Shown piece by piece: positions 1-64,000 of a DNA stretch of 64,000 nt. Both the position numbers and the translations under genes were made by a program. The notes beneath the pieces are model-generated. The model did not search any database. It was not told the DNA's origin and saw only the letters and a list, made by a program, of their open reading frames with translations. How positions within the stretch are numbered: the first letter of the stretch is position 1; each line of letters opens with the position of its first letter. The stretch lies in the sequence record OR352947.1; one strand, written 5' to 3'. This stretch comes from Escherichia phage AV117.

Positions 1-531
1 AACCATACGATGAATCATTTTCTTCATCATCGAGATTTTATCTTCTTCGGTTGGACGTCCGAATTCGATAACTCGACAACGACTACGTAATGGTTCAATA
101 ATTCCATCGATGTTGTTAGCAGTAATAATAATAGAACAGTTACTAGAGAATTCTTCCATAAACGTACGAAGGTGTCGTTGTGATTCGGCGAGGCCACTAC
201 GGTCAAATTCATCAATAACAATAACTTTAGGCTTGCCTTCCATTGAGACTGAACGAGCGAATGCGGTTAACGGACCCCGCACAAAATCAATCTTACAATC
301 AGAACCGTTGACGAACATCATTTCGGCATTGATATCATTACATAATGCTTTTGCTACGGTTGTTTTACCTGTACCAGGAGAAGGAGAGTGCAAAATAATA
401 TGAGGAAGTTTTCCTTTAGATACTAAAGACTTGAATGTTTCATGGTCATACGCAGGCAGAATACATTCGTCAATGGAAGAAGGACGATATTTCTGTTCTA
501 GAATGTGTTCTTTGGAATTGATAGTAATCAT
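1..531 (-). CDS. 44: Clamp loader large subunit gp44 (N-terminal 177 codons; C-terminus lies beyond the window start)
   Basis: Translation from ATG at 531 reads MITINSKEHILEQKYRP... with Walker A SPSPGTGKTT and DEFD Walker B; sits downstream of gene 45 as in T4. Confidence 0.9.
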   Translation of the reverse strand, partial: MITINSKEHILEQKYRPSSIDECILPAYDHETFKSLVSKGKLPHIILHSPSPGTGKTTVAKALCNDINAEMMFVNGSDCKIDFVRGPLTAFARSVSMEGKPKVIVIDEFDRSGLAESQRHLRTFMEEFSSNCSIIITANNIDGIIEPLRSRCRVIEFGRPTEEDKISMMKKMIHRMV

Positions 532-606
532 GTAATTTTCCTCATTATCATTAAACTGGAGGATTTCTCCTCCATAATCGTATCACAATAAACGTAAAGC
601 TTTAAC

Positions 607-1293
607 TTAAAAGTCGTGAGTAGAATCGGCTTCCATCGCAATAACATAACTTACTTGAGAGCTTTCAAACTTGGCTGCAACTTTATCACCAGCTCCCCAC
701 AGCATTACTTTATAGTTACCTGGCTGGATTTTCATATTAGCCATATTGATTACGAAGTTAAAATTGTTAGAACCATCATAATCGGTAAGAGTCAAAGAAT
801 ACTTAGGACGGGTTAGTCCAGAATCTTCAACTTTATTATAGCCATTGATAACAATTTTACCATCTTTATTTGTAATAGCAATTGTATCAATCTGAAGACC
901 ACGTGAAACTCGAAGCAATTGTTGAAGGTCTTCAGCTTTAATTTCAGTAATCACAGAAGCCACTGGGAATTGAATTGGCTTATTAGGAAAAACAATGGTG
1001 CTCTTGTCAGCGGCAGGCCAATAAACCGTGGAACGTGTATCTGCAATTTTAATATTGCCATCGGTGTGCATTGAAATTTCAGCATCATCAGACACTAAAC
1101 TCAAAATGCTTAAGAAGCTATTCAAATCATAAAGTGCTACGTCAAAATCAATTTCATCAGAGATATTTGCTTCCGCATAAGTGGTGCCATTAACTGCACG
1201 AGTCATAATAAATTTACCTTGACTCAGCAGAATACCGGAGTTAATAGAGGCAAAGTTTTTCAGAATAGCGATAGTATCTTTAGACAGTTTCAT
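607..1293 (-). CDS. 45: Sliding clamp gp45
   Basis: 228 aa from second ATG (MKLSKDTIAILKNF...), preceded by SD AAGGAAAT; the longer ORF-track start is a TTG codon; length and sequence match T4 gp45. Confidence 0.9.
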   Translation of the reverse strand: MKLSKDTIAILKNFASINSGILLSQGKFIMTRAVNGTTYAEANISDEIDFDVALYDLNSFLSILSLVSDDAEISMHTDGNIKIADTRSTVYWPAADKSTIVFPNKPIQFPVASVITEIKAEDLQQLLRVSRGLQIDTIAITNKDGKIVINGYNKVEDSGLTRPKYSLTLTDYDGSNNFNFVINMANMKIQPGNYKVMLWGAGDKVAAKFESSQVSYVIAMEADSTHDF

Positions 1294-1335
1294 TTTATTT
1301 CCTTTCAAGACAATTCAAAGTTTATAACAAATTTA

Positions 1336-1752
1336 TTATGCAGCAACCATTTGCTTTTTAATAGCTTCAGGCAGTGATTCAATATATTCTGGAATTTTAG
1401 AAGCAACAATTTCGCCAGCTGCAATTAGTTGTTCGTCGGCATCAACACAGTAGAGATCTTCCAGACGCTCAGAACCATCTTTATCAAGAACGATTTTTCC
1501 GCCGGCTTCAATAGAATCTTTATAGTGCTTACGCATCAGATGAATCCACATATCAGATACATCGTTATCAATAAAACCATAAATCATAAAACGAGTTTCT
1601 TGTGGCAAAGATTGGAGTTTTTTAGCACTTGCGTCATCACAATGCAGGACCCATGCTTTACGAACACGATTATGGTTATGTGGGTTAGCGTCAGTACGGA
1701 TAGAAGTAACTTTCAGATCAGCAGCAGTGAAACCTTTAGCAGTAGTAAACAT
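1336..1752 (-). CDS. rpbA: RNA polymerase binding protein RpbA
   Basis: 138-aa ORF directly downstream of gene 45, the T4 rpbA position. Confidence 0.75.
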   Translation of the reverse strand: MFTTAKGFTAADLKVTSIRTDANPHNHNRVRKAWVLHCDDASAKKLQSLPQETRFMIYGFIDNDVSDMWIHLMRKHYKDSIEAGGKIVLDKDGSERLEDLYCVDADEQLIAAGEIVASKIPEYIESLPEAIKKQMVAA

Positions 1753-1764
1753 ATTATTTCTCTC

Positions 1765-1965
1765 TTATTCGTAGAAGTCGGTAACTGTCCATGCGGAATT
1801 GCGATTAGACATTATTTTATTATACTCATCTTTAAAAGCAGATTTGAGCATTTGTTCAGTAACAATATGTTCTTCGCCTGAAAACGTATTGGTCAAAACA
1901 TATTTTTTAATTTCAGGGACAACTAGAAGATGTTGTCCGGTTGAATACTCCATGTTGTTCTCCAT
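1765..1965 (-). CDS. Hypothetical small protein (T4 45.2 position)
   Basis: 66-aa ORF between rpbA and 46; start may be the internal ATG at 1953, which has a GGAG SD. Confidence 0.5.
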   Translation of the reverse strand: MENNMEYSTGQHLLVVPEIKKYVLTNTFSGEEHIVTEQMLKSAFKDEYNKIMSNRNSAWTVTDFYE

Positions 1966-2007
1966 TTAATTTGATGTGGTCATTATAACCACATCGTGTT
2001 AAAGCGT

Positions 2008-3696
2008 TTATGAAACAGTCATTACCGTAAATCGTCCAACTTTGCTCATCTGAAGATGTTGTCCGTACCGTTGAGGGTCATGGTCTCGATGGGAGATAAT
2101 GAACACATTAGTATTTTGTAAACTTCCAAGGATGGTATCTATAGCCTTAACAGCCTCAGAATCGACAGCACCATCAAAAACCTCATCAAGAATCAGAGTG
2201 TTGATTTTAACACCAGAGACCTTTTCAGCAATATCTCGCCATGTAAACAACAATGCGATATCGATACGTGCCTTTTCACCTTGACTAAATGAAGCATAAC
2301 TAAAATCTTCACGACCACGTGATTTTATAGATTCATTGAATTCTTCGTCAATAGAAAACACGTAATCAGCTTCCATGATTTTAAGATAATGGTTAATCTG
2401 CTTGTTGAACAGAGGCACATATTTTTTAATGATAGCACCTTTAATACCAGAATCTTTTAACATATCTGTGATAATACCACGATGGTATTTTTCAAGAACG
2501 ATATCTGATTTTGTTTTAATGATTTTATCAAGTTCTTTTTGAAGCAAAGCTATCTCATCGGCATGGTCGATAAATTCAGCTGAGGCTTGTTCTATTGCAG
2601 CTTTAACTTTCTTAGCTTTATCAATAGTGGCAATCATTGCTTGTTTCTTAGTACGAATATCAGATGCAAGGTCCTGTTTAGTCTTAACATTAGCTCTATA
2701 TTCGTCAACTAGGACACTCAGATTATCTCTGTGACATGTAAGTTGCTCGAATGAGTGATTACATTCGTGAAGCTTATCGGTAATCTTAGAGACAATAGGG
2801 TCACCCTGGTGCAACTGTGATGCGCAAGTAGGACATGTACCACCATCATGATACATCTTAATAACTTTATTATATGAGTCAATTTTAGATTTAATCAAGA
2901 ATGCTTCTTGTCCTATCTTGTTGAATGCCTCAGTAGGGTCTTCATCAAGAACGATATTAAGTAGTCGCTCATTAGCTTCTTCGATTTCTGCTTTTAATGA
3001 ACGAGCTTCTTTGGCTAGGTCGTCATACATATTCTGTAGACGCGCTACATTATCACCAGATAATTTCTTTTGACGTTCGATATTCTCGTTATAAATCTTA
3101 ATTTGTTGGATAATACCATCTTTCTTGGCATCGAGAACTTGTCCCTGGGAATTAAGTTCTCGAACTTGAGACTTATTGATTTTATCCATTTCAGCGAGTG
3201 TGCCGACTTCTAAAAGGTCTTCGACAAGTTTTCTGCGAGCAGGGGTGCTAAGAGCCATGAAAGGGGTATACCCTGCCGTCCCAAGCACAACGATTTGTTT
3301 AAAAGACGCGTATGACATTCCGATGCTACGTTCAAATTCTTCTTGGAAGTCACGACTGCTGGCAGATTCATCAAGACGAACACCGTCAACGGAGATTTCG
3401 AAAATATTGGGTTTTTGGCCACGTTTAATGAAGTATTTTTTACCATCGAATTCCATCCAAAGCTCAACTAAGAGCTCTTTCTTGTTCGTGCTATTAATGA
3501 TTTGCCCTTTCTTAACATCACGAAATGGTTTACCGAAAAGTCCGAAAGTAATGGCTTCTAACATCGTAGATTTACCACCACCATTTTTACCAGTGATTAA
3601 TGTCTTTTGGACTTTATCTAATTGGATGTCAATAGGATTCCCACCTACCGACATGATGTTTTGATAACGAACACGATTTAATTTAAATGATTTCAT
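2008..3696 (-). CDS. 46: Recombination endonuclease subunit gp46 (Rad50/SbcC-like ATPase)
   Basis: 562 aa; N-terminal Walker A GKNGGGKST, long coiled-coil middle, CxxC zinc hook (CPTC), C-terminal signature/Walker B LILDEVF. Confidence 0.9.
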   Translation of the reverse strand: MKSFKLNRVRYQNIMSVGGNPIDIQLDKVQKTLITGKNGGGKSTMLEAITFGLFGKPFRDVKKGQIINSTNKKELLVELWMEFDGKKYFIKRGQKPNIFEISVDGVRLDESASSRDFQEEFERSIGMSYASFKQIVVLGTAGYTPFMALSTPARRKLVEDLLEVGTLAEMDKINKSQVRELNSQGQVLDAKKDGIIQQIKIYNENIERQKKLSGDNVARLQNMYDDLAKEARSLKAEIEEANERLLNIVLDEDPTEAFNKIGQEAFLIKSKIDSYNKVIKMYHDGGTCPTCASQLHQGDPIVSKITDKLHECNHSFEQLTCHRDNLSVLVDEYRANVKTKQDLASDIRTKKQAMIATIDKAKKVKAAIEQASAEFIDHADEIALLQKELDKIIKTKSDIVLEKYHRGIITDMLKDSGIKGAIIKKYVPLFNKQINHYLKIMEADYVFSIDEEFNESIKSRGREDFSYASFSQGEKARIDIALLFTWRDIAEKVSGVKINTLILDEVFDGAVDSEAVKAIDTILGSLQNTNVFIISHRDHDPQRYGQHLQMSKVGRFTVMTVS

Positions 3697-3947
3697 ATGT
3701 ATTCTCTTCGAATGAAGTCCTCTACATATTTTAACATGTCATCTCTATCAGCAAAATATTCATCTAGTTCTGCATACATAACAACACCTGGTGCGTACTC
3801 ACAGGTAACGTACATTGTTCCAAAGAAACGAGGAGTTGATTCCTCGTAATTCTCAGTCCATTCAACGATACCAATATAACCATCACCAATACTAAACTCA
3901 TGACGATGGATTTCATAATCTGTCTTAGTCATTATATGCATCCTCAA
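3693..3947 (-). CDS. Hypothetical protein (46.1 position)
   Basis: 84-aa ORF translationally coupled to gp46. Confidence 0.5.
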   Translation of the reverse strand: MRMHIMTKTDYEIHRHEFSIGDGYIGIVEWTENYEESTPRFFGTMYVTCEYAPGVVMYAELDEYFADRDDMLKYVEDFIRREYI

Positions 3948-4176
3948 TACACGCTTCAGCCATTTTAAGAATAGAGCCAGGAGTATCGTTGTCCATTATA
4001 TTAAAGCTAAATTCAATAGCCCAGTCGGTGCAGACATGAACTGCTTTAACTTCATTGCCTTCAACGCGTAATGGCTCAATCCAATACTTGATAGTGTTCT
4101 CGAATCCATCGTCATCTTTAACGTCCATTTCAACTTCAAGGTTGAGTCCAGCATTGTTAAATTCATCTAAAGTCAT
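3925..4176 (-). CDS. Hypothetical protein (46.2 position)
   Basis: 83-aa acidic ORF overlapping gp47 stop. Confidence 0.5.
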   Translation of the reverse strand: MTLDEFNNAGLNLEVEMDVKDDDGFENTIKYWIEPLRVEGNEVKAVHVCTDWAIEFSFNIMDNDTPGSILKMAEACIEDAYND

Positions 4177-5192
4177 TGTGTTGCCTCAATATAAAGTTCG
4201 TTGGAATATTTGACCAGCGCTTCTCTGTCTTCGTCTGAGATATCTGGAATCGCGTCAATATATTCTTTAATGATATCTTGAAGTGATTTAATCTCGATTT
4301 CCTGGTCGTCATCAGATTCAACACTGTTATCAACTTTAGAAACCATACGAAGAGAGTGAACTACTTTTTCAAGTTCAGATTCAAACTTAGTCAACTCTGA
4401 ATCAATTTCTGATACTATAACACGTACGGCTAGATTAGTATAATCAGAATAATTGATTTTGCCTTTAAACGGATAAGTGATTCGTCGATGCCATGTTGTT
4501 TCATTAGGAATAAATTCCATACGTTCAACATCGGTGTCAAATACCCAGAATCCTCGAGGGTCGTTTTCATCACCTGCAGTAAGGGTCCATGGTGTCCCAA
4601 TATATTTGACGTTAGCAGCTTCAGAGATTGTGTGGAAGTGGCCGGACCAGACTTGTTTATAGGTCTTTAAGAAATCAGGTTCAAGCCCATGAGACTTCAT
4701 TCCTTTATAGAAATAAAAGCCATTCAGTTCCCAGTGCCCAACACAAAAAGAAGCAGATGAAGTTTTGATATGTTCAAGAATTTCACCAGTATTTTCTTCG
4801 CACATCCAAGGAATTAAATCAATCAAACATCCGTCAAAATCTACTGTAGTAGGCTTATCATATACTTTAACATTAGGATATTTAGCTAAAAGCTCAGTAG
4901 AAGCGTTTGGAGTTAAAGTATTTTTAAAGTGCATATCATGGTTTCCTACAACAGTATGTAGGGTAATACCAGCATCATCAAGCATTTGAACTATTTCACG
5001 TGCGAACTCCATAGTTTTATGCGTGATTGCTTTTCGCACATCAAAAATATCACCGTATTGAATCCATGTAGTAATTCCATTTTTCTTGGAATATTCTATC
5101 GCCTGCTTAATTCCATCCAACTGAATGGATTGAACCCACTCATCATCGGCTTTAACACCTAAATGCCAATCACCTAAATTTAAAATTTTCAT
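4173..5192 (-). CDS. 47: Recombination endonuclease subunit gp47 (Mre11/SbcD-like phosphoesterase)
   Basis: 339 aa; calcineurin-like motifs LGDWHLG, GDIFD, GNHD, GHWE/GHFH. Confidence 0.9.
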   Translation of the reverse strand: MKILNLGDWHLGVKADDEWVQSIQLDGIKQAIEYSKKNGITTWIQYGDIFDVRKAITHKTMEFAREIVQMLDDAGITLHTVVGNHDMHFKNTLTPNASTELLAKYPNVKVYDKPTTVDFDGCLIDLIPWMCEENTGEILEHIKTSSASFCVGHWELNGFYFYKGMKSHGLEPDFLKTYKQVWSGHFHTISEAANVKYIGTPWTLTAGDENDPRGFWVFDTDVERMEFIPNETTWHRRITYPFKGKINYSDYTNLAVRVIVSEIDSELTKFESELEKVVHSLRMVSKVDNSVESDDDQEIEIKSLQDIIKEYIDAIPDISDEDREALVKYSNELYIEATQ

Positions 5193-5235
5193 ATTATTTC
5201 CTCATTAGTTAATTCATTCTATCATCCGTTTATAA

Positions 5236-5264
5236 AGCAAAAAAAGGAACTCCGAAGAGTTCCT
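5236..5264 (-). terminator. Rho-independent terminator (hairpin AGGAACUC-UUCG-GAGUUCCU plus U7)
   Basis: Perfect 8-bp stem with UUCG loop at 5245-5264, followed on the minus strand by TTTTTTTGC. Confidence 0.6.
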
Positions 5265-5439
5265 ATCCACATAGTACACCGTACAGAGGCTCATTTGAAC
5301 TTTTAAATCGAATGGGCTTGTATGTAATAGTTCCTTCTGCTTTAGCTTTATCATGAGACTCTTTAAAACGTCTCATCATTTCTACTTTAGAGGAACGAAT
5401 TTTATTATAATCTATTTCAGAAGTCGGGATGTTCGTCAT
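5263..5439 (-). CDS. Hypothetical small protein (58 aa, below the ORF-track cutoff)
   Basis: Hand translation MTNIPTSEIDYNKIRSSKVEMMRRFKESHDKAKAEGTITYKPIRFKSSNEPLYGVLCG; stop abuts the terminator hairpin. Confidence 0.3.
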   Translation of the reverse strand: MTNIPTSEIDYNKIRSSKVEMMRRFKESHDKAKAEGTITYKPIRFKSSNEPLYGVLCG

Positions 5440-5478
5440 GCATAAGCACCTCTCAGAAAATGCCTAAATCAATTTCTC

Positions 5479-5700
5479 TCATCGTTTCCACCATTTCTTA
5501 ACTTGAAATGAATCAACCCACACGAGTTGTTTTGGGTCTGCCTTTACAATAGGCGGACAAATTTCTGTAATAGAACCGTCGTGATATTCCTTTTCAGAGA
5601 TTTTAACACAAAGAGGACCTCCCAATTTAAGGGTGAATCCTGCGTTCAGATTAAGACGTTTAAACTTTGTTTGAACTAGCGCCATTAATGATGTCCTCAA
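5479..5700 (-). CDS. Hypothetical protein
   Basis: 73-aa ORF; start ambiguous (M1 or M6), overlaps upstream ORF. Confidence 0.4.
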   Translation of the reverse strand: MRTSLMALVQTKFKRLNLNAGFTLKLGGPLCVKISEKEYHDGSITEICPPIVKADPKQLVWVDSFQVKKWWKR

Positions 5701-5983
5701 TAGCCTGACGAGTAGTAACCCACTGGATTTTAATTAACTTGTCATTATATGGTTGTCGTAGAATATCCCGAGATTTCTTAATAGCATATTCGTAAGCTTC
5801 GAAGTTGTTTTGAATTGCTGCTTCTTGAGCATGAGCATAAAGACGGTTTAGTTCAAAACGATTCTTTTTAAGAATCTTTTCGGATTTTTTACGTGCTTCA
5901 GCTTCATTTTTCTTTTGGATTTCTTGTAGCATTTTAGCTACTGCATCTTCTGCTTCTTTATTTTCAATAATCTCGGTAGTCAT
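5660..5983 (-). CDS. Hypothetical protein
   Basis: 107-aa charged, helical ORF. Confidence 0.5.
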   Translation of the reverse strand: MTTEIIENKEAEDAVAKMLQEIQKKNEAEARKKSEKILKKNRFELNRLYAHAQEAAIQNNFEAYEYAIKKSRDILRQPYNDKLIKIQWVTTRQAIEDIINGASSNKV

Positions 5984-5984
5984 A

Positions 5985-6200
5985 TTATCTCATTAAATTA
6001 AAATAAAAACGTCCATCCTCTTCAATACAGAACTCATACTCGACCGGAGTCCCATTTATCGAAAATGACACGTCATGTGGGTTCAAAGGGTCGATGTCAA
6101 AATTAATTTTAAATTCACGACCCAACAGTTTTATCAAATAAGGGATTGCTTCGTCAAAAGGTTCTTCTAAGTAGTTAGAGATGTCAATTGTCATCCTCAT
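5985..6200 (-). CDS. Hypothetical protein
   Basis: ORF-track start 6278 would overlap gp55 by 95 nt; internal ATG at 6200 preferred. Confidence 0.4.
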
Positions 6201-6741
6201 ATAAAAAATCCAAACTAGGCGAATCGCTAACAACTTCCTTCTTTTCAGCCCCAGGAGCTTTATAAGCGGATTCTTCATAATGCGTCATTTTATCGTAGAT
6301 GTCTTGAATAAACGTTTCATCTACCAACGCTACCATATCATCGTCATGACTGTCGTAGACGTTATGAACGAAGTAACTATATTTCTTTGCAACTTCCTTA
6401 CGTTCTTTTTTGATACGTTGGACAAAAGCATTAAAACAAGCTCGAGTTATGTATGCATGTGGGTTATTGTACTTAGTTTCGTCGAAATTATGAAGTCCCT
6501 TAATAGAGGCTTCAATCCCATCTGCAATCATCTCCTGCTTCCAAGACTGGGTATATCCTGAAAAGTTGAAACGTTTGGACAGGCCTTCGGCGATAAGCAT
6601 AATTGCTAAACCGATGGTATCATTCTGACGAATAATTTTGTTTGGGTCTTTATTATTTAAGAGCTCCTTTTTCCACTCGATTATAGCGGCGAGAAGCTCT
6701 TTATTATTCACATAGTTATTTTTAGGTTTTTGTTCAGTCAT
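6184..6741 (-). CDS. 55: Late-transcription sigma factor gp55
   Basis: 185 aa, [24 protein letters not shown]...; length and sequence match T4 gp55; no alpha-gt gene between 47 and 55. Confidence 0.9.
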
Positions 6742-6770
6742 AAGTACCTCTTAGCTCAATTCATAGGTCT

Positions 6771-6806
6771 ATTATATCATAATATTTAGAGACCTATCTT
6801 AAAGCA
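6771..6806 (-). promoter_or_regulatory. Putative middle-type promoter of gene 55 (MotA-box-like TGCTTTA, TATAAT, flanking 8-bp inverted repeat)
   Basis: Minus strand reads cgTGCTTTAagataggtctctaaatattatgaTATAAT; spacing is ambiguous. Confidence 0.35.
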
Positions 6807-6813
6807 CGAGATA

Positions 6814-7083
6814 CTATCGGAGCAAACAATAAGCCTGAAACACTTTTTCCATTAAACGTTTGAACTCATGGATATCGATATAAAGCTCAGTAAGACCGGC
6901 ATTATAAAGAAAATCTAAAAAGTTCTCATGTGTTTCGTTATAGTCGCCTTCGTTTAATTGAGATACATGAGTTTCCCAAAAACCAACACCTTTAACGAAT
7001 GGAAAATACGTGACTTTCATGTATTCGTCAACATAAAATTCGCCCAGCTTTTCTTCAGTTATACTGATTCGAGTTAATTTCAT
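6814..7083 (-). CDS. Hypothetical protein
   Basis: 89-aa ORF. Confidence 0.5.
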   Translation of the reverse strand: MKLTRISITEEKLGEFYVDEYMKVTYFPFVKGVGFWETHVSQLNEGDYNETHENFLDFLYNAGLTELYIDIHEFKRLMEKVFQAYCLLR

Positions 7084-7307
7084 TCTAGTTCCTTTGCTGC
7101 TTCAAGAGCATCATCCAACGAATCAAATTGGTCAACGAAATCGATATTCAACGCATCGTCAGCCGTAGCATATAGCCACCATTGTTTGAATTCATATTCT
7201 AGGATAAATCCAAGCCCTTCAATCTGAGAAAGACCTAGGCTATTTGTACCAACTTCGTAACCAGCTAGACGCAGGTCATTAATCAAAGATTCTGTTAATA
7301 CGCTCAT
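7080..7307 (-). CDS. Hypothetical acidic protein
   Basis: 75-aa ORF, coupled to neighbours. Confidence 0.5.
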   Translation of the reverse strand: MSVLTESLINDLRLAGYEVGTNSLGLSQIEGLGFILEYEFKQWWLYATADDALNIDFVDQFDSLDDALEAAKELE

Positions 7308-7636
7308 TTTACCGCCTTAACAATTTTCAGGTCAACGAATTTTTTCTTACGTTGATTTTTCATACGACGGATAGTCTTTTCAGAGATTTCATGTTTCTGA
7401 TAAGCTTTAGATTCAACACCAAATGCAGCAACGTCAAATTCAGAAAGAATATATTGTACTAGAATTTCACGAATAGAATTACGTCCAATTTTCTGGTCGT
7501 GTTTTTGCATGATTTCATAAAGACGGAATTCCCATGCGTCAAGGACTTGAGGAGTAACAATATTGCCGGATTCCAGAAGAGCAACAACTTTATCGAAAGC
7601 GAAAGAATTAACTACGTTTTTGATTTTAGTAGACAT
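7304..7636 (-). CDS. Hypothetical protein
   Basis: Start moved to ATG at 7636 (MSTKIKNVV...) with SD GAGGAAAAT; ORF-track start lies upstream. Confidence 0.5.
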   Translation of the reverse strand: MSTKIKNVVNSFAFDKVVALLESGNIVTPQVLDAWEFRLYEIMQKHDQKIGRNSIREILVQYILSEFDVAAFGVESKAYQKHEISEKTIRRMKNQRKKKFVDLKIVKAVK

Positions 7637-7673
7637 ATTATTTTCCTCGGTTATTTTATTATCCAATGAGAGC

Positions 7674-7702
7674 ATTATACTCTGCTCTCAAGAGTTTGTG
7701 CA
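7674..7702 (-). promoter_or_regulatory. Early-type promoter in a palindromic cassette (copy A; near-identical copy at 37939-37967)
   Basis: Minus strand has TATAAT inside inverted repeat GAGAGCA/TGCTCTC; the 42-bp block 7658-7699 matches 37923-37964 at 41/42 positions. Confidence 0.45.
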
Positions 7703-7942
7703 TTATTCCGTGATAAGATAATGTAAATAGTTTGCTTGACGAACACTGATATCAACACCCATATCAAAGATACCTTTATAGAACGGGTATTTGTTTTCAG
7801 TAGAATCTAGACTAAAAGCCTTTCCACCACAACTAACGGTAATAGCATCAGTTAAAGTGTCATATACAAACTTAATAGTTGAGCCATTCACTACGACTTC
7901 AAGACGTTTTTTCGATGTAATAACGTCTAATTCTTGTTCCAT
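7703..7942 (-). CDS. Hypothetical protein
   Basis: 79-aa ORF; a palindromic promoter-like element (GATAGGAAGA...TCTTCCTATC) lies upstream at 7950-7990. Confidence 0.5.
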   Translation of the reverse strand: MEQELDVITSKKRLEVVVNGSTIKFVYDTLTDAITVSCGGKAFSLDSTENKYPFYKGIFDMGVDISVRQANYLHYLITE

Positions 7943-8005
7943 GATATTTTCCTCATTTTAAGACGATAGGAAGATAATAACACGTCTTCCTATCGTTGTA
8001 CATTA

Positions 8006-8218
8006 TTAACCGAACTTTTTAGCGCCTTTCCAGCCTTCATACATAGCTGCACAAGTCAGTAGTACAGCGTGCTGGCATTCTTTGTATTTGTAAATCCAGA
8101 ACCAACGTAAAAAGTCTTCGTCCTCAACGCCGTTGAGTTTCATATTGGCAAAGAATTCGGCACGTTCTTCACGAAGTTGCCATGACACAATATTTTCAGG
8201 ATTCATTTTGTGTTCCAC
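8006..8218 (-). CDS. Hypothetical protein
   Basis: 70-aa ORF. Confidence 0.45.
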   Translation of the reverse strand: MEHKMNPENIVSWQLREERAEFFANMKLNGVEDEDFLRWFWIYKYKECQHAVLLTCAAMYEGWKGAKKFG

Positions 8219-8344
8219 GTCCCATTTTCATCGATGAACTTAATCCAGTCATTTACAGACCATTTAGTTGTATCACCCTTTGGATTAACATTTAAAGTAT
8301 ATAATCCCTGCTTAAAAAGCATTCGTTTGATATTCATAATTTCC

Positions 8345-8665
8345 TCAACTGTAACGATAACATTCATTAGCTTTACGTTTGGCTTCAGTATGAGAAGTAT
8401 TATAATCATAATCTTCTTTACTGTAAACATCTTTTTTCAACTTACGAACTTCTTTGCGGAGTTGTCGATTCATTTCGTTCTTGACTTCGGAATCAACGCC
8501 TTTCATACGTTTCCATTTATCTGAGCGGAAAATGTTTTCAACCATGTCTTTGTGGCTAACACCGTCAGGAGCTTTACGTTTACCAAAATAGTCGTAATCA
8601 CGAACTTTCAAATCTTTACGACGATACGTTTTACCCATAAGTACCTCAGAGGTTGATTGATACAA
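8345..8665 (-). CDS. Hypothetical basic protein
   Basis: 106-aa lysine/arginine-rich ORF. Confidence 0.45.
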   Translation of the reverse strand: MYQSTSEVLMGKTYRRKDLKVRDYDYFGKRKAPDGVSHKDMVENIFRSDKWKRMKGVDSEVKNEMNRQLRKEVRKLKKDVYSKEDYDYNTSHTEAKRKANECYRYS

Positions 8666-8894
8666 TGCGTTTGATAAAATTCATTTCACTTACTGAAAGG
8701 TCTTTAAGACCGATTGATTCTAAACGCTGAGTAAGCGTCAACATTGGGATATAGTCCCATTGTGTTTTAGACGTTTGATAAGTACGGACGCCATTAGCAA
8801 TTTCAACATGCAAATCGGAAATGGTAACGAATACTGGACGTTCGTTGTTTACATTAAGAGTTAGAACAACTTTCTTTGAATCTAAACTAATCAT
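8646..8894 (-). CDS. Hypothetical protein
   Basis: 82-aa ORF. Confidence 0.45.
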   Translation of the reverse strand: MISLDSKKVVLTLNVNNERPVFVTISDLHVEIANGVRTYQTSKTQWDYIPMLTLTQRLESIGLKDLSVSEMNFIKRIVSINL

Positions 8895-9073
8895 GGCTTA
8901 ATTTCCTTCGCAATTGAACAGAAGATACCACGGTCACAAAGCATTTCACCAATTTCTGGATATTTGATTGAACGGTACCAAACATCCAGGCTTGAAACTC
9001 TGGTTATCTGTATTGCATTACCATTGACAGAATAGTACTGGTCGACCTTAATTTCTTTATCTTCAATTGTCAT
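8891..9073 (-). CDS. Hypothetical small protein
   Basis: Start at ATG 9073 (MTIEDKEIK...) with SD GAGGAAAAT; early promoter (GTTTAC) just upstream near 9100-9131. Confidence 0.4.
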   Translation of the reverse strand: MTIEDKEIKVDQYYSVNGNAIQITRVSSLDVWYRSIKYPEIGEMLCDRGIFCSIAKEIKP

Positions 9074-9223
9074 TTTATTTTCCTCTATAGTAGATGGTTT
9101 AATCTTAACACATCTATTGAGGATGTAAACTGTTTTATGAAAATATTTTCGATTTGAGAGGGGCACAAGGAGATAGTGAAGTGAAGATTCCAATGGATTA
9201 TATTAGAAATGAGATAAAGAAGA

Positions 9224-9238
9224 CCAGGCGGCACCTGG
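9224..9238 (-). terminator. Hairpin CCAGG-CGGCA-CCTGG immediately after the nrdH stop
   Basis: 5-bp GC-rich stem next to the TGA at 9239-9241; weak U-tract. Confidence 0.35.
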
Positions 9239-9562
9239 TCAATCTTCTATGATATCAGAGTCATATCCTAATGAAATCAAGGACTTTTTAAACTCTGCAA
9301 TATTCTTTTGTTTCTTATCATTTAAAAATATGACAGGATAACGAATATTAAGTGAAGTGAATCCTGCACGTTTAGCAAGAGATACGATTAAAGGACGGTC
9401 ATATTCAATCTTACCATTATTAGTGAGGACTTTATAAAATGTATAAGGAGCATTGAGCTCCTTTAAAAGTTTTGTAACAGTATAACATCCCGGACAACGT
9501 CCTACTTCTTCAGGGATGCCATAAATTTCAATCTTGTTCTTTAAGTTCGAGTTTTGTTCCAC
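9239..9562 (-). CDS. nrdH: NrdH-like glutaredoxin
   Basis: CPGC redox motif in ...IEIYGIPEEVGRCPGCYTVTKLL...; directly downstream of nrdG as in T4; no in-frame ATG near the N-terminus, GTG at 9562 proposed. Confidence 0.6.
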   Translation of the reverse strand: MEQNSNLKNKIEIYGIPEEVGRCPGCYTVTKLLKELNAPYTFYKVLTNNGKIEYDRPLIVSLAKRAGFTSLNIRYPVIFLNDKKQKNIAEFKKSLISLGYDSDIIED

Positions 9563-9845
9563 GAGAAATAATTCCTTGGTAAGCCCAATAAGGAGGATTA
9601 ACAGAATCCTCGCCAGAGTTTTCTTCAGGAAAATAAACCTGGATAACAAATCCAGATGCATCAAAGGTAAAATAAACCGTAGGCAGTTCACCTAACAATT
9701 CGGCGCGAGCATTAATTTCTTCGAGATCTCGTTCACGTCCAGCCCAAAAACTAGGATTTAGACTACATTCATAGAAATAATAGTCATTACCGAACATATC
9801 AAAACCTTTCCAACTCTCTACCACATACTGCTCAAAACTAATCAT
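9528..9845 (-). CDS. Hypothetical acidic protein
   Basis: 105-aa ORF between nrdG and nrdH. Confidence 0.5.
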   Translation of the reverse strand: MISFEQYVVESWKGFDMFGNDYYFYECSLNPSFWAGRERDLEEINARAELLGELPTVYFTFDASGFVIQVYFPEENSGEDSVNPPYWAYQGIISRGTKLELKEQD

Positions 9846-9847
9846 AA

Positions 9848-10087
9848 TTAAGCCTTTTTATCAAGAACAGAATTCAGTTTATTAGTAATTTTGTCCAAAC
9901 GTTCATTGAATTCGCTGGAGGATAAACCCTTTTCCGGAGAAATTAAACTAATCACGAAAAATACACCAGTAAAAGGAATAAGAAAAATAGCTCCAACTGC
10001 CATAAACAAAAAGAACGTTACAGTTGTAAGAAAATCAGCTAAACCTTTACGAAATTTATACATATTTACCCTTAATTGATTAACCAA
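9848..10087 (-). CDS. Hypothetical membrane protein
   Basis: 79 aa with a hydrophobic segment FLFMAVGAIFLIPFTGVFFVISLI. Confidence 0.5.
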   Translation of the reverse strand: MVNQLRVNMYKFRKGLADFLTTVTFFLFMAVGAIFLIPFTGVFFVISLISPEKGLSSSEFNERLDKITNKLNSVLDKKA

Positions 10088-10177
10088 ACATTGATAAACA
10101 CTAAACTATATTGCGAATAAAATTCTGGACCAAAACGAAAAATCATATCATTTATAGTATCCATAGTGTAATTCAAT

Positions 10178-10648
10178 TTAATCATGTTTCCACACCCCAT
10201 CGGTATTTGACCAAAGTCGCTGATTATCTGATCCTCGCCACAGTTTTTTGGTCGGAAGATTTTTCTCATACTTCCCATCAATAATAACATCAACATATTT
10301 AAGCATTTCTAGTTGTTTAATATCTTCAAACTTGTACCCTGTCCACAACCAAATGCTTTTATTGGGATAAAGATTTTTTACTGTTTGAGCAATGCAATGA
10401 ACAACATCTCTGTTATCAGGATAAAGAGGGTCTCCTCCAGTTATAGTTAATCCTTCTATATAATCATTATTCAAACATTCAATTAATTGCTCTAGTGTTT
10501 CACCAGTGAATGGAATACCATTTCTAGCGTTCCATGTTGATTTATTATAACACCCTTCACATTTATGCAAACAACCTGTAACGAAAAGAACGACCCTGCA
10601 TCCAGGGCCATTCACAAAATCACAGGGATAAAATCTATCATAATTCAT
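10178..10648 (-). CDS. nrdG: Anaerobic ribonucleotide reductase activating protein NrdG (radical SAM)
   Basis: 156 aa with CLHKCEGC cluster motif; coupled to nrdD. Confidence 0.9.
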   Translation of the reverse strand: MNYDRFYPCDFVNGPGCRVVLFVTGCLHKCEGCYNKSTWNARNGIPFTGETLEQLIECLNNDYIEGLTITGGDPLYPDNRDVVHCIAQTVKNLYPNKSIWLWTGYKFEDIKQLEMLKYVDVIIDGKYEKNLPTKKLWRGSDNQRLWSNTDGVWKHD

Positions 10649-12462
10649 TGGTGTTTAACCCTATGCATGATTTCTTTATTTTTGCCGAGATTAAATCCAC
10701 GTTCATTCGGATTTCCAAGATAACCGCATGTTCTTCTTATTGTGTTCATCTTTTTAGGATCAGTTTCTCCACAAATAGAACAAACAAATCCGTTTTCGGT
10801 AGGAGTCATTTCATGGGTACTTCCACACGTAAAACATTTATCTACTGGCATATTAACACCAAAATAATCTAAATGTTGCGCAGCATAATCCCAGACAGCC
10901 TCAAGACCTTTTAGGTTATTTTTCATATCAGGAAGTTCAACATAAGAAATGTGTCCACCGGTCGCAATGAAATGATATGGGGCTTCGCGAGAAATCTTTT
11001 CAAACGGAGTAATATTTTCTTCTACTGAAACGTGGAAACTATTAGTGTACCAGCCTTTATCAGTAACATCTTTTACACTTCCATATTTTTCGATATCAAG
11101 TTTACAGAAGCGATAGCACAGGTTTTCAGCAGGTGTAGAATACAAGCTAAAAGCAAAACCGGTTCTTTCGGTCCACTGCTTAAGACGAGCATTCATTTTA
11201 GTTAAAATTTCCTTTCCAATATCACGACCGACAAGAATATTCAATTCGTGAATACCAATGTATCCTAAGGACACTGAACTTCTACCGTTTTTAAATAACT
11301 CAATTATATCGTCCTCAGGTTTAAGACGAACCCCGAATGCACCTTCTTGGTAAAGAATAGGAGCAACAGTAGCTTTAACTCCTTTTAAGGAACTAATTCT
11401 ACACATCAAAGCTTCAAAACACAGATCCATTCGTTCATTAAATAGCTCAACAAATTTCTGTTCATTGAATTGTGTTCCAATATAAGAATCTAACGCAATA
11501 CGAGGAAGATTCAGTGTTACAACACCAAGATTATTACGTCCATCAAGAATTTCATTACCGGTCGAATCTTTCCATACGCTCAAGAAACTACGGCAACCCA
11601 TTGGAGAAACAGGAACAGATGAACCGGTGATAGCTTTATTATTCTTAACTGAAATAATATCAGGATACATTCTTTTGCTTGCGCATTCTAAAGCAAGCTG
11701 CTTAATATCATAGTTCGGGTCGTCTTTATAAAGATTGACACCCTCTTCAACGAACATAACAAGTTTAGGGAAAATAGGAGTTATTCCATCACGACCAAGA
11801 CCTTTGATACGATTTTTCAGAATTGCTTTCTGAATCATTCGTTCAGTCCAGTCAGTTCCCGTGCCAAATGTAATTGTTACAAAAGGCGTTTGTCCGTTTG
11901 AACTAAAGAGAGTATTTACTTCGTATTCATACGCTTGGAATGCATCGTATACGTCTTTTTCTGTTTTAGATTGGGCATAATTCAACGCATCAGCGATTTG
12001 CCATTTTTCTGCATCCTCAATATGTTTTGCATAGGTGCGTTTAACATAAGGAGAAAGTACTTTATCTACATTAGCAAAAGTCGTTCCGCCGTACTGATGT
12101 GAAGCAACTTGTGCAGTAATTTGTGCCATAATTGCAGTAGCAACGCCGATTGATTTAGGAGTTTCAATTTGAGCATTGCCTAATTTAAATCCATTCTCAA
12201 GCATCCCCTTTAAATCGACTAAACAGCAATTAGTAAATGGAAGAGCAGGAGAATAATCAATATCATGGAAATGGATAATTCCGCTTTCATGTGCTTTCAT
12301 AATAAAAGACGGGACCATATTTTTGGCAATGTGCTTAGACACAATACCAGCCATAAGGTCCCGTTGAGTTGGAAAAACACGAGAATCTTTATTAGCATTC
12401 TCGTTCAAAAGATCTTTATTAGTTTTATGAATTAATCCTTCAATTTCTTTTTCAATTTTCAT
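10645..12462 (-). CDS. nrdD: Anaerobic ribonucleoside-triphosphate reductase NrdD (intronless)
   Basis: 605 aa; C-terminal glycyl-radical motif RRTCGYLG and C-x2-C...C-x2-C zinc ribbon; single uninterrupted ORF. Confidence 0.9.
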   Translation of the reverse strand: MKIEKEIEGLIHKTNKDLLNENANKDSRVFPTQRDLMAGIVSKHIAKNMVPSFIMKAHESGIIHFHDIDYSPALPFTNCCLVDLKGMLENGFKLGNAQIETPKSIGVATAIMAQITAQVASHQYGGTTFANVDKVLSPYVKRTYAKHIEDAEKWQIADALNYAQSKTEKDVYDAFQAYEYEVNTLFSSNGQTPFVTITFGTGTDWTERMIQKAILKNRIKGLGRDGITPIFPKLVMFVEEGVNLYKDDPNYDIKQLALECASKRMYPDIISVKNNKAITGSSVPVSPMGCRSFLSVWKDSTGNEILDGRNNLGVVTLNLPRIALDSYIGTQFNEQKFVELFNERMDLCFEALMCRISSLKGVKATVAPILYQEGAFGVRLKPEDDIIELFKNGRSSVSLGYIGIHELNILVGRDIGKEILTKMNARLKQWTERTGFAFSLYSTPAENLCYRFCKLDIEKYGSVKDVTDKGWYTNSFHVSVEENITPFEKISREAPYHFIATGGHISYVELPDMKNNLKGLEAVWDYAAQHLDYFGVNMPVDKCFTCGSTHEMTPTENGFVCSICGETDPKKMNTIRRTCGYLGNPNERGFNLGKNKEIMHRVKHQ

Positions 12463-12932
12463 TTTAAACTCTTTCTAAGCTGCTTTTTGAATGAAGCTAT
12501 TAATTGTGTTTTGGTATCAGATTCATTATATTCAAATCCTCTTTGAAGCATCTCAGCCATCATTTCCTCTTTACCTAGTCTTGAGAACTCTTTAGTTTTG
12601 TCTGGAACAAAATTAGGATGGATATTATTATCAGAATAATCTTGTTTCAAATAAGCAAGAAGAGCTTCAAGCCATTCGAGGTAGTCGACATCACGTCCTT
12701 TAAGACCGGAACGGTTGAACTTATGCTTCATTTGACCTTCTGCTGCGTTGCACAGATTACAGAGTAACCCACGAACTCTACCGGCTTGTGGCCCGTTTAA
12801 TTCGTGGTCGTGGTCAAGGTGGTTACCTTGAACATCAGGGTCTAATTCACGGTGGCAAATAGGACACTTACCGTTCTGTGCATCATAAAATTTTTGTTTT
12901 TCTTCTTTATATTTTGCGCCTGATAATAACAT
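12459..12932 (-). CDS. 49: Endonuclease VII (Holliday junction resolvase) gp49
   Basis: 157 aa, MLLSGAKYKEEKQKFYDAQNGKCPICHREL...HLDHDHELNG...; sequence matches T4 gp49. Confidence 0.85.
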   Translation of the reverse strand: MLLSGAKYKEEKQKFYDAQNGKCPICHRELDPDVQGNHLDHDHELNGPQAGRVRGLLCNLCNAAEGQMKHKFNRSGLKGRDVDYLEWLEALLAYLKQDYSDNNIHPNFVPDKTKEFSRLGKEEMMAEMLQRGFEYNESDTKTQLIASFKKQLRKSLK

Positions 12933-12961
12933 GATAAACCCTTACCTTAAATAGATAAGGG

Positions 12962-12969
12962 TATTTATA
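12962..12969 (-). promoter_or_regulatory. Late promoter TATAAATA upstream of gene 49
   Basis: Exact TATAAATA on the minus strand about 30 nt upstream of the gp49 ATG. Confidence 0.5.
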
Positions 12970-12971
12970 AT

Positions 12972-13151
12972 TTAGTAAACGTTATAAAAGTCTCGATGAA
13001 AACGTTTATATTGGCGAATCATTCTTTTAGTAGGACGTGTTACCGAAATGATTGAAGTCCTCATGTTCGGATTGTTTGGAGCACCAATTATAACAAATTT
13101 CCAAGATTTTTGACCGTTTGTTCTTTCGCCAAAAAATAATGCAGTTTTCAT
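12972..13151 (-). CDS. Small basic protein (59 aa), paralogue of 13576-13746
   Basis: Hand translation MKTALFFGERTNGQKSWKFVIIGAPNNPNMRTSIISVTRPTKRMIRQYKRFHRDFYNVY; shares the VTRPTKR...HR.FY motif with the second copy. Confidence 0.35.
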   Translation of the reverse strand: MKTALFFGERTNGQKSWKFVIIGAPNNPNMRTSIISVTRPTKRMIRQYKRFHRDFYNVY

Positions 13152-13160
13152 AATAAGCCC

Positions 13161-13574
13161 TTAACTTAAACGTCTTTCTAAATATTCAATGTATTCCGCT
13201 GCGGCTTGCATCAGATTACCTTCATAACCGTCATTATTTTCTTGGGCGGCTAATTTAGCTAAAGCATAAGAAATACGTTCACCTTCGAATTCGCCAAGTC
13301 CACCATCACAAACTACTTGGTCAATTTCTTCGAGTTCATCTATTGAATGGGATTCCCAGAAGCACCAAAGAGAAGTATCACGGTCATAGATGCAAAGTTT
13401 CTCACCTGTGTTCAACATCACTTCGATAATGCCATGGTCGCCATAACCATCTTCGGCAGTAGTACCAATTACCTTGATGATCGTATCTTTCTTTAATTCG
13501 GGAAACTTATCTTGGAGTTCTTCGTCTTCTTTAACAATCTTGAACCATTTACCGCGAGTTTCAGAAATATTCAT
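13161..13574 (-). CDS. Hypothetical acidic protein
   Basis: 137-aa ORF flanked on both sides by the paralogous small basic ORFs. Confidence 0.5.
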   Translation of the reverse strand: MNISETRGKWFKIVKEDEELQDKFPELKKDTIIKVIGTTAEDGYGDHGIIEVMLNTGEKLCIYDRDTSLWCFWESHSIDELEEIDQVVCDGGLGEFEGERISYALAKLAAQENNDGYEGNLMQAAAEYIEYLERRLS

Positions 13575-13575
13575 A

Positions 13576-13746
13576 TCAATATTCTCTATAAAAGTTACGA
13601 TGAGAACGTTTAGCTTTGCGAAGCTGACGTTTAGTAGGACGAACTGTAAATGGTTGTCCAGAGAAAAAATTTGGTTCAGTTTTAATCAACACATACCAAT
13701 CGTGTTCGCCGCTTTTTAATAAACGATATAACAATTTAACTTGCAT
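13576..13746 (-). CDS. Small basic protein (56 aa), paralogue of 12972-13151
   Basis: MQVKLLYRLLKSGEHDWYVLIKTEPNFFSGQPFTVRPTKRQLRKAKRSHRNFYREY; DNA-level similarity too (shared tttagtaggacg block). Confidence 0.35.
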   Translation of the reverse strand: MQVKLLYRLLKSGEHDWYVLIKTEPNFFSGQPFTVRPTKRQLRKAKRSHRNFYREY

Positions 13747-13874
13747 AATAATCTCTTCCAATTTCCAAATCAATCATATCGTTTACTGTAGGTTCATCAT
13801 AACACGTTTCTTCGTCGTTGTAAACTGTTTCGACGTCTGGCTCGACAGTTTCCCATCGAGCCGAATACCATGGT

Positions 13875-14231
13875 TTAACCCCGGAGTTTATTGAGCTCTT
13901 CATAATCAATCCAGGATTCTAGCCCTGACGGCAGGTCACATTCAATGTTCCACAGAAGCTCTTCAACGGCTTGCAGGCGATTATATTCTTCAACGGTAAT
14001 GGTAACCATTGGTGCAACCGGTTCCGCCTTTTTAACCATCATATCGTTCATCAGGACGTAAAGGTCATCACGAACGACGGTGTCGTTCCAACCCCATGAT
14101 TTGGCTTCGTAAGCTAATGATGAAGGGAGCACATTTAAAACTTCAATAATAGTTGGAGCATCAGGACCAAGTTCATTGGCACAAACTTCGTATACATCTT
14201 GGAAATCTTTAAGATTTAATGAATATGTCAT
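13875..14231 (-). CDS. Hypothetical protein
   Basis: 118-aa ORF coupled to nrdC. Confidence 0.5.
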   Translation of the reverse strand: MTYSLNLKDFQDVYEVCANELGPDAPTIIEVLNVLPSSLAYEAKSWGWNDTVVRDDLYVLMNDMMVKKAEPVAPMVTITVEEYNRLQAVEELLWNIECDLPSGLESWIDYEELNKLRG

Positions 14232-14491
14232 TTAAAATATTCTCGCAGTTGGTCAAATCCACCAATATGACTTCCATCAGGAGCAAACACTTGAGGCATA
14301 GTCAATCCGACTTGTGATTCACGTCCAAGCTTAACCAGAAGCTCAGCAATTTTCTCATCATCAAAAACACCTTTTTCTGGCATAACATTAATGAATTCGA
14401 ATGGCTGTTTCTTAACAGTCAGCAATCGTTTCGCATTATCACAATAAATGCATTTATGAATAGTAGAGTCATACCCGTACACTTTAAACAT
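14228..14491 (-). CDS. nrdC: Thioredoxin/glutaredoxin NrdC
   Basis: 87 aa from ATG 14491 (MFKVYGYDSTIHKCIYCDNAKRLL...), SD AAAGGA; CxxC motif; sequence matches T4 NrdC. Confidence 0.8.
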   Translation of the reverse strand: MFKVYGYDSTIHKCIYCDNAKRLLTVKKQPFEFINVMPEKGVFDDEKIAELLVKLGRESQVGLTMPQVFAPDGSHIGGFDQLREYFK

Positions 14492-14897
14492 TATTTTTCC
14501 TTTCATCGATTAAATATGTAATGCCAAATACAATACATGTAATAAAACCTGTGATACAGATAGAAACCAACAACACTGTACCAAAGAACCAAATCAAGTT
14601 ATCTTTAGTAGTTTGTTTGATATCCATCTCACGAATTTCTATAGCTATCGTATCACCTTTATTCAGAAGCGTATAAAACGACGGTGATACATGCCTGTCA
14701 AAAACACGGCCTTGTTCATCTTTATAAACTGCAATAAATTCCAATTTAGAATATTTTCCTGTAGATTGGCCTGAGATTAATTCCACTACCTCCACAGGAA
14801 TTACTTTAGTTTCCATGTAAGTATTCTGGCTGTTCCAAATGAATGGAATAATAGCAAAAACTAAAGCTGCGATAAAACAACGAAGGCTATATCTCAT
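14484..14897 (-). CDS. Hypothetical membrane protein
   Basis: 137 aa with N- and C-terminal hydrophobic segments. Confidence 0.5.
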   Translation of the reverse strand: MRYSLRCFIAALVFAIIPFIWNSQNTYMETKVIPVEVVELISGQSTGKYSKLEFIAVYKDEQGRVFDRHVSPSFYTLLNKGDTIAIEIREMDIKQTTKDNLIWFFGTVLLVSICITGFITCIVFGITYLIDERKNNV

Positions 14898-15202
14898 TAT
14901 AATGTTCTCTCAAATTTGTGGAAGCATTTACGGCATTTCAATTTCAAGTTATCAGTGGTCCAGTTAACCAGTTGGACTTGGATAGTTCCACATTCCGGGC
15001 ACGGATGTTTTGCTGCCGTTTTGGCAGCATTTTCACGTCGTTCAACCATTTTCATTATTTCGTTCCATGCCGGAGGAACGAACTCTCCTTCACCGTGGAT
15101 TTTATCTCGCTGAACAAATTCAATCTTTGAACTATCGTCAATAAACTTAACCAAGCCGTGATTAGTGCTCATATCAATATCCTCTAAAAGACGTAGTTTC
15201 AT
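14897..15202 (-). CDS. Hypothetical zinc-ribbon protein
   Basis: 101 aa with CPECG...CRKC. Confidence 0.5.
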   Translation of the reverse strand: MKLRLLEDIDMSTNHGLVKFIDDSSKIEFVQRDKIHGEGEFVPPAWNEIMKMVERRENAAKTAAKHPCPECGTIQVQLVNWTTDNLKLKCRKCFHKFERTL

Positions 15203-16146
15203 TATAAAACCTCAATGGCATTTCGTAAACCATCAGCTTTTGCATTCAGAGCTTTTAATGATTTAGTTTGTTCTGCAATCTGGGCTTCGACTTCTTTCAG
15301 GCGAGATTTGAGATATTCGCGTTCTTCTCTTAAGTTATCAACTTTTTCTGCTTTAGGCTCTTTAATAGGCTTATACTCGTTAGGGTTCTTCAACTTAATT
15401 TGAATGCGAGAACTGTATAACATTGAACCATTATCTTCGGTTTCATCATACATTTCTACCACGTCCATGATTCTTAACATCATGCGAAGTTTATAAGACA
15501 GCGAACGAATGGTTTTGTTGTGCTTATTAATTTCTTCGGCTTTCATGGTACCGAGATTACGTGAGTAGTAATAAGGAACCTGGATATCAATTGATAATGA
15601 TGCGGTACCATTACCTGTTGGTTTGAACACTGCAGTAACCCAATCTTTAGCATGAACTGTATTTGTACGATCATCGCCACCTGTGAATAATTTACGTGAA
15701 TGTTTAAAAAGCATATTCACTTGGTTATTGAATTCACAAGCAAATTTATCAGCAAATTTAGTTTCAGGAATGGTAGTTAACCAATCAGCCAAATGAGTCT
15801 TTTTAACATCATTAACAATAGTGAATTCAACCAAATCGGTTTTAGATGTCACAGATTTAATAAAGCTCGGCTTCATAAAGTTTTTAATGTTATCGCGAGC
15901 TACAGTAGAAGATAATAAACGAGAACGTTTGAACCATTGAAGCAGTGTCCCTAATGAATGAGAATACGCATTCTGAGTATCTTTACAGATATGATTTTCT
16001 TGGCCTGTGTATGTACCAAAATCGCGAAGAATACCACTTACTACATCTCGGTGTGGAACATCAAATCCTAGTGCACCAGTAGCGCGCTGAGCATGAACGT
16101 TAGCGATAAGACCTGCAAAATAATCAATGTAATGTGAACGTGTCAT
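15202..16146 (-). CDS. Hypothetical protein with C-terminal coiled coil
   Basis: 314 aa; own early promoter; C-terminal heptad-rich region (LREEREYLKSRLKEVEAQIAEQTKSLKAL). Confidence 0.55.
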   Translation of the reverse strand: MTRSHYIDYFAGLIANVHAQRATGALGFDVPHRDVVSGILRDFGTYTGQENHICKDTQNAYSHSLGTLLQWFKRSRLLSSTVARDNIKNFMKPSFIKSVTSKTDLVEFTIVNDVKKTHLADWLTTIPETKFADKFACEFNNQVNMLFKHSRKLFTGGDDRTNTVHAKDWVTAVFKPTGNGTASLSIDIQVPYYYSRNLGTMKAEEINKHNKTIRSLSYKLRMMLRIMDVVEMYDETEDNGSMLYSSRIQIKLKNPNEYKPIKEPKAEKVDNLREEREYLKSRLKEVEAQIAEQTKSLKALNAKADGLRNAIEVL

Positions 16147-16174
16147 AATATTTTCCTCTCGTTAAGATAGAAAG

Positions 16175-16204
16175 ATTATACTCCAACCATCCTTGGTTGT
16201 AAAC
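16175..16204 (-). promoter_or_regulatory. Early promoter (GTTTAC-N18-TATAAT)
   Basis: Minus strand GTTTACaaccaaggatggttggagTATAAT, about 30 nt upstream of ATG 16146. Confidence 0.5.
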
Positions 16205-16208
16205 TGAT

Positions 16209-17141
16209 TTATGATTTTAATGCATTCATTGCGTTAAAAAGTTTAGAGTACTGCAACTGGAGCTTGGTAACTACTTGTTGAGCATCACGAAGCTTAGCTT
16301 GTGCTTTGTCAAGTTCAACAGACAGTTGGTCCGCAGTGGCTTTGATTTGATTATAATAGTAATCTTCGGCAGGAAGAAGACCGTTAGAGATTTCCAGTTT
16401 AGTCGACGGTGTGCCATTAAACATAACAGGTTGTGCTGAAGCCGCATTAATCTTACCGATAGTCGGGGCGACAATAATTGACGCTTCGAACGTTGCATTT
16501 TCCTTTTTAAGATTTTTATAATATTCAGAGTCTTTGTGCCACCATGGCGCAGGAACCTTTTTACCAATAGATACACGAGCCTGGATAGCGATATGGCCCT
16601 TATTCTTGATAACGTCGATAATATTAAGCTCACGAGAATAAATTGCTTTAATCTGGTAAATATTATCACCTAACACTTCCAACGCTTGGTGGAATACACG
16701 AGCAACGTTATCATTCTTAGGTTTATACGTAAGAGTGAACTCGTTCTCACTGATAACCATGATTTCTAACTTATCGTAAGTATATTTCAAATGTTTCATG
16801 TTAATTGCTTGAGGACGAATACGAGAAGCAATGGCCATCAGATTGTTAAGGTTATTTCTGAACTGTTTAGCAAAATATTGTCCTTCACCGCCAATACAAA
16901 AATTACGAAGTTTCTGTTTGGCTAATAAACGACTGAACTCGCCATTTTTAATGAACTCTTTAACTGGTGTGTTAGTAACGCATTCAAATTGAGTAAACTT
17001 ACGAGAAGTAATCCCATAATATGAACAGATTTCCTCAATCTCTTCAGGAGTCTTTACAGGCATACGGATAGGATTAGGTCCTGGGGTATATGCGTTCGAG
17101 GTAAATTCTTTGATAAGTTCTCTACGTGTAATAAAAGCCAT
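16209..17141 (-). CDS. Hypothetical protein with C-terminal coiled coil
   Basis: 310 aa; SD GAGGAATAT; C-terminal LSVELDKAQAKLRDAQQVVTKLQLQY. Confidence 0.55.
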   Translation of the reverse strand: MAFITRRELIKEFTSNAYTPGPNPIRMPVKTPEEIEEICSYYGITSRKFTQFECVTNTPVKEFIKNGEFSRLLAKQKLRNFCIGGEGQYFAKQFRNNLNNLMAIASRIRPQAINMKHLKYTYDKLEIMVISENEFTLTYKPKNDNVARVFHQALEVLGDNIYQIKAIYSRELNIIDVIKNKGHIAIQARVSIGKKVPAPWWHKDSEYYKNLKKENATFEASIIVAPTIGKINAASAQPVMFNGTPSTKLEISNGLLPAEDYYYNQIKATADQLSVELDKAQAKLRDAQQVVTKLQLQYSKLFNAMNALKS

Positions 17142-17167
17142 TTTATATTCCTCATGTTGAAAAATTT

Positions 17168-17197
17168 ATTATACTCCAACCATCCCTGGTTGTACAT
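17168..17197 (-). promoter_or_regulatory. Early promoter (TGTACA-N18-TATAAT)
   Basis: TATAAT with upstream TGTACA; shares the ccaaccatcc..tggttgta core with the promoter at 16175. Confidence 0.45.
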
Positions 17198-18192
17198 CAT
17201 TCCTTAAGAAGTTTTACTACTTGAATAAGATTAGCTCGTTCCGTTTTATTTTTACCATTTAAGCCTGCTAATCGTGAGATTTCATCATCAGTCTGTTGAA
17301 TAGTTACATTAAGTTCGTTAATCAAAGCTTCAAAGTATTTGATTTGCTCAGCATGTTTTGATTCAAATTTCTGAACCGGAATAACGTCTTGGTTCAGTTC
17401 ATCAATAAGGTCTTTAAGAGCATCTTCTTGGTTGATATCATATTCAACTTCTTTTATTTCTTCAACGAGCTCGTCTTTATATCTAACGTCTTTTAGTCCT
17501 GGTGCTGGTCCTGAAATCTCTTCTTTAAGAGTACAAACATATCCAATACGGTATCCAATGCCGTCTCGCTTGATATCAACTTCGTCAATAAATCCACAAT
17601 GTTTAAGACCAGAGCCGATTAGGTCAAAATATCCTTGACGTCGTCCTTCAAACGTTACACGAACTACTAAGACAGTTTTACCTGCAACCTTTTGAAGCTC
17701 ACATTTATAAAAGTTTGTTGAACCTGAATACCGTGGATGAGTTTTAAAGTTCATCTGACGATCTAGGCCCATTTGTAAGCGTGCTGATACGGCCATAAAA
17801 CGTGTTTGGTTCTCGTTAAGATGAGCAACAATCCATTTCAAAGGCATTTTACACTGTTCACGACCGAACAAATCAGTACGTCCTAGATTACGCAGAATGT
17901 TGTTAGAGTTAATCATCGACAGAACGTTAAGTTTATTCAGCGCGCTGAAGATTCCATCAGCCATTGATTTTCCGTAACCTTTACACGCTTTAATAAGCGC
18001 TCGCGGTAGATTAGTATAAATTTCAGACGGCATATGAAAATCAAATTTACTAGTCAGTAATTGATGAACTTGGATAGCAATTTGCTCATAATTAAGTGCT
18101 CTGCGATCATTATGGTCTTTAAACCACACTTTAATCTGTGAAGCACATAAACCGTTAATTTCATGTTTTACCGCATCAGATGTAATGCTCAT
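17197..18192 (-). CDS. Hypothetical protein with C-terminal coiled coil
   Basis: 331 aa; SD GAGGAAATAG; C-terminal heptad region; upstream TATAAT with a MotA-box-like CGCTTTA. Confidence 0.55.
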   Translation of the reverse strand: MSITSDAVKHEINGLCASQIKVWFKDHNDRRALNYEQIAIQVHQLLTSKFDFHMPSEIYTNLPRALIKACKGYGKSMADGIFSALNKLNVLSMINSNNILRNLGRTDLFGREQCKMPLKWIVAHLNENQTRFMAVSARLQMGLDRQMNFKTHPRYSGSTNFYKCELQKVAGKTVLVVRVTFEGRRQGYFDLIGSGLKHCGFIDEVDIKRDGIGYRIGYVCTLKEEISGPAPGLKDVRYKDELVEEIKEVEYDINQEDALKDLIDELNQDVIPVQKFESKHAEQIKYFEALINELNVTIQQTDDEISRLAGLNGKNKTERANLIQVVKLLKE

Positions 18193-18254
18193 AACTATTT
18201 CCTCAGATTGAATTGGAACTCAAAACCATTATAACCCGTCCTTGGGTAAAGCGT

Positions 18255-18782
18255 TTATGCGTGAACCGTCTTTAAACGTTCTTCAAATTTCCGAAGAGTA
18301 CTAATACGTTCTGCTTTCTGTTTTGTATAGTTTGCAATACGTTCTGAAGTGAGAGCGTATCGTTCATTTACTGTTTCTTTCATGAAGTCAGGGATTTCAC
18401 GAGAAGCTTTAATTTCATCAAACTTATCGAGTACTGCCTGGTCTTCAGCGATTAAATTTTCGTACATCTCGATATCTTTCTTGATAAACTCGATATCTTC
18501 CTGGGTTACTTTGGATAAACGAGATGCTTTATCCTTTTTGTACTGCTCGTTAGTTTCACGAGACCAGAATAATGTACGTTTTTTGTTAGTGTTTTTGTAG
18601 ACTTCCACAATTCCAACTGAATCGATGATAGCAATCCAATTCCAGCGAGATTTGAAAATCTGACCTCCGTCTACGGTAATCTCGTTACCATAAGCAACGT
18701 CATTAAAGAACTTGCTTTGTGCTTCAGATTTAAATTTACCGTCGTTATAATTTACCAGGTTGAAAATATCTTTAGCGTTCAT
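18255..18782 (-). CDS. Hypothetical protein
   Basis: 175 aa; SD GGAGGTAAAAC; early promoter at 18810-18838. Confidence 0.5.
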   Translation of the reverse strand: MNAKDIFNLVNYNDGKFKSEAQSKFFNDVAYGNEITVDGGQIFKSRWNWIAIIDSVGIVEVYKNTNKKRTLFWSRETNEQYKKDKASRLSKVTQEDIEFIKKDIEMYENLIAEDQAVLDKFDEIKASREIPDFMKETVNERYALTSERIANYTKQKAERISTLRKFEERLKTVHA

Positions 18783-18809
18783 GTTTTACCTCCAGTAGTT
18801 GATAGGTCT

Positions 18810-18838
18810 ATAATAACATAACCATAGACCTTGTAAAC
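18810..18838 (-). promoter_or_regulatory. Early promoter (GTTTAC-N17-TATTAT) with inverted repeat AGGTCTAT/ATAGACCT
   Basis: Minus strand GTTTACaaggtctatggttatgtTATTATagacctatc. Confidence 0.5.
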
Positions 18839-18840
18839 AA

Positions 18841-19128
18841 CTAAAAGAAACTTTTTTCGGTATTTTTTCCACTGAACCAAACCGATTTCGGAATTTTCTG
18901 TAATTTTTCAGATTTAAGTTTCTCTTCCTGTTCTTTCTTATATGCATCCTTGTCGTACTGGAACAACTCTAGGGCATTCTTTTGCAAACGATCTAAGGTA
19001 ATTAAGGCTTTAGTTTTTCCTTTCAAGGAAGAGTCCTGGCGAACCTCCTCGCTGTATTGCATCGTAGAACTAACCATACGATGAGCATACAGTTCGACTG
19101 CGGCTTTAATTTTTTGCATAAAATCCAT
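18841..19128 (-). CDS. Hypothetical protein
   Basis: 95-aa lysine-rich ORF. Confidence 0.45.
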   Translation of the reverse strand: MDFMQKIKAAVELYAHRMVSSTMQYSEEVRQDSSLKGKTKALITLDRLQKNALELFQYDKDAYKKEQEEKLKSEKLQKIPKSVWFSGKNTEKSFF

Positions 19129-19266
19129 AACATATCCTCTTTGATTTGTATACCATTATTTTTAAATATTTCTATGCCCTCAGTAGGTTCCTGGTGTCCT
19201 TCTTTGAGGTAAGCCATATGATTATTCATCTTTATGGCTTTTGTTACCTCAGAACTTCCTATAAGC

Positions 19267-20247
19267 TTATTTCAGTAAAGTTACTTCAGAGATTTCCTCC
19301 CAACCATCTTTATCAGTTGAAATAAAATCTGCTACATAAAGAGCCGTACGTAATGATACATTGCGAAGACGAGATACGTTGGCCTTCATCCAGGACAATG
19401 CTTTATACGTTTCTGCATCTGTCAGACCACGTTTCTGCATCATGTCAGTAGATAATATTACATCTTCAACTCGAACCATAATCTCTTCATTAGAGTGTAC
19501 TCCGAGGTCGAGATACACTGAACGAGATACTAAAGCTTGAAGGTGTGGGGCAAGTTTCGAACCGCGTTCTAACTCTTTATCGATATCAACGTTTGTAATG
19601 AAAACGATAGTACCTTCAAACTCAAATTCTTTATCAATACCCTTATCATCGAGATAAGATGACGCAGTGCTCCAGCAAACTTTGCGTTTATCTCCAGTAT
19701 CTAATGCTGCTTTAAGAAGGTTCAAGATGTCCATATCCGAGAATACGTCAACGTCGTCGATTAAGAGAACGCTGTCTGCATCACGGTTGAGCCAAAGTTG
19801 TTCGTAAAGGCCAATACCAGAGATTTTACCATTAATGCTTTTGTATTTGATGAAACCATTATCATTAGCATTATTAAGTGCTTTATCCAGAGAATACGTC
19901 TTACCAATACCAGCTGCACCTGAAATAATGAGTGAACGAATTTTGCCATCGATAATGCCATTCGTCATCATGTTCATTACTTTAAAGCGTTTGTTGATAC
20001 GAGTTTTCATATCTTCAGTGCTTTCAACAACTGCAACTGGTGATGTCTCAACTCCTTCCATTACGATGTCTGATTTGAAGACCCATACTCCACGTTCAGA
20101 ACCATCAATCATAACGAAAATTTTACCATCACCTAAGTGGGAACATTCAGGATTAAGCTTTGCCGGGAACCATGTCTTTGTGGCAACATAAGAACCAGAG
20201 ATTTCGTTATTACGATAGATACCTTTTTTGATTTGAACGTTGAACAT
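19267..20247 (-). CDS. P-loop NTPase (AAA-like) with N-terminal domain
   Basis: Walker A GAAGIGKT, Walker B LLIDDVD, possible sensor-1 FITN; start moved to ATG 20247 with SD GGAGAATAAA. Confidence 0.55.
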   Translation of the reverse strand: MFNVQIKKGIYRNNEISGSYVATKTWFPAKLNPECSHLGDGKIFVMIDGSERGVWVFKSDIVMEGVETSPVAVVESTEDMKTRINKRFKVMNMMTNGIIDGKIRSLIISGAAGIGKTYSLDKALNNANDNGFIKYKSINGKISGIGLYEQLWLNRDADSVLLIDDVDVFSDMDILNLLKAALDTGDKRKVCWSTASSYLDDKGIDKEFEFEGTIVFITNVDIDKELERGSKLAPHLQALVSRSVYLDLGVHSNEEIMVRVEDVILSTDMMQKRGLTDAETYKALSWMKANVSRLRNVSLRTALYVADFISTDKDGWEEISEVTLLK

Positions 20248-20285
20248 TTTATTCTCCAATTTACTCATTTCGTTTCGATAGGTCT

Positions 20286-20314
20286 ATAATAACATATCCT
20301 AAAAGCATGTACAC
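20286..20314 (-). promoter_or_regulatory. Early-type promoter (GTGTAC-N17-TATTAT)
   Basis: Conserved gataggtctataataaca box shared with the 18810 promoter. Confidence 0.4.
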
Positions 20315-20345
20315 TACTTTTTTAAAAATATTTTAACCCCCTAAA

Positions 20346-20361
20346 GGGACCCGAAGGTCCC
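20346..20361 (-). terminator. RNA hairpin GGGACC-UUCG-GGUCCC (terminator or stability element); part of a 28-bp exact repeat
   Basis: 20336-20363 is identical to 38836-38863; sits just 3' of the stop of 20367-20630. Confidence 0.45.
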
Positions 20362-20366
20362 CACAT

Positions 20367-20630
20367 TTACTTATCGCACTTAGCAACATAATTAGGCATA
20401 TCACAGAATACGGAGCGAGTAACTACTCGGCCCTTTGACCATGCTTCAGTTGCTTGTCCGGCTGTGCTATTAATATAGCTTGATCTAATGTTCTCAATAC
20501 CCTGAGAATGTGATGCATTTACAGAACCATTAGAAGTCCCAGAAGACTGGTTACTACCAGCTGCACCCGTGGTAGCACCAACAGAGAATGCCATCATTAC
20601 TGCGAATAAACCAATTACTAATTTTTTCAT
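20367..20630 (-). CDS. Small secreted protein (signal peptide)
   Basis: 87 aa; N-terminal MKKLVIGLFAVMMAFSVGA, then Ser/Gly/Asn-rich region and C-terminal cysteine pair. Confidence 0.5.
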   Translation of the reverse strand: MKKLVIGLFAVMMAFSVGATTGAAGSNQSSGTSNGSVNASHSQGIENIRSSYINSTAGQATEAWSKGRVVTRSVFCDMPNYVAKCDK

Positions 20631-20661
20631 ATTTACCTCAAGTTAATGGTTATTTATCTAC

Positions 20662-21651
20662 TTATTTATAGTAAGAATTATGATTTTCGAGATAGACTTG
20701 TTCAAGGAAGTCATCCCAGAAACTCATATCTACTTTTTGTTGCATACCGTTCTTGGCAGCTTGTTCTGACGCATGTTCAACTTGGTCAACGATATCTTCT
20801 AGGAATTCTTGAACAGTTTTAAACGTATGTTTACCAAGCTTAACATCGAGAATAAATGGAGCATCCTGAAGTGGGTAAACCAGGTCGCCTGTTTTGTAAA
20901 TTTCCAATAATTGAAGTCCACCACGACATGCATGACTCAATGCTTTCCAGTCAATACCTTCGTTAGCTTCTGCCTTACGAGCACGTTCACCATAGTTCTC
21001 TTCCAGTTTAACCAGGATGGCATTGAACTCTTTATTGGTTAACGTGTCTTGGAATTTACGGTCTAACAGATTATAGAATGTTTGCTTACCTGTTTTCTCG
21101 TTTTCAGTTTCAACCCACGAAGCAAATTCACCTACAGGCAGAACATTCTTCATATGTGATAAACGAATTACCGCACCATTATCAAAGTATTGTCCCCATT
21201 CATTAGAACGTTTAAGGGCTTGACGAAGAACAGCCAGTCGAGAACCCTTGACACCGTATTTAGAAGCTTGCTTACGGACATACCCTAAATAAGATTTCAT
21301 GTTAGTGGTATAGAAACGAGACCTGTTATCTTGAATATACTTCCATACATCAGGCAAATCAGATTTAACTACTAAACTTGGTGGAGTGTGAAGCATATCT
21401 AATGCGACGGTTTCACCATCCGCCGCTAATTTAAAGAAATATTTGAGACTATACAACTCATGGTCTACGTCGTCTTTTGTGTTCTTAGAAGATGTGTTAT
21501 TCGTGTTCTTGCTCATGTGTTCTTTAACGTTACCGGTCAAGATATCACGAGCGTGAGGGACATAAATTTCTTTAAAATCGACGTCAGATTCAGGAGTAGA
21601 CGTTCCGTAAAGGTGGCTACCAAAGTAGCCTTTCATAATTGTTTTCATCAT
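20662..21651 (-). CDS. Pol-beta-superfamily nucleotidyltransferase-fold protein
   Basis: N-terminal GS-x9-13-DxD signature (YFGSHLYGTSTPESDVDF) plus downstream acidic strand TVALDMLH; 329 aa with helical C-terminal half; ATG overlaps the upstream stop (ATGATGA). Confidence 0.6.
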   Translation of the reverse strand: MMKTIMKGYFGSHLYGTSTPESDVDFKEIYVPHARDILTGNVKEHMSKNTNNTSSKNTKDDVDHELYSLKYFFKLAADGETVALDMLHTPPSLVVKSDLPDVWKYIQDNRSRFYTTNMKSYLGYVRKQASKYGVKGSRLAVLRQALKRSNEWGQYFDNGAVIRLSHMKNVLPVGEFASWVETENEKTGKQTFYNLLDRKFQDTLTNKEFNAILVKLEENYGERARKAEANEGIDWKALSHACRGGLQLLEIYKTGDLVYPLQDAPFILDVKLGKHTFKTVQEFLEDIVDQVEHASEQAAKNGMQQKVDMSFWDDFLEQVYLENHNSYYK

Positions 21652-22121
21652 TTAGCCTTATATTCAAGAGTAGGACAGATTTTTTCTTTACGAGCTTTAA
21701 GGTATTCACCTATTAATGATTTCTTACGTTCAATAGGTTCAAGTCCGTTTTTAATTCGTTCTTGGTTTTGCGCAATGAGCTCAATTTCTTTATAATATTT
21801 TCTGTCGTTATATTTGTCTAACAACCAAGACGGACCAATTACCAACCCGGCAGAAATAAAAGCCATGACTGCTACCATTAAAATGCCTACACCAATTGAG
21901 GCCGGAACTAATGTCCATAGACTGCTAAAAACAAAGAATCTAGTTAAAATTTCTTGGCCAATGATTGTTACTGCTGCTAAAATCGCAAATCCAATAATTG
22001 AAACAGCCAATACCGGGATTAACGTTTTCCAAAAATAAGCACACAACGTTTTCGGACGATTCCATGTACTATTGAACGCGGCATAAATTTTAAAGTGCCA
22101 AGAGTTTTCATTGATAATCAT
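21648..22121 (-). CDS. Hypothetical membrane protein
   Basis: 157 aa with three or four hydrophobic helices; SD AAGGAATT; coupled to the NTase gene. Confidence 0.5.
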   Translation of the reverse strand: MIINENSWHFKIYAAFNSTWNRPKTLCAYFWKTLIPVLAVSIIGFAILAAVTIIGQEILTRFFVFSSLWTLVPASIGVGILMVAVMAFISAGLVIGPSWLLDKYNDRKYYKEIELIAQNQERIKNGLEPIERKKSLIGEYLKARKEKICPTLEYKAK

Positions 22122-22130
22122 AATAATTCC

Positions 22131-22661
22131 TTATTTCAAAGTCGGGATAATAGAATCAAGATAAGCTTTAAGAGCAACTGCTTCATCTTTGTCTAATGTA
22201 ACGATATGTTGACGAAGGTCATCAATTTGACGAATAACTACGACATCACCATCTTCATAAGAAGGATTAACGCCTAGGACTGTTGTATAGTCAGGGCGGT
22301 CCTGATTTGTAATAAAAGCATTACGGCATTTAGCCCATTGAAGTTTGGCCTTTTTGGCTGTTTCAGATTCCATGAATTCTTTCACTTTAGCGACGAATGT
22401 TTTCCAATTATTAATAGAAAAACATTCGTCTTCAGTTTCGATATTAACCCCACTATAAAGTCCATGATAAAAACGAACTTGAAGGTCTTCGTTAATGTTA
22501 ATTACAGATGCATGACCCGGTGGATTGAGTTTCAAAATCTTGTCTAGTTCCATAGGAAGAATAGTAGCAGCATCATCTTCTTGTGTCAGAACATACACAT
22601 AACCACGTTTTTCGATACATAAATCACCAAACAACTCGGTTGTTTCAATTACAGTTTTCAT
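22131..22661 (-). CDS. Hypothetical protein (first large gene of the NTase cassette)
   Basis: Start at ATG 22661 (MKTVIETTELF...); ORF-track start is TTG; coupled to the upstream small ORF (TAATATG). Confidence 0.5.
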   Translation of the reverse strand: MKTVIETTELFGDLCIEKRGYVYVLTQEDDAATILPMELDKILKLNPPGHASVININEDLQVRFYHGLYSGVNIETEDECFSINNWKTFVAKVKEFMESETAKKAKLQWAKCRNAFITNQDRPDYTTVLGVNPSYEDGDVVVIRQIDDLRQHIVTLDKDEAVALKAYLDSIIPTLK

Positions 22662-22662
22662 A

Positions 22663-22842
22663 TTATTCACCAATTAAAGTTTCAACAAAATTCACCAAAG
22701 CATTCTGACAAGCATCAACCTGATTTTCATAAAAGTCTACATTATCATTTACCGCATGATAAGCTACATCATTCAAATCTGAATCGGCTTCACGTAAGTC
22801 ACGGATAAGGTCCATCAATTTATTAGCTTGTTCACGGGTCAT
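22663..22842 (-). CDS. Hypothetical small acidic protein (59 aa)
   Basis: Hand translation MTREQANKLMDLIRDLREADSDLNDVAYHAVNDNVDFYENQVDACQNALVNFVETLIGE; a possible 36-aa hydrophobic peptide ORF lies upstream (about 22838-22948). Confidence 0.3.
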   Translation of the reverse strand: MTREQANKLMDLIRDLREADSDLNDVAYHAVNDNVDFYENQVDACQNALVNFVETLIGE

Positions 22843-22977
22843 TTTACCATACTCGTTTCAATAAGATTCACTATGCCGTTTACCATGTTATAAGTAAACA
22901 TCGGATAATTGTATTGTACTACAACATAAGCGATAAGCAAAAGTTTCATTTTGTTCTCCATTTGTTTTGGTAGGACT

Positions 22978-23008
22978 ACTATAACATAGTCCTACCAAGA
23001 CGTAAACT
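22978..23008 (-). promoter_or_regulatory. Early promoter (GTTTAC ... TATAGT) inside palindrome TAGGACT/AGTCCTA
   Basis: Minus strand GTTTACgtcttggtaggactatgtTATAGTagtcctacc. Confidence 0.45.
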
Positions 23009-23216
23009 ACCGATTGTGTTTTAAATGTTGATAAAGCTCTTCAACTTGTTTGGGGTCCAAAACAATTAAGTCATTTTCTTGGCGAAGATAAATCCATCCC
23101 TTATCCCCAGGGCCATTTTTACAAAACATCACCACCACCATATCATCATCTTCAGCGCTTTCAGGTAAAAGTTCAAGTACACCGTCTTCAGATTTTCCAG
23201 TATAATCGTAAAGCAT
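23007..23216 (-). CDS. Hypothetical small protein
   Basis: Start at ATG 23216 (MLYDYTGKSEDG...) with SD GAGGATATT. Confidence 0.4.
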   Translation of the reverse strand: MLYDYTGKSEDGVLELLPESAEDDDMVVVMFCKNGPGDKGWIYLRQENDLIVLDPKQVEELYQHLKHNR

Positions 23217-23223
23217 AATATCC

Positions 23224-23403
23224 TCACATAATCTCGTTAACATACATTTGCAATTCGGTGTGGGCATCGGCCATCTTTTTCATAGCTCTGTTAATGTCGA
23301 TGTCTCCATCTTCGCAACCATGAGCATTTTCCCAATCAGATACCGCATTAGCGTACTCTTCAATCAAAAACATTAACTTAGAAATTTTTTCTTTACGTGA
23401 CAT
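23224..23403 (-). CDS. Hypothetical small protein
   Basis: Start at ATG 23403 (MSRKEKISK...) with SD GAGGAGAACG. Confidence 0.4.
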   Translation of the reverse strand: MSRKEKISKLMFLIEEYANAVSDWENAHGCEDGDIDINRAMKKMADAHTELQMYVNEIM

Positions 23404-23465
23404 AACGTTCTCCTCTAGTAAGTAAAGACTACTATAACACAACCTGAGGAGAAGTAAACTGCTAA

Positions 23466-23498
23466 ATGCAAAAAAGCCCCAACCGTAAGGAAGGGGCT
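23466..23498 (-). terminator. Rho-independent terminator after rI
   Basis: Hairpin AGCCCC...GGGGCU followed by UUUUUGC on the minus strand; near-identical to the terminator at 39535-39567. Confidence 0.55.
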
Positions 23499-23504
23499 AG
23501 TAAA

Positions 23505-23807
23505 TTAGATAGATGTAGGCTCTAATTTTATTTTCATGAACTCGGCAAATTGTCTGGCAGTTTTTATGCCTTGTTCATGACATTCAAATGCATCATCACA
23601 GGGGCTATTTTTGTAATGCTTTGCCATATACTTATAGAATTTTTCAGAATTCTCGACATTTTGAATTTCAAACAAAGTATATACGTTTTTAATCCCTGAT
23701 TCCATAAAGTTGTCAAAATATGGGTCAGTATACGCAGTACCAACGATAGGAGTTGTTGCTGCAAAAAACCCCAGCATCGCCATGACAGCTATCGCTCTTA
23801 AGGCCAT
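23505..23807 (-). CDS. rI: Lysis inhibition regulator rI (periplasmic, signal-anchored)
   Basis: 100 aa, MALRAIAVMAMLGFF...DPYFDNFMESGIKNVYTLFE...; immediately downstream of tk as in T4. Confidence 0.7.
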   Translation of the reverse strand: MALRAIAVMAMLGFFAATTPIVGTAYTDPYFDNFMESGIKNVYTLFEIQNVENSEKFYKYMAKHYKNSPCDDAFECHEQGIKTARQFAEFMKIKLEPTSI

Positions 23808-23819
23808 ATAGGCCTCCTG

Positions 23820-24032
23820 TTAATTTTGGCCAGTATTTATTTTTCGCCTTTGGACGGCCTTAACATCTGTGAGGTATTTTTCCAGCTTGCGCTTGCGTGT
23901 ATAATCAGCTTTAGAACCAGTTTGACGGATATCCTCGTTTAAATGAGAAATAGAATGTCCTAATTCTCTTCGGATTTCATCCAATTGGGTTACAGTAAGA
24001 TTACGAAGTTGTCTTTCGTTTAATTGCTGCAT
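23820..24032 (-). CDS. Hypothetical protein (rI.1 position)
   Basis: 70-aa basic ORF between tk and rI. Confidence 0.5.
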
Positions 24033-24059
24033 ATATACCTCTTGGTTAGATATTAGTAT

Positions 24060-24641
24060 TTATAACAACCCTGTCAAATCATTCCAATGCTTCCGGCATA
24101 ATGACACATATCTATCGGTATCACCAATTTCAATTTGACTGCCATCCGTAATTGGAAGTCCGTCTTCCGTGACTCTAGCTACCATTGTGGCCTTTTTACC
24201 ACAATGACAGACACCTTTAAGTTCAACAAGCTTATCGGCAATAGCCATTAATGCTTGAGAACCTTCAAATAGATTACCTTTAAAATCTGTTCGTAGTCCA
24301 TATGCCATTACTGGCACATTGTATACGTCAACAATACGACTAAGTTGATACACCTTTTCAGTAGTTAAGAACTGAGCTTCGTCAACAAATACACAATGAA
24401 TATCCTTTTGTGCTGCAGCCCATTTATAGAATTCAAAGATATCCATGTCTTTTGTAATTATATTGGCGTCCTGACGAATACCAATACGGGAGACTATTTC
24501 ACCTTTTGAATCGCGAGTATCAATAGCCGGTTTAAGAACTAATACACCCATGCCACGTTCTTTATAGTTATGTGCGGCAGTAAGTAATGAAGCAGACTTA
24601 CCAGCGTTCATAGCGGCATATGTAAAAATTAAACTAGCCAT
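24060..24641 (-). CDS. tk: Thymidine kinase
   Basis: 193 aa; P-loop MNAGKS; C-terminal zinc ribbon CHCGKKAT...CRKHW. Confidence 0.9.
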   Translation of the reverse strand: MASLIFTYAAMNAGKSASLLTAAHNYKERGMGVLVLKPAIDTRDSKGEIVSRIGIRQDANIITKDMDIFEFYKWAAAQKDIHCVFVDEAQFLTTEKVYQLSRIVDVYNVPVMAYGLRTDFKGNLFEGSQALMAIADKLVELKGVCHCGKKATMVARVTEDGLPITDGSQIEIGDTDRYVSLCRKHWNDLTGLL

Positions 24642-24650
24642 AAGAGTCCC

Positions 24651-24833
24651 TTATAGTGAATTCACGTAGTCAATGAGTTCTTGTTCTTTCCTGTCAAATG
24701 ATTCCAACAATGCTTGATATTCTTCATCTGTTAAAGGAGCATATTCATCGTACGCATTGGTGGCTGCTTGCTCATCCAATAGGTCATGGATAAGTTCGAA
24801 CAGTTTAGCTTTCTCTTCTTTAGTTAATTTCAT
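24651..24833 (-). CDS. Hypothetical acidic protein (tk.1 position)
   Basis: 60-aa ORF. Confidence 0.5.
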   Translation of the reverse strand: MKLTKEEKAKLFELIHDLLDEQAATNAYDEYAPLTDEEYQALLESFDRKEQELIDYVNSL

Positions 24834-25057
24834 TTAGGTTCACCTTCTTTAACGAAATCCGGGTAAGGGTAAAATCCTGAGTAAAACCCTTCACCTTTAT
24901 GATTGCTACAACCTTTGTTCGAACAGTAACACCAATAATCAAAATCACAAGCCATTTCGTCATTGCATAAAGCAAAAACTACAGGCCATTCGCATTTTTC
25001 GCATTTAGCACCTGTAAGAATTTTTGTTTGACTCATAGCCATGTCACCTTTAAGCAA
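24830..25057 (-). CDS. Hypothetical cysteine-rich protein
   Basis: 75 aa with 10 Cys (CEKCEW...CNDEMACDFDYWCYCSNKGC). Confidence 0.5.
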   Translation of the reverse strand: MLKGDMAMSQTKILTGAKCEKCEWPVVFALCNDEMACDFDYWCYCSNKGCSNHKGEGFYSGFYPYPDFVKEGEPK

Positions 25058-25260
25058 TATTCTTCTATATGTTGTTTACGGCCTTTCTTATCAATAAAGG
25101 TATATTCAACGAATGTTCCGATGTAGTCTTTATCTACATCATGTGGACTATTAATTGGACATTTGGTACGACAAATGCGTTCCCATTGACGAATAATTAC
25201 TGCCTTATTCTTTGGGTCATATGGATGTGGATAATGTATATTCATAATAATGGTTCCCAA
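25033..25260 (-). CDS. Hypothetical protein
   Basis: 75-aa ORF; start may be the internal MNIHYPHPYDP. Confidence 0.45.
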   Translation of the reverse strand: MGTIIMNIHYPHPYDPKNKAVIIRQWERICRTKCPINSPHDVDKDYIGTFVEYTFIDKKGRKQHIEEYCLKVTWL

Positions 25261-25709
25261 TCAACAATCACAATTTCTAGTTTAGTGGAATACGTATCTA
25301 AAATCTCTTCGATGACATCCCAGTTTCCACCACCAATACCTGCACCAATTCTTGGCATATAAATTACAGGCTTTGTTATCTTATTCTTTCCGAATTCATT
25401 TAATTCTATTATACAATTCATTAAAGCAGAGTACTCAAAATTAGGTCCCGGCTCAAACTGTGTATAAAGATTAAAGCAATAAGCTTTATGGGTCTTAAAA
25501 TATTTTTCATAAACCGAATAAGTCCCGAGTTTAGACTCGTCTCCAAATTCGGTTTGAAGTTTATCGGCTTCCAGAATTTTTGGATAAGCCTTTGCTAATT
25601 GTCCTGCCACGCCAGCGCCCATTGTATGAAAACAATTACACCCATGAGCGATATTATTACCTTTAGAAAACAGGGCGACAATATCGCCCTTGATATAGTT
25701 TTTAATCAC
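25242..25709 (-). CDS. Macrodomain protein, TARG1/OARD1-like (putative ADP-ribose hydrolase)
   Basis: Motifs KGDIVALF...AHGCNCFHTMGAGVAG and VIYMPRIGAGIGGGNWDVIEEIL parallel the TARG1 signature; no ATG at the N-terminus, GTG at 25709 with SD AGAGGA proposed. Confidence 0.6.
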   Translation of the reverse strand: MIKNYIKGDIVALFSKGNNIAHGCNCFHTMGAGVAGQLAKAYPKILEADKLQTEFGDESKLGTYSVYEKYFKTHKAYCFNLYTQFEPGPNFEYSALMNCIIELNEFGKNKITKPVIYMPRIGAGIGGGNWDVIEEILDTYSTKLEIVIVDWEPLL

Positions 25710-26049
25710 TTGCTGCAAGTCCTCTATTATAAGAGTCAACTAGACGGTCCACCATAGAATTGCATGCTGCCTTATCTTTAGGTTCCGCCACCGAGCATTC
25801 TAATATTTGCCATTTTTTATAGTATCTTTTAATTAAGGTAGACGCCTTGAACCTACTAGACGCCCCATCTTTTTCTCCGTCTTTATACGCATATAACAAT
25901 TTTTGTGAAAAATCTACTTTACACTCTTGACTTTTACCACAATAATCAGACGCTGTTCTGTTTGTATACTCCGTTACATCAGTATATGTAGTATTAGCAA
26001 GAGCGTTAAATGAAACCAAGCCAACTATTAAAGCCAACATTTTGGTCAT
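25702..26049 (-). CDS. Secreted or periplasmic protein (T4 vs position)
   Basis: 115 aa; signal peptide MTKMLALIVGLVSFNALA; four Cys. Confidence 0.5.
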   Translation of the reverse strand: MTKMLALIVGLVSFNALANTTYTDVTEYTNRTASDYCGKSQECKVDFSQKLLYAYKDGEKDGASSRFKASTLIKRYYKKWQILECSVAEPKDKAACNSMVDRLVDSYNRGLAASD

Positions 26050-26588
26050 TCTTTTATTTCCAGTAGTTTGTTTGATTTAAGGTAATTAGCCTTTTCTAGG
26101 ACTTCAGAAGCATATTTACTTCCAGCACTTGTCTTCCATCCCGCATTATATGAGGATATAGCTTTTCTTATATCCCCGTTATGTATATTTAACCAATAAG
26201 AAAATTCGATATAAGCCCATCTGGCTGAATTAGACCGCTTAGATAGCATTTTCTTAATTTGGGCATCAGACATATTATAACCAAGCTGGTTAATTCTTGC
26301 CCTCATTGTTGGTAGATAATTTTGGAACATTCCATACGCATGGTGACCTTTCTTATCTTTAAGATTAATACCGGCAGATGATTCCTGCCATAGTATTGCG
26401 GCCATTATGTATCCAAGTCCTTTCTTATGCATATTTTCATGCGTTTTAAATTTTCCGTCCTTAGAAAACTGTTCCCCAAACTGATAAGCATAATTCAAGT
26501 TATCGAGTTGGACATTACTAAAAGTATGCTCGGAGCTATGTGCTGATAATGAAAGAGCAAATAGACCAGCGAGTAGTGCTTTTCTCAT
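26046..26588 (-). CDS. Periplasmic soluble lytic transglycosylase-like protein (vs.1 position)
   Basis: Signal peptide MRKALLAGLFALSLSAHS; SLT family-1 motifs AILWQESS, GMFQ, SYNAGW. Confidence 0.6.
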   Translation of the reverse strand: MRKALLAGLFALSLSAHSSEHTFSNVQLDNLNYAYQFGEQFSKDGKFKTHENMHKKGLGYIMAAILWQESSAGINLKDKKGHHAYGMFQNYLPTMRARINQLGYNMSDAQIKKMLSKRSNSARWAYIEFSYWLNIHNGDIRKAISSYNAGWKTSAGSKYASEVLEKANYLKSNKLLEIKE

Positions 26589-26596
26589 GTTTACCT

Positions 26597-27055
26597 CTAG
26601 ATTTTAATCACTGCTTTAGAAGCTTTTCCTGGTAGTCGTTTACTGTTAATAATAGCCATTCTGCATTGAAGAGTCTTCATTTTGAATGCTGGATTTTCGC
26701 GACAAACTGTAAGTCCTAACCAAAGATTTCCGTCAGTTATTTCTAAACGGCCTGGGCGATATTCGACACCTTCGACAAAATCTTCATCAACATCTGGACG
26801 TGCCGGCATTGATAAAAATTCTGCAACTTCTTTAACATGATTTTTTACTTTACGAAATAATTCAAAAACGTAGTTCTCATCTATTTCTCTCTGGATGGCA
26901 CGATCTAAGAGATGTTGAGAATACTTGATATGAAAGCCTGGTAATCCAAGAGACTTTGCAGCATCTTTTATACTGGCATTTATTTTGCGGAACTCCGTTT
27001 CAAAGATTCGACGGAGTTTATTACGGCGGATAAAAACGTCTGAATTGATAGTCAT
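26597..27055 (-). CDS. regB: Endoribonuclease RegB
   Basis: 152 aa, MTINSDVFIRRNKLRR...HLLDRAIQREIDENYVFELF...RLPGKASKAVIKI; SD GGAGA. Confidence 0.85.
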   Translation of the reverse strand: MTINSDVFIRRNKLRRIFETEFRKINASIKDAAKSLGLPGFHIKYSQHLLDRAIQREIDENYVFELFRKVKNHVKEVAEFLSMPARPDVDEDFVEGVEYRPGRLEITDGNLWLGLTVCRENPAFKMKTLQCRMAIINSKRLPGKASKAVIKI

Positions 27056-27083
27056 TTTGATTTCTCCTCTAGTTGACAGGTCT

Positions 27084-27112
27084 ATAGTAACACATCTAGA
27101 GGAGAAGTAAAC
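27084..27112 (-). promoter_or_regulatory. Early promoter of regB (GTTTAC-N17-TACTAT)
   Basis: Minus strand GTTTACttctcctctagatgtgtTACTATagacctgtcaac; near-identical cassette at 38786-38814. Confidence 0.55.
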
Positions 27113-27411
27113 TACTCTTTGAAAGGAATTAACTTTTTAACTGCTTTAGATACTTCGTCACGAACCTGGTGGAAGTTCTTGAGCTGTTCAAGGCGTTGTT
27201 CGTAATACGCAATCTCATCTTCTTCAAGACAATCGTCAGCGTCTTCTTTCAGATATGCCTTGTACTCATTAAAGAGGGCCCATAGGCGATTCTCAAAGTC
27301 ATCAAGGCTTTGAATTTTCTTGTGCTTCGGAACAAGGCCAAAAGGATTGCTTTCAGTTATGCGTCGAGATGCTTCATAATGAGTTCCAAAGCCTGATAGG
27401 ATTTGAGCCAT
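27112..27411 (-). CDS. Hypothetical protein (vs.3 position)
   Basis: Start at ATG 27411 (MAQILSGFG...), overlapping the upstream stop (TAATG). Confidence 0.5.
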
Positions 27412-27656
27412 TAGTATTTTTCCTCTGGTTGAAATACCGCACGACAAGCCCACATACTAGCTTCCTTTAGGCGTTCTTTAGCACAGTTCAATTGGGACAA
27501 AGCAGTCAGAGCTTCAGGAGTATTTGCTGATAATGCTTCTTCTGCCAGGGCGTCTAGAATAAGTCCTAAACGAACTTCGGCATCTTTAATAGCGTTCACT
27601 TTACCGATTTTATCATCGGTATGCGGTTTGTAGCCTTTGATGTCTTCAATCGACAT
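27411..27656 (-). CDS. Hypothetical protein
   Basis: Start at internal ATG 27656 ([12 protein letters not shown]...). Confidence 0.45.
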
Positions 27657-27870
27657 AAGGAATTTCCTCATCTGTGGCAAGGTCATATTCGACCAATTGG
27701 ATAGGCTCATTAATACCATATCCGCGTACAGTGATATCAGTTGTCGGATAGTTTCCAGTAATATCACCCGTTCTAAATGCTTCAATGAATGATTGCTCGC
27801 CTGAGCAACTAAACCAGGCGGCAAAACATTTTAAAACATCTTCAGACCCTTCTATAATCAATTTAGCCAT
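27646..27870 (-). CDS. Hypothetical acidic protein
   Basis: 74-aa ORF coupled to the GrcA-like gene. Confidence 0.45.
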   Translation of the reverse strand: MAKLIIEGSEDVLKCFAAWFSCSGEQSFIEAFRTGDITGNYPTTDITVRGYGINEPIQLVEYDLATDEEIPYVD

Positions 27871-28232
27871 TATAGACTCTCAGTAAAGGTACGAGCGATA
27901 ACATCGCGCTGCTGTTCCGGAGTCAGAGAGTTAAAGCGAACTGCATAACCTGATACACGGATGGTCAGCTGCGGATATTTTTCCGGATGCTTAACTGCAT
28001 CTTCCAGAGTTTCACGACGCAGAACGTTAACGTTCAGGTGTTGACCACCTTCAATTTTAACTTTAGGTTGATGTTCAATTTCAATTTCACGAGCATTCAA
28101 ACCGTAGAAAATTTCTGGGTCTACAATAGCGTCTTCTTTAAAAGTCTTAGAGACAATAATCCGGGCTTGAGTACCGTCTTCAAAATAAATAGTGCCTTTA
28201 TGTTCACCTTCAAGAATTTGATATGCTTTCAT
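27870..28232 (-). CDS. grcA: Autonomous glycyl radical cofactor (GrcA/YfiD-like; T4 Y06I-type)
   Basis: 120 aa; C-terminal ~60 residues ...[59 protein letters not shown] carry the glycyl-radical motif RVSGY; SD GAGGT. Confidence 0.8.
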
Positions 28233-28238
28233 ATAACC

Positions 28239-28547
28239 TCAATTAGAAAATAAATTTATCCAAGATTTTTCTTTAATCAAAAATGGGTCGGAATTAAACG
28301 CCATTAAACTTTGAGTGATTAATCCCTTAAATGGCCCATCAATAAATTCCATTTTGAAATGCGGAATACTAGTCATCAACCGTGCATTAGGAGCAGTACA
28401 AAGAACCTGCTGCCCTGCGAACGGACCTTTAGTCAAACGATATCGTTTAGGTTTAAAATGGTAAATCTCGTAATTTTCTACAAGAGCCCTTTTATTGCAT
28501 ACTTGGCTGTTATAACAATACTCAAAAACTTCAATAGTGGTCATCAT
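28239..28547 (-). CDS. Hypothetical protein
   Basis: Start at ATG 28547 (MMTTIEVFEYCY...), ATGA overlap with the upstream stop. Confidence 0.45.
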   Translation of the reverse strand: MMTTIEVFEYCYNSQVCNKRALVENYEIYHFKPKRYRLTKGPFAGQQVLCTAPNARLMTSIPHFKMEFIDGPFKGLITQSLMAFNSDPFLIKEKSWINLFSN

Positions 28548-29083
28548 TGCATTCCAATCACAAAAAATTGAGGACGAGCAATACCGCCGATGCAATATTT
28601 ACTTTTGCAGCAGTGCTGTACTGTTTTAATATGGACATTGTAAATCTTATCCATATCAGGAGCTTTAATAGGCTCATCAATTATATACAGAATACGAGAA
28701 AGCGTTAATCCACGGAATTTAGAACCTTCATTGCCAATAAAACTACGGACAGAATCAGTAAATAAACGGAATCGAATATCGTCGCTAGAATAACGTGAAA
28801 ATTCTTTTTCAATGTTGCCAGCAGAAATTTTAGCATAAGCTGAAGTATTAGAAAGAACAATAACTGTTCCACCGTCATACAGCCAATTAGCAGCAAAGTT
28901 AGTCACAGCAATTGATTTACCTGATTGTCTGCCACCGTCTAAACGAAGTGTACAGTACTGCTTGAGTACGTCTTCAAATGGTGGGACATAACCGTTCTTA
29001 CAAATTTCTTCTACTCTAGCATCAGAATGGTGTGTAAAAGCATTCATCAGGGATAGATAAGGTCCAGTTAAAAATGTTCTCAT
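28544..29083 (-). CDS. Hypothetical P-loop protein
   Basis: Start at ATG 29083 (MRTFLTGPYL...); Walker A-like GGRQSGKS and hhhhDE (YIIDEP). Confidence 0.5.
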   Translation of the reverse strand: MRTFLTGPYLSLMNAFTHHSDARVEEICKNGYVPPFEDVLKQYCTLRLDGGRQSGKSIAVTNFAANWLYDGGTVIVLSNTSAYAKISAGNIEKEFSRYSSDDIRFRLFTDSVRSFIGNEGSKFRGLTLSRILYIIDEPIKAPDMDKIYNVHIKTVQHCCKSKYCIGGIARPQFFVIGMQ

Positions 29084-29356
29084 ATTATTTCTCTTAAGGT
29101 TTGGGCCATTCCGTGGCACATGAATTGTCCATTTCTGTATTTACCCATTACCGCACTTGGGCTCGACCTTATTACAGGTTGGCGGGAATCCCTCATAGAA
29201 TCATGAGGTCCAGGTTGTTCCCATGTTATTTGAATGTAAATATTTTTGCCGTAATACTTATACTAGTGTGGCTTCATTAAAATTTTTTCATCGAGTCATT
29301 TCACCTCTCCAAGTAATTATGAATATACTATCACAATTTTAGGAGAAAGTAAACTG

Positions 29357-29659
29357 TTATTTACCTTTAATTACTTTAGCTGCTTCGATAGCCGCTTGCT
29401 GAAGGTCATCCATAGACATACCGAATTTAGAAGCAAAGTTATCAATTTTCCTTTCGACAGCATTCAAAGGCTTGGCCTGTTTACCTTCATTAGCGCCAGG
29501 AAGAGCGAGAATACGCTCTTTGTCAATATAAAGGCTTACAAGTTTCTTACGGTCTTTATCGGACAAATCATGAAATGAATGGGCCTTTTTATTTATAGCG
29601 GCTTCTAATTTACCTGCACTCACTCGCGCTTCAGTAATAAATTCTTGATATGTTTTCAT
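29357..29659 (-). CDS. Internal protein (IPIII-like) with capsid targeting sequence
   Basis: N-terminus MKTYQEFITE matches the T4 internal-protein CTS consensus MKTYQEFIAE. Confidence 0.65.
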   Translation of the reverse strand: MKTYQEFITEARVSAGKLEAAINKKAHSFHDLSDKDRKKLVSLYIDKERILALPGANEGKQAKPLNAVERKIDNFASKFGMSMDDLQQAAIEAAKVIKGK

Positions 29660-29685
29660 TTTTGTTCCTATTGGTTTAATTTATG

Positions 29686-30000
29686 TTATTCTTTAGGGAA
29701 GTTTTTAGAGTATGCATCATAAAGTTTATTACCGATGCGACGGAAGACTTTAGCTGCAAAACGGTTTTCAGGGTTTTTAATCATGATTTGCATCATGTAA
29801 GTTCCTGCATCCGAAAGAGCTTCTTCATAGTACCCATTAATTTCTTTAAGGGTTCTACGTTTACCACCAGGTCCATCAACAGTAATTTTCCATTTACCTG
29901 TAGAAGTGCGGCTCGGTGGTTCAACTTGTTCAATCCAAATATAACCGCCTTCAACGCGTTGGTTGGCGGATTCTGCAATAAATTCTTTATACGTTTTCAT
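29686..30000 (-). CDS. Internal protein (IPII-like) with capsid targeting sequence
   Basis: N-terminus MKTYKEFIAE; own early promoter at 30031-30060. Confidence 0.65.
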   Translation of the reverse strand: MKTYKEFIAESANQRVEGGYIWIEQVEPPSRTSTGKWKITVDGPGGKRRTLKEINGYYEEALSDAGTYMMQIMIKNPENRFAAKVFRRIGNKLYDAYSKNFPKE

Positions 30001-30030
30001 TTTTGTTTCCTTGTTTGTTTTGATAGAGTA

Positions 30031-30060
30031 ATTATACCATATTAATACTTAAGCGTAAAC
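30031..30060 (-). promoter_or_regulatory. Early promoter (GTTTAC-N18-TATAAT)
   Basis: Minus strand GTTTACgcttaagtattaatatggTATAAT, followed by SD AGGAA and ATG 30000. Confidence 0.5.
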
Positions 30061-30063
30061 AAT

Positions 30064-30324
30064 TTAAGCTTTACCGCCAGAAATAATTCCGAAGTTGTTA
30101 AAATCGTATCCAATATCGTCAACATCTACTTTAGGGCTTGCTACAACATAAGCAATTTCACTACGTTTTGCATAGGTGTTGATTTCTTTACCATCGTCAC
30201 CTAAGAAAGAATACCCATTACGTTTTAATGAGCCAAAGTCTTCCGCATCACCAATGAAAGCTTTAACTTTAAATTTAGGACCTTTGGCATCTGCGTCAAT
30301 GATAAATTCTTGATACATTTTCAT
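30064..30324 (-). CDS. Internal protein-like (CTS variant MKMYQEFIID)
   Basis: 86 aa with CTS-like N-terminus; SD AAGGA. Confidence 0.6.
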   Translation of the reverse strand: MKMYQEFIIDADAKGPKFKVKAFIGDAEDFGSLKRNGYSFLGDDGKEINTYAKRSEIAYVVASPKVDVDDIGYDFNNFGIISGGKA

Positions 30325-30330
30325 TTTTCC

Positions 30331-30744
30331 TTAGTAAATTGATTTACCATAGTATTTGTACCAAGTCGGACGTTGAGCAATTTTTTCATCTAAGCGTGCT
30401 TGACTTATCGCAATGGACGCTTCGGACGGGACATAATTATTACGAAATTCGGCAGGGATGTCGGAAATATCCTGGACTGTCGTGTCCTTGATTTTGAAAC
30501 CACGTTTCAAACATTCAGCGATTAGCTCGATTTGTCGTAAACGTAAAAATTCGAGTTTGTCGTAAAAGAATGTTACGTGACCTGTGCCTAAGATAAATGT
30601 TGGAGAGATTTTAAAATCCTTTACACGTTTACCGTTTTGAACATGTTTACGGACTGCACCAAATACGCGTGGTAATTCACGATACTCAGCCATAAGATGT
30701 TGGTCGGTCAGTTCAGAAACAAGTGTTAAATTGATACGAGTCAT
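30331..30744 (-). CDS. denV: Endonuclease V (pyrimidine dimer DNA glycosylase) DenV
   Basis: 138 aa from ATG 30744, [33 protein letters not shown]...; matches T4 DenV. Confidence 0.85.
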
Positions 30745-30802
30745 AATTTCCTCCAAGTAGTTGATGAATGTATAGTATCAAAACCCTTGGAGGAAGTAAA
30801 CA

Positions 30803-31084
30803 CTATTTTTCTGAAGCGCCCGAAATATATTTTTCAAGACGTTGTTTCATCAGCGAGCCGTTCTTAGCGATTTCTTCCGGTTTATCGCACATGCGCAACA
30901 AGGCTTCAAGCTTAACGATATCACTGGTACGTTCAAATTTGCGAGTATCTATCTTACTAGCAAGTTCAGAAATACGTGCTAATAGACTTTCAGCTTCAAC
31001 CAAAGCTGCACCTAGCTTAGTCGCAAATGTGTCAGTAGCTTCGTTAAGAATAGATTCTGATAAAAATTCACTATATGTTTTCAT
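30803..31084 (-). CDS. Internal protein-like (CTS variant [10 protein letters not shown])
   Basis: Start at ATG 31084, overlapping the gene e stop (ATGA); CTS-like N-terminus. Confidence 0.55.
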
Positions 31085-31569
31085 ATATACGCTTTCCAAG
31101 TTCCTGTTTTAAATGTTGAGATTACGCGTTTCGCTCGATTAGGTGTCTGACGATACCATTTAGATTGGGCTAGATTTACTGCCGCTTCATCCCAACGTTT
31201 CTGTTGAAGCATACGAAGAGAATTAGTAAAACCAGCGACGCCTGCTACACCCATTTGGAAGACCATATTGACCAATGCACATCGACGAACTGCATCTAAA
31301 GAATCATATACCGGTTTAAGTTTAGCATTACCCAAGATTCCGCGAACAGCTTTATCAACGTCTTCATTAAATAACTTTTCAGCCTCATCAAGGGTAATTG
31401 TACCGTTGCATTTACGTCCGATCATTCTGTCAAGTTCAGCTTTAGCTACGGTTAAAGACGGGTTCTTTGTTACTAAATGACCTATGCCAATCGTCCAAAA
31501 GCCTTCAGTGTCTTTGTATAAAGACAGTCTAAGACCTTCGTCATTACGAAGCATTTCAAATATATTCAT
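31081..31569 (-). CDS. e: Endolysin (T4 lysozyme)
   Basis: 162 aa from ATG 31569, [32 protein letters not shown]... with catalytic E11/D20; SD GGAGGTATT. Confidence 0.9.
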
Positions 31570-31571
31570 AA

Positions 31572-31595
31572 TACCTCCCACGTTTATAGGAGGTA
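31572..31595 (-). promoter_or_regulatory. Hairpin sequestering the gene e Shine-Dalgarno (translational control)
   Basis: Minus strand UACCUCC-uauaaacgug-GGAGGUA-uu-AUG; the 7-bp stem pairs the SD; an AT-rich AATAAATA box sits just upstream. Confidence 0.5.
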
Positions 31596-31603
31596 TTTAT
31601 TAC

Positions 31604-32062
31604 TTATAGGATGGTAGTGAGCACCTTATATAATGATTTGCCCATTACATATTCCCATTGAGAAGGTTTAATTAAAGCGAATGCATCAAATTCAGGAATC
31701 TGTCGTCCGTCTTGGAACGTATGATAGGAATTACAAACACTGTTTCTGAATTGCTCGTGCTCTACAGGGATGGTATATAGGAACAGATGAATATTCTTAT
31801 TGTCTGAGTAACGATGTTCACCTAGGTCTTTCAGGAAGGCAGGGTCATATTGTGTAAACCCAGTTTCTTCTTCGCATTCACGAATAGCGGCTTCGATAGG
31901 AGATTCACCTGGCTCGACACGGCCTTTAGGAATATCCCACCGATGAGCTAAAGAACCTTTAGGACGAGAACCAGTTACACGCCCCATGAATAATTCTTTA
32001 TCTTCGGTAAGGAAAATAATACCGGCTGATAGTTCTTTCACTTTATTTTTCTTACTCATCAT
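31604..32062 (-). CDS. nudE: Nudix hydrolase NudE
   Basis: Nudix box GRVEPGESPIEAAIRECEEETG; start at ATG 32062 with SD AGGAATTTGAG. Confidence 0.75.
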   Translation of the reverse strand: MMSKKNKVKELSAGIIFLTEDKELFMGRVTGSRPKGSLAHRWDIPKGRVEPGESPIEAAIRECEEETGFTQYDPAFLKDLGEHRYSDNKNIHLFLYTIPVEHEQFRNSVCNSYHTFQDGRQIPEFDAFALIKPSQWEYVMGKSLYKVLTTIL

Positions 32063-32550
32063 CTCAAATTCCTGCATTCGGTAATAAAACGTTCAACTTC
32101 ATTATTCTTGGCCTTTATCTTGTCTTTACGTTCCTGTAAACTACTTTTAACAAGATTAATAATGATGGCGGCGGTACCGCCGCCAATGATGCCACCAACA
32201 ACACTTATGATACTAGATGCTAATAAGATAGCAATAATATCAACAAAACCGAAAGAACTCACCTTAGTACTGAAAAACCATATAGATGGTACAAATATAA
32301 TCCATCCTGTTATCCATTGGCACTTATTGAAAAACCTTTCAAGCTCAGCTTGAGTTGTTCGTATTACTTCATCGATAGGTTGATATCCATTAATGTATCT
32401 GTTCACGATAATACCTGCTGGCTGGTCGATTTTAAATTCTTGGCAAATATGTTTCACTAAGTAGGATGGACAGGATGTCCAATCTACTGAATAGTATGAA
32501 ATACCTTCATTGCCATCGTCTATATTAGACCAATATGTTTTGTTAATCAT
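32059..32550 (-). CDS. Hypothetical membrane protein with C-terminal FITECR motif
   Basis: 163 aa; two TM helices; C-terminus ...EVERFITECRNLR. Confidence 0.5.
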   Translation of the reverse strand: MINKTYWSNIDDGNEGISYYSVDWTSCPSYLVKHICQEFKIDQPAGIIVNRYINGYQPIDEVIRTTQAELERFFNKCQWITGWIIFVPSIWFFSTKVSSFGFVDIIAILLASSIISVVGGIIGGGTAAIIINLVKSSLQERKDKIKAKNNEVERFITECRNLR

Positions 32551-33236
32551 TACCAGCCTTCCATAGGGAATTCCAGATAAACTTGAGCATTGACACGAAT
32601 TTCATTGGTAATCTTTTTAACTCGGTCTGTATTACGAGATACACGTCCGAACCAACGCCATCCATTACTAATTGCACGAGAACCAGTGTGCCATGTTTGC
32701 CAATCAAACTGAAGAAGAGTACGATCTGGAGCTTCCCATTTCTCTAGTTCACCTTTTTCGATTTTTTCGAGGACTTCTTTGTGCCACTGGCGATAGATAA
32801 GTTCGCCATCAGGAATCTGACTGAACTCTGCAGTTCCTGTTGCAAAATGAGTAGGACACACATCAGCGTTAACAAGACCAAGAATATGTTCAGAATGGTA
32901 ACGAGGGTTGTCATAGTCAGGTTGTCCTGCAGTAATAAAGTGTTGACCAACTGGAATATCAGGGCGTGGTACGTCATCATGGTGATAGCCTGGGATTGCA
33001 GGATACCAACCAGGCATCAGCATGTGGACTCGTGAATCAAATACAACCTGGTCGGTGTTCCAATCATCCGGCAAGTTCATAATGAAAGAGCGAGTAATAG
33101 GACCGCCATTATTATAAGCAAATTCTAAACTACAGTTGAAGAACATAGGCTCGTTCTTGATTTTATCATTAGAAATACCGCCAGCAAAACCACCTACTGC
33201 ACGAGCTTGACTATTAAACACTTTAGAACTATTCAT
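32550..33236 (-). CDS. Hypothetical protein
   Basis: 228-aa ORF rich in His/Asp/Trp (HHDD, HFATG); no confident family assignment. Confidence 0.5.
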   Translation of the reverse strand: MNSSKVFNSQARAVGGFAGGISNDKIKNEPMFFNCSLEFAYNNGGPITRSFIMNLPDDWNTDQVVFDSRVHMLMPGWYPAIPGYHHDDVPRPDIPVGQHFITAGQPDYDNPRYHSEHILGLVNADVCPTHFATGTAEFSQIPDGELIYRQWHKEVLEKIEKGELEKWEAPDRTLLQFDWQTWHTGSRAISNGWRWFGRVSRNTDRVKKITNEIRVNAQVYLEFPMEGW

Positions 33237-33237
33237 A

Positions 33238-33543
33238 TTATTTTCCTCGACATTCTTTAATGAAATTTTCTAGATTGGTAGATTCAATAGCTTTTTTACG
33301 AGCTTCTGCGTGTTCTTCTTCGGACAATTTACGTTTATAATTGACCCAGACATTATGGTCGAAACCAGTCGTGGCATATAATAACAATGCTCCAACGAAT
33401 AGCAAAAACGGCGATAAGAATACAAAACCAGGAACACCATCCATATCGTAAGCCTTTTGTAATACTGCAACAGAAAGAGCTACGTAAAAAGGTGATGCAA
33501 GTATTGTTAAAAGACCAATTCGGTTGGTTTCTGTTAATTTCAT
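33238..33543 (-). CDS. Hypothetical membrane protein with C-terminal FIKECR motif
   Basis: 101 aa; two TM helices; ...NLENFIKECRGK; SD GAGGAGAATATT. Confidence 0.5.
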   Translation of the reverse strand: MKLTETNRIGLLTILASPFYVALSVAVLQKAYDMDGVPGFVFLSPFLLFVGALLLYATTGFDHNVWVNYKRKLSEEEHAEARKKAIESTNLENFIKECRGK

Positions 33544-33569
33544 AATATTCTCCTCAAGTTGATAGGACT

Positions 33570-33599
33570 ACTATAACATAGCCCTATCAGTTTGTACAC
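33570..33599 (-). promoter_or_regulatory. Early promoter in palindrome GATAGGACT/AGCCCTATC
   Basis: TATAGT -10 inside the inverted repeat; -35-like GTGTAC. Confidence 0.45.
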
Positions 33600-33800
33600 T
33601 TATTTTGACATTTCTTCGATGTCACGACGATACCCATCACGAACTTCACGAAGAGCTTCAAGGCCACACATAGGCTCGATACCAGTAATGTGAACTTGAT
33701 TAATCTGATACTCTACATCTTCTAACTGAGCGAAAACATAACGACGTTCTGCTGCACAACCAGGTTTAGCTTTACCGAAACGTTTATTCAAAGTAGTCAT
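33600..33800 (-). CDS. Hypothetical protein
   Basis: Start at ATG 33800 (MTTLNKRFGK...) with SD GGAGATATAAAA; ORF-track start is GTG. Confidence 0.45.
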   Translation of the reverse strand: MTTLNKRFGKAKPGCAAERRYVFAQLEDVEYQINQVHITGIEPMCGLEALREVRDGYRRDIEEMSK

Positions 33801-33838
33801 TTTTATATCTCCATTCACTCATTTGTTTTGATAGGTCT

Positions 33839-33868
33839 ATAGTATCAACAACTACAGACCTTGTAAAC
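33839..33868 (-). promoter_or_regulatory. Early promoter (GTTTAC-N18-TACTAT) with inverted repeat AGGTCT/AGACCT
   Basis: Minus strand GTTTACaaggtctgtagttgttgaTACTATagacctatc. Confidence 0.5.
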
Positions 33869-33881
33869 AGTTTTTGCGAAA

Positions 33882-34838
33882 TTATTTGAAAGGTTTTACC
33901 ATATGAAAGTTTTGTTTGAAACGCTTGACGTAATCGTCATGTCCTAAGCTTTGGTACATACTTACTACTTTGCTATAATTTTCCCAAGCGAACTCACGGA
34001 ACCAACCGGAGGTGATGCTTGTGCAGACTTTTTCTAATGCCATCATGAAACTGGCTTCAGGGTTAATTTCAAAGTTATTAGGAATCTGAGAACGTTCTAA
34101 CGCTAGTACACATGATTCTTCGTATACACCGGCCAATTTGACCATTTCTGGTAACGATTCGAACTTCTCGCGTGAGGTCATGACTTCAGAACCGTCTTTC
34201 ATGTAAAACGTATATGCTGGACGGTCTGTTAGTGCAATGGCTTCATGAATAGTATCATGGTCATATGTATAGATATCATCTTTAAAGAACGCACTTTTAG
34301 AAGTGTCAAGAACTGGGTGAGCATAGTTCAAGGTTTCTTTCTGGCGTTTCAGCATAATTTCAGTAAGTTCATCGTTCAGTATAACACCTTTACCACGAAG
34401 ATACTGAATATGGTTCATAGTCTTTAAAAAGAATGGATTATTTTTCTTGAAACGATGAGACATCTTAATTGCAAGGCACATCTCAGGAGTTGCCCAGTAA
34501 AACCCGTTCAAACGGTCTTTAGTCAAATTTTTCTTGGCGTATTTTAAAAGGTCATAAGAAGACGTGAAATCTTCAGGAGTGAGTTCACCGACCAATTCAC
34601 GGACATTAGTGATTGCCGGAACAATATATGCTTCAAAATGAGTTTCGCGTCCATTATGGAAGCATTTGAAAACTTGGACATCAGGGTTATCTTGATGAAC
34701 ATATACACCCATCATTTGATTTTTAAATGCATTCCAAGAACTTTGGTCTGCAATAAAGTCCCAATCACTATTTTTGATAGCGTTAGAATCAATAAGACCG
34801 TGATAGTGAAGTGCACGAGAACCAATAACTAACATCAT
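33882..34838 (-). CDS. Hypothetical protein, possible nucleotidyltransferase fold
   Basis: 318 aa; N-terminal VIGSRALHYHG...SDWDFIA resembles the hG[GS]...[DE]h[DE]h signature; weak evidence. Confidence 0.5.
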   Translation of the reverse strand: MMLVIGSRALHYHGLIDSNAIKNSDWDFIADQSSWNAFKNQMMGVYVHQDNPDVQVFKCFHNGRETHFEAYIVPAITNVRELVGELTPEDFTSSYDLLKYAKKNLTKDRLNGFYWATPEMCLAIKMSHRFKKNNPFFLKTMNHIQYLRGKGVILNDELTEIMLKRQKETLNYAHPVLDTSKSAFFKDDIYTYDHDTIHEAIALTDRPAYTFYMKDGSEVMTSREKFESLPEMVKLAGVYEESCVLALERSQIPNNFEINPEASFMMALEKVCTSITSGWFREFAWENYSKVVSMYQSLGHDDYVKRFKQNFHMVKPFK

Positions 34839-34862
34839 AATATTTTCCTCGGATTAATTAAC

Positions 34863-35102
34863 TTAAATTTCACGACATGCGATATTATATTCATCCCAGA
34901 GGTCATCGTGTGAAGCCTCTACCAATGGAACGATTGTACCATTTATATCTTCATTATAAGGGCAAATTGTACAATGTGCATCTTCGAATCGGATGCCTTT
35001 GTGTTCAGATTTTTTATAACGCATATCGAATATCTTTGCAAACTTTTCACGAGTAATGGTTTTAGCAACCACTTCGGTTCCAACACTTTCATAATAAATC
35101 AT
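34863..35102 (-). CDS. Hypothetical protein
   Basis: Start at ATG 35102 (MIYYESVG...) with SD GGAG. Confidence 0.45.
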   Translation of the reverse strand: MIYYESVGTEVVAKTITREKFAKIFDMRYKKSEHKGIRFEDAHCTICPYNEDINGTIVPLVEASHDDLWDEYNIACREI

Positions 35103-35130
35103 TGTGGACTCCATTTAATTTGATAGGACT

Positions 35131-35160
35131 ACTATAACATAGTCCTATCTTGTTGTAAAC
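35131..35160 (-). promoter_or_regulatory. Early promoter (GTTTAC-N18-TATAGT) in palindrome GATAGGACT/AGTCCTATC (near-identical copy at 41861-41890)
   Basis: Minus strand GTTTACaacaagataggactatgtTATAGTagtcctatc. Confidence 0.5.
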
Positions 35161-35164
35161 TGTT

Positions 35165-35362
35165 TTAGCAAGAATAACTAGATGATACCCAGCCTTGAAC
35201 AGTGATACTATTGTGGGATAATGAGATCGCGTCCTGGAGATTCAGACCTGCGTTATCTTCAATCCATAACGTAACTTCTTCGCGTTCTTCTGTTGCAATT
35301 TGGAACAGGTTTTCCAGAGCAGCTACTGCCGTACGTACAGCACAATCTAATTCACGAGACAT
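35165..35362 (-). CDS. Small protein, C-terminal GWVSSSYSC (paralogue family of three)
   Basis: 65 aa; shares the terminal W-[VI]-[SA]-S-S-x-x-C motif with 35372-35644 and 35654-35959. Confidence 0.5.
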   Translation of the reverse strand: MSRELDCAVRTAVAALENLFQIATEEREEVTLWIEDNAGLNLQDAISLSHNSITVQGWVSSSYSC

Positions 35363-35371
35363 ATGGTTTCC

Positions 35372-35644
35372 TTAACAAGTGTGAGAAGATGCGATCCAAC
35401 CACCAGTTTCGAGGCTCAGGTTGTAGTCGTATTGGTAAACGTCGGCCCATTCAGCATAGCCATTTTTTGTACAACGTTCAAGATCGGCTTTAAGTTGTCC
35501 GGGTGAATGATAGGTTCCACCCATACCATAAGCTGGACACAAGTCGAATGATGTGTTTTGTTTATCAGCAATTTCTTTGGCAGCCTCAATAGCTGCATAG
35601 ATTTTTGCTACAGCTTCAGCCAGTTCGGTTTGTTCTTTAGACAT
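35372..35644 (-). CDS. Small protein, C-terminal GWIASSHTC (paralogue family)
   Basis: 90 aa; internal similarity to the next paralogue (KIADQ / G.GGTY). Confidence 0.5.
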   Translation of the reverse strand: MSKEQTELAEAVAKIYAAIEAAKEIADKQNTSFDLCPAYGMGGTYHSPGQLKADLERCTKNGYAEWADVYQYDYNLSLETGGWIASSHTC

Positions 35645-35653
35645 AGTGATTCC

Positions 35654-35959
35654 TTAGCACAACGCAGAAGACGAAACCCAAGCACCTTCAGTAATAATGT
35701 AACCATTACCTTCACGCTTAACATCGCCACCATTATTTTCAATTTCATCTTTCATCCACTGGGATACGATTTCACCCTTAGGATAATAAGTACGACCACT
35801 ACCATAATCACCTACAGAAAATGATACGGCATATTGGTCTGCGATCTTTGTTGCTTCTTCTTCGATACGTTCAGCTTGATTCAGAAGTTTATAAATTGCA
35901 TCTGAAGCGGATTTGGCATCATTAAACTCTGGTACTTTAATTTCAATAATCTTACTCAT
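35654..35959 (-). CDS. Small protein, C-terminal AWVSSSALC (paralogue family)
   Basis: 101-aa ORF. Confidence 0.5.
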   Translation of the reverse strand: MSKIIEIKVPEFNDAKSASDAIYKLLNQAERIEEEATKIADQYAVSFSVGDYGSGRTYYPKGEIVSQWMKDEIENNGGDVKREGNGYIITEGAWVSSSALC

Positions 35960-36315
35960 TTTCTACATTCCTTAATAAAGTTTTCGATTGTTTCATTTTC
36001 ACGTCTAGCTAGGAGTTCATTATAACTAATCATTTGAGAAGCGTAAACCTTTTTATTTTTCTTGTTATGGTTTATAAAATCGTAGTAAAAATAGACTACA
36101 GTACAAAATGATGCGATGGATGCAAAGGCTTGTGTATACCGTAAGTCCTGCCATTGGTCTGTGAATCCGCCAGTGTTCCCTATAAATCCTAACACAACGC
36201 CGTCAATAAGAAATCCAACTAATCCAAAGGCAAATCCCATGCCAATACTCATAATAAAAATTAGAATGTTCTCACCAAGAGAAGGCCATACGGTTAAGAG
36301 TTGAGGCTTTTGCAT
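35956..36315 (-). CDS. Hypothetical membrane protein with C-terminal FIKECR motif
   Basis: 119 aa; TM helices; ...IENFIKECRK. Confidence 0.5.
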   Translation of the reverse strand: MQKPQLLTVWPSLGENILIFIMSIGMGFAFGLVGFLIDGVVLGFIGNTGGFTDQWQDLRYTQAFASIASFCTVVYFYYDFINHNKKNKKVYASQMISYNELLARRENETIENFIKECRK

Positions 36316-36689
36316 CTTATTTCCTTAACGAATTCCATAGCTTCTTCATATTCATACTTTTTAACAGCTTCATCATACTGAGCTTGGGCTTTTGCGCACT
36401 GAACTTTCCACTCACGAACTCGAGCTCTGTGATGACGGCCTTGGTGCCAATATCCTGCCCAATTAATAGGCATTAATAAAAACGGTACAATAAGTGGTGC
36501 GACGAACATTAATGAAAACGCTGCATCAGACGATATAACTTTATTGGAATCTAAAACAGCTCCTATAATCATAAAGATTAAAAACGCTAAAGCTAAAATA
36601 GGGCCAAATAGTACTTCATTTGGGATTAATTTACGTTTGTATTCGTATGCCCAGGGCTTAATTGGCATGTACAGGGTTGGCTTTGACAT
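36294..36689 (-). CDS. Hypothetical membrane protein with C-terminal FVKEIRC motif
   Basis: TM helices; ...AMEFVKEIRCKSLNS; start ambiguous (36689 or 36668). Confidence 0.45.
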   Translation of the reverse strand: MSKPTLYMPIKPWAYEYKRKLIPNEVLFGPILALAFLIFMIIGAVLDSNKVISSDAAFSLMFVAPLIVPFLLMPINWAGYWHQGRHHRARVREWKVQCAKAQAQYDEAVKKYEYEEAMEFVKEIRCKSLNS

Positions 36690-37254
36690 ATTCTCTACAT
36701 TCCATAATAAATTGCTCAAGGATTAAATTGTTAGTGAAATTAGGACTAACAACCATGGTTTCATAAAGCGCATCAATAGCACTTAAAGCATCAACTCTTT
36801 TAAGCAAAGGCTTGCCTTCATACATAGTTTCAGAATCGACGATTAACGTAAAGTAATATTTTTTATTATCGACTAGAACTTCAGTATCGATATAAAACAT
36901 GTTAGACCTTAAAAGCTTGTCTCTAAAGCCTAAGTAATCATCTGAACGTTCACTGATATAGTCCCATTCAGTGTTTAAACAACAAACAGACCACGTAGGA
37001 GCAACGAAATCAGTGAATCTAATATCATGGTCTGCAACTAGTTTAGCAATAGCTCCGATATCATGAATCATAATACCTGGGGCTAATAAAGATTTTCGGT
37101 TATTTGCATATTCAGTTGTCTCATAAGAAGACGACCAGTACCATTTACGTCCAGTTGCAACATATCGTAATGAATCAACTAAAGACGTAGGTGGATTTAC
37201 CTTATTTCGGAACTCTTCGAACATTGAGTCAATATCATTATTTTGGTTTCGCAT
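36658..37254 (-). CDS. Hypothetical protein with C-terminal FIMECR motif
   Basis: Start at ATG 37254 (MRNQNNDIDSMFEEF...) with SD AAAGGAG; ORF-track start is TTG. Confidence 0.5.
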   Translation of the reverse strand: MRNQNNDIDSMFEEFRNKVNPPTSLVDSLRYVATGRKWYWSSSYETTEYANNRKSLLAPGIMIHDIGAIAKLVADHDIRFTDFVAPTWSVCCLNTEWDYISERSDDYLGFRDKLLRSNMFYIDTEVLVDNKKYYFTLIVDSETMYEGKPLLKRVDALSAIDALYETMVVSPNFTNNLILEQFIMECREYVKANPVHAN

Positions 37255-37272
37255 GTTAACTCCTTTATTATC

Positions 37273-37295
37273 CAAAAGGAGGACCGGAGTCCTCC
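37273..37295 (-). terminator. Hairpin GGAGGAC-UCCG-GUCCUCC with a short U-tract
   Basis: 7-bp perfect stem right after the stop of 37304-37897 and before the SD of the next gene. Confidence 0.5.
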
Positions 37296-37303
37296 GTATT
37301 ATT

Positions 37304-37897
37304 TTATTTCAAAGAGTTAATATATTCTTGTACATCGGCAGAAGTGGTTTCGACACCGGTTGGAGTGCCATTGAACGTTTCAACACGAGTCAGAGTGTCT
37401 TCGATATCAACCTTAGTTAGTGCAGCGATTTCAATTACATCATCGGCCGTAGAGATACCAAGGGCATTGGCTGCTCGAGTTTCACGAATGTATTCGAGTT
37501 TGATTGCCAGATTCTGACGAGCATCATCAAGTTCAACCACCTTACGAGCAATTTCAATTCGCATAGCGGCATACCCGTCAGCTTTTGTATTAAGTTGTTC
37601 GGCAGTTCGACGATACAGAAGACCAAGCTTAGCATGCATGGTAACATCTTGTCCTTCAGCCAGGAGCTTACGAATTTCACGTTCCTTAGAAGCTGCTTGC
37701 TTGTTCTTTTCATTAACAAGTTCGCGAATACGTTTTTCTTCATTAATAGATTTAACAGAAGCCGTTTTTAGTTCTTTGATTTGGGTAATCAACTTATCTG
37801 CAGCTGCGTTATACTGTTCTTCGACAGTCAGATTTTTAGCCATAGCAGTACCCAGTTTAGTGCGGATGAATTCAACAAGTTTCTTCAGTGTGTTCAT
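37304..37897 (-). CDS. Coiled-coil protein (a PspA/IM30-like helical architecture is possible but unproven)
   Basis: 197 aa from ATG 37897 ([10 protein letters not shown]...) with SD AAGGTAATAAT; heptad-rich. Confidence 0.5.
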
Positions 37898-37938
37898 ATT
37901 ATTACCTTTCAATTGGTGGTTTATTATCCAACGAGAGC

Positions 37939-37967
37939 ATTATACTCTGCTCTCAAGAGTTTGTAAA
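37939..37967 (-). promoter_or_regulatory. Early promoter (TTTACA-N17-TATAAT) in a palindromic cassette (copy B of the 7674-7702 element)
   Basis: Minus strand TTTACAaactcttgagagcagagTATAATgctctc. Confidence 0.5.
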
Positions 37968-38195
37968 TTATTTTTTAATCAAATTGACATAAAACTCGGC
38001 GTCTTCTGGGTGCATGCCTTCGCAGTATTCTTCAACCATGAACTTCTTAACAGCTTCATAAGGACCGCTCAGATTAAGCTCAGTTGTCCAGAATTTGGAA
38101 TCTTGGACTGAATCGATACGAACTTCAGGGTGACGGTTGCGAATAACTTCTTCGGTGTATTCATAATCAACGACATCAATACTAACTGTAGCCAT
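37968..38195 (-). CDS. Hypothetical acidic protein
   Basis: 75 aa; SD AGGAGAAACAAA. Confidence 0.5.
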   Translation of the reverse strand: MATVSIDVVDYEYTEEVIRNRHPEVRIDSVQDSKFWTTELNLSGPYEAVKKFMVEEYCEGMHPEDAEFYVNLIKK

Positions 38196-38224
38196 TTTGT
38201 TTCTCCTCTGTAGTTGATAAGTCT

Positions 38225-38254
38225 ATAGTATCACCATCCTTGGTGTTTGTACAT
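38225..38254 (-). promoter_or_regulatory. Early promoter (TGTACA ... TACTAT)
   Basis: Conserved gataagtctatagta box with inverted repeat CACCAAGGATGG/CCATCCTTGGTG. Confidence 0.45.
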
Positions 38255-38757
38255 CATTTATTTTTAATTTTGCAAATTTTTTCTGCTTCAACAATTGCAG
38301 CGTCAATGATGCTTTGTGCAATTTTATTACTAGTTGACCTGGCAATCACACTAAGAACAATTTCTTTTTCTTCACCACCCCAACCCCAAGTCCTTTGTTC
38401 GTGGGTACCTTTAACTACAGCTGAAACTTCAACAGAACGTCCACCATCAGAAGTTTTAACATCTACAACCCAATCACCATCTTTCTCTTCTACCCTTGAT
38501 TTATCCCAAGAAATACTAATATATGATTCGCTATCAATAGAAGTCGCCGGGTTTTTCTCTACCGTAAGACCTTCACTTTCCAGCCATTCAATAGTATTTG
38601 CGCATAAATCTGAAGAACACCTAATCGGAAACCGGCAAGATTTTTCACCTTTAGCTGCAGCGTTATACATCTTTTCTAAAATACGCTTTTGCACGTTTTT
38701 AAAAATAGTTTCAGCAGATTCTTCAGATTTTTTATTCAGTTCAGTGTAAAGACTCAT
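38254..38757 (-). CDS. Hypothetical protein
   Basis: 167 aa; SD GGGGAGAATATT. Confidence 0.5.
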   Translation of the reverse strand: MSLYTELNKKSEESAETIFKNVQKRILEKMYNAAAKGEKSCRFPIRCSSDLCANTIEWLESEGLTVEKNPATSIDSESYISISWDKSRVEEKDGDWVVDVKTSDGGRSVEVSAVVKGTHEQRTWGWGGEEKEIVLSVIARSTSNKIAQSIIDAAIVEAEKICKIKNK

Positions 38758-38785
38758 AATATTCTCCCCATGTTTTGATAGGTCT

Positions 38786-38814
38786 ATAGTAACACATCTA
38801 GGGAAGAAGTAAAC
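38786..38814 (-). promoter_or_regulatory. Early promoter (GTTTAC-N17-TACTAT), near-identical to the regB promoter cassette
   Basis: About 92% identical over 40 bp to 27072-27112. Confidence 0.5.
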
Positions 38815-38845
38815 AACTTTTTCAGTAAGTTATAGACCCCCTAAA

Positions 38846-38861
38846 GGGACCCGAAGGTCCC
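38846..38861 (-). terminator. RNA hairpin GGGACC-UUCG-GGUCCC (second copy of the 28-bp repeat)
   Basis: 38836-38863 is identical to 20336-20363; sits 3' of the stop of 38868-39494. Confidence 0.45.
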
Positions 38862-38867
38862 CATTCT

Positions 38868-39494
38868 TTACTTACGAGTTTTTGCATACTGAGCAGCGTC
38901 AGCAGCCAAACGACCTGCCTGACGAAGTTTTTCTTTAATCGCATCGTGAAGTGGTTGAGTATACTTCAAACCTTCGATAGTCAAATAAAGACGATAAAGG
39001 TCTGGGGTATCAAGGTTGTTGATATGTTGGCCATTGCGAAGAATATTGAATTCACGAACGAGTGAAGATGTATCGGATTCAATATCGCGAACAAGCGAAG
39101 ATAGTTGTTTATATTTTTTTTCCAGGCTAGAAGTATCAAACTTAAGAGCAGGAGCTTTAGGAGTTGCTTTTACTTCCGGCTTAGGCTCAGGTTTTGCTAT
39201 TGCTTTAGGGGTCGCAGGTTTAGGAATGGTAGGAGCAGGTTTTACTTTAGGCGAACCCGATTTAGCAGAAACACCACCACTAACAATATCTTTGAATGCT
39301 TTAGAAGCTCTGTAATATTCTTTTTGGCTGGAAGTGTCGATACCGTACATGGCTTGAACGTTTTTGAAAAACTCTGTACTAGTTTTTGTACCAGAAATAG
39401 CATCGTAAGCAGCTTGCCATTTCTCTTTTGTCATACGTATACCGGCTTCGGTGATTACTTCCGTTTCGGCTAAAAATTCATTAAAAGTATACAT
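38868..39494 (-). CDS. Putative packaged internal protein (CTS-like N-terminus, Pro/Lys-rich linker)
   Basis: N-terminus MYTFNEFLAE resembles the CTS MKTYQEFIAE; late promoter TATAAATA and SD AAGGA upstream; PKPATPKAIAKPEPKPEVKATPKAP linker. Confidence 0.55.
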   Translation of the reverse strand: MYTFNEFLAETEVITEAGIRMTKEKWQAAYDAISGTKTSTEFFKNVQAMYGIDTSSQKEYYRASKAFKDIVSGGVSAKSGSPKVKPAPTIPKPATPKAIAKPEPKPEVKATPKAPALKFDTSSLEKKYKQLSSLVRDIESDTSSLVREFNILRNGQHINNLDTPDLYRLYLTIEGLKYTQPLHDAIKEKLRQAGRLAADAAQYAKTRK

Positions 39495-39529
39495 TGATGG
39501 TCCTTAGAAAGTAGGTTTATTGTTTACTA

Positions 39530-39537
39530 TATTTATA
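39530..39537 (-). promoter_or_regulatory. Late promoter TATAAATA
   Basis: Exact minus-strand TATAAATA 36 nt upstream of ATG 39494. Confidence 0.45.
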
Positions 39538-39567
39538 CAAAAAAGCCCCAACCTTTCGGAAGGGGCT
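39535..39567 (-). terminator. Rho-independent terminator closing the tRNA/small-RNA transcription unit
   Basis: Hairpin AGCCCC-uuccGAAAgguu-GGGGCU followed by UUUUUUG; sister of the terminator at 23466-23498. Confidence 0.55.
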
Positions 39568-39599
39568 ATATACCTTGTCGGGGTTTCCACCTACTAGGT

Positions 39600-39780
39600 A
39601 AGTGTTTTTACGAAACGCCGGGATTCGAACCCGGTTATTAAGCAGTTGACGCTACTCAATATTTTTAAAAGGCCATATCTCGACCATATCCGAACGTTCC
39701 GTCAAAAACGCTACTCGGCTTACGGCAAAGATATTTCCTCGAATCGATAATTCTGTGCGCCGTTTCTGCTGTGATGTAAG
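39600..39780 (-). ncRNA. Putative stable small RNA region (tRNA-like T-arm; possibly a T4 rnaC/rnaD-like species or a tRNA remnant)
   Basis: ORF-free; canonical T-arm CCGGG-UUCGAAU-CCCGG at 39618-39634 on the minus strand but no pairing acceptor stem; position matches the T4 stable RNAs downstream of tRNA-Arg. Confidence 0.2.
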
Positions 39781-39869
39781 GGGGTATTAACAAATCGTAA
39801 AGATTTATTAAGACCAGTCCTTACTCAGGGAACATCAGTCCGACGTCTTGCCGGTAGCGACCCGGCTTC

Positions 39870-40214
39870 TTATTTTGGCATATCATCAATTTGCTCTCGA
39901 CGCCGACGCCATAGATTAATCGCTTCATAAACACATTCAGCATTTGGTATATGGCGACAATAGTATAGTGATTCGCGTTTCTGGAACCGATGTTGTAATG
40001 GAATTTCGTTTAAAAGGTCTTTACGGTCAAAGTATTCAAAACTAGTTAACCCGGAACGGTTTTTAAGAAACTTCCAATGTCCGAATTCATTTTGAAAATA
40101 AACGTAATCAGCGTGTTGATATAACGAATTAATCAACCGGTCGGAAATAACTGTATCCTGTTCGTTAAAATAAAACGTTAAATCATGAACTACCAAATAA
40201 ATATTGCCTTTCAT
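39870..40214 (-). CDS. Hypothetical protein embedded in the tRNA locus
   Basis: 114 aa from ATG 40214 (MKGNIYLVVHDLTFYF...) with SD GAGGAAAAT; the ORF-track start would overlap tRNA-Arg. Confidence 0.5.
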   Translation of the reverse strand: MKGNIYLVVHDLTFYFNEQDTVISDRLINSLYQHADYVYFQNEFGHWKFLKNRSGLTSFEYFDRKDLLNEIPLQHRFQKRESLYYCRHIPNAECVYEAINLWRRRREQIDDMPK

Positions 40215-40232
40215 ATTTTCCTCACTTGAAGT

Positions 40233-40309
<77 letters not shown>

Positions 40310-40312
40310 GAT

Positions 40313-40387
40313 TGGTGACCCTGGCTGGTTTCGATCCAGCTACCTATCAGTTATGAGCTGACAGCTCTCCCATTGAGCTACAGGGCC
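40313..40387 (-). tRNA. tRNA with anticodon CAU (Ile, lysidine-type, or Met), CCA encoded
   Basis: Hand-folded: acceptor GGCCCUG/CAGGGUC, D-arm GCUC/GAGC, anticodon arm GUCAG-CUCAUAA-CUGAU, T-arm GCUGG-AUCGAAA-CCAGC; 3 nt from tRNA-Arg. Confidence 0.7.
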
Positions 40388-40466
40388 TTAATAACTTTCT
40401 ATTATGAAAGGCACTTTAGAGCACCTTTGGTAATAGAGGGTATGAATTAATAATAACACATAATTC

Positions 40467-40982
40467 TTAAAGCAAATCAACCATTTTAACGGTTGGCAAA
40501 ACAATTTCTTTTTCAATATAAGCAAATTCGACACGTTCAACTACACGCAAGAAATCGTAATCATAGTATTCAGAAGCATAACCAAGAATATCAATAAGAC
40601 CTTGAGATATCTCATCGCCTTTCACAAAGAACAGGTCGAATACACGTGATTCATCTTCTTCAGATTTATTACCGAGGTCGACTTCAATATCAAAGACCTT
40701 TTTAATAAATTCCGGATAAAGCTGGTCTGAGAACAGCCCTTCAACCAAGTATTCATAGATTAAAAGCGAGCAATCACTGAATGGTGTATTACCACAATAA
40801 CGTTCGGCTTTGGTGCTAGAATGACGGCTCTTAAATTTCTTCAAGAGATATTTAAACTGTTGGAGCTCATGCTCTTCCACTTCAAACAATGTTTTGGTTT
40901 TATAGTTGTCACCATCATTTTCATAGGTAGTGACATCAATTACGTAACCCTTAGGAATTGTACTGCCTAAACAAATATTCAT
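40467..40982 (-). CDS. Hypothetical acidic protein
   Basis: 171-aa ORF. Confidence 0.5.
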   Translation of the reverse strand: MNICLGSTIPKGYVIDVTTYENDGDNYKTKTLFEVEEHELQQFKYLLKKFKSRHSSTKAERYCGNTPFSDCSLLIYEYLVEGLFSDQLYPEFIKKVFDIEVDLGNKSEEDESRVFDLFFVKGDEISQGLIDILGYASEYYDYDFLRVVERVEFAYIEKEIVLPTVKMVDLL

Positions 40983-40986
40983 TTAC

Positions 40987-41277
40987 TCACCGTACCATAT
41001 TAATGTAATTATATTCAATGCAACGTAATTTCAAAGGATTCTTGAAAATATCATATTCAAGAGGACCTTTTTCTGTTTCAATAAAGAAATCAAAGTTCAC
41101 ACTATTAAATTTGCGGTCTTCCCAAAGTAATTTAACCTGTGAAGATGAACGGTCGACGTAAACCTTTTCAACTTCAAAGTGGGTCAAAATACCATAGTAA
41201 TCGACTAGTGCTTTAGCTGCAGCTCGGTCGCTTTCATATCCATTCTCAACGGATTTTACCTTAGCATAAAGAATCAT
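40987..41277 (-). CDS. Hypothetical protein
   Basis: 96-aa ORF. Confidence 0.5.
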   Translation of the reverse strand: MILYAKVKSVENGYESDRAAAKALVDYYGILTHFEVEKVYVDRSSSQVKLLWEDRKFNSVNFDFFIETEKGPLEYDIFKNPLKLRCIEYNYINMVR

Positions 41278-41636
41278 GAATGTTCCACCATTTCAAAGGT
41301 ATGAGCATCAACAATATGATACCAGTCAAAATTTTCTTCTGCGTTTTTATAAATTTCGCGAAGAGCCTCAACAGTTTTTCCTGTAGCAACAAGGTCGTCA
41401 ATACCACCAAGAGGATAACAGTCATAACCAGCAAACAGAAGGAAATTAATAGTTTCTGTAGGTTCTGGATGCAGAACTCCGTTATCGTCTACCACTTCAA
41501 AGAAAGTGTAAGAAGGAGTACAAGTTTTAATCCAGGCCCATGCTTGAGCTGCTGAATCAAACGGATTACGGAATAAACGACAATCAGGGTCTTTAGAAGG
41601 ATTTGCTTCAAAATCAGCATATACATGATATTTCAT
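41274..41636 (-). CDS. Hypothetical protein
   Basis: Start at ATG 41636 (MKYHVYADF...) with SD AAGGTGAGTAAA; ORF-track start is TTG. Confidence 0.5.
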   Translation of the reverse strand: MKYHVYADFEANPSKDPDCRLFRNPFDSAAQAWAWIKTCTPSYTFFEVVDDNGVLHPEPTETINFLLFAGYDCYPLGGIDDLVATGKTVEALREIYKNAEENFDWYHIVDAHTFEMVEHS

Positions 41637-41637
41637 T

Positions 41638-41823
41638 TTACTCACCTTTTGCAATTTTATCCATAACGATAGCGATTAAGCCGATTAGAAATGCTACTAC
41701 CAATGAGATAGAGTTTTCAGTTGTTGTCAGTAGTCCACAAATGAATCCTACAAACATCGAAAAACTAAAAGCCATTGAAGCAATTACTACAGCAACATTA
41801 CGAATCAGTTCAGCGCGTTTCAT
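41638..41823 (-). CDS. Small membrane protein
   Basis: Start at ATG 41823 (MKRAELIRNVAVVIASMAF...) with SD GGAGAAATAAA; two hydrophobic helices. Confidence 0.45.
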   Translation of the reverse strand: MKRAELIRNVAVVIASMAFSFSMFVGFICGLLTTTENSISLVVAFLIGLIAIVMDKIAKGE

Positions 41824-41860
41824 TTTATTTCTCCATTTACTCATTTGATTTGATAGGACT

Positions 41861-41890
41861 ACTATAACATAGTCCTATCGTGTTGTAAAC
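41861..41890 (-). promoter_or_regulatory. Early promoter (GTTTAC-N18-TATAGT) in palindrome GATAGGACT/AGTCCTATC
   Basis: One mismatch from the cassette at 35118-35160. Confidence 0.5.
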
Positions 41891-41893
41891 TAC

Positions 41894-42181
41894 TTACAGA
41901 AGAGTTTTTGCAATAATTTTAAGCTGAGCTACAGAAATATGCTTAGCTTTAAACAGTGCAGTCTCTTCAGCCGGAGAGATAACAATAGTAGCGCCATCTT
42001 TCTTAGCAGACCATCCATCCCCTAAGTAAACAGTACCTTTTACTTCTTCGCCGTCAACCAGACTAATCATTGGTTTACCCTCACGTCCTTTATTTGCTTT
42101 AATAACTTCGGAAGTAAGGGTTGCTTCAGTCAGAGTAGAAACGTTAGCAACAGGTGATATAAATTCTTTATAGGTTTTCAT
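41894..42181 (-). CDS. Internal protein (IPI position) with capsid targeting sequence
   Basis: N-terminus MKTYKEFISP; sits next to 57B as ipI does in T4; mature region not recognisably T4 IPI. Confidence 0.6.
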   Translation of the reverse strand: MKTYKEFISPVANVSTLTEATLTSEVIKANKGREGKPMISLVDGEEVKGTVYLGDGWSAKKDGATIVISPAEETALFKAKHISVAQLKIIAKTLL

Positions 42182-42215
42182 TTTATTTCCTTGAGGTCGT
42201 TTATTTGATAGGATG

Positions 42216-42245
42216 ATAGTATCACGCCATCATCCTTATGTAAAC
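42216..42245 (-). promoter_or_regulatory. Early promoter (GTTTAC-N18-TACTAT) with inverted repeat AGGATGAT/ATCATCCT
   Basis: Minus strand GTTTACataaggatgatggcgtgaTACTATcatcctatc; SD AAGGAAATAAA precedes ATG 42181. Confidence 0.5.
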
Positions 42246-42257
42246 TGTTTTGTGAAA

Positions 42258-42943
<686 letters not shown>

Positions 42944-42947
42944 TTTA

Positions 42948-43682
42948 TTACCTTAAGATTGTTTCAATTTTAGAATAAAGCTCTTCTAAAGAGCCGTCGT
43001 TTGTAATAACTAAATCGCCTTCTTCAATAGGCAATCCAGCTTCTGTAATATGTTTATCGGTGGATTCCGTACCAGAGCGAACCACATGAATAACTGTAGC
43101 ACCCATCGCTCTAGCGGTTTCCATTTCATGGACTTGGCGTGTATCGGTTACAACATAGTAATCGAAATCACTTCCAATATAATCCATATAGTTTAATGCA
43201 AAAAGTTTAACCCAATACATACGGTCAAATAAATTAACGACAACATCCGTACCGAGGGCTTGCATAAGACGGCGGATTGACCATGTGTCGTTGATATTAT
43301 TTATAGCTTCACGCAGGGCTTCATATGGTTTAATATCTAGATATGAATACCCACCTTCTAATGATGATAATACTTTAACATTATTAATTGGTAAATATTG
43401 GCTTTGTAAATAAATTAGCGTTTCTTCCATTAATTCAATAACATCCAACTTATTGATATTTAATGGTGTTTCACGGTCGTATCCAACACCTTCAAAGTAT
43501 TCATATTTCAACTCGGTGAATACATCAGGGTTTTCGGCGTGTTTACGCTCCCAAGCTATTGCTAGAGCGTCTTTAATCGGATATGCCAATTGGTATTTTA
43601 CGGATTTAAAGTTTGAATTGATGTAATCAGCAGTAGTGTCTTTACCACTACGTTTGATGCCGCTTAAAAAGATTAGCTCCAT
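42948..43682 (-). CDS. 1: dNMP kinase gp1
   Basis: 244 aa, MELIFLSGIKRSGKDTTADYI... (P-loop), ...RRLMQALGTD..DRMYWVKLFAL... Confidence 0.85.
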   Translation of the reverse strand: MELIFLSGIKRSGKDTTADYINSNFKSVKYQLAYPIKDALAIAWERKHAENPDVFTELKYEYFEGVGYDRETPLNINKLDVIELMEETLIYLQSQYLPINNVKVLSSLEGGYSYLDIKPYEALREAINNINDTWSIRRLMQALGTDVVVNLFDRMYWVKLFALNYMDYIGSDFDYYVVTDTRQVHEMETARAMGATVIHVVRSGTESTDKHITEAGLPIEEGDLVITNDGSLEELYSKIETILR

Positions 43683-43735
43683 AGGTTTTCCTCATATAAT
43701 TTATGAGTGATTATAACATACGGAGCTAGAAGCGA

Positions 43736-44320
43736 TTATCGCAAGGAAGGGTGTCTAGAAATGGATTTAGATTCGACTGCTTGACGTGGTTGTTGAGATA
43801 CAATGACTTCGCCATCCTTTTCTATTGTCATATACGCGTAGTGAATAGTTGCTACGCACGTAACGGCAGGGTCAGAGTCTTCAGTGTAACTAAATTCAAT
43901 TTCACTCAAATCAGAAATCCATGGTTTATAGAAATTTGCCGTCAAAACTACTTCGGTCTTATTGTTGTTTAAAATGTGCAAAGTCACAAACTCAGGACCA
44001 TCTGAGTGGGCCGTATTATGTCCGGTTATATAGTTATTAGTGCTGAGCATCCATTTATACATGTTCATCCAGGACGTCATGTCTTCATCAACTATAAATC
44101 GTACAATAAAAGGGTCATATTCAAATGTGGTGCCTGCGCGCATTGCACGTCCTAACCCCATTGTGCCTGTCACAGTTTCAACAACAGGAATTCTCACACC
44201 TGGCAATGGTGCCGTTTGGGCATTGAGCACAAAACCTGAAGTTCGTGTACTATCTGGGATATCCACAACAAAGTTTGTTATATTTGTTTGGTTAAAAATC
44301 TGTCTCGCTGGACGAGTCAT
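43736..44320 (-). CDS. 3: Tail completion / sheath stabiliser gp3 (call by synteny)
   Basis: Start at ATG 44320 with SD GAGGTG; position between 1 and 2 as in T4. Confidence 0.55.
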   Translation of the reverse strand: MTRPARQIFNQTNITNFVVDIPDSTRTSGFVLNAQTAPLPGVRIPVVETVTGTMGLGRAMRAGTTFEYDPFIVRFIVDEDMTSWMNMYKWMLSTNNYITGHNTAHSDGPEFVTLHILNNNKTEVVLTANFYKPWISDLSEIEFSYTEDSDPAVTCVATIHYAYMTIEKDGEVIVSQQPRQAVESKSISRHPSLR

Positions 44321-44422
44321 AAGCACCTCAAAAACGCTTTAATAAAAATGCAGTATAATGGTTTTAGGTCTCTTCCATTAATCCGGTTCAACAGAATATC
44401 AGAAGAACGGAAGAGAATAGAA

Positions 44423-45244
44423 TTAAGATTTCCAAACAGTATTCGCAGAGAAACGTTTTCCTTTTGACATAAACTGTTGAGTAGGTAACATGATTATGTT
44501 AGCCCAGTCTTTAGGAGCTATTTCTGTTATTGTTCCTCTAATGTGGCCTGGCAGGTATGCTTTAATCATTTTGTCAGCACCTTGAAATCCTTTCACCTTG
44601 CTCCAGTCTATCTTCAACTTTGTGTTATTAGTAATAGTAGTTGTGCTAGCATATTGCTTCAGCAATTCTTCAAGAAACTGTTGTCGTGCTTTAGGCGGGA
44701 TATAGTGCAAGTTTAACCCATACATCAAATTATGTTTACCTAATCCTAAATAAATAATCAAAGGATATCGGTCCCAATACGGCAGAGTATCTTTATGTTT
44801 AGCATCATACACGTAAGTATAAATTTTGCCTGGCGTAGGCTTGACTACTTTATGACCTTTTACACTTTTCTTAATTGTTTCAACAAACCATTTAGATGAT
44901 TTGTTGTTTACTGCTGCGCCTTCATTTCTAATCTTTTCTCGTATTGAACTGCGAAACGAGTTTATCATCAGAAGTTGACGTTCTTGCTTATTGAGTTTAT
45001 TTTTAGGTTTAGATTCAAGCGTTTCAATTTTCTGTGCAGTCTTAATAGATGATGCATATCTAGACATTGCAGATGTAAACGACGAGTATTTTATTCCTTT
45101 TGATTCTGCAAATGCTTTTGCCGTGATTCCTTTCTCTTTAGCTTTCTTGTATTCTAATCCTATCTCAATCCATTTTCTTTCATTCATAGACTGAGCAATC
45201 TTAGGGGCTTGTACGCCTTCAGATATAATTTGGAATATGCTCAT
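44423..45244 (-). CDS. 2: DNA end protector protein gp2
   Basis: 273-aa basic protein at the T4 gene 2 position. Confidence 0.7.
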
Positions 45245-45246
45245 AA

Positions 45247-45696
45247 TTACCCCTTGTATCCGAGTTTTCTAAGACCATCTTCGGTTAGAACTCGGAATTT
45301 TATATTTCTCTTTTCAGCAACAGCTGAGGCAGCTTTCCATTTGTCACAGTTCACAGACCAGGTATATATTTCATTCATATAACGTTTCTTTGCTGCAGTC
45401 GTAAGATTTGCAGGCTTAATAGGTGGTTGAGTTTCTTTCTTTGGTTTTATTTCTACAAAGAACTCTTGACCTGATGCATCTTTCATCCATATGTCCATAT
45501 AGTATCGACGTTTCTTACCTTCAGCATTACAAAAATATGGAATTACTGCTGTTTCACTACCCCATGCAATAATTTCTGGATTTTTATCCAACCATTCGAA
45601 AAAGAATTTTTCCCAGTTTGAACGATACGTTATTTTGGTATGGTCTCCACGGTATTTTTTTAAATTTTTTGGGACCCATTTACCAGAGTAGGCCAT
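45247..45696 (-). CDS. 4: Head completion protein gp4
   Basis: 150 aa from ATG 45696 ([19 protein letters not shown]...) with SD AAGGAGGACAAC; late promoter TATAAATA at 45723-45730. Confidence 0.75.
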
Positions 45697-45707
45697 GTTG
45701 TCCTCCT

Positions 45708-45715
45708 TATAAATA
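45708..45715 (+). promoter_or_regulatory. Late promoter TATAAATA for gene 53 (a divergent minus-strand TATAAATA for gene 4 sits at 45723-45730)
   Basis: Exact plus-strand TATAAATA 43 nt upstream of the gp53 start; a second exact copy on the opposite strand. Confidence 0.55.
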
Positions 45716-45757
45716 GTATTATTATTTATACCAATTTCATATTGGAAGGAGACTATC

Positions 45758-46333
45758 TTGTTATTTACATTCTTCGACCCAATAGGATATAGTGCTAAAA
45801 CAGTTGATAAGAATGCACCTACTATTCCTATGACAGACATATTTCGTAACTATAAAGAGTACTTTAAGCGTGTTGCTGCCAATTATAGATTACGTTCTTA
45901 TTATATTAAAGGCTCTCCGCGTCCTGAAGAACTAGCAAACATAATTTATGGCAACCCTCAATTATACTGGGTCCTTTTGATGTGTAATGATAACTACGAT
46001 CCGTATTATGGTTGGATTACATCTCAGGAAGCAGCGTATCAAGCTTCTATTCAGAAATATGCTAATGCTGGTGGCGACCAAGTTCTTTATCATATTAATG
46101 AAAATCGTGAGAAATTTTACAATTTGGTTTCATATCCGGACGAGCCTTTAGTGTGGTACGATAAAGGTGATGAAGCTCGTAAGTATCCGCAATATAAAGG
46201 ACCTTTAGCTGCAGTGGATACTTATGAAGCGGCAGTATTAGATAATGAAAAACTTCGTAAAATAAAAATTGTTGCAAAAGAAGATATAAACTCGTTTATC
46301 ACAGATTTGATTCGTGAGATGGAGATTGCATAA
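45758..46333 (+). CDS. 53: Baseplate wedge protein gp53
   Basis: 191 aa; TTG start preceded by SD GGAAGGAG; first of the late baseplate cluster. Confidence 0.8.
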   Translation: MLFTFFDPIGYSAKTVDKNAPTIPMTDIFRNYKEYFKRVAANYRLRSYYIKGSPRPEELANIIYGNPQLYWVLLMCNDNYDPYYGWITSQEAAYQASIQKYANAGGDQVLYHINENREKFYNLVSYPDEPLVWYDKGDEARKYPQYKGPLAAVDTYEAAVLDNEKLRKIKIVAKEDINSFITDLIREMEIA

Positions 46334-48066
46334 TGGAAATGATTAGCAGTAGCCTTAATTGGTTCGTGGGTGTTGTCGAGGACAGAATGGACCCATTAAA
46401 ACAAGGGCGAGTTCGAGTTCGAGTCGTTGGTCTTCATCCGGCACAGAGAGCACAAGGTGATGTACAAGGTATTCCTACAGAAAAACTTCCATGGATGACT
46501 GTTATTCAACCTATTACGTCTGCATCAATGTCAGGTATTGGCGGTTCTGTTACAGGTCCTGTTGAAGGAACTCGAGTATATGGTCATTTCTTAGACAAAT
46601 GGAAAACAAACGGGATTGTACTTGGTACATACGGCGGAATAGTACGTGAAAAGCCTAATAGACTTGAAGGTTTTTCAGACCCGACAGGCCAGTATCCGCG
46701 ACGTTTAGGTAGTGATACTAACGTATTAAACCAAGGTGGTGAAGCTGGTTATTATTCAAACTCTAACGTAATTCAAGATAACAACTTGGATTATGGTATA
46801 AACCCAGACGACACAGATTTAGCAAATATTCCAGAAGATGATGACCCTAATTTTACAATAACGGAAATGTTACGTCGTGACGAAGGTCTTCGTGATAAAG
46901 TGTATTGGGACCATCTCGGATATCCTACAGTAGGTATTGGACACCTTATCGTAATGGAAAAGACCCGAGATATGTCTCGAATTAATAAATTGTTATCTGA
47001 TCAAGTAGGGCGTGAAGTAACAGGAAATCCGGGAACTATTACATTAGAAGAAGCAACAGCGTTATTTGAGAAGGACCTTGCTAAGATGCAGAAAGACATT
47101 CGTTCTAATTCTAAAGTAGGTCCTGTTTATGCTAAAATGAACAGATCTCGCCAAATGGCATTAGAAAACATGTGCTTCCAGATGGGCGTCGGCGGTGTAG
47201 CAAAATTCAATACTATGCTTAAAGCAATGGCCACAGGCGATTGGAAAACCGCATACAAATCTGGGCGTGATTCGTTATGGTTCCAACAGACTAAAGGGCG
47301 TGCTTCACGTGTAACAACAATTATTTTAACTGGTAACATGGAATCATATGGCGTTCCTGTTAAAACACCACCTTCACCAGGAGTTGGTGCCGATTTAGTT
47401 ACTAGAAATACTGATCCAGAAGACCCAGCTGGTCCTCCTGTTCCGTTAGATTCACGTATCCTTTTTAAAGAACCTGAATCAAGTTATCGTGGTGAGTATC
47501 CATACGTTCATGCTATGGAAACAGAAAGTGGTCATATCCAAGAATTTGACGATACTCCAGGTAATGAACGTTATCGCTTAGTTCATCCAACAGGGTCATA
47601 TGAGGAAGTTTCTCCGTCTGGGCGTCGTACTCGTAAAACTGTAGAAGACCTTTTTGACATCACTAATGGCGACGGGAACTTCTTGATTTCTGGCGATAAG
47701 CTTGTTAACGTTGGTGCTAATGAAATATATTATAACATGGCAGACCGCCTCCATCAAATAGACGGCAATGATACAATCTTTATTCGTGGTAACCAATCTA
47801 AAACTGTTGAAGGCGATGGAACTCTTTACGTTAAGGGCAATATCAAAATAGTCGTTGACGGAAATGCAGATATTCTTGTTAAAGGCGATGCTAAAACTCA
47901 GGTCGAAGGGAATCATGATTACACCGTAAACGGAAACGTTAAATGGACTGTTAATGGTAATGTTGATATGACTGTTGCTGGGGATTGGGCAGAAACAATG
48001 TCTACAATGAGCTCAGTAGCTTCAGGACAATACACTGTTGACGGATCTCGTATTGATATTGGGTAA
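46333..48066 (+). CDS. 5: Baseplate hub / tail-associated lysozyme gp5
   Basis: 577 aa; N-terminal OB domain, central lysozyme domain (GLRDKVYWDHLGYPTVGIGHL), C-terminal VxGxxxxx beta-helix repeats. Confidence 0.9.
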   Translation: MEMISSSLNWFVGVVEDRMDPLKQGRVRVRVVGLHPAQRAQGDVQGIPTEKLPWMTVIQPITSASMSGIGGSVTGPVEGTRVYGHFLDKWKTNGIVLGTYGGIVREKPNRLEGFSDPTGQYPRRLGSDTNVLNQGGEAGYYSNSNVIQDNNLDYGINPDDTDLANIPEDDDPNFTITEMLRRDEGLRDKVYWDHLGYPTVGIGHLIVMEKTRDMSRINKLLSDQVGREVTGNPGTITLEEATALFEKDLAKMQKDIRSNSKVGPVYAKMNRSRQMALENMCFQMGVGGVAKFNTMLKAMATGDWKTAYKSGRDSLWFQQTKGRASRVTTIILTGNMESYGVPVKTPPSPGVGADLVTRNTDPEDPAGPPVPLDSRILFKEPESSYRGEYPYVHAMETESGHIQEFDDTPGNERYRLVHPTGSYEEVSPSGRRTRKTVEDLFDITNGDGNFLISGDKLVNVGANEIYYNMADRLHQIDGNDTIFIRGNQSKTVEGDGTLYVKGNIKIVVDGNADILVKGDAKTQVEGNHDYTVNGNVKWTVNGNVDMTVAGDWAETMSTMSSVASGQYTVDGSRIDIG

Positions 48067-48069
48067 TAT

Positions 48070-48585
48070 ATGGCACAAATACTTCCTTTAAATACCGACT
48101 TAGGAGAAGACATGGAAGGGGCGTCTATTGACGTCCTTTTTACTCCACAGTTAGAACCAACCGAAACTTTAGTGTCAATAAATATAACAGATTATGAACC
48201 GACACAAGGCATTACGGTAGATGGTAATCGTTTATATGGAACATATGAAAGCGTGTTTAGCTTTTCTTCGGATGCATTGAAATACCGATTAAATGATGAT
48301 TTTGAAACCGCATCTTCATGGGATGATTTACCAAAAGATGAATCCACACAGTTATATTTGTGGAGAGCTCCTCAGAATCTTCGTAAAGTGTTTAGTTATA
48401 CGGTTGAAATGATTTATAACTACCAAGAAGAAAGTTCATCAGGCGGTTCTAGAAGTGACTCTGGTACAGAACCTCCACCGGCTCCAGTACAAAAAACTCT
48501 TACTAAGGTTTATACAAAAACTATAGTAGGAAATTGGAGCAAATGGGCTCAACAATTACGAAACTATGTTTATGTGAGGCCGTGA
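48070..48585 (+). CDS. 5.1: gp5.1-like protein
   Basis: 171-aa ORF directly after gene 5. Confidence 0.55.
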
Positions 48586-48587
48586 AA

Positions 48588-48881
48588 ATGTCTGGCTTAA
48601 GTTACGACAAGTGCGTTACAACAGGTCATGAAGCATGGCCTCCTACTGTAATAAATGCTTCCCAATCTAAAGTGTTCACCGGTGGTATTCCTGTTCTTGT
48701 GGCAGGAGACCAAATAACACCTCATACAGAAATTAAAAAACCATACGAGACTCATGGAGGTGTTACTGAACCTCGTACATCCAAAGTATACGTCACCGGT
48801 AAAAAGGCCGTTCAAATGGCCGACCCAATTTCATGCGGGGATACTGTTTCTCAGGCCTCGTCAAAAGTCTTTATAAAATAG
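48588..48881 (+). CDS. 5.4: PAAR-repeat tail spike tip protein gp5.4
   Basis: 97 aa from ATG 48588 ([10 protein letters not shown]...) with SD GAGG; PAAR-like, small Cys/His-containing. Confidence 0.6.
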
Positions 48882-48889
48882 GAATTAAA

Positions 48890-50863
48890 ATGGCAAACAC
48901 TCCTGTAAATTATCAATTAACACGAACAGCGAATGCTATTCCCGAGATTTTTATCGGGGGCACATTTGCCGAAATCAAACAGAACATTATCGAATGGCTC
49001 AATGGACAGAATGAATTTCTTGATTATGATTTTGAAGGTTCGCGTTTAAACGTATTATGTGACCTTTTAGCATATAACACTCTTTACATCCAACAGTTTA
49101 GTAATAGTGCAGTGTATGAAAGTTTTATGCGTACTGCAAACTTGCGTAGTTCTGTTGTACAAGCGGCTCAAGATAACGGATATCTGCCTTCATCTAAATC
49201 AGCAGCACAAACAGAAATTATGCTCACATGTACGGATGCATTAAATAGAAACTATATCACCATTCCACGTGGCACTCGTTTCTTAGCATACGCTAAAGAT
49301 ACTTCTGTTAACCCGTATAACTTTGTTTCTACTGAAGATGTCATTGTAGTTAAAGACAAAAATAACCAATATTTTCCACGTCTTCGATTAGCTCAAGGAC
49401 GTATTGTTCGCACTGAATTAACATTTGATAGATTAAAACCTATCATTATTCGTGATAAGAATATTGACCGTAATTTGGTTAAGTTGTATGTTGACGGAGC
49501 AGAATGGATTAACTGGACTCGTAAGTCGATGGTTCACGCTGGTTCTACGTCAACAATCTATTATATGCGTGAAACAGTTGATGGGAACACCGAATTTTAT
49601 TTTGGTGAAGGCGAAATCTCTATTAACACATCAGAAGGTGCGTTAACATCTAACTATATTGGTGGCCTTAAACCTGTTCAGGGTTCTAAAATCGTAATTG
49701 AGTATATTTCTACTAACGGCGCAGATGCTAACGGTGCTGTAGGATTTTCTTATGCCGATACATTAGCTAATATCACGGTAATCGGTATTAACGAGAACCC
49801 TAGCAATAACCCAGACTTTGTTGGGGCTGATGGTGGTGGCGACCCTGAAGATATTGAACGTATCCGCGAATTAGGCACAATTAAACGCGAAACTCAACAA
49901 CGTTGTGTAACAGCTTCCGACTATGACACATTCGTCTCTGAGCGGTTTGGCTCTATTATTCAAGCGGTTCAAACATTCACAGATTCATCTAAACCAGGGT
50001 ACGCATTTATTGCTGCTAAACCTAAGTCTGGGTTGTATTTGACTTCTGTTCAACGTGATGATATCAAAAACTATTTAAATGATTATAACTTAGGGACTAT
50101 TACACCTGTTGTTATTTCACCTGATTATTTGTTTATCAAAATGAATATCAAAGTCACATACGCGTTGAATAAACTCCAAGAATCAGAACAATATCTTGAA
50201 GGGCAGATTATTAATAAAATAGACCGTTATTATATTGAAGATGTAGAAATTTTTAACTCATCGTTTGCAAAATCTAAAATGCTAACTTATGTCGATGATG
50301 CAGATATTTCTATTATTGGTTCTTCAGCTACTATTCAAATGGTTCGCGAAGTACAAAACTTCTATAAAACGCCTGAGGCCGGTATTAAATACAATAATCA
50401 GATTAAAGATAGATCGATGGAATCTAATATATTCTCGTTTGATTCGCACAGACCTAATCCAGAAAATGCAAACGAAACTATTAAATATGGTGTTCGCATA
50501 GTATCTTCTGACCGTAATGACCGTGGCATAGGTCAAGTTATTATTGGTCCATTTGCAGACGGTGATGTTGTTGAAAACGAAAATATACAACCTTATACAG
50601 GTAATGATTTTAATAAACTTACTGTTACTGACGGACGAAACAAATACTATTCAATTGGTGAAGTGAATTATCCTGCCGATTCGATTTATTGGAACATTGC
50701 TAAAATTGACCTCACTTCAGACCGTTTTGAAGTTCAAACAATTGAACTTTATTCCGACCCTGCAGATGATATTATTTTTACAAAGGATGGTTCTTTAATC
50801 GTATTCGAAAATGACTTACGCCCTCAGTACTTAACTATAGATTTGGAGCCTATTTCACAATGA
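48890..50863 (+). CDS. 6: Baseplate wedge protein gp6
   Basis: 657 aa from ATG 48890 (MANTPVNYQL...). Confidence 0.85.
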   Translation: MANTPVNYQLTRTANAIPEIFIGGTFAEIKQNIIEWLNGQNEFLDYDFEGSRLNVLCDLLAYNTLYIQQFSNSAVYESFMRTANLRSSVVQAAQDNGYLPSSKSAAQTEIMLTCTDALNRNYITIPRGTRFLAYAKDTSVNPYNFVSTEDVIVVKDKNNQYFPRLRLAQGRIVRTELTFDRLKPIIIRDKNIDRNLVKLYVDGAEWINWTRKSMVHAGSTSTIYYMRETVDGNTEFYFGEGEISINTSEGALTSNYIGGLKPVQGSKIVIEYISTNGADANGAVGFSYADTLANITVIGINENPSNNPDFVGADGGGDPEDIERIRELGTIKRETQQRCVTASDYDTFVSERFGSIIQAVQTFTDSSKPGYAFIAAKPKSGLYLTSVQRDDIKNYLNDYNLGTITPVVISPDYLFIKMNIKVTYALNKLQESEQYLEGQIINKIDRYYIEDVEIFNSSFAKSKMLTYVDDADISIIGSSATIQMVREVQNFYKTPEAGIKYNNQIKDRSMESNIFSFDSHRPNPENANETIKYGVRIVSSDRNDRGIGQVIIGPFADGDVVENENIQPYTGNDFNKLTVTDGRNKYYSIGEVNYPADSIYWNIAKIDLTSDRFEVQTIELYSDPADDIIFTKDGSLIVFENDLRPQYLTIDLEPISQ

Positions 50864-53800
50864 CAGTAAAAGCGCCAGCAGTCACAAGTCTCAGAATATC
50901 CAAGTTGTCCGCTAACCAAGTTCAAATACGCTGGGATGACGTTGGTGCTAATTTCTACTATTTCGTAGAAATCGCTGAGACTAAAACGGCAGACGGGGAA
51001 ATAATTCCCCCTGCCAGCTACAGATGGACAAATTTAGGATATACTCCTAATAGCGACTGGTTCGAAAGTAGCTTAGACCCATTAACTTCTTATATTATTC
51101 GTGTATCAACTGCCGCCGAAGGCTTCGAGAGATCTGATTGGGTATATACCGAAATATTTGAATCATTTCAGACCAACGCGTATACATTTCAACATATGAT
51201 TGAAATGCAATTGGCTAACACTTTTATTAGAGAAAAATTTACAAATAACAACATGGCTTATGTCGATTTTAATAACGACACTATAATGGCAGCTCTAATG
51301 AATGAATCGTTCCAATTTAGCCCTGCTTATGCTGATATTTCATCTATTAAAAATTTCATTATTGGCGAAAATGAGTATCATGAAATTCAAGGTTCGATTC
51401 AACAGGTGTGTCATGATATAAACCGTGTTTATTTGATGGAATCTGAAGGAATTCTTTATTTGTTTGAACGGTATCAGCCTGTGGTTAAAGTCTCTAATGA
51501 TAAGGGACAAACCTGGAAATCGGTTAAATTGTTTAATGACCGTGTAGGGTACCCTGTATCAAGAACAGTGTATTACCAGACAGATCACACCACATATGTT
51601 CTTGGGTATGATAAATTATTTTACGGCCGTAAATCAACAGACGTTCGTTGGTCTGCTGATGATGTGAGATTTAGTTCTCAAGATATAACATTTGCTAAAA
51701 TTGGCGACCAATTAAATTTAGGATTTGATGTAGAAATATTTGGTAACTACGCATCATTACCTGCTAACGTATCGCGTATTGCAGAAGCTATCGTTTGCAA
51801 TGACGATTATGTATACGTTGCTGCTCGAGATAAAGTTCGTTTTATTAAAACTAGTAATGCCCCTATTGATTCGGACCCATTATCTCCGACATATTCCGAA
51901 CGTTTGTTTGAACAAGAAACATTTAACATCACAGGTAACCCTAAGGCAGTTTGCTATAAAATGGATTCTGTCGGTGGTAAAATATTTGCACTGATTATCG
52001 GTGAAGTTGTTAATCTTAATGACGACCCGAGGACCACTCCTATTGTTGATTCTGTTGATAAGGGTGTTTACGTTCTAGACCATGATGCTGGCACATTTAA
52101 ACGTGTGTTTGGTAATACTGAAGAAGAACGCCGTCGTATTGAACCTGGGTACACCAGTATGTCTACTGATGGTGTTGAGTTATCTATTTCATCTAGTAAT
52201 TTTAAATTTTTAGAATCAGATATTGTTGATGACCCAAAAACACAAGCCAAGTACGGTTTAATCGGTGCTGTTAAATACGAGTATCCTCGAGAATGGTTGG
52301 CTGATAAACATTATCATATGATGTCATTTATTTCAACCGAAGACTCTCAATGGGAATCGTTCACTCCCCAACCGATGGAATACTATGCTGAGCCATTCTT
52401 TAGTTATTCTAGAAAGTCTGGTACTCGTTGTTGGATTAATAACTCAGACAAGGTCGTTGTAATTTATTCTGATTTACTTTACACTAAGGTTATTGAGAGT
52501 CATCCACTTAGTTCTCCAGACCGTGAAGTTCATGAATATTGGAAGGACGGTGACTGTACAATAGTGATGCCTAACGTAGATTTCACCGGATTTAAAAAAT
52601 ATGCATCCGGCATGATTTTCTATAAAGCATCAGGTGAGATTATTTCTTATTATGATTTTAGTTACCGTGTTAGAGATAATGTTTCTATAATTTGGAAGCC
52701 TACTAATGTATTCTTAACAGCATCGTTACAAAACCAAGAAAAAGATACCACATGGTCTCCTGTGGAAGAGAACGGTATTGCGGACCCAGATTTACGACCA
52801 TTGCTCACTACAATGATGCCGGAGTCTTATCTTTTAGATAATACAAACTTCGAAGCATTCTGCGAGGCCTATATTCAGTATCTTTCTGACGGTTATGGGA
52901 CCCATTATAACAACCTTTTAAATCTTATTAAAAATCAATATCCGCGAGAAGAACATGCGTGGGAATATTTATGGTCTGAGATTTATAAACGAAACATTTA
53001 CTTAAACGCCGAAAAACGCGATTTAGTGTCTCGTTTCTTTGAATCAAGAAGTTATGACTTCTATTCAACTAAAGGAACTGAAGCATCATATAAATTCTTG
53101 TTTAAAGTGCTTTATAATGAAGATGTTGAAATTGAAATTGAATCTAGTTCCGGGACCGAATATGATATCATCATTGAATCTGATTCGTTGACAGAAGATT
53201 TGGTCGGACAAACTATATACACCGCGACAGGACGTTGTAATGTGACGTATATCGAGAGAAGTTACTCTAAAGGTAAATTACAATGGGCTGTAACAATTCA
53301 CAACCTCTTAGGTCGTTTAATCCAAGGACAGGAAGTTAAAGCTGAAAGACTCCCTGGTTTTGAAGGTGAAATTGTTCGTGGTATTAAAGGTAAAGAGCTT
53401 TCTCAGAACAACATCGATTACATAAATCGTGGTAGAGCATACTACGTAATGAAGATTAAATCTAAACTTCCATCATCTCGTTGGAAATCAGACGTATTAC
53501 GTTTTGTTCATCCGGTTGGATTTGGATTTATCGCAATTACCCTTCTCACAATGTTTATTAACACCGGATTAACACTTAAACATGTTGAAACCATTATTAA
53601 TAAATACAAAAACTATAAGTGGGATTCTGGATTACCAACTAAATATGCAGACCGAGTGGCTAAATTAGACCCACAAGGAAATGTTGAGTTTGACCCTATT
53701 ACAGGTGAAGCGATATATGAAATAGGCCCTATGGCTGGTCAAGATTATCCATTGCCTGAAGATTATAACGCTGAAAACAATAACTCCATATTTCAAGGTC

Positions 53801-53958
53801 AACTTCCATCGGAACGACGTAAACTGATGAGCCCATTATTTGATGCGTCCGGAACAACATTCTCTAGATTTAGAGATTTGGTTGAACAGCGGTTAATCGA
53901 TAATGTAGGAAATCCAAGAGACCCCGTGAATCCACCACAGGTTAAATTAGATGAATGA
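50860..53958 (+). CDS. 7: Baseplate wedge initiator gp7
   Basis: 1032 aa, same length as T4 gp7; between 6 and 8. Confidence 0.9.
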   Translation: MTVKAPAVTSLRISKLSANQVQIRWDDVGANFYYFVEIAETKTADGEIIPPASYRWTNLGYTPNSDWFESSLDPLTSYIIRVSTAAEGFERSDWVYTEIFESFQTNAYTFQHMIEMQLANTFIREKFTNNNMAYVDFNNDTIMAALMNESFQFSPAYADISSIKNFIIGENEYHEIQGSIQQVCHDINRVYLMESEGILYLFERYQPVVKVSNDKGQTWKSVKLFNDRVGYPVSRTVYYQTDHTTYVLGYDKLFYGRKSTDVRWSADDVRFSSQDITFAKIGDQLNLGFDVEIFGNYASLPANVSRIAEAIVCNDDYVYVAARDKVRFIKTSNAPIDSDPLSPTYSERLFEQETFNITGNPKAVCYKMDSVGGKIFALIIGEVVNLNDDPRTTPIVDSVDKGVYVLDHDAGTFKRVFGNTEEERRRIEPGYTSMSTDGVELSISSSNFKFLESDIVDDPKTQAKYGLIGAVKYEYPREWLADKHYHMMSFISTEDSQWESFTPQPMEYYAEPFFSYSRKSGTRCWINNSDKVVVIYSDLLYTKVIESHPLSSPDREVHEYWKDGDCTIVMPNVDFTGFKKYASGMIFYKASGEIISYYDFSYRVRDNVSIIWKPTNVFLTASLQNQEKDTTWSPVEENGIADPDLRPLLTTMMPESYLLDNTNFEAFCEAYIQYLSDGYGTHYNNLLNLIKNQYPREEHAWEYLWSEIYKRNIYLNAEKRDLVSRFFESRSYDFYSTKGTEASYKFLFKVLYNEDVEIEIESSSGTEYDIIIESDSLTEDLVGQTIYTATGRCNVTYIERSYSKGKLQWAVTIHNLLGRLIQGQEVKAERLPGFEGEIVRGIKGKELSQNNIDYINRGRAYYVMKIKSKLPSSRWKSDVLRFVHPVGFGFIAITLLTMFINTGLTLKHVETIINKYKNYKWDSGLPTKYADRVAKLDPQGNVEFDPITGEAIYEIGPMAGQDYPLPEDYNAENNNSIFQGQLPSERRKLMSPLFDASGTTFSRFRDLVEQRLIDNVGNPRDPVNPPQVKLDE

Positions 53959-54955
53959 TTCAAGTGTTATCTATCGTGCAATAGTTACATCAAAATTTAG
54001 AACAGAGAAAATGCTGAATTTTTATAATTCAGTTGGGGATGGAGATGATAAGAACTCCATTTATATTACGTTTGGACGTTCAGAGCCTTGGGCGTCAAAT
54101 GAAAATGAGGTGGGCTTCGCCCCACCTTATCCTACAGATTCTGTTCTTGGTGTTACTGATATGTGGACCCATATGATGGGTATCGTTAAAGTTTTACCTT
54201 CAATGTTAGATTCTGTTATTCCTAGACGTGATTGGGGAGATGTGCGATATCCAGACCCTTACACGTTTAGAATTAACGATATAGTCGCATGTAATACTGC
54301 TCCGTACAACGCGACAGAAGTTGGAGCTGGTTGGTTAATTTACCGTTGTTTAGATGTCCCTGACGTAGGGCTCTGTTCAATAGAATCTTTAGATAATAAA
54401 GATGAATGTCTTAAATTAGGTGGTAAATGGACTCCGTCTGTTCGTTCTATGTCTCCTCCTGAAGGCAGAGGCGATGCTAATGGGGTTATCGAAACCGGTG
54501 ATGGGTATATTTGGGAATACCTTTATGAGATTCCTGCCGATGTGTCAATTAACCGTTGCACTAATGAATATCTTGTAGTTCCATGGCCGGAAGAAATTAA
54601 AGAAGACCCCACCCGTTGGGGATATGAAAATAACTTAACTTGGCAACAAGATGACTACGGCTTGATTTACCGTGTTAAAGCTAATACGATGCGGTTTAAA
54701 GCATATTTTGATTCTGTTTATTTCCCTGAGGCAGCTTTGCCTGGTAACAAGGGTTTTAGACAGATATCAATTATCGCAAACCCGTTAGAAGCTAAGAAAA
54801 ATCCAAATGACCCTAATGTTAAAGCAGAAAAGGATTATTATGACCCTAGAGACCTGCAGCGTCATTCCGGTGAAATGATTTATATGGAAAACCGACCACC
54901 TGTTATTATGGCAATGGACCAAACAGAAGAAATTAACATTTTGTTTATGTTTTAA
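53951..54955 (+). CDS. 8: Baseplate wedge protein gp8
   Basis: 334 aa, same length as T4 gp8. Confidence 0.9.
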   Translation: MNDSSVIYRAIVTSKFRTEKMLNFYNSVGDGDDKNSIYITFGRSEPWASNENEVGFAPPYPTDSVLGVTDMWTHMMGIVKVLPSMLDSVIPRRDWGDVRYPDPYTFRINDIVACNTAPYNATEVGAGWLIYRCLDVPDVGLCSIESLDNKDECLKLGGKWTPSVRSMSPPEGRGDANGVIETGDGYIWEYLYEIPADVSINRCTNEYLVVPWPEEIKEDPTRWGYENNLTWQQDDYGLIYRVKANTMRFKAYFDSVYFPEAALPGNKGFRQISIIANPLEAKKNPNDPNVKAEKDYYDPRDLQRHSGEMIYMENRPPVIMAMDQTEEINILFMF

Positions 54956-54958
54956 TTA

Positions 54959-54982
54959 GGGAGCCTTCGGGCTCCCATTTTT
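54959..54982 (+). terminator. Rho-independent terminator after gene 8
   Basis: GGGAGCC-UUCG-GGCUCCC followed by AUUUUU. Confidence 0.6.
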
Positions 54983-54987
54983 GTATC

Positions 54988-54995
54988 TATAAATA
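54988..54995 (+). promoter_or_regulatory. Late promoter TATAAATA for gene 9
   Basis: Exact TATAAATA 33 nt upstream of the gp9 ATG. Confidence 0.55.
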
Positions 54996-55027
54996 GAATA
55001 TAATATAGGACAACAAAAGGCAGAATT

Positions 55028-55900
55028 ATGGCATTTTTTAAGCAAACTCCTAAACAATTAATCGATACCGGCGAAATCGGTAATGCCTCAACAGGTGATA
55101 TCTTATTCGACGGTGGTAATAAAATAAATGACGATATCAACGCTATTTACAATGCATTTGGCGATCAACGTAAAATGGCTGTAGCAGATGGAACCGGACC
55201 TACAGGTCAAACTATTCATGCCACAGGTTATTATCAAAAAGGAAAGGCTGTCGATTATCAAACTCCTATTAAACCGGGCACCATGCATGATATTGATGCT
55301 TCTGATGGCGGTGTGATTGTTATTATTGACCGTCCTGAATTAGGTGACTCTGTAGAATTCATAAACTCTAATGGGTCTATTTCTGTTAACAATCCTTTAA
55401 GTATCCAAGTAACCGATGGTTCAATTAAAGGCGTTCTTAATAATCTTGTTATTTCCACCCCTTATACCCATGTTGTTCTTCGTTGTATTGAACTTAATGG
55501 GCCAACTTCAGTATGGAATTATTCTACTGATAGCATGTTTGGGCAGAAAGAATCTCCTGTAGATGGGACTTGGAGTCTTACAGGAAACACAGTTTCTATT
55601 CCTCTGTTTTATCGCACAGATTATAACATGGCTAAATTGCTTGTTACATGCCAATCCGCTGACGGTAGAAAAATAAAAACATGCGAAATAAATATTCTAA
55701 TAGATACAATTAACTCAGAAGTTCTTTCTACCGAATTTGCAGTAATGCGAGTTGGTAATGTAGATGAAACCGACGAGATTGCTAATATTAGCTTTAGTAT
55801 TATTAACAACTTTGTTACTATGACGATTACATCTGATATTATTGGATTACGTTCAGCAGTTAAAATTATCTCAACTCAGAAAATTGGGGTCGCTCAATAA
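55028..55900 (+). CDS. 9: Baseplate wedge / long tail fiber socket gp9
   Basis: 290 aa, MAFFKQTPKQLIDTGEIGNASTGDILFDGGNKINDD... Confidence 0.9.
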   Translation: MAFFKQTPKQLIDTGEIGNASTGDILFDGGNKINDDINAIYNAFGDQRKMAVADGTGPTGQTIHATGYYQKGKAVDYQTPIKPGTMHDIDASDGGVIVIIDRPELGDSVEFINSNGSISVNNPLSIQVTDGSIKGVLNNLVISTPYTHVVLRCIELNGPTSVWNYSTDSMFGQKESPVDGTWSLTGNTVSIPLFYRTDYNMAKLLVTCQSADGRKIKTCEINILIDTINSEVLSTEFAVMRVGNVDETDEIANISFSIINNFVTMTITSDIIGLRSAVKIISTQKIGVAQ

Positions 55901-57705
55901 TGAAACAAAATATTAAAATCGGTAACGTCGTTGATGACGGACAAGGCGATTACCTTCGTCGAGGTGGTGAAAAAATAAATGAGAACTTTGACGAAATCTA
56001 TTATGAATTAGGTGATGGTGAAGTTCCTTATGCCGCTGGTGCATGGAAGACTTATGATGCGGCTGATGGTCTTAATCTTAATGCCGCTTGGGGTAAATCT
56101 TATGCAATTAATACTACTTCTGGGCGAGTTTCGGTAAATCTTCCTAAAGGGACAATTGCAGACTATAATAAAGTTATTCGTGCTCGTGACGTATTTGCAA
56201 CTTGGAACATTAACCCTGTTACTTTAATTCCGGCAAACGGAGACACGATTAAAGGTTCTTCATCTCCGGTAGAAATTAACGTTCAGTTCTCTGATTTAGA
56301 ATTAGTTTATTGTGCTCCTGGACGTTGGGAATACATCAAGAACAAACAAATTGATAAAATAGTTAGCTCTGACATTAGTAATGTTGCTCGTAGAGAATAT
56401 CTGGTTGAAACCCAAGGTCAGACCGATTTCATGGATGTTTTTAACGGGACCTCTTATAACGTTAATAACATTCGCGTAAAACATCGTGGCAACGAATTGT
56501 ATTATGGTGATGTATTCAGTGATAATAGTGATTTTGGTTCTCCAGGCGCTAATCCTGGTGAACTGGTTGCACTTGATGGATTTAATATTAGATTACGTCA
56601 ACCATGTAATGTTGGCGACACTGTACAAATTGAGACATTCTTAGATGGTGTTTCTCAGTGGCGTAGTTCATATACTCGTCGCCAAGTTCGCATTTTAGAC
56701 AGTAAATTGACCGCTAAAAAGTCTATTGATGGAAGTATTTACGTCACCGATTTGAGTACGTTCCGGTCTATTCCATTTACAGCATTTGGTATTAATCCTA
56801 CAGAACCACCTAACCCGAATTCGTTAGAAGTTCGCTTCAATGGTATTCTCCAAGAATTAGCTGGTACTGTTGGAACTCCTATTTTCCGTTGTGAAGGTGT
56901 GGATGCTGATTCTGAAGAGTCATGCGCTAATCTCGGCGGGACATGGACTCAATCGTATACAGATTATGCGATTGAATACACTGATAATATCCCTAGCGCA
57001 ATTCTGTTTGACCGTCAATTTGAAGACCAAGACATTATTACCATCACATGGTTTAATAACGATTTAGGAACTCTTCTTGAAATGGAAGAAATCCTTGATG
57101 TCGCTGATGAGAAATATGTTTCTCAAGGGTCTAACATTGAAATTACTGGTGACGTTGCATTAACCGATTTCGATAAAATTGGATGGCCTAATGTAGAACC
57201 TGTTCCTAAGTATGAACGTGAATTCTCGACTATCTCAGCAATATTTGATACAATTTATCCTGTCGGGACTATTTACGAAAATGCGGTTAACCCTAATAAT
57301 CCGGCAACTTATTTAGGTTTTGGTTCGTGGAAAATTTGGGGACAAGGCAAAGTATTAGCAGGTTGGAATGATGACGCGTCGGATCCTAATTTTGCATTAA
57401 ATAATAATGACCTTGACGTCAATGGTAACCCTACTCATACCGCAGGTGGGACCGTCGGTGTAACAACCATCACATTAGAAAATGCTGATTTACCAGCTAC
57501 ACAAACCGATGAAAAGGTTCTTATTTCTGATGATAATGGTACAGTAATTATAGGCGGTTGCCAATATGACCCAGATGAAGAAGGTCCTATTTACACTAAA
57601 TATCGTGAAGACCGTGCAAAGACTAATGGATCTCATGTTCCAGCGCGTTCTATAACTAATATTCAGCCATCTATAACTGTATACCGTTGGGTAAGGATTG
57701 CATAA
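55900..57705 (+). CDS. 10: Baseplate wedge and tail pin gp10
   Basis: 601 aa; shares the N-terminal motif with gp9 ([28 protein letters not shown]). Confidence 0.9.
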
Positions 57706-58364
57706 TGACTGTACTTAATACAAAGGCGGGAGTTATTTCCCGTCATGCTGATTTTTTGAATTACAGAAAAAATCCAGCTCAAATCGATGTTTTAAACAAC
57801 CAAGCTGTAGGTTCCGTGACTATTTCTCAGTTAGCTCGCGGTTTTTATGATGCTAACGTAGAATCTGCAATAAATGATGTCCATAATATGGCACGAGCTG
57901 ATATTGGTACTGTTGTCACAAACACTTCAGGCGTATCGCCTGAAGGTGTAGCACAAGTTGATTATTGGACTTTTTCCGGTGATGTTCTCGACGATACTTT
58001 GGACACTGGAACGCCAGTCGTTATTAACGTATTTGGACTTGCCGTTAAAGCAACAATCGGTATGACTGATAACGAATTAACGGCACAAGTTCGTATAGCT
58101 TTACAAGAGGCCATTGCTAATCAAATCGCTATTTCTTCTTATAAAGACCATCCAACTGAAGGTAATAAACTTCAGGTGACATATTTAGATAACCAACGTC
58201 ATGTGTTGCCAACATATGCTTCGTTTGGTGTAACAATTTCGCAAGAAATTTTGTCTGAAGCAAAATCCGGATACGGAACATGGAATTTATTGGGTGCCCA
58301 AACGGTTACTCTTGATAACCATGATACTCCTACCGTTTTCTACCACTTTGTGAGAGCCTCATGA
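57705..58364 (+). CDS. 11: Baseplate wedge and tail pin gp11
   Basis: 219 aa from ATG 57705 (TAATG overlap with the gp10 stop). Confidence 0.85.
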
Positions 58365-59944
58365 GTAATAACAATACATACCAACACGTTTCAAACGAAT
58401 CCATTTACGTTGAATTCGACCCTACGGGGACGAATTTTCCAGATACAGTCACTAATGTCCAAGCCGCATTAGCTGCTATTTCTCCTTCAGGTGTTAATGG
58501 TGTACCGGAAGCAACAACTACTACACCAGGAATTATTCAAATAGCTACTCCACAAGAAGTTATTGATGGATTAGATAATAATAAAGCTGTTACTCCGGCA
58601 TCACTGAATGCTCGTCTACAATATCCTAATGCAACCGAAACTCAATATGGCTTAACTCGTTATGCTACTGAAGATGAAGCAGTAACCGGAACTATTGACG
58701 ATGCATCAATTACTCCGCTTAAATTGAATCAAAAAATAGACAATGTATTTCAGACAAAAGTGTCAACAGAAGCAACAAATGGTGTAATTAAAATTTCAAC
58801 TTCTGCTGCGGCATTAGCTGGTTCTGACGATACAACAGCAATGACTCCGTTAAAAACGCAACAATTAGCAATTAAACTTATTTCACAAATTGCTCCAAAT
58901 AATAGCGACGCCACCGAATCTATTACCGGTGTTGTTCGTTTGGCTACAGTTGCTCAAGCACAACAAGGCACCCTGCGTGAAGGCTATGCAATTTCGCCTT
59001 ATACCTTTATGAATTCAGTAGCATCAGAAACTAATAAAGGCGTTGTTAAACTAGGGACACAGACTGAAGTAAATAGTAACAACTCTTCAGTTGTAGTGAC
59101 CGGCGCAACATTAAACGGGCGTGGGGCTACAACTTCTTTACGTGGAGTTGTTCGTTTAACTACACAAGCGGGTAACCAATCAGGTGGTGATGGTTCTTCT
59201 GCTCTTGCTTGGAATGCTGATGTTATCCACCAACGAGGCGGACAAACTATTAATGGCACACTTCGCATTAATAATACGTTGACGGTTGGTTCTGGCGGCG
59301 CTAATATAACGGGCAATGTCAATATGTCCGGTGGTTATATTCAAGGCAATCGTATTGTGACTCAAAATGAATTAGACCGAATTCTTCCAGTTGGCGCTAT
59401 TACAATGTGGGCTGCAGATAGTTTACCGAGTTCTGACTGGCGCTTCTGTCATGGTGGGACCGTTTCTGCTTCAGAATGTCCGGTATATGCTTCCAGAATT
59501 GGGACACGATATGGTGGTAGTTCTTCTAACCCAGGCTTGCCTGATATGCGTGGATTATTTGTTCGTGGCTCAGGTCGTGGCTCTCACTTAACAAATCCAA
59601 ATGTTAATGGTAATGACCAGTTTGGTAAGCCTAGATTAGGTGTAGGTTGTACTGGTGGATATGTTGGTGAAGTACAGAAACAACAGATGTCTTATCATAA
59701 ACACGCTGGCGGATTTGGTGAGCATGATGATTCTGGAGCATTCGGTAATACCCGTAGATCAAATTTTGTTGGTACACGTAAAGGACTTGACTGGGATAAC
59801 CGTTCATACTTCACCAATGACGGATATGAAATTGACCCGGCATCACAACGAAATTCCAAATATACATTAAATCGTCCTGAATTAATTGGAAATGAAACAC
59901 GTCCATGGAACATTTCTTTAAACTATATCATTAAGGTAAAATAA
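58361..59944 (+). CDS. 12: Short tail fiber gp12
   Basis: 527 aa, same length as T4 gp12; [14 protein letters not shown]...; C-terminal receptor-binding region ...[18 protein letters not shown]. Confidence 0.9.
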
Positions 59945-61392
59945 TGGCTGATATAACTCTGGTAGATTTACCATATGTTGACGGCCCGCCAGACGCGGGT
60001 CAGAGTCGTATTGAATGGATTAAAAACGATGAAGAAATAACAGGTGCTGACACAAAATACGGTTCTGAAGGTGTAATGAACCGTCCTATTGTTGAAGTTC
60101 AACGTAACGTAGAAGCGTTAGATGTTAATATTAAAACTATAGCATCTTCTCTGAATACGGCCAATGAAGATATAAAAGCTATTCAAGGTATTTTAAATGT
60201 TTCTGGGGATGTTGATGCTCTTGCACAGATAGGCCAGAACACTCAAGATATTGATGTCATTAAAGTCACAGTTCAAACCCATGCTAGTGAATTGACTGAT
60301 TTGAATAAACATATTGATGCGAATACTGATGATATTGGTGTTTATAATCAGGAAACAGATTCAGTTTATAGAACTGTTCGTAACGACCTGCTTTGGATTA
60401 AAAATGAATTAGGACAATATACCGGTCAAGATATTAATGGGGTTCCTACTCCAGGAAATGATAGCACCGGTATGAAACGCCGTATTATGACTAATAGCTC
60501 CGTAATTGTTGACCACGGTGTTCGATTAACTGATTTAGAAACTAAATTTGCTGATTCTGACGTCGGCTCTTTAACTAATGAAGTCGAACACTTGCGCGAA
60601 GAAATGGGACCTCGCACTTCTTTCACTACTCCAGTATTTAGTCGTCTTTCCGGTATTGATTTAACTTTGTCGCGTCAAAATGCTGACTTGGATGGCATTA
60701 AACAGTCTATTGGGTATCCTAATACGACTTCTATTATCACTACCACTAATGCAAATAGTTCAGCAATAAACGACATTAATCTTGAGCTCAATCAATCAGG
60801 TGGTATTAAACCTCGTTTGACTACAGTAGAAACTGCCATTGGCGCTGATGATTTGCCTACTACAATCCAAGGACGTATTAAACTCAATACTGATGCTATC
60901 GGAGCATTGAACACTGTTGTCGGCTCTGATTCTTCGTCAGGACTGCGTTTTAATGTGTCATGGTTAAATAACGTAGTTGGTGTTGACGCTTCAGGTGGGA
61001 AACCGGAACCAGACGGCTCTTTGCTTTATCGTACTCGAGCGCTTGAAGGATCTATCGGTGAGATGAGTAATGACATTCAGAACATTCAAACTGATGTTGG
61101 GACTAATGCCACAGGGATTAAGGGTTCTGTAAACACATTAAATACTCTTATAAATGGCACCAACCCAAATGGTTCGACTGTTGAAGAACGTGGTATATTG
61201 CCTACAGTTAAAAGTCATGATACGACAATTAATGGTTTAACTTCTAGAATTGCTACTCTTGAAACTGATTTGGCCGCTGCAGAAGCCGAAATCCAAACTC
61301 TTAAGGACGCTGGATATATTGAAGATGCTCCTTCAGACGGTAAATTCTATGTTCGCAAAGACGGTGCATGGGTTGAACTTCCTACAGCTTAA
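59944..61392 (+). CDS. wac: Fibritin (whisker antigen control)
   Basis: 482 aa; long coiled-coil segments; C-terminal foldon GYIEDAPSDGKFYVRKDGAWVELPTA. Confidence 0.9.
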   Translation: MADITLVDLPYVDGPPDAGQSRIEWIKNDEEITGADTKYGSEGVMNRPIVEVQRNVEALDVNIKTIASSLNTANEDIKAIQGILNVSGDVDALAQIGQNTQDIDVIKVTVQTHASELTDLNKHIDANTDDIGVYNQETDSVYRTVRNDLLWIKNELGQYTGQDINGVPTPGNDSTGMKRRIMTNSSVIVDHGVRLTDLETKFADSDVGSLTNEVEHLREEMGPRTSFTTPVFSRLSGIDLTLSRQNADLDGIKQSIGYPNTTSIITTTNANSSAINDINLELNQSGGIKPRLTTVETAIGADDLPTTIQGRIKLNTDAIGALNTVVGSDSSSGLRFNVSWLNNVVGVDASGGKPEPDGSLLYRTRALEGSIGEMSNDIQNIQTDVGTNATGIKGSVNTLNTLINGTNPNGSTVEERGILPTVKSHDTTINGLTSRIATLETDLAAAEAEIQTLKDAGYIEDAPSDGKFYVRKDGAWVELPTA

Positions 61393-61398
61393 TGAAAA

Positions 61399-61412
61399 GG
61401 GCCTTCGGGCCC
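61399..61412 (+). other. RNA hairpin GGGCC-UUCG-GGCCC between wac and gene 13 (no U-tract)
   Basis: GC stem with UUCG tetraloop; shares the ccTAAAGG flank with the minus-strand UUCG hairpins. Confidence 0.4.
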
Positions 61413-61424
61413 TAAAGGATTTAT

Positions 61425-62351
61425 ATGTCAGGTTATAATGCACAAAACCCTAAAGAATTAAAGGACGTAATATTACGTCGTTTAGGCGCTCCTATTGTAA
61501 ATGTTGAATTAACTACAGATCAAATTTATGATTGTATTTCACGAGCGTTAGAACTTTATGGTGAATACCATTTTGACGGGTTGAATAAAGGTTTCCATGT
61601 ATTTTTTGTTGATGATGAAGAAAAATACCGTCACGGCGTATTTGATATGCGTGGTTCTAACGTATTTGCTGTAACAAGAATTATAAGAACAAACGTTGGC
61701 TCTATTACTTCAATGGACGGTAATGCAACTTATCCATGGTTCACTGATTTTCTTTTAGGAATGGCCGGTGTTTCAGGTGGTATGGGTAGTAATTGCGGTA
61801 AATTCTACGGCCCGAACGCTTTTGGCGCTGATCTCGGGTATTATTCTCAATTAGTATCTTATATGGGTATGCTTCAAGATATGATTGCTCCTCTTCCAGA
61901 TTTTTGGTTTAACTCTGCAAACGAGCAATTAAAAGTAATGGGTAACTTTAGACAGAAAGATGTCATTATCGTTGAATCATATGTTCGCTCTTATATCGAG
62001 ACCAATAAGATGGTAGGAAATACAGTAGGGTACGGTCAAGTAGGTCCTCGTGATTCATGGTCTATTTCTGAACGTTATGATAATCCAGACCATAATTTGG
62101 TCGGACGTCGAGTTGGTGAAGATCCTGCAACTAAACAAGGCGCATATAACAACCGCTGGGTTAAAGATTATGCAACTGCATTAGCTAAAGAGCTTAATGG
62201 ACAAATTCTTGCTAAACATCAAGGTATGATGTTACCGGGTGGCGTCACTGTTGACGGTGTTCGATTAATTGAAGAAGCTCGTTTAGAGAAAGAAGCTTTA
62301 CGAGAAGAGTTATATTTACTGGACCCTCCTGCAGGTATTTTGGTAGGTTAA
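61425..62351 (+). CDS. 13: Neck protein gp13
   Basis: 308-aa ORF following wac. Confidence 0.85.
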
Positions 62352-62352
62352 T

Positions 62353-63117
62353 ATGGCAACTTATGATAAAAATCTTTTCGCCAAACTAGAAAATAGTGGT
62401 GGGTATTCTCAGACAAATGAGACTGAAATTCTCAATCCATTTGTCAATTTTAATAACTATGAGAATAGTCAGACATTAGCCGATGTTCTAGTGGCAGAAA
62501 GCATACAGATGCGCGGTATTGAATGTTTTTATGTTCCACGTGAATATGTTGCCGTGGACCTTATCTTTGGTGAGGACCTTAAAAATAAATTTACTAAAGC
62601 ATGGAAATTTGCTGCATATCTGAACTCTTTTGAAGGTTATGAAGGAGCGAAATCGTTCTTCAGCAACTTCGGAATGCAAGTTCAAGACGAAGTTACATTA
62701 TCTATTAACCCAGGTCTTTTCAAACACCAGGTCAACAATCAGGAGCCCAAGGAAGGTGATTTAATATACTTCCCAATGGATAACAGTTTGTTTGAGATTA
62801 ACTGGGTTGAACCATATGACCCATTCTATCAAGTAGGTAAAAATGCGATTCGTAAAATTACTGCAGGCAAGTTTATTTACTCTGGCGAAGAAATCAATCC
62901 GGTGCTTCAGAAAAATGAAGGTATCAATATACCTGAATTTAGTGACTTGGAACTTAACCCTGTTAGAAATCTTGACGGTATCCATGACATTAATATCGAT
63001 GAATATTCTGAAGTTGAGCAAATCAATTCAGAGGCAAGTGAATACGTTGAGCCGTATGTAGTAGTTAACAACCGTGGTAGACAAAATTCACCATTTGACG
63101 ATGGGTTTATGAATTAA
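62353..63117 (+). CDS. 14: Neck protein gp14
   Basis: 254-aa ORF. Confidence 0.85.
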
Positions 63118-63140
63118 TAAATAGATAAGATAAAGCAAAC

Positions 63141-63158
63141 ACCGGTCGAAAGGCCGGT
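63141..63158 (+). other. RNA hairpin ACCGGUC-GAAA-GGCCGGU (GNRA tetraloop) in the 14-15 intergenic region
   Basis: 7-bp stem (one G-U pair) just upstream of SD AGGAGAA. Confidence 0.4.
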
Positions 63159-63169
63159 TAGGAGAAATG

Positions 63170-63991
63170 ATGTTTGGTTATTTTTACAACTCGTCGTTCA
63201 GGCGATATATCACAATGATGGGCGATTTGTTTTCAAATATCCAAGTTAACCGTCAATTGTCTACAGGCAATAAATTAATTAGAGTTCCTATTACGTACGC
63301 ATCTAAAGAGCACTTTATGATGAAACTTAATAAATGGACCTCTATAAACTCACAAGAAGATGTGGCTAAAGTCGAAACTATTCTACCACGTATAAATCTC
63401 CAAATGGTAGATTTCGTTTATAACCCAACGTTTAAAACGAATATATTGAATAACTCTCTTTTGAGTAAATCGACTAAGGATATTGTAGACCAATACAACC
63501 CATCACCAATTAAAATGATTTTTGAACTGAGCATCTTTACTCGTTATGAAGATGATATGTTCCAAATCGTTGAGCAAATTATTCCATATTTTCAGCCGCA
63601 TTTTAATACGACTATGATTGAGCAATATGGGCAGGATATTCCATTTGAAAGGGATATTAAAGTCGTATGGATGGCAGCAGCAATGGATGAACAAATAGAC
63701 GGTGATAATTTATCCCGTCGACGTTTAGAGTGGTCATTAACATTTGAAGTAAATGGATGGATGTATCCTCCGGTAGGCGCAGCAGAAGGCCTTATTAAAA
63801 CGACTTATCTTGATTTTCATGCTAATGAACGAGACCTTCAAACGGCCGCCAGTGTTTTTGAATCAGTTGATACAGAAATTAAACCGAGAGACGTTGAAGC
63901 ACAAGATTGGAATGGTGAAGTTGAACAAACTTATACTCATGATATTCCAATCCCGACTCCACCAACCCCTCCTGGTCCTAGAAAACAATAA
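63170..63991 (+). CDS. 15: Tail sheath stabiliser / tail completion protein gp15
   Basis: 273 aa from the second ATG (MFGYFYNSSFRRY...), which has better SD spacing. Confidence 0.85.
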   Translation: MFGYFYNSSFRRYITMMGDLFSNIQVNRQLSTGNKLIRVPITYASKEHFMMKLNKWTSINSQEDVAKVETILPRINLQMVDFVYNPTFKTNILNNSLLSKSTKDIVDQYNPSPIKMIFELSIFTRYEDDMFQIVEQIIPYFQPHFNTTMIEQYGQDIPFERDIKVVWMAAAMDEQIDGDNLSRRRLEWSLTFEVNGWMYPPVGAAEGLIKTTYLDFHANERDLQTAASVFESVDTEIKPRDVEAQDWNGEVEQTYTHDIPIPTPPTPPGPRKQ

Positions 63992-64000
63992 GAGGTAAAT

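What the first reader, a model, noticed from the sequence alone, without database searches (positions are those of the whole stretch)
6771..42245. More than 20 early promoters embedded in palindromes, recurring as near-identical ~40-bp cassettes at distant loci
Nearly every minus-strand gene in the accessory regions has its own sigma70-type promoter with the T4 early -35 (GTTTAC or close) and a -10 (TATAAT/TATAGT/TACTAT). In most copies the -10 sits in the loop or arm of an 8-10-bp inverted repeat whose arm sequence varies with compensatory changes (GATAGGACT/AGTCCTATC; AGGTCTAT/ATAGACCT; AGGATGAT/ATCATCCT; GAGAGCA/TGCTCTC; GATAGGAAGA/TCTTCCTATC). Pairs are almost identical over ~40 bp despite lying 7-30 kb apart: 7658-7699 versus 37923-37964 (41/42), 35118-35160 versus 41848-41890, 27072-27112 versus 38774-38814. 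This resembles the promoter-early stem-loop (PeSL) cassettes reported for some T4-type phages and proposed to drive modular gene shuffling; they would also be natural binding sites for a dimeric regulator.
Basis: seen in the sequence. Interest (0 to 1): 0.6.

Follow-up and report, generated by a model that had tools for sequence, protein, structure and literature searches.

The report
Early-promoter stem-loop cassettes (PeSLs) in T4-like phage
The repeated promoter palindromes are real and belong to a published class of T4-phage regulatory cassettes (PeSLs), but the stems look like RNA hairpins rather than protein-binding DNA sites, and one subclass buries the next gene's ribosome-binding site.

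Summary
The window is an RB69-like (Mosigvirus) T4-type coliphage, covering the early hyperplastic regions from nrdC to gene 4. I find 25 T4-type early promoters on the minus strand. The strict pattern gives 20 hits against 0.44 expected, none on the other strand.

Nineteen of 26 candidates carry a helix:
- Class A (10): the stem straddles the -10.
- Class B (6, including regB and denV): the spacer is an anti-Shine-Dalgarno sequence that pairs with the downstream gene's SD.
- Class C (3): a small hairpin lies inside the spacer.

Arm complementarity is cassette-specific (0 of 20,000 arm-swap permutations reach it) and covaries across 213 cassettes from about 50 related phages. Internal mismatches are G·T 31, A·C 3, which indicates selection on sense-strand RNA. 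That argues against cruciforms or dimeric-protein operators.

The three cited twin pairs are exact: 41/42, 42/43 and 37/41. Rearrangement breakpoints against 11 relatives are enriched at cassettes (15 of 58 ends, 5% expected). Five single-gene indels run cassette to cassette.

These are PeSL-type cassettes (Arbiol 2010; Comeau 2014), so the kind is known. "Nearly every gene has a promoter" is overstated: there are about 26 promoters for about 80 genes. The anti-SD class at early promoters, also present in T4 regB and denV, is the only possibly new angle.

The parts
7634..7709 (-). Early-promoter cassette, class A. Stem GAGAGCA/TGCTCTC lies around TATAAT; the -35 (TGCACA) is weak. Twin of 37895-37974.
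   Evidence: 41/42 identity; one end of a cassette-to-cassette indel 7699<->7996
7940..8009 (-). Early-promoter cassette, class A. 12-bp stem ACGATAGGAAGA/TCTTCCTATCGT.
   Evidence: other end of indel 7699<->7996
8335..8434 (-). Promoter-like site GTTTACA-N17-TATAAT that overlaps the start of an ORF. No cassette-type helix. Uncertain.
9071..9137 (-). Early-promoter cassette, class B. Bipartite helix: TCCTC/GAGGA (the SD) plus TAGATG/CATCTA.
13744..13831 (-). Promoter-like site GTTTACA-N17-TATGAT. No helix. Uncertain.
15170..15236 (-). Promoter-like site GTTTACG-N17-TATAAT at the 3' end of the upstream ORF. No helix.
16144..16210 (-). Early-promoter cassette, class C. Hairpin AACCA-AGGA-TGGTT lies inside the spacer.
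   Evidence: (D18)
17139..17203 (-). Early-promoter cassette, class C. Hairpin AACCAGGGATGGTT lies inside the spacer.
   Evidence: (D18)
18780..18845 (-). Early-promoter cassette, class A. Stem AGGTCTAT/ATAGACCT, upstream of the nrdC.8 homolog. The T4 ortholog of this gene is class B.
20245..20321 (-). Early promoter GTGTACA-N16-TATTAT with only a weak helix. Preceded by a GC-rich UUCG-loop hairpin at 20335-20363.
   Evidence: (D6); breakpoint at 20307
22947..23013 (-). Early-promoter cassette, class A. 12-bp stem TTGGTAGGACTA/TAGTCCTACCAA, compensatory relative to GATAGGACT/AGTCCTATC.
23401..23499 (-). Composite element: a canonical terminator (GCCCC...GGGGC followed by T6, 23466-23499) followed by a class B early-promoter cassette (TTCTCCTC/GAGGAGAA).
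   Evidence: (D14)
27053..27119 (-). regB early-promoter cassette, class B. The spacer TTCTCCTCTAG pairs with CTAGAGGAGAA, which contains the SD.
   Evidence: breakpoint at 27116
29297..29360 (-). Early-promoter cassette, class B (helix includes G·U pairs). Followed by a 3-codon truncated ORF (ATGACTCGATGA).
29998..30066 (-). Early promoter GTTTACG-N17-TATAAT upstream of an internal-protein-like gene. No helix.
30742..30807 (-). denV early-promoter cassette, class B. TTCCTCCAAG pairs with CTTGGAGGAA, which contains the SD.
   Evidence: T4 denV is also class B
33541..33605 (-). Early-promoter cassette, class A. Stem TGATAGGGCTA/TAGTCCTATCA with one G·U.
   Evidence: one end of indel 33599<->33862, seen in 5 relatives
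33798..33874 (-). Early-promoter cassette, class A. Stem AGGTCTGTAGT/ACTATAGACCT with one G·U.
35100..35166 (-). Early-promoter cassette, class A. Stem GATAGGACTA/TAGTCCTATC. Twin of 41821-41896.
   Evidence: 42/43
35957..36054 (-). Promoter-like site GTTTACG-N17-TATAAT inside coding sequence. No helix. Uncertain.
   Evidence: breakpoint at 36048
37895..37974 (-). Early-promoter cassette, class A. Stem GAGAGCA/TGCTCTC, upstream of the e.6 homolog. Twin of 7634-7709.
   Evidence: relatives carry a ~290-bp module inserted here
38193..38260 (-). Early-promoter cassette, class C. Hairpin CACCAAGGATGGTG lies inside the spacer (C-G where the other two copies have A-T).
38755..38863 (-). Composite element: a GC-rich UUCG-loop hairpin (38840-38863) followed by a class B cassette (UUCUUCCC/GGGGAGAA with one G·U). 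37/41 identical to the regB cassette.
   Evidence: (D2, D6); breakpoint at 38771
41821..41896 (-). Early-promoter cassette, class A. Stem GATAGGACTA/TAGTCCTATC, upstream of the trna.4 homolog.
   Evidence: both kinds of indel end here
42179..42251 (-). Early-promoter cassette, class A. Stem AGGATGAT/ATCATCCT, upstream of the ipI-like internal protein gene.
   Evidence: one end of indel 41890<->42239
24030..24085 (-). Not an early cassette. The TTGACA-N16-TAATAT match overlaps a conserved TATAAATA late-type promoter upstream of the rI.1 homolog.
   Evidence: orthologs conserve TATAAATAC

Best explanation
These are PeSL-type regulatory cassettes of the T-even kind. Each is a stereotyped intergenic unit of about 70 nt. 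In order it holds the upstream gene's stop codon, 3-4 nt, the -35 (GTTTAC), a 17-nt spacer, the -10 (TAnnAT), a conserved start region (..CTATCAA..), a leader of about 20 nt, the SD and the ATG. Host sigma-70 RNA polymerase starts early transcription about 7 nt after the -10 (inferred from the consensus, not measured).

The spacer also encodes the 5' arm of a helix whose 3' arm lies at or beyond the start site. The helix can therefore form only in RNA that reads through from an upstream promoter. The cassette's own transcript lacks the 5' arm.

There are two interchangeable designs. In class A the stem closes right around the -10, at the 3' end of the upstream transcription unit. It probably acts as an attenuator or 3'-end structure, as the PeSL authors showed by reporter assay for one RB49/phi1 stem. 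In class B the spacer is an anti-SD sequence that buries the downstream gene's ribosome-binding site. Translation of that gene then depends on its own early promoter, or on a ribosome terminating just upstream. This is the same logic as the T4 e, soc, 49 and I-TevI hairpins, but built around an early promoter.

Both designs insulate a one-gene module from its genomic context. Because the cassettes are repeated with about 50 bp of near-identity, they also serve as homology patches for the phage recombination system, so single-gene modules are gained, lost and swapped at cassettes.

Shown here: the promoters, the helices, their covariation, the strand-specific G·U tolerance, and the breakpoint association. 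Inferred: the start sites, RNA folding in vivo, the translational masking, and the attenuation.
For: Identity and promoters:
- The window is 96-97% identical to Mosigvirus genomes.
- The strict promoter pattern gives 20 hits against 0.44 expected, on the minus strand only.

Helices are cassette-specific:
- Arm-swap permutation gives 0 of 20,000.
- Across 213 cassettes, helices of 9 bp or more number 37 (class A) and 27 (class B), against 1.9 +/- 1.3 and 2.4 +/- 1.5 after swapping.

Covariation:
- There are 53 distinct class A and 30 distinct class B helices.
- Orthologs of one gene carry different self-complementary arms and switch between class A and class B.
- A formal count on 95 unselected cassettes gives 52.4% paired against 47.8 +/- 0.9 (0/500), and 31-43% in slid registers.
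- regB leaders from 5 lineages keep an 11-15-bp SD-containing helix although the non-SD sequence is completely different.

RNA level:
- Internal mismatches are G·T 31, A·C 3, other 10. The chance-helix null is 505:404:1302 (p = 7e-6; 5e-5 on unique helices).

SD masking:
- For class B the predicted SD unpaired probability is 0.16 in read-through RNA and 0.69 in the cassette's own transcript.

Generality:
- T4 itself has class A at ipI, trna.4 and mobD.2, and class B at regB, denV and nrdC.8.
- RB49 PeSLs share the class A and class C geometry.

Known paradigm in the same window:
- Gene e has the classic 12-bp SD-burying hairpin (review PMC3014915).

Shuffling:
- 15 of 58 breakpoint ends lie within 10 nt of a cassette, where 5% is expected (p = 1e-7).
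- 16 of 36 events touch a cassette.
- 5 single-gene indels run cassette to cassette with 4-17 nt of overlap.

Literature: PeSL promoter and terminator reporter assays and mini-circles (PMC2839356); T-even-type PeSLs (PMC4122927).
Against: - There are no start-site, 3'-end or RNA-structure data for this phage or for T4 in the papers I could reach.
- Whole-segment folding energy does not differ significantly between strands (-13.6 against -12.3 kcal/mol, p = 0.14). The RNA argument rests on mismatch type.
- G·T tolerance would also fit a hairpin in single-stranded coding-strand DNA.
- Class A stems have no U-tract and are AU-rich, so they are not canonical terminators. They barely change SD accessibility (0.50 against 0.59), so their effect is unproven here.
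- The upstream stop codon lies only about 9 nt before the class B 5' arm. A terminating ribosome would open the helix, which would make the design translational coupling rather than silencing.
- Against a gene-junction null the breakpoint enrichment is modest (12/26 against 18/72, p = 0.04; p = 0.057 for spacers of 30 nt or more).
- Seven of 26 promoters have no helix.
Confidence: 0.7

Rival explanations
1. The stems are purely transcription terminators or attenuators, as in the original PeSL model. Each hairpin stops RNA polymerase arriving from upstream, so that every gene is transcribed only from its own promoter. SD pairing is incidental.
For: One RB49/phi1 PeSL stem reduced lacZ expression about as much as the rrnB T1 terminator (PMC2839356). 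Class A hairpins sit at the very end of the upstream unit, with the stop codon 3-4 nt before the -35. Classes A and B are interchangeable at orthologous genes, which suggests one shared job.
Against: Sense-strand stems here are AU-rich and are followed by A-rich sequence (ATCAAAAC) rather than a U-tract. None is called a sense-strand terminator. Genuine terminators, with a GC-rich stem and a T-run or a UUCG loop, exist separately in the window and sit upstream of some cassettes (D6/D14). Class B helices have loops of 25-35 nt that contain the -10 and the start site. Their 3' arm is specifically the SD, and flanking positions covary. That is not terminator geometry.
Confidence: 0.25
2. The palindromes act as duplex-DNA elements. 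They would be operators for a dimeric phage or host regulator that shuts off early promoters, or cruciforms cut by endonuclease VII that seed recombination.
For: The -10 lies at the centre of an inverted repeat. How T4 early promoters are shut off is not fully understood (PMC3014915 and PMC2988021). The PeSL authors speculated about a stem-binding recombination protein. Breakpoints cluster at cassettes.
Against: The arm sequence is free to vary (80 distinct helices), so there is no conserved recognition sequence. Mismatches are strand-asymmetric, G·T 31 against A·C 3, although a duplex palindrome or a two-armed cruciform is symmetric. Helix register and arm spacing vary. Class B arms are 30-45 nt apart and include the SD.
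Confidence: 0.05
3. The hairpins are mRNA stability or processing elements. They would protect the 3' ends of upstream messages after endonucleolytic cleavage, or shield GGAG SD sequences of read-through RNA from the RegB endoribonuclease and RNase E.
For: The structure acts at the RNA level on the sense strand. SDs in these cassettes are mostly GGAG or GAGG, the RegB target. regB itself carries the strongest class B helix, and RegB cleaves its own SD. The hairpins sit in AU-rich intergenic RNA.
Against: I could run no test that separates this from translational masking or attenuation. In class A the AU-rich -10 sits in the loop and is therefore exposed rather than protected. This rival is compatible with the main explanation and does not exclude it.
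Confidence: 0.2
4. There is no function. The apparent palindromes would be a by-product of a long, partly self-complementary promoter consensus (TATA-like -10) and of recent duplication of cassettes.
For: T4 early promoters have an unusually long consensus (PMC2988021). Some cassette pairs are recent copies.
Against: Arm swapping keeps the consensus and the composition yet abolishes the helices. Slid registers lose pairing. Compensatory changes occur across lineages whose proteins are 35-80% identical.
Confidence: 0.02

Closest known systems
PeSL (promoter-early stem-loop) cassettes of coliphages RB49 and phi1 (Arbiol et al. 2010, PMC2839356)
   Same: Each is a strong early promoter with an overlapping stem-loop and the SD and ATG at its 3' end. 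They lie between small accessory genes in hyperplastic regions, are repeated many times per genome, and sit at indel and replacement junctions between close relatives. The -10-in-loop and stem-in-spacer geometries are visible in RB49 itself.
   Different: RB49 and phi1 use a perfect TTGACA/TATAAT consensus and G-run/C-run stems. Here the -35 is GTTTAC, and the stems are AU-rich and highly variable in sequence. No anti-SD (class B) design appeared in the RB49 stretch I sampled. The PeSL papers treat the stem as a terminator or a possible protein target and never discuss translation or SD pairing.
T-even-type PeSL-like elements: PST/T4 PeSLs (Comeau et al. 2014, PMC4122927) and the internal-protein locus elements of Repoila et al. 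1994 (cited in PMC2839356)
   Same: They share the promoter consensus TTTACW-N17-TAYWAT and have weak, AT-rich stems of variable sequence. They are associated with the ipI and ipII/III loci, which lie in this window. T4 orthologous promoters show the same helices.
   Different: The 2014 paper describes the PST stems as lying just upstream of the promoter, with an AGNA-loop-TCNT form. Here most stems straddle the -10 or reach to the SD. The RB69/Mosigvirus group was not analysed in the papers I read.
SD-sequestering hairpins with an internal promoter in T4 genes e, soc, 49 and I-TevI (reviewed in PMC3014915)
   Same: A long upstream-initiated transcript folds so that the SD is buried. A promoter inside the hairpin region yields a shorter transcript that lacks the 5' arm and can be translated. 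Class B cassettes have exactly this geometry, and gene e in this window shows the classic case.
   Different: In the known cases the internal promoter is a late (or middle) promoter and the purpose is to delay expression. Here it is an early sigma-70 promoter whose own spacer is the anti-SD, and the design recurs at many genes as part of a mobile cassette. No experiment has tested it.
Rho-independent terminators and UUCG-tetraloop hairpins of T4 intercistronic regions
   Same: They are RNA stem-loops in intergenic regions of early transcription units. Genuine examples occur in the window at 23466-23499, 39535-39568, 20335-20363 and 38840-38863.
   Different: Class A and class B stems lack GC-rich stems and U-tracts on the sense strand and are not called as terminators.

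Membership tests
PeSL cassette | Sigma-70-type early promoter (-35 and -10 with about 17-nt spacing, AT-rich upstream region) | tested here: met
   20 strict and 26 relaxed matches, on the minus strand only, against 0.44 expected. Consensus nAAAnnGTTTACA..N..TGnTAYTAT.
PeSL cassette | Stem-loop within or overlapping the promoter | tested here: met
   19 of 26 in the window and 118 of 213 in relatives, far above the arm-swap null.
PeSL cassette | Intergenic position in hyperplastic regions, with the SD and start codon of a small accessory gene at the 3' end | tested here: met
   Distance from the -10 to the ATG is 26-41 nt in most cassettes. The region is nrdC-tk-regB-e-ipI.
PeSL cassette | Recurrence as conserved repeats at distant loci of one genome | tested here: met
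   pairs 41/42, 42/43 and 37/41, lying 7-30 kb apart.
PeSL cassette | Association with insertion, deletion and replacement junctions between close relatives | tested here: met
   15 of 58 ends against 5% expected (p = 1e-7). Five events run cassette to cassette. Only modest against the junction-only null (p = 0.04).
PeSL cassette | Promoter activity and terminator/attenuator activity in vivo; formation of mini-circles | not testable with these tools
   Shown only for RB49/phi1 elements in PMC2839356.
SD-sequestering hairpin with internal promoter (T4 e/soc/49/I-TevI type) | Helix includes the SD and/or the AUG of the regulated gene | tested here: met
   Class B only: 6 in the window and 40 of 213 overall. 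SD unpaired probability 0.16.
SD-sequestering hairpin with internal promoter (T4 e/soc/49/I-TevI type) | A promoter lies between the arms, so that its transcript lacks the 5' arm | tested here: met
   By geometry: the 5' arm is in the spacer, and the predicted start lies 6-8 nt after the -10. SD unpaired probability rises to 0.69. The start site is inferred, not measured.
SD-sequestering hairpin with internal promoter (T4 e/soc/49/I-TevI type) | The internal promoter is a late (TATAAATA) or middle promoter, giving delayed expression | tested here: not met
   The internal promoters are early GTTTAC/TAnnAT types. I therefore do not file class B as a member, only as working like one.
SD-sequestering hairpin with internal promoter (T4 e/soc/49/I-TevI type) | Demonstrated reduction of translation from the long transcript | not testable with these tools
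   -
Intrinsic (Rho-independent) terminator | GC-rich stem followed by a U-tract on the transcribed strand | tested here: not met
   No class A or class B stem is called on the minus strand. Only the antisense reading of 35122-35149 passes.
Operator for a dimeric DNA-binding protein, or cruciform | Conserved arm sequence and strand-symmetric base pairing | tested here: not met
   80 distinct helices. G·T 31 against A·C 3.
Any curated RNA family (Rfam 15) | Match at gathering score | tested here: not met
   Only two tRNAs in 1-46000.

The most novel reading that the evidence does not exclude
T4-type early promoters may be systematically built as start-site-straddling RNA switches. The promoter spacer doubles as the 5' arm of a helix that exists only in read-through RNA. 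In the anti-SD variant (regB, denV, nrdC.8 and many accessory genes, in T4 as well as here) it would make translation of the gene depend on its own early promoter. The same helix might hide the GGAG SD from RegB. This would be a genome-wide insulation layer that gives each one-gene module context-independent expression, and that would explain why such modules can be shuffled freely. To my knowledge, and in the reviews I could read, this has been described only for late-promoter cases, not for early promoters.
Probability: 0.35. Interest if true: 0.55.

Novelty: new member of a known kind. Interest (0 to 1): 0.4.

Why it matters
PeSL cassettes are the proposed linker sequences that let T4-type phages swap accessory genes. 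Many of those genes are anti-defence or host-takeover genes, so confirming the cassettes in the RB69/Mosigvirus lineage extends the published picture but does not change it. The useful addition is mechanistic. The stems behave as sense-strand RNA structures rather than DNA protein sites. A sizeable subclass masks the next gene's ribosome-binding site in read-through RNA, including at the classical T4 genes regB and denV. If this is verified, it would link promoter architecture, translational control and genome modularity in a model phage. It would also give design rules for context-independent expression cassettes in engineered phages.

Tried and rejected
- The loose sigma-70 consensus scan is uninformative in this AT-rich genome, with observed counts about equal to shuffled counts. 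I replaced it with a strict T4-early pattern.
- Comparing whole-segment folding energy between strands gave no significant result (p = 0.14). I replaced it with a mismatch-type test that uses a compositional null.
- RNAalifold on a MAFFT alignment of regB leaders returned no structure, because the arms differ in length and the helices fall out of register. I used an SD-anchored comparison instead.
- Rfam holds no family for the cassettes.
- The T4 RefSeq record carries no promoter features.
- The T4 genome review (PMC150520) is not held.
- No T4-type TSS or Term-seq paper was found, and one search failed on a term that was too short.
- Candidate 24050 was dropped as an early promoter, because its orthologs conserve a late TATAAATA box.
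- The sense-strand terminator reading of class A stems was rejected for lack of a U-tract. An antisense-terminator reading was rejected because the G·U asymmetry favours the sense strand.
- I considered whether the twin cassettes reflect gene duplication. Similarity stops at about 50 nt and does not enter the flanking genes.

Full report
**What the window is.** The 34-42.5 kb stretch is 96-97% identical to Mosigvirus (RB69/JS09/HX01-like) T4-type coliphages. By comparison with phage Mizar and T4, the minus-strand genes of 1-45.8 kb run nrdD/49, nrdC, tk, vs, regB, denV, e, the tRNAs, ipI, 57, 1, 3, 2 and 4. The plus-strand block from 45.8 kb holds baseplate and neck genes 53 to 14. These are the classical early, hyperplastic regions of the T4 map.

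**Checking the observation: promoters.**
- The first cited pair is visible directly in the sequence.
- A strict T4-early pattern (GT[TG]TAC, 17-18 nt, TANN[AG]T) occurs 20 times on the minus strand of 1-46000. It never occurs on the plus strand or in the late block. A first-order Markov model expects 0.44 +/- 0.68.
- With relaxed -35 boxes and a required SD plus ATG, I obtain 26 candidates.
- One candidate (24050) is really a late TATAAATA promoter, judging from its orthologs.
- Four candidates overlap coding sequence and are uncertain.
- A loose sigma-70 scan is not enriched, so only the extended phage-type consensus carries information.
- There are about 80 genes in the finding's range. Roughly one gene in three has such a promoter, not nearly every gene.

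**Checking the observation: twin pairs.** The three twin pairs are 41/42, 42/43 and 37/41 identical. They are the three best of 325 pairwise comparisons (background 23.4 +/- 4.8 of 48). Their similarity ends after about 50 nt without entering the flanking genes.

**Anatomy.** Folding each cassette from the -35 to the start codon separates three designs.
- Class A (10 cassettes) has an 8-12-bp stem. Its 5' arm lies in the spacer and its 3' arm begins inside or just after the -10 and ends around +1 to +7.
- Class B (6 cassettes, including regB and denV) has a pyrimidine-rich 5' arm immediately after the -35, such as TTCTCCTCTAG. It is the reverse complement of the downstream gene's Shine-Dalgarno region, such as CTAGAGGAGAA.
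- Class C (3 cassettes) has a short hairpin (ACCAAGGATGGT) wholly inside the spacer.
- Seven candidates have no convincing helix.
- A block after the -10 (..CCTATCAA..) is conserved in all classes.
- The upstream gene's stop codon lies a median of 3-4 nt before the -35. The 5' arm starts 9 nt (class B) or 14 nt (class A) after the stop.
- Some cassettes are also preceded by genuine GC-rich terminators or UUCG-loop hairpins (families D6 and D14).

**Is the complementarity more than chance?** I joined the 5' half of one promoter to the 3' half of another, which keeps the consensus and the composition.
- Native cassettes fold at -13.56 kcal/mol on average, against -9.71 +/- 0.55 for the chimeras. 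None of 20,000 permutations reaches the native value.
- I then harvested 213 distinct cassettes from the window, phage Mizar and 49 IMG/VR loci of diverse T4-type phages.
- Helices of 9 bp or more number 37 (class A) and 27 (class B). After arm swapping the counts are 1.9 +/- 1.3 and 2.4 +/- 1.5.
- There are 53 distinct class A and 30 distinct class B helices.
- On a gapless alignment of 95 unselected cassettes with 17-nt spacers, the commonest register has 52.4% paired cells. Column shuffles give 47.8 +/- 0.9 (0 of 500 reach the observed value) and slid registers give 31-43%. The covariation score is 0.247 against 0.192 +/- 0.011.

**Orthologous loci.** Orthologs of a single gene carry different cassettes, and each cassette is internally complementary. 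For the trna.4 homolog the arms are GATAGGACT/AGTCCTATC, GGTAGGACT/AGTCCTACC, GATAGGGTA/TACCCTATC or TGTAGGGAT/ATCCCTACA. In other lineages the same gene has a class B helix, ATCTCCATTTG/CAAATGGAGAT. The nrdC.8 homolog is class A here but class B in T4. regB keeps class B in five lineages while the non-SD part of the helix is entirely replaced: TCTAGTTG/CAACTAGA, TCTTGACTG/CAGTTAAGA, TGTAAG/CTTACA and TCTTTATG/CATAAAGA. The two designs therefore look interchangeable. The selected property is pairing, not sequence.

**DNA or RNA?** I detected helices with a scoring that treats all mismatches alike, then typed the internal mismatches. They are G·T 31, A·C 3 and other 10. Chance helices from arm-swapped chimeras give 505:404:1302, so G·T should be 56% of the two transition-type mismatches. 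The difference has p = 7e-6, or 5e-5 on 80 unique helices. A duplex palindrome, a cruciform or a dimeric-protein site is symmetric between strands. Tolerance of G·T on the coding strand alone is the signature of G·U pairs in sense RNA. A hairpin in single-stranded coding-strand DNA is formally possible too. Whole-segment energies do not differ significantly between strands (p = 0.14), so this conclusion rests on mismatch type.

**Mechanistic inference.** With sigma-70 promoters the start lies about 7 nt after the -10 (established knowledge, not measured here). The cassette's own transcript therefore lacks the 5' arm, and only RNA arriving from upstream can form the helix.
- For class B, the predicted unpaired probability of the SD is 0.16 in read-through RNA and 0.69 in the own transcript.
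- This is the logic documented for T4 genes e, soc, 49 and I-TevI, where a late promoter sits inside an SD-burying hairpin (PMC3014915). Gene e in this very window shows the classic 12-bp structure.
- The difference is that here the internal promoter is an early one and the design is part of a mobile cassette. I therefore say class B works like that family, but I do not file it as a member.
- The upstream stop codon lies only about 9 nt before the 5' arm. A terminating ribosome would invade the helix, so termination-coupled unmasking is a live alternative to plain silencing.
- Class A stems end at the start site and hardly change SD accessibility (0.50 against 0.59). They lack a U-tract and are not called as terminators.
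- Their most likely role is attenuation or 3'-end formation of upstream transcripts. The PeSL authors showed this for one RB49/phi1 stem, but it is unproven here.

**Shuffling.** I compared the window with 11 close relatives.
- I found 36 distinct rearrangement events with 58 distinct ends. Fifteen ends lie within 10 nt of a cassette, where 5% is expected (p = 1e-7). Sixteen events touch a cassette.
- Five events run cassette to cassette. Three are single-gene modules present here and absent elsewhere: 7699<->7996, 33599<->33862 and 41890<->42239. Two are modules of about 290-360 bp inserted at cassettes 37895-37974 and 41821-41896. The junctions overlap by 4-17 nt.
- Against the stricter null that indels of whole genes must end between genes, the enrichment is modest: 12/26 cassette junctions against 18/72 others (p = 0.04), or p = 0.057 for spacers of 30 nt or more.
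- The data fit recombination between repeated cassettes, but they do not prove that the cassettes drive it.

**Comparison with what is known.** PeSLs were defined in RB49 and phi1 as a strong early promoter plus a stem-loop, with the SD and ATG at the 3' end. They are concentrated in hyperplastic regions, lie at indel junctions and can form mini-circles (PMC2839356).
- PeSLs were extended to PST/T4 with the consensus TTTACW-N17-TAYWAT and to nt-1/KVP40 (PMC4122927).
- The authors note that AT-rich analogues flank the T-even internal-protein loci (Repoila 1994, cited).
- T4 itself shows the same helices at ipI, trna.4, ipII and mobD.2 (class A) and at regB, denV and nrdC.8 (class B).
- RB49 shows the class A and class C geometries, but no class B in the stretch I sampled.
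- The long early-promoter consensus is known (PMC2988021).
- Neither PeSL paper mentions translation, read-through or SD pairing. The T4 post-transcriptional review lists SD-masking only for late-promoter cases and calls the regB promoter 'typical'. I could not read the older T4 literature, so I cannot guarantee that the class B observation is new.

**Verdict.** This is a new member (the Mosigvirus lineage) of a known kind. The analysis adds evidence that the stems act as sense-strand RNA, and it identifies an anti-SD subclass at early promoters that deserves an experiment.

Noticed in passing
window, offsets +3 to +11 after each -10 (for example 35112-35125, 41842-41855, 27073-27084); also T4 (L051) and RB49 (L056): A block right after the -10, ..(C)CTATCAA(A/C).., is conserved in all cassette classes, including those with no stem. 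RB49 has a similar block, CCATCGAAAC. It would place the start at the A of ATCAA and suggests a selected initial transcribed sequence.
   Followed up: partly
window 31575-31612 (minus strand), upstream of gene e (31081-31581): This is the classic T4 lysozyme leader: a 12-bp helix AUACCUCCUAUA/UGGGAGGUAU buries the SD (MFE -24.7 kcal/mol for the 91-nt segment folded, z = -3.1). It served as an internal comparator for class B.
   Followed up: yes
window 20335-20363 and 38840-38863; 23466-23499 and 39535-39568: There are two pairs of near-identical GC-rich hairpins. One is a GGGACC-UUCG-GGUCCC tetraloop type, and the other is a canonical terminator with a T6 run. In three of the four cases the hairpin lies immediately upstream of an early promoter, forming a terminator-plus-promoter composite.
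   Followed up: partly
window 29630-29659, 29971-30000, 30295-30324, 31055-31084, 42152-42181 (minus strand): Five small genes share the N-terminus MKTYQEFI.. (reverse complement of TTC..AATAAATTCTTGATATGTTTTCAT). From my own knowledge of T4 this is the capsid-targeting sequence of internal proteins, which would make them a family of IP-like genes in the ipII/III and ipI loci.
   Followed up: no
window 29283-29297 (minus strand), after promoter 29297-29360: A class B promoter is followed by a 3-codon ORF (ATGACTCGATGA) that resembles the start of denV (ATGACTCGTATC, at 30756). It looks like the remnant of a duplicated or truncated cassette-plus-gene module.
   Followed up: no
window 41821-41860, 33798-33838, 20245-20285 (leaders): The leader motif AAATGAGT(A/G)AATGGAG contains GTAAAT, which is complementary to the -35 GTTTAC. 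It could form an outer helix reaching the SD in read-through RNA. Read on the plus strand, it creates an antisense promoter-like match (41835-41865 and 18784-18814).
   Followed up: no
window 16144-16210, 17139-17203, 38193-38260: The class C spacer hairpin occurs at three loci. Its closing pairs change in a compensatory way: AACC..GGTT in two copies and CACC..GGTG in the third. Its loop is AGGA or GGGA.
   Followed up: partly
window 40233-40387; relatives L001 and L054: The window has only two tRNA genes (Arg-tct and Met-cat). Relatives carry an extra tRNA-Asn, and phage Mizar carries an 874-bp insertion that encodes a NUMOD3/DUF559 homing-endonuclease-like protein between the tRNAs. That breakpoint is not at a cassette.
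   Followed up: partly

Follow-up and report, generated by a model that had tools for sequence, protein, structure and literature searches.

Deletions and duplications between short direct repeats are established in phage T4, for example at the end points of rII deletions, and the region of the T-even genome with which we are concerned here is known to be plastic. This region includes pin, and T4 PinA binds and inhibits the Lon protease of Escherichia coli, as stated on biochemical evidence in PMC8835725 (its references 38, 49, and 50). It also includes gene 49, which has a late promoter. For T4 late genes, PMC2988022 describes that hairpins keep those genes that lie on long early transcripts untranslated (its reference 60, Barth et al. 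1988), and that late transcripts starting inside the stem get translated (citing the same work). Small genes of the Pfam family DUF7279 (PF23945) are found in the same interval; our literature search retrieved no paper on DUF7279 or on RB69ORF087c and RB69ORF089c, both of which are annotated as “hypothetical” in phage RB69, and no ribosome profiling or proteomics of RB69-like phages.

Here, we analyzed a window of 64,000 nt of Escherichia phage AV117 (OR352947.1), in which two DUF7279 genes flank pin. Our overall reading, which we hold with good confidence from the sequence comparisons below, is that the two are paralogous genes with a 3′ repeat around pin, and that the locus has been rearranged. 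In kind, the two ORFs of the window do not differ from other members of DUF7279/phrog_3272. What is new for the family is the within-genome paralogy, the predicted fold, the test for selection, and the repeat-supported rearrangements.

RESULTS

Two small basic ORFs flank pin in an RB69-like Mosigvirus

Over a 2.2-kb stretch around the locus, the window is 96-98% identical to RB69-like Mosigvirus genomes, e.g., those of pEK20, JS09, and RB69, and by this identity, it is assigned to an RB69-like Mosigvirus. Read along the minus strand, the gene order is nrdC, a 118-aa ORF, 49.1, a 56-aa ORF, pin, a 59-aa ORF, gene 49, and nrdD. The features of the interval are as follows:

14228-14506, minus strand: nrdC
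13736-13909, minus strand: gene 49.1 (57 aa, acidic, pI 4.05, phrog_2382)
13576-13746, minus strand: 089c-like ORF, orthologue of RB69ORF089c (56 aa from ATG, MQVKLL..., pI 10.5)
13161-13574, minus strand: pin (137 aa, pI 4.3; annotated as pin in RB69 and JS09)
12972-13151, minus strand: 087c-like ORF, orthologue of RB69ORF087c (59 aa, pI 11.4)
12933-12971, minus strand: spacer from the 087c-like gene to gene 49, holding the late promoter and a 10-bp hairpin
12969-12962, minus strand: gene 49 late promoter, TATAAATA
12459-12932, minus strand: gene 49, endonuclease VII

A preliminary description of this DNA had placed two basic small ORFs on either side of an acidic 137-aa gene, and the coordinates, lengths, and pI values (11.4, 4.3, and 10.5) bear this out. 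Gene 49.1 lies upstream of the 089c-like gene in the same tightly packed transcription unit, and from its ATG on, the first 11 nt of the 089c-like gene are shared with the end of 49.1. The 089c-like stop codon TGA is located 1 nt ahead of the pin ATG (TGA-T-ATG), and the 087c-like gene, which is preceded by the Shine-Dalgarno-like sequence TAAGGG, starts 9 nt past the pin stop and in frame with pin. Shine-Dalgarno-like sequences are present ahead of both small ORFs, and their packing against the neighboring genes is in the style of T4.

The product of the acidic gene matched Inhibitor_I24 (PF10465) at 160.1 bits (cut-off, 27 bits) over profile positions 2-136 of 136, and it matched phrog_2167 with an E value of 4.6e-51. 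Based on these profile matches, the acidic gene is identified as pin, encoding a homologue of the Lon-protease inhibitor.

The small ORFs are paralogous genes of the DUF7279 family

Both small ORFs passed the curated gathering cut-off of DUF7279, a whole-protein HMM score of 24.5 bits, with 53.8 bits for the 087c-like and 52.4 bits for the 089c-like protein. Both also covered profile positions 1-59 of 59 of phrog_3272 (E = 2e-30 and 7.9e-26, respectively). In BLASTP, the two proteins aligned with each other over their full length with 21 identities in 59 positions (36%; E = 3e-10). These comparisons demonstrate, at the level of sequence, that the two small ORFs are paralogous genes of the DUF7279/phrog_3272 family. 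The C-terminal pattern that had been described as common to both is correct in the peptides quoted for it; across the N-terminal two thirds, i.e., before the RPTK motif, the paralogues are only ~20% identical as proteins. A six-frame hmmsearch detected no third DUF7279 member in the 64-kb window.

Both window ORFs have counterparts annotated as hypothetical proteins in RB69, JS09, and NHEP36, with identities of 86-100%, the full 100% being reached by the 087c-like protein in NHEP36. At an identity of at least 80%, the 087c type occurs in ~54 records and the 089c type in 145 phage records, the latter all being Mosigvirus-like. Searching 1.84 billion representative proteins exhaustively with a profile gave seven matches, two of which (repeat proteins of 1685 and 195 aa) look low-complexity and were set aside. 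A word-indexed search gave 22 matches, all in T-even-like enterobacterial phages or metagenome contigs, and IMG/VR gave only three loci. In these database searches, DUF7279/phrog_3272 proved to be confined to T-even-like phages of enterobacteria.

Using the NG86 method, we obtained a dN/dS value of 0.11 from 8 Mosigvirus alleles of the 087c type and one of 0.19 from 13 sequences of the 089c type, with pin, at 0.10, as a comparison value. The 087c type is kept as a protein, at 53-59% identity, in the Tequatroviruses G50, ZN18, and IME340 and in Dhakavirus JS10; these counterparts are located in the same place, directly ahead of gene 49, and their DNA has diverged. Overall, the small proteins are conserved across Mosigvirus, Tequatrovirus, Dhakavirus, and Gelderlandvirus. 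Judged by substitution rates and conservation, both small ORFs are confirmed as genuine genes under purifying selection, and their similarity extends beyond a non-coding repeat, as indicated by the full-length BLASTP alignment, the dN/dS values, and the protein conservation across genera. In RB69, 089c is broken by a frameshift caused by an extra A in an A-run, the 087c start codon is lost in metagenome contig L006, and whole lineages are without one or both copies. Because of these losses, the 087c- and 089c-like genes are considered accessory and dispensable.

The 3′ ends of the paralogues form a direct repeat around pin

The preliminary description had pointed to DNA-level similarity of the two small ORFs. 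A repeat search localized it to a direct repeat of 55 nt with 80% identity, the copies of which are 604 nt apart:

12983-13037: repeat copy 1, 3′ end of the 087c-like gene, encoding RPTKRMIRQYKRFHRDFY
13587-13641: repeat copy 2, 3′ end of the 089c-like gene, encoding RPTKRQLRKAKRSHRNFY
12983-12991: putative crossover site, ACTTTTATA (plus strand, TATAAAAGT), as seen from the hybrid junctions in L011, L008, and L018

The two blocks of similarity quoted earlier are also accurate, tttagtaggacg being present at 13026-13037 and 13630-13641 and the other block reading gatga(a/g)aacgttta. At the promoter-proximal end of the repeat, ACTTTTATA is the sole identical run of nine bases.

In the C-terminal part of the paralogues, 10 of the 13 identical residues are encoded by the same codon (6.0 expected from the codon usage of the window, P = 0.02, on a basis of only 13 codons), and in the N-terminal part, none of the five identical residues is. 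This small sample hints at gene conversion that has homogenized the 3′ ends of the paralogues, or at a constraint on these ends as nucleic acid.

The 49.1-49 interval occurs in at least nine arrangements

In relatives, we distinguished at least nine arrangements of the interval from 49.1 to 49:

Type A: 089c-pin-087c (this window; ~54 records with the 087c type)
Type B: 089c-pin, with the pin stop adjoining TAAATACCC (APCEc01, mar005P1)
Type C: one hybrid ORF, no pin (PTE-Eco05, phiE142, PECP20, ST0, Shf125875, and others)
Type D: pin, then one DUF7279 gene (Tequatroviruses G50 and IME340)
Type E: pin with 15 codons from the end of the small gene fused to it in frame (T4, T2, T6)
Type F: fused tail, a 23-nt remnant of the pin end, and an intact small gene (ZN18-type Tequatroviruses)
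Type G: pin split into two ORFs in swapped order, then one DUF7279 gene (Dhakavirus JS10)
Type H: two DUF7279 genes around an unrelated 116-aa gene, phrog_13441 (Salmonella phage S16)
Type I: one DUF7279 gene between 49.1 and 49, no pin (Citrobacter phage CkP1)

Type B comprises ~60 Mosigvirus records, a number obtained by subtracting record counts, with the layout read directly in two only. The type C protein ends in ...RPTKRQLRKAKRSHRNFY followed by NVY, so that the ORF consists of the body of 089c and the last three codons and stop of 087c, with the 3′ flank of 087c behind it. In PTE-Eco05, phiE142, and PECP20, ...KRSHRNFY is joined to NVY, and the 087c 3′ flank follows directly. The junction sequence of the proposed pin deletion is CATCGTAACTTTTATAACGTTTAC, and a junction of 85 nt is present whole in ~28 records from ~24 distinct phages. 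The hybrid tails are NVY or NIY, which mirrors the 087c alleles, and the neighboring genes also vary. These observations are compatible with more than one deletion event.

In this comparison, the similar 3′ ends of the paralogues form a direct repeat around pin, and the locus is seen to be rearranged at such short repeats. In a type A genome, a single unequal exchange or slippage event within ACTTTTATA would create the hybrid ORF and remove pin. The reverse route to type C would need a donor that is already type A and, because of this, type C is most probably, by parsimony, a pin deletion mediated by the paralogous repeat. Likewise, we infer by parsimony, rather than from a dated phylogeny, that the two copies came first and the deletions later. 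CkP1, which has one copy and lacks pin, would fit an earlier state of the locus with one copy.

The converse history, in which pin is cargo inserted into or beside a single ancestral DUF7279 gene and the small ORFs are its duplicated borders, is unlikely. It draws on CkP1, which has 49.1, one DUF7279 gene, and gene 49 in the absence of pin, on the S16 pair, which flanks a different 116-aa gene (phrog_13441), on a Mosigvirus-like metagenome contig with an extra 275-aa ORF at this locus, and on the codons that the 3′ ends of the paralogues share beyond expectation. The borders themselves speak against it. A recent duplication bracketing an inserted gene, as had been proposed in the preliminary description, does not agree with paralogues that are 36% identical overall and ~20% identical, with no shared codons, before RPTK. 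The segment ends carry a repeat of 55 nt at 80% rather than near-identical direct repeats, the remainder of the paralogues being ~20% identical as protein. Moreover, many Tequatroviruses and JS10, where pin is split, have pin with the downstream copy only, and the S16 copies do not share a DNA repeat. As regards relatives with a possibly unoccupied site, the Mosigviruses without pin have a hybrid ORF made of the two copies, which is the mark predicted by a deletion and not an empty ancestral site, and the one-copy locus in CkP1, a distant phage, holds a DUF7279 copy of a different subfamily.

Two of the remaining arrangements deserve a closer description. ZN18 contains two repeats, one of 51 nt (88% identity) and one of 23 nt (96% identity), and by reading of the sequence, this type looks like a tandem duplication joined at a shared CTTGAAA. 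In S16, the layout is basic-X-basic as in the window, but the middle gene is not pin; its two DUF7279 paralogues scored 42.4 and 41.7 bits, and no DNA repeat was detected between the two copies. Homology between Pin and the S16 middle protein gp48.3 was considered, and at a BLASTP E value of 9, the latter was treated as unrelated cargo. Orthology of 089c and S16 gp48.1, for which position and a shared 3-residue gap had spoken, was rejected, gp48.1 being nearer to 087c (40%) than to 089c (25%). We note that DUF7279 sequences are too short for a tree that would resolve the ancestral copy or orthology.

T4 PinA as a chimera of Pin and a DUF7279 tail

T4 PinA has 161 aa, as against the 137 aa of Pin in the window, which finishes where the Pfam model finishes. 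T4 PinA ends with the 15 residues MIQQYKRLHQMFYNT, and the Pin C-terminus of T4, T2, and T6 reads ...SFSDRMIQQYKRLHQMFYNT. Counted by eye, 45 of the final 48 nt of T4 pin (~94%) agree with the end of the small ORF of G50, and by this match, T4 PinA is an in-frame fusion, i.e., a chimera that keeps only the tail of the small gene. The T4-type junction of pin and tail was found in 238 records. In the T4 remnant, two Arg residues are replaced by Gln (RQYKRLHRMF to QQYKRLHQMF).

The small proteins are predicted to share a basic C-terminal helix

AlphaFold2 predicted the same architecture for both small proteins, each with a mean pLDDT of 87.1, namely an antiparallel sheet of three strands and, after it, a C-terminal helix of 17 residues; in the 087c-like model, the strands span residues 2-9, 15-24, and 27-36 and the helix residues 42-58. 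In both models, the helix is predicted to be amphipathic. The conserved motif RPTKR-x2-R-x2-KR-x-HR-x-FY puts approximately six Arg/Lys residues on it, and positions that are conserved in most of the family occupy the N-cap and the length of the helix (R39-P40-T41-K42, R46, K49, R50, H52, R53, F55, and Y56). W17 is conserved, too, and the set from W17 to Y56 is invariant among the six closest sequences; with S16 and JS10 added, only T41, R46, K49, and R53 are invariant. The net charge at pH 7 is +9.6 and +8.7 for the two proteins, and the last 21 residues hold +6 to +8 of it.

Foldseek against the PDB gave no significant match (best E = 0.68) with a scatter of low-probability dsRBD chains, an HMM search of PDB sequences returned no match, and BFVD contained as matches only uncharacterized proteins of the T4-like phages S16, Merlin, and CBH8. 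In Pfam and PHROG, the small ORFs matched only families without an assigned function, and no curated toxin or antitoxin family. A role in defense or as a toxin-antitoxin system was considered and dropped, none of the three proteins having a PADLOC match at an E value of 1 or less. The small proteins resemble dsRBD/HicA-like and integrase arm-binding/AP2-like folds in their size of 55-60 aa, their strand-strand-strand-helix order, and their positive charge, and they have no significant structural or sequence match to these known nucleic-acid-binding folds. Because of their charge and fold, we tentatively suggest that the small proteins may be dispensable accessory binders of polyanions, in the first place of nucleic acid and possibly of an acidic protein.

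A nucleic-acid-binding pair with a partner had been one of the readings in the preliminary description. The acidic protein next to them is Pin, and the small basic proteins could be its dedicated partners, for example by modulating the inhibition of Lon or by being protected Lon substrates. In Mosigvirus, Tequatrovirus, and Dhakavirus, the small genes adjoin pin, and in most cases, their start and stop codons overlap or nearly touch those of pin. Small proteins and Pin differ in the sign of their charge (+9 versus −17), and a remnant of the C-terminal helix is fused in frame to Pin in T4-type phages, with a junction that is kept in 238 records. Nevertheless, such a partnership has a low probability in our view: DUF7279 genes occur without pin in CkP1, S16, and ~24 Mosigviruses, pin occurs with one flank only or with the remnant only, and the two Arg-to-Gln replacements in the T4 remnant suggest relaxed rather than retained constraint.

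Gene 49 has a late promoter and hairpin separate from the repeat

On the minus strand, the 087c-like gene is followed by a hairpin with a late promoter and then by gene 49. The downstream small ORF had been thought to overlap this promoter; its stop codon TAA is located at 12974-12972, and the promoter at 12969-12962 starts two bases further on. Between the 087c stop and gene 49, ACCCUUAUCU and AGGUAAGGGU form a hairpin of 10 bp, with a folding energy of −12.9 kcal/mol (z = −2.3); it pairs with the gene 49 Shine-Dalgarno sequence, which its 3′ arm contains, and it covers AGGUAAGGG. Thus, TATAAATA lies directly upstream of a hairpin that covers the Shine-Dalgarno sequence, as in T4-type late control. 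The promoter core TAAATACCCTTATCTATTTAAGGTAAGGG is invariant in T4, G50, APCEc01, and PTE-Eco05, and its first bases vary, with TATAAATA here and in PTE-Eco05 and AATAAATA in T4, G50, and APCEc01; neither the hairpin nor the TAAATA core varies from T4 to AV117. Judged by their sequences, the hairpin and promoter of gene 49 fit the published scheme of T4 late control. Because type B genomes keep them in the absence of the repeat, the hairpin and promoter are independent of the small ORF.

That the similarity of the two ORFs reflects a repeated element of non-coding DNA or RNA ahead of pin and gene 49, serving, e.g., translational coupling or regulation, with the ORFs being incidental, is extremely improbable and largely refuted by the comparative data, as, despite the concentration of DNA identity in the 55 nt just ahead of the next gene, the codon sharing above expectation in the repeat, and the known regulatory hairpin just downstream of the 087c-like copy, both full-length ORFs are under purifying selection, the proteins are kept across Mosigvirus, Tequatrovirus, Dhakavirus, and Gelderlandvirus despite divergence of the DNA, the fold predictions for both ORFs are confident and concordant, and in APCEc01-type phages, which do not have the repeat, the hairpin and promoter of gene 49 are retained.

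DISCUSSION

The events proposed here resemble the deletions between short repeats of T4 in that the join in the hybrid lies inside a shared 9-nt run within the 55-nt repeat, and the ZN18 duplication, as we read it, is likewise joined at a short shared sequence, CTTGAAA. They differ from them in three respects. First, both copies of the repeat are coding sequences, of paralogues that have diverged. Second, the outcome is an intact chimeric gene together with the loss of an accessory host-takeover gene. Third, the events here are deduced from natural isolates rather than observed in the laboratory.

Lon is a DNA-binding protease, and small basic proteins are degraded by it. Two further-reaching readings, namely that DUF7279 proteins are a new kind of very small polyanion-binding effectors tied to the Lon pathway, or that the 3′ ends of their genes are portable homology arms, strike us as very unlikely. 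If the former were true, T4 PinA would bind Lon in part through its DUF7279-derived tail. If the latter were true, co-infecting T-even phages would swap or drop cargo at this locus (pin in Mosigvirus, gp48.3 in S16); the S16 copies have no DNA repeat, and therefore, the idea of homology arms does not generalize.

For DUF7279, a confident model of a basic fold of 56-59 residues is now available. The chimeric nature of T4 PinA matters for mapping of its Lon-binding surface. In Mosigvirus, the repeat between the paralogues would account for the natural loss of pin in approximately a fifth of the sequenced phages, and the pin-less isolates are natural pin-null strains that may be used to ask what purpose Pin serves.

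Genes flanking the pin locus

Upstream of gene 49.1, we identified a 118-aa ORF in the window, and a further gene is present in this region in some relatives.

Window 13875-14231, minus strand: 118-aa ORF with a match to phrog_3402
phiC120 locus (L009) 2051-2347: extra 98-aa gene

The match to phrog_3402, which is labeled "antitoxin from a toxin-antitoxin system," covers the C-terminal half of the 118-aa ORF (E=3e-32), and the ORF also has a faint match to the T7 gp5.9 RecBCD inhibitor (E=0.04). The RB69 annotation has two separate small ORFs in this region, and the version in PTE-Eco05 comprises 111 aa and has a different N-terminus. Between nrdC and the 118-aa ORF, phiC120, JK45, moha, and the WF phages have the added 98-aa gene, which, judged by eye, is apparently 49.3-like. 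Because this gene is absent from the window, the alignments of these phages contain a gap of 315 nt.

Within gene 49.1 itself, approximately 50 nt upstream of the start of the 089c-like gene, we noted a candidate promoter that matches the consensus at 10 of 12 positions (TTTACA, a 17-nt spacer, and TATGAT with an extended TG).

Window 13796-13824, minus strand: sigma-70-like promoter, by consensus match only

Other genes and possibly damaged small genes in relatives

Salmonella phage S16 locus (L019) 2001-3831: gp48.1 and gp48.2 around a non-pin gene
Metagenome contig ERR15137311_302 (L021) 3780-4607: additional 275-aa ORF
RB69 locus (L001, AY303349) about 2794-2830: extra A in the A-run of ORF089c, compared with JS09 and the window
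IMG/VR contig 3300030021_000012 (L006) 2480-2520: 087c-like ORF lacking its ATG

In S16, the gene bracketed by the DUF7279 genes gp48.1 and gp48.2 is unrelated to pin; it encodes 116 aa, belongs to phrog_13441, and is weakly FeoA-like at the N-terminus. A SegE-type GIY-YIG homing endonuclease gene (PF19835, E=2e-33) occupies the position at which other phages have gene 49. In the Mosigvirus-like metagenome contig, the additional ORF is inserted with the 087c-like gene on one side and gene 49 on the other, and its product has no match in Pfam.

In the RB69 reference, the A-run in ORF089c is longer by one A, and the annotated product is cut to 38 aa; the gene may be truly inactivated, or the extra base may be a mistake in the sequencing. 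The 087c-like ORF of the IMG/VR contig has lost its start codon, apparently through an altered A-run close to the start. The remaining frame is intact. Either gene decay or faulty assembly could explain the loss.

Rearrangements of pin and origin of the PinA C-terminus

Phage JS10 locus (L005) 1023-1504: pin as two ORFs in swapped order, both matching Pfam Inhibitor_I24
Yersinia phage ZN18 locus (L007) 2391-2682: tandem duplication at the pin/small-gene junction
T4 locus (L003, NC_000866) 2898-2948, minus strand: DUF7279-derived pin tail, by residue and DNA correspondence

In JS10, the first ORF (59 aa) matches Inhibitor_I24 positions 88-136 and the second (100 aa) positions 3-74, with Pfam scores only slightly above the gathering threshold in both cases. 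In ZN18, pin with a T4-like tail is followed by 23 nt left over from the end of pin (a 96% repeat) and then by an intact DUF7279 gene, the tail of which repeats the first tail (88% over 51 nt). Read by eye from the sequence, the join of this duplication appears to lie inside a shared CTTGAAA.

The final 15 residues of T4 PinA, MIQQYKRLHQMFYNT, and the DNA encoding them correspond to the 3'-terminal part of the DUF7279 gene located downstream of pin in the Tequatrovirus G50; in T4, Gln replaces Arg at two motif positions. On the basis of this correspondence, the 161-aa T4 PinA as studied is a fusion.

What the first reader, a model, noticed from the sequence alone, without database searches (positions are those of the whole stretch)
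20662..22842. Three- to four-gene early cassette encoding a Pol-beta-type nucleotidyltransferase, a multi-pass membrane protein and two unknown proteins
The 329-aa product of 20662-21651 has an N-terminal YFGSHLYGTSTPESDVDF segment (GS-x-DxD spacing) and a downstream acidic beta-strand (TVALDMLH), the hallmark of minimal nucleotidyltransferases, CD-NTases/cGAS-like enzymes and KNTases, followed by a ~230-aa helical domain. It is translationally coupled (ATGATGA, TAATATG overlaps) to a 157-aa membrane protein and to a 176-aa and a 59-aa protein, all behind one early promoter in an accessory region between rI and a P-loop ATPase gene. An early-expressed NTase-fold enzyme in a phage is a candidate nucleotide-signal maker or modifier, or a nucleic-acid/protein nucleotidylating anti-defence or host-takeover factor. 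I do not recognise a characterised T4 gene here.
Basis: partly seen in the sequence, partly recalled or inferred. Interest (0 to 1): 0.7.

Follow-up and report, generated by a model that had tools for sequence, protein, structure and literature searches.

The report
T4 NrdC.11-type RlaP RNA nucleotidyltransferase gene
The flagged gene is this T4-like phage's copy of the known T4 gene nrdC.11, from an enzyme family shown in bacteria to add one or two nucleotides to broken RNA ends during RNA repair, so the finding is real but ordinary.

Summary
The window comes from a Mosigvirus, a T4-like coliphage. All the genes in question lie on the minus strand.

- **Identity of the enzyme.** The 329-aa protein (20662-21651) is a real Pol-beta-fold nucleotidyltransferase. 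It is the ortholog of T4 NrdC.11 (78% identity) and scores above threshold for Pfam PF10127, the RlaP family ("RNA ligase-associating Pol-beta").
- **Known activity of the family.** A 2025 preprint shows that bacterial RlaP enzymes add 1-2 NMP to RNA 3'-OH ends. The same preprint names T4 NrdC.11 as a family member.
- **Catalytic residues.** G11-S12 and D23-x-D25 are invariant among homologues. The third catalytic acid is D63, on a beta-strand.
- **Context in cells.** Relatives of this subfamily in bacteria and archaea sit in RNA-repair operons with RtcB, Pnkp/Hen1, Ro60, a Pnk-Rnl1 fusion or a second RlaP.
- **The "cassette".** It is lineage-specific gene order, not a functional module. T4 has a homing endonuclease where the membrane gene sits here, the 59-aa gene is almost unique to Mosigvirus, and a fifth 40-aa gene was missed.
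- **Rejected readings.** I found no support for cGAS-like or Hailong-like function.

The best reading is an early, dispensable RNA-end-restoring enzyme that helps phage tRNA repair against host anticodon nucleases. This role is untested in any phage.

The parts
20662..21651 (-). NTase gene, 329 aa. Ortholog of T4 nrdC.11 and a long-form RlaP (PF10127) Pol-beta nucleotidyltransferase. Predicted catalytic residues: G11-S12 (21621-21616), D23 (21585-21583), D25 (21579-21577) and D63 (21465-21463). The conserved D85 (21399-21397) lies in a helix.
   Evidence: Pfam RlaP E 7.7e-13, 49.1 bits against a cut-off of 23. phrog_388 'nucleotidyltransferase' E 2.6e-126. 78% identity to T4 NrdC.11. Residue conservation. 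AF2 model pLDDT 94. hhalign against canonical RlaP, probability 93%.
21648..22121 (-). 157-aa membrane protein modelled as a two-helix hairpin, function unknown. Its stop overlaps the NTase start by ATGA. Invariant W8, H9, C27, Y29 and C149 lie in its N- and C-terminal tails.
   Evidence: phrog_944 E 3.2e-53 and no Pfam family. Alignments A4 and A5. AF2 model pLDDT 80 with helices 26-64 and 68-124. No PDB similarity. Absent from T4.
22131..22661 (-). 176-aa homologue of T4 MobD.1 (y05I).
   Evidence: Pfam T4_y05I_N E 2.9e-40 and T4_y05I_C E 2.1e-19. 45% identity to T4 MobD.1.
22663..22842 (-). 59-aa DUF7438 protein, almost confined to Mosigvirus.
   Evidence: Pfam DUF7438 E 5.8e-16. Found next to the NTase gene in only 2 of 79 phage loci.
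22839..22961 (-). It overlaps the 59-aa gene by ATGA.
   Evidence: phrog_3515 E 5.1e-21. 62% identity to T4 MobD.2. Sequence read directly.
22978..23006 (-). T4-early-type promoter match, GTTTACG-17 nt-TATAGT.
   Evidence: Consensus scan, 9 of 12 positions plus an extended TG. T4 has the same hexamers at the equivalent position, as do other lineages. Function is inferred.
22964..23001 (-). 13-bp stem (15 pairs including two outer ones) whose loop carries most of the -10 hexamer.
   Evidence: RNA fold dG -21.9 kcal/mol, z -4.9. The stem is kept with a different sequence in T4 and in a third lineage.
20367..20630 (-). 87-aa signal-peptide protein 31 nt downstream of the NTase gene. It probably belongs to the same transcript and fills a variable slot before nrdC.10.
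   Evidence: phrog_2243 E 1.5e-37. Absent from T4. Present in 2 of 79 loci. GADS24 has two genes in this slot.

Best explanation
The 329-aa protein is the Mosigvirus ortholog of T4 NrdC.11, a long-form member of the RlaP family of Pol-beta nucleotidyltransferases.

The most likely mechanism is as follows. The enzyme uses a two-metal site formed by D23, D25 and D63, with G11-S12 positioning the NTP. It transfers one or two NMPs from NTPs to the 3'-OH of broken RNA without a template. Early in infection this would restore nucleotides that host anticodon nucleases of the RloC type trim from cleaved tRNAs. The phage's own end-healing and sealing enzymes (Pnkp, Rnl1 and Rnl2, encoded elsewhere in the genome) could then re-ligate a functional tRNA.

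- Shown here: fold, family membership, residue conservation, orthology, and the RNA-repair gene context of cellular relatives.
- Taken from a preprint on bacterial members: the RNA 3'-NMP-transferase activity.
- Inferred: that the phage enzyme has this activity, that tRNA is its substrate, and that its role is anti-defence.

The neighbouring genes (MobD.2-like, DUF7438, MobD.1-like, the 2-TM membrane protein and the 87-aa secreted protein) are co-transcribed accessory genes. They share lineage-specific gene order with the NTase gene and are not obligatory partners.
For: - **Family.** Pfam RlaP scores above its gathering cut-off. Profile-profile alignment to canonical RlaP covers residues 5-131 with probability 93% and E 3.4e-7. 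It maps D23/D25 to the invariant DxD and D63 to the invariant third Asp.
- **Conservation.** G11, S12, D23 and D25 are invariant, and D61, D63 and D85 are at least 90% conserved, in 99 representatives.
- **Orthology.** 78% identity to T4 NrdC.11 in conserved gene order.
- **Literature.** PMC12776372 reports that Pseudomonas RlaP enzymes add 1-2 NMP to RNA 3'-OH ends, do not act on DNA or protein, and prefer Mn2+. They partly restore aminoacylation of a tRNA that lacks one anticodon-loop nucleotide. The preprint places T4 NrdC.11 in the family. PMC7824862 makes the same prediction for phage RlaP enzymes.
- **Cellular context.** At least 34 of the 80 cellular loci that encode 33-52% identical relatives carry RNA-repair genes nearby: a canonical RlaP in 22 (directly downstream in most), RtcB in 8, Pnkp in 7, Hen1 in 6, Ro60 in 2, an HD-domain protein in 4, and one kinase-phosphatase-Rnl1 fusion that abuts the NTase gene.
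- **Distant phages.** In Rhodobacter phage RcXuper the gene sits inside a tRNA gene array. In Alishewanella phage Slicko01 it overlaps the stop of an annotated tRNA nucleotidyltransferase gene.
- **Repair partners.** GADS24, 97.8% identical to the window over this region, encodes RNA ligase 1, RNA ligase 2 and polynucleotide kinase.
- **Dispensability.** A viable T4 mutant lacks most of nrdC.11. That fits an accessory, conflict-related gene.
Against: - I found no experiment on any phage member.
- Only the N-terminal ~130 residues align significantly to canonical RlaP. The Pfam match covers model positions 23-148 of 249. The C-terminal 200 residues, with an extra ~85-100-residue helix and beta-sheet insert, give no significant profile match (E 0.16).
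- The RlaP crystal structure is not in the PDB copy, so the folds could not be compared directly.
- No RNA-repair gene lies near the NTase gene in the window or in 79 phage loci. tRNA genes are within 8 kb in only 7 of 79.
- About 46 of the 80 cellular loci show no RNA-repair neighbour.
- The biochemical source is an unreviewed preprint, and its authors call the in vivo role a proposal.
- In bacteria the long form often comes paired with a canonical RlaP. The two may therefore have non-identical activities.
Confidence: 0.6

Rival explanations
1. Hailong-like or membrane-coupled pair. The NTase would make a protein-primed or free oligonucleotide that controls the translationally coupled membrane protein, as HalB oligo-dA controls the HalA channel. 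Alternatively it would supply such an oligonucleotide to silence a host Hailong system.
For: - The gene order is membrane gene then NTase gene, with a 4-nt overlap.
- The membrane family lies within 8 kb of the NTase gene in 36 of 37 loci where the NTase is at least 60% identical.
- Hailong is a two-gene system of a membrane protein and an NTase.
Against: - The membrane protein resembles neither HalA nor any other PDB chain, by sequence or by fold (best Foldseek E 5.4).
- Neither protein hits a PADLOC model.
- T4 keeps nrdC.11 but has no membrane-family gene in the tk-nrdC region.
- Co-occurrence falls to 3 of 10 loci at 50-60% NTase identity, 5 of 32 below 50%, and 0 of 80 cellular loci. That pattern fits shared gene order rather than coupling.
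- Membrane-family genes in Aeromonas phage 65 and ICP1 have no NTase gene beside them.
- HalB identity is only 16%, and other generic NTases score close behind it.
Confidence: 0.05
2. Nucleotide second-messenger synthase of the cGAS, DncV or CD-NTase kind, or an enzyme that makes or modifies immune signalling nucleotides.
For: It shares the Pol-beta NTase fold and the GS...DxD motif. It is probably expressed early in an accessory region.
Against: - There is no match to CD-NTase, SMODS or Mab-21 families in Pfam, NCBIfam or PADLOC.
- The fold matches listed are KNTase, ANT, LinB and HalB types, not cGAS or DncV.
- Above-threshold membership in RlaP, whose tested members act on RNA 3' ends.
- The gene context of cellular relatives is RNA repair, not CBASS-type effectors.
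Confidence: 0.03
3. An RNA 3'-end transferase, but with a different target or purpose. It could repair tRNA acceptor (CCA) ends, or it could tail host or phage RNAs to change their stability as part of host takeover.
For: - RlaP labels rRNA- and tRNA-sized species and shows little NTP specificity.
- In phage Slicko01 the gene is translationally coupled to a CCA-adding-enzyme gene, and in RcXuper it sits among tRNA genes.
- No RNA ligase gene lies next to it in T4-like phages.
Against: - Tested RlaP enzymes stop after 1-2 nucleotides, which argues against tailing.
- They prefer the 5'-half of a tRNA nicked in the anticodon loop over the acceptor end.
- Cellular relatives are linked to ligase systems (Pnkp/Hen1, RtcB, an Rnl1 fusion) that seal internal breaks.
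Confidence: 0.17
4. Small-molecule or protein nucleotidyltransferase, such as an aminoglycoside or lincosamide NTase, or an MNT/GlnE-type AMPylase that modifies a host protein or toxin.
Against: - The NCBIfam MntA score is 12.9 bits against a cut-off of 60.
- Tested RlaP enzymes did not label E. coli proteins.
- No HEPN or toxin partner lies adjacent.
Confidence: 0.05

Closest known systems
T4 NrdC.11 (NP_049709, annotated 'nucleotidyltransferase')
   Same: 78% identity over the full length. Same position between the mobD.1-side genes and nrdC.10, and same strand. Predicted to be an NTase since 2006 through COG3541.
   Different: In T4 the HNH homing-endonuclease gene mobD lies immediately upstream, where this phage has the 157-aa membrane gene. 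T4 also lacks the 59-aa and 87-aa genes. I found no experimental study of either protein.
Bacterial RlaP (Pseudomonas fluorescens and P. aeruginosa RlaP, PF10127; PMC12776372)
   Same: Pfam family membership and the GS / DxD / third-Asp motif, with significant profile alignment over the NTase domain. The layout is an N-terminal NTase domain plus a C-terminal helical domain. Cellular relatives of this subfamily sit in RNA-ligase operons.
   Different: It belongs to a separate sequence cluster (the preprint's cluster 5 against cluster 1a). It is about 70-80 residues longer, with an inserted long helix and beta-sheet (residues ~132-230). The C-terminal domain is not significantly alignable, although conserved K-x3-[H/Y]-x2-R, P and K-x-G motifs are collinear. 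In the phage it is not next to a ligase gene. Its activity is untested.
HalB, the nucleotidyltransferase of the Hailong defence system (PDB 9dbh)
   Different: Identity is 16%. HalB is about 217 aa and makes protein-primed oligo-dA. The membrane partner here is unrelated to HalA. No PADLOC hit.
Kanamycin nucleotidyltransferase / ANT(4') and LinB
   Same: NTase domain plus helical C-terminal domain; top Foldseek PDB matches.
   Different: E 1.5e-3, TM about 0.3-0.36 and 8-10% identity. These enzymes act on small-molecule substrates, and there is no family-level sequence match.
CCA-adding enzyme (tRNA nucleotidyltransferase)
   Same: A template-independent Pol-beta-superfamily enzyme that restores RNA 3' nucleotides. 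One distant phage homologue of the NTase is translationally coupled to such a gene.
   Different: It belongs to a different family with a different C-terminal domain, and the query has no Pfam match to it.

Membership tests
[quoted passage not shown] | Sequence match to the family model above the curated threshold | tested here: met
   49.1 bits against a gathering score of 23, E 7.7e-13. Only model positions 23-148 of 249 are covered. hhalign against 15 canonical RlaP sequences gives probability 93%, E 3.4e-7, over residues 5-131.
[quoted passage not shown] | hG[GS] motif and three conserved catalytic aspartates | tested here: met
   G11, S12, D23 and D25 are invariant and D63 is at least 90% conserved in 99 homologues. 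D23, D25 and D63 align to the invariant D49, D51 and D82 of canonical RlaP. D63 lies on strand 62-68 of the model.
[quoted passage not shown] | N-terminal NTase domain plus C-terminal helical domain homologous to that of PfRlaP | tested here: inconclusive
   The model shows an NTase domain followed by a helical domain. The C-terminal profiles do not align significantly (E 0.16), although the conserved K, R, P and K-x-G positions are collinear. The PfRlaP structure is not in the PDB copy.
[quoted passage not shown] | Gene neighbourhood with RNA ligase or RNA-repair genes | tested here: inconclusive
   Not met locally: no RtcB, Pnkp, Hen1 or Ro60 in the window or in 79 phage loci. T4-type Rnl1, Rnl2 and PseT were not searched in the window or those loci. 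Met for the subfamily: at least 34 of 80 cellular loci have such neighbours. The same phage lineage encodes Rnl1, Rnl2 and Pnkp roughly 80-110 kb away on the circular map.
[quoted passage not shown] | Adds 1-2 NMP to RNA 3'-OH ends; no activity on DNA or protein | not testable with these tools
   Known only for two Pseudomonas enzymes (PMC12776372).
T4 NrdC.11 orthologous group | High full-length identity and conserved gene order between tk/rI/mobD.1 and nrdC.10 | tested here: met
   78% identity over 329 residues. The flanking genes match T4 MobD.1 (45%), MobD.2 (62%), NrdC.10 (77%) and NrdC.8 (83%).
CD-NTase / cGAS-DncV-like signalling synthases | Sequence or fold match to cGAS, DncV or CD-NTase, and an adjacent effector | tested here: not met
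   No Pfam, NCBIfam or PADLOC match. No cGAS or DncV chain appears among the PDB fold matches listed.
Hailong (HalA channel plus HalB NTase) | HalB-like NTase | tested here: inconclusive
Hailong (HalA channel plus HalB NTase) | HalA-like tetrameric membrane effector encoded next to the NTase | tested here: not met
   The 157-aa partner is modelled as a two-helix hairpin. No PDB match by sequence or by fold (best E 5.4).
MNT antitoxin (type VII toxin-antitoxin minimal NTase) | Match to the MntA model and an adjacent HEPN toxin | tested here: not met
   12.9 bits against a cut-off of 60. No neighbour has a HEPN domain.

The most novel reading that the evidence does not exclude
The NTase and the translationally coupled two-helix membrane protein act as a pair. 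The membrane protein's invariant W8, H9, C27, Y29 and C149 lie in tails that the model brings together. It might tether or regulate an RNA-end-modifying enzyme at the membrane, or it might be gated by the NTase's product. Separately, the long-form (NrdC.11-type) RlaP may have a substrate or product different from canonical RlaP, since bacteria often keep both forms in tandem.
Probability: 0.08. Interest if true: 0.6.

Novelty: already known. Interest (0 to 1): 0.25.

Why it matters
For scanning purposes this region can be filed as annotated. It holds orthologues of T4 nrdC.11 (an RlaP-family nucleotidyltransferase), mobD.1, mobD.2 and nrdC.10, plus lineage-specific small genes.

What remains of interest is modest. 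Nobody has tested whether a phage RlaP takes part in the classic T4 tRNA-repair pathway. T4 Pnkp and Rnl1 repair PrrC-cut tRNA-Lys, but they cannot restore a nucleotide excised by RloC-type nucleases. An enzyme that adds that nucleotide back would fill this gap.

The work here adds four points:
- The third catalytic residue is D63, not D85.
- The phage subfamily is a long form with an insert.
- Its cellular relatives sit in Pnkp/Hen1, RtcB, Ro60 and Rnl1-fusion operons, often in tandem with a canonical RlaP.
- The neighbouring genes are not obligatory partners.

Tried and rejected
1. **Direct PDB sequence search.** Searches with the protein and with a 99-sequence profile gave only chance hits, so no RlaP structure was available for comparison.
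2. **AFDB fold search.** The afdb50 library was not installed. Whether the C-terminal domain matches canonical RlaP therefore stays open. A C-terminal-only hhalign was not significant.
3. **Hailong hypothesis.** I modelled the membrane protein and searched the PDB by fold and by sequence. Nothing resembled HalA, so I rejected it.
4. **cGAS/CD-NTase, MNT and defence-system hypotheses.** No hits in Pfam, NCBIfam or PADLOC.
5. **tRNA-gene proximity as a general feature.** Only 7 of 79 phage loci have a tRNA gene within 8 kb, and most of those lie 5-7 kb away. The RcXuper and Slicko01 contexts are anecdotes.
6. **NrdC.10 ATPase as a functional partner.** It lies downstream in 34 of 79 phage loci and was not detected in the cellular loci. 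I treated it as shared gene order.
7. **First homology search.** It returned only near-identical proteins and gave no diversity. The representative library supplied the diversity instead.
8. **Literature.** Searches for nrdC.11, mobD.1, RlaP and phage tRNA-repair NTases found no experimental work on the phage protein.
9. **Generic promoter and terminator scan.** It found no more sites than shuffled sequence, so it carries no evidential weight.
Full report
**What the window is.** The 5.7-kb stretch around the finding is 97-98% identical to many Mosigvirus genomes (T4-like Straboviridae), for example Escherichia phage GADS24. Every gene in the region lies on the minus strand. In transcription order they are:
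- tk, 24060-24641
- an rI.1-like gene
- rI, 23505-23807
- two small ORFs
- a promoter-like site
- a 40-aa ORF, 22839-22961
- the 59-aa ORF, 22663-22842
- the 176-aa ORF, 22131-22661
- the 157-aa membrane protein, 21648-22121
- the 329-aa NTase, 20662-21651
- an 87-aa signal-peptide protein, 20367-20630
- a 333-aa P-loop ATPase, 19267-20268

**Checking the observation.**
- The ORFs and the N-terminal GS...DxD segment are as described.
- The 157-aa stop and the NTase start overlap as ATGA.
- 'TAATATG' is a one-base spacer, not an overlap.
- The 87-aa gene follows the NTase gene after 31 nt, so it probably belongs to the same transcript.
- The promoter candidate GTTTACG-17-TATAGT (23006-22978) matches what I know of the T4 early-promoter consensus. 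T4 has the same hexamers at the equivalent spot upstream of mobD.2, as do other lineages.
- The generic scan finds no more promoter-like sites than shuffled sequence. 'Early' is therefore an inference.

**Identity of the genes.** A tblastn search against the T4 reference region gives the following.

| Window gene | T4 counterpart | Identity |
|---|---|---|
| NTase, 329 aa | NrdC.11 | 78% |
| P-loop ATPase, 333 aa | NrdC.10 | 77% |
| 176-aa protein | MobD.1 (y05I) | 45% |
| 40-aa protein | MobD.2 | 62% |
| 59-aa, 157-aa and 87-aa proteins | none in that T4 region | - |

- In T4 the HNH homing-endonuclease gene mobD occupies the place of the membrane gene. The published mobD insertion site is 'nrdC.11/mobD.1'.
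The T4 genes are named but uncharacterised.
- nrdC.11 was linked to a nucleotidyltransferase COG in 2006.
- Proteins identical to the window's NTase are already in public databases. They are labelled 'nucleotidyltransferase', 'DNA polymerase beta superfamily protein' or 'RNA repair pathway DNA polymerase beta'. Many are labelled 'thioredoxin', which is clearly wrong.

**Family and fold.**
- Pfam places the protein in PF10127 (RlaP) at 49.1 bits against a threshold of 23. PHROGs gives phrog_388, 'nucleotidyltransferase', at E 2.6e-126.
- The family is large. 3214 representatives of 50%-identity clusters score E <= 1e-3, and 742 score E <= 1e-30.
- In an alignment of 99 representatives (35-56% identity), G11, S12, S22, D23, D25, Y132, K236, R243 and G273 are invariant. 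D61, D63 and D85 are among the positions at least 90% conserved.
- The AlphaFold2 model is confident (pLDDT 94, pTM 0.83). It shows strand 3-10, the GS turn, strand 24-31 carrying D23/D25, and strand 62-68 carrying D63. A helical domain follows, with a long helix (119-155) and a three-stranded sheet (177-201).
- TVALDMLH (81-87) is a helix in this model.
- Profile-profile alignment to 15 canonical RlaP sequences, taken from bacterial loci found here, is significant over residues 5-131 (probability 93%, E 3.4e-7). It aligns D63 with the invariant third Asp and D85 with the invariant Glu of the 'EWL' motif.
- So the acidic triad is D23/D25/D63.
- The C-terminal ~200 residues do not align significantly (E 0.16). 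The best alignment does put the conserved K236/H240/R243, P260 and K271-x-G273 opposite K160/Y164/R167, PP182-183 and K210 of canonical RlaP. I read this as a probable but unproven homologous domain with an insert of about 85-100 residues.
- PDB searches by sequence found nothing.
- The RlaP crystal structure described in the preprint is evidently not in the PDB copy.

**What the family does.**
- PMC12776372 (bioRxiv, December 2025) reports that two Pseudomonas RlaP enzymes add one or two NMPs to the 3'-OH of RNA. They do not act on DNA or protein, prefer Mn2+, and favour the 5'-half of an anticodon-nicked tRNA mimic.
- The same enzymes partly restore aminoacylation of a tRNA that had lost one anticodon-loop nucleotide before ligation.
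- The authors propose RlaP as the antidote to ribotoxins such as RloC that excise a nucleotide. They place T4 NrdC.11 in cluster 5 of the family.
- A comparative-genomics paper makes the same prediction for phage RlaP enzymes.
- I found no experiment on the T4 or any other phage protein.

**Independent context evidence gathered here.**
- A scan of one genome per prokaryotic species returned 80 loci that encode 33-52% identical, full-length relatives. Two of these look like T4-like phage contigs that were binned into MAGs.
- A simple tblastn with one representative of each neighbour family found at least one neighbour in 33 of the 80 loci (Pfam identities, counts):

| Neighbour | Loci (of 80) |
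|---|---|
| Canonical RlaP, directly downstream in most | 22 |
| RtcB | 8 |
| Pnkp (kinase-phosphatase-ligase) | 7 |
| Hen1 | 6 |
| HD-domain protein | 4 |
| Ro60 | 2 |

- A further locus has a kinase-phosphatase-T4-Rnl1-type ligase fusion that ends 4 nt before the NTase start. That makes at least 34 of 80.
- The rest have unrelated housekeeping neighbours.
- So the NrdC.11-type subfamily itself, and not only canonical RlaP, is tied to RNA repair.
- In two distant phages the gene sits inside a tRNA gene array (RcXuper) or overlaps the stop of an annotated tRNA nucleotidyltransferase gene (Slicko01).
- tRNA proximity is not general: 7 of 79 loci.
- GADS24, the near-identical phage, encodes RNA ligase 2, polynucleotide kinase and RNA ligase 1, far from this locus. 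These are 5'-phosphate ligases. The preprint notes that such ligases are chemically compatible with the 3'-OH product of RlaP.

**Is the cassette a functional unit?**
- In 79 IMG/VR loci with an NTase homologue, tblastn finds the membrane gene upstream in 41, NrdC.10 downstream in 34, MobD.1 in 13, MobD.2 in 15, the 59-aa gene in 2 and the 87-aa gene in 2.
- A profile of the membrane family finds it in 36 of 37 loci where the NTase is at least 60% identical (abutting in 11). It is in 3 of 10 loci at 50-60% identity, 5 of 32 below 50%, and 0 of 80 cellular loci. It is absent from the T4 tk-nrdC region.
- Membrane-family genes in Aeromonas phage 65 and ICP1 have no NTase neighbour.
- This pattern fits gene order inherited within a phage lineage and eroded by insertions such as mobD. 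It does not fit an obligatory module.
- The region is dispensable. T4 tolerates deletion of nrdC.11-mobD.3, and the deposited mutant T4_7t1 retains only the last ~40 codons of nrdC.11.

**The membrane protein.**
- It has no Pfam family.
- Alignments show invariant W8, H9, C27, Y29 and C149, in an N-terminal 'NSWH...P.SLC.YFWK' motif and a C-terminal 'KAKK.K.CP.LEF' motif.
- The model (pLDDT 80) is a hairpin of two long helices, with the N- and C-terminal tails paired.

**Conclusion.**
- The fold assignment is right, the signalling-enzyme reading is not supported, and the four-gene-module idea is not supported.
- The gene is a known ortholog in a named family with published activity for bacterial members, so it is not new.
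- Its role during infection has not been tested. The most likely role is template-independent restoration of one or two nucleotides at damaged RNA 3' ends, working with the phage Pnkp and RNA ligases against nucleotide-excising anticodon nucleases.
- I put about 0.6 on the RNA 3'-end transferase and repair reading. Most of the remainder goes to other RNA-end roles.

Noticed in passing
window 22964-23001 (minus strand); T4 locus L001 ~13950-13992; L026: A 13-bp stem encloses most of the -10 hexamer of the early-type promoter in its loop (dG -21.9 kcal/mol, z -4.9). T4 and a third lineage keep a hairpin at the same place with entirely different stem sequences, which looks like compensatory change. 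Other lineages instead have a plain promoter preceded by a GC hairpin and T-run terminator. Function is unknown; it could mark a 3' end or processing site of read-through RNA, or occlude the promoter.
   Followed up: partly
window 21648-22121 (minus strand): The 157-aa membrane protein belongs to a family with no Pfam model. W8, H9, C27, Y29 and C149 are invariant and lie in tails that the model brings together, which may form a small metal- or disulfide-linked module on one side of the membrane. Homologues occur in T4-like, jumbo and ICP1 phages.
   Followed up: partly
cellular loci L092-L162, for example L157:6001-7770, L161, L113 and L131: Bacterial relatives of the NrdC.11-type long RlaP are very often followed directly by a canonical ~260-aa RlaP (22 of 80 loci). 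The two forms may therefore not be redundant. L131, a Rickettsiales MAG, has a kinase-phosphatase-Rnl1 fusion that ends 4 nt before the NTase start.
   Followed up: partly
L005 (Rhodobacter phage RcXuper) 5001-5990; L006 (Alishewanella phage Slicko01) 4905-5888: In RcXuper a distant NTase homologue sits inside an array of more than 12 tRNA genes. In Slicko01 it overlaps the stop of an annotated tRNA nucleotidyltransferase gene, with a macro-domain gene 1.2 kb downstream.
   Followed up: no
window 20367-20630 (minus strand); L002 4318-4926: The slot between the NTase gene and nrdC.10 is variable. This phage has one 87-aa signal-peptide protein with a weak, sub-threshold match to the BLB8/JUQZ-1 family. 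GADS24 has two genes there and T4 has none.
   Followed up: no
GenBank and UniRef names seen: Many deposited records call the NrdC.11 ortholog and its neighbours 'thioredoxin', and UniRef clusters carry the same name. This looks like an annotation error spread from the 'nrdC.x' locus names. PHROG 4859 labels the 59-aa DUF7438 protein 'helicase loader', which also seems doubtful.
   Followed up: no
L087 (Bacilli MAG) and L088 (Flagellimonas marina assembly): These contigs in 'bacterial' assemblies carry tk (and rI in L088) a few kb upstream of an NTase that is 49-52% identical, in T4-like gene order. They look like T4-like phage sequence binned or assembled with bacterial genomes.
   Followed up: no
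window 40233-40387 (minus strand): Two adjacent tRNA genes, tRNA-Arg(TCT) and tRNA-Met(CAT), are the only RNA-family matches in the window.
   Followed up: no
window 19267-20268 (minus strand): The NrdC.10 ortholog (333 aa) has only sub-threshold AAA/STAND-type P-loop matches and a weak HTH_37 match near its C terminus. It is common downstream of the NTase gene in phages (34 of 79 loci) and was not detected in the cellular loci.
   Followed up: no
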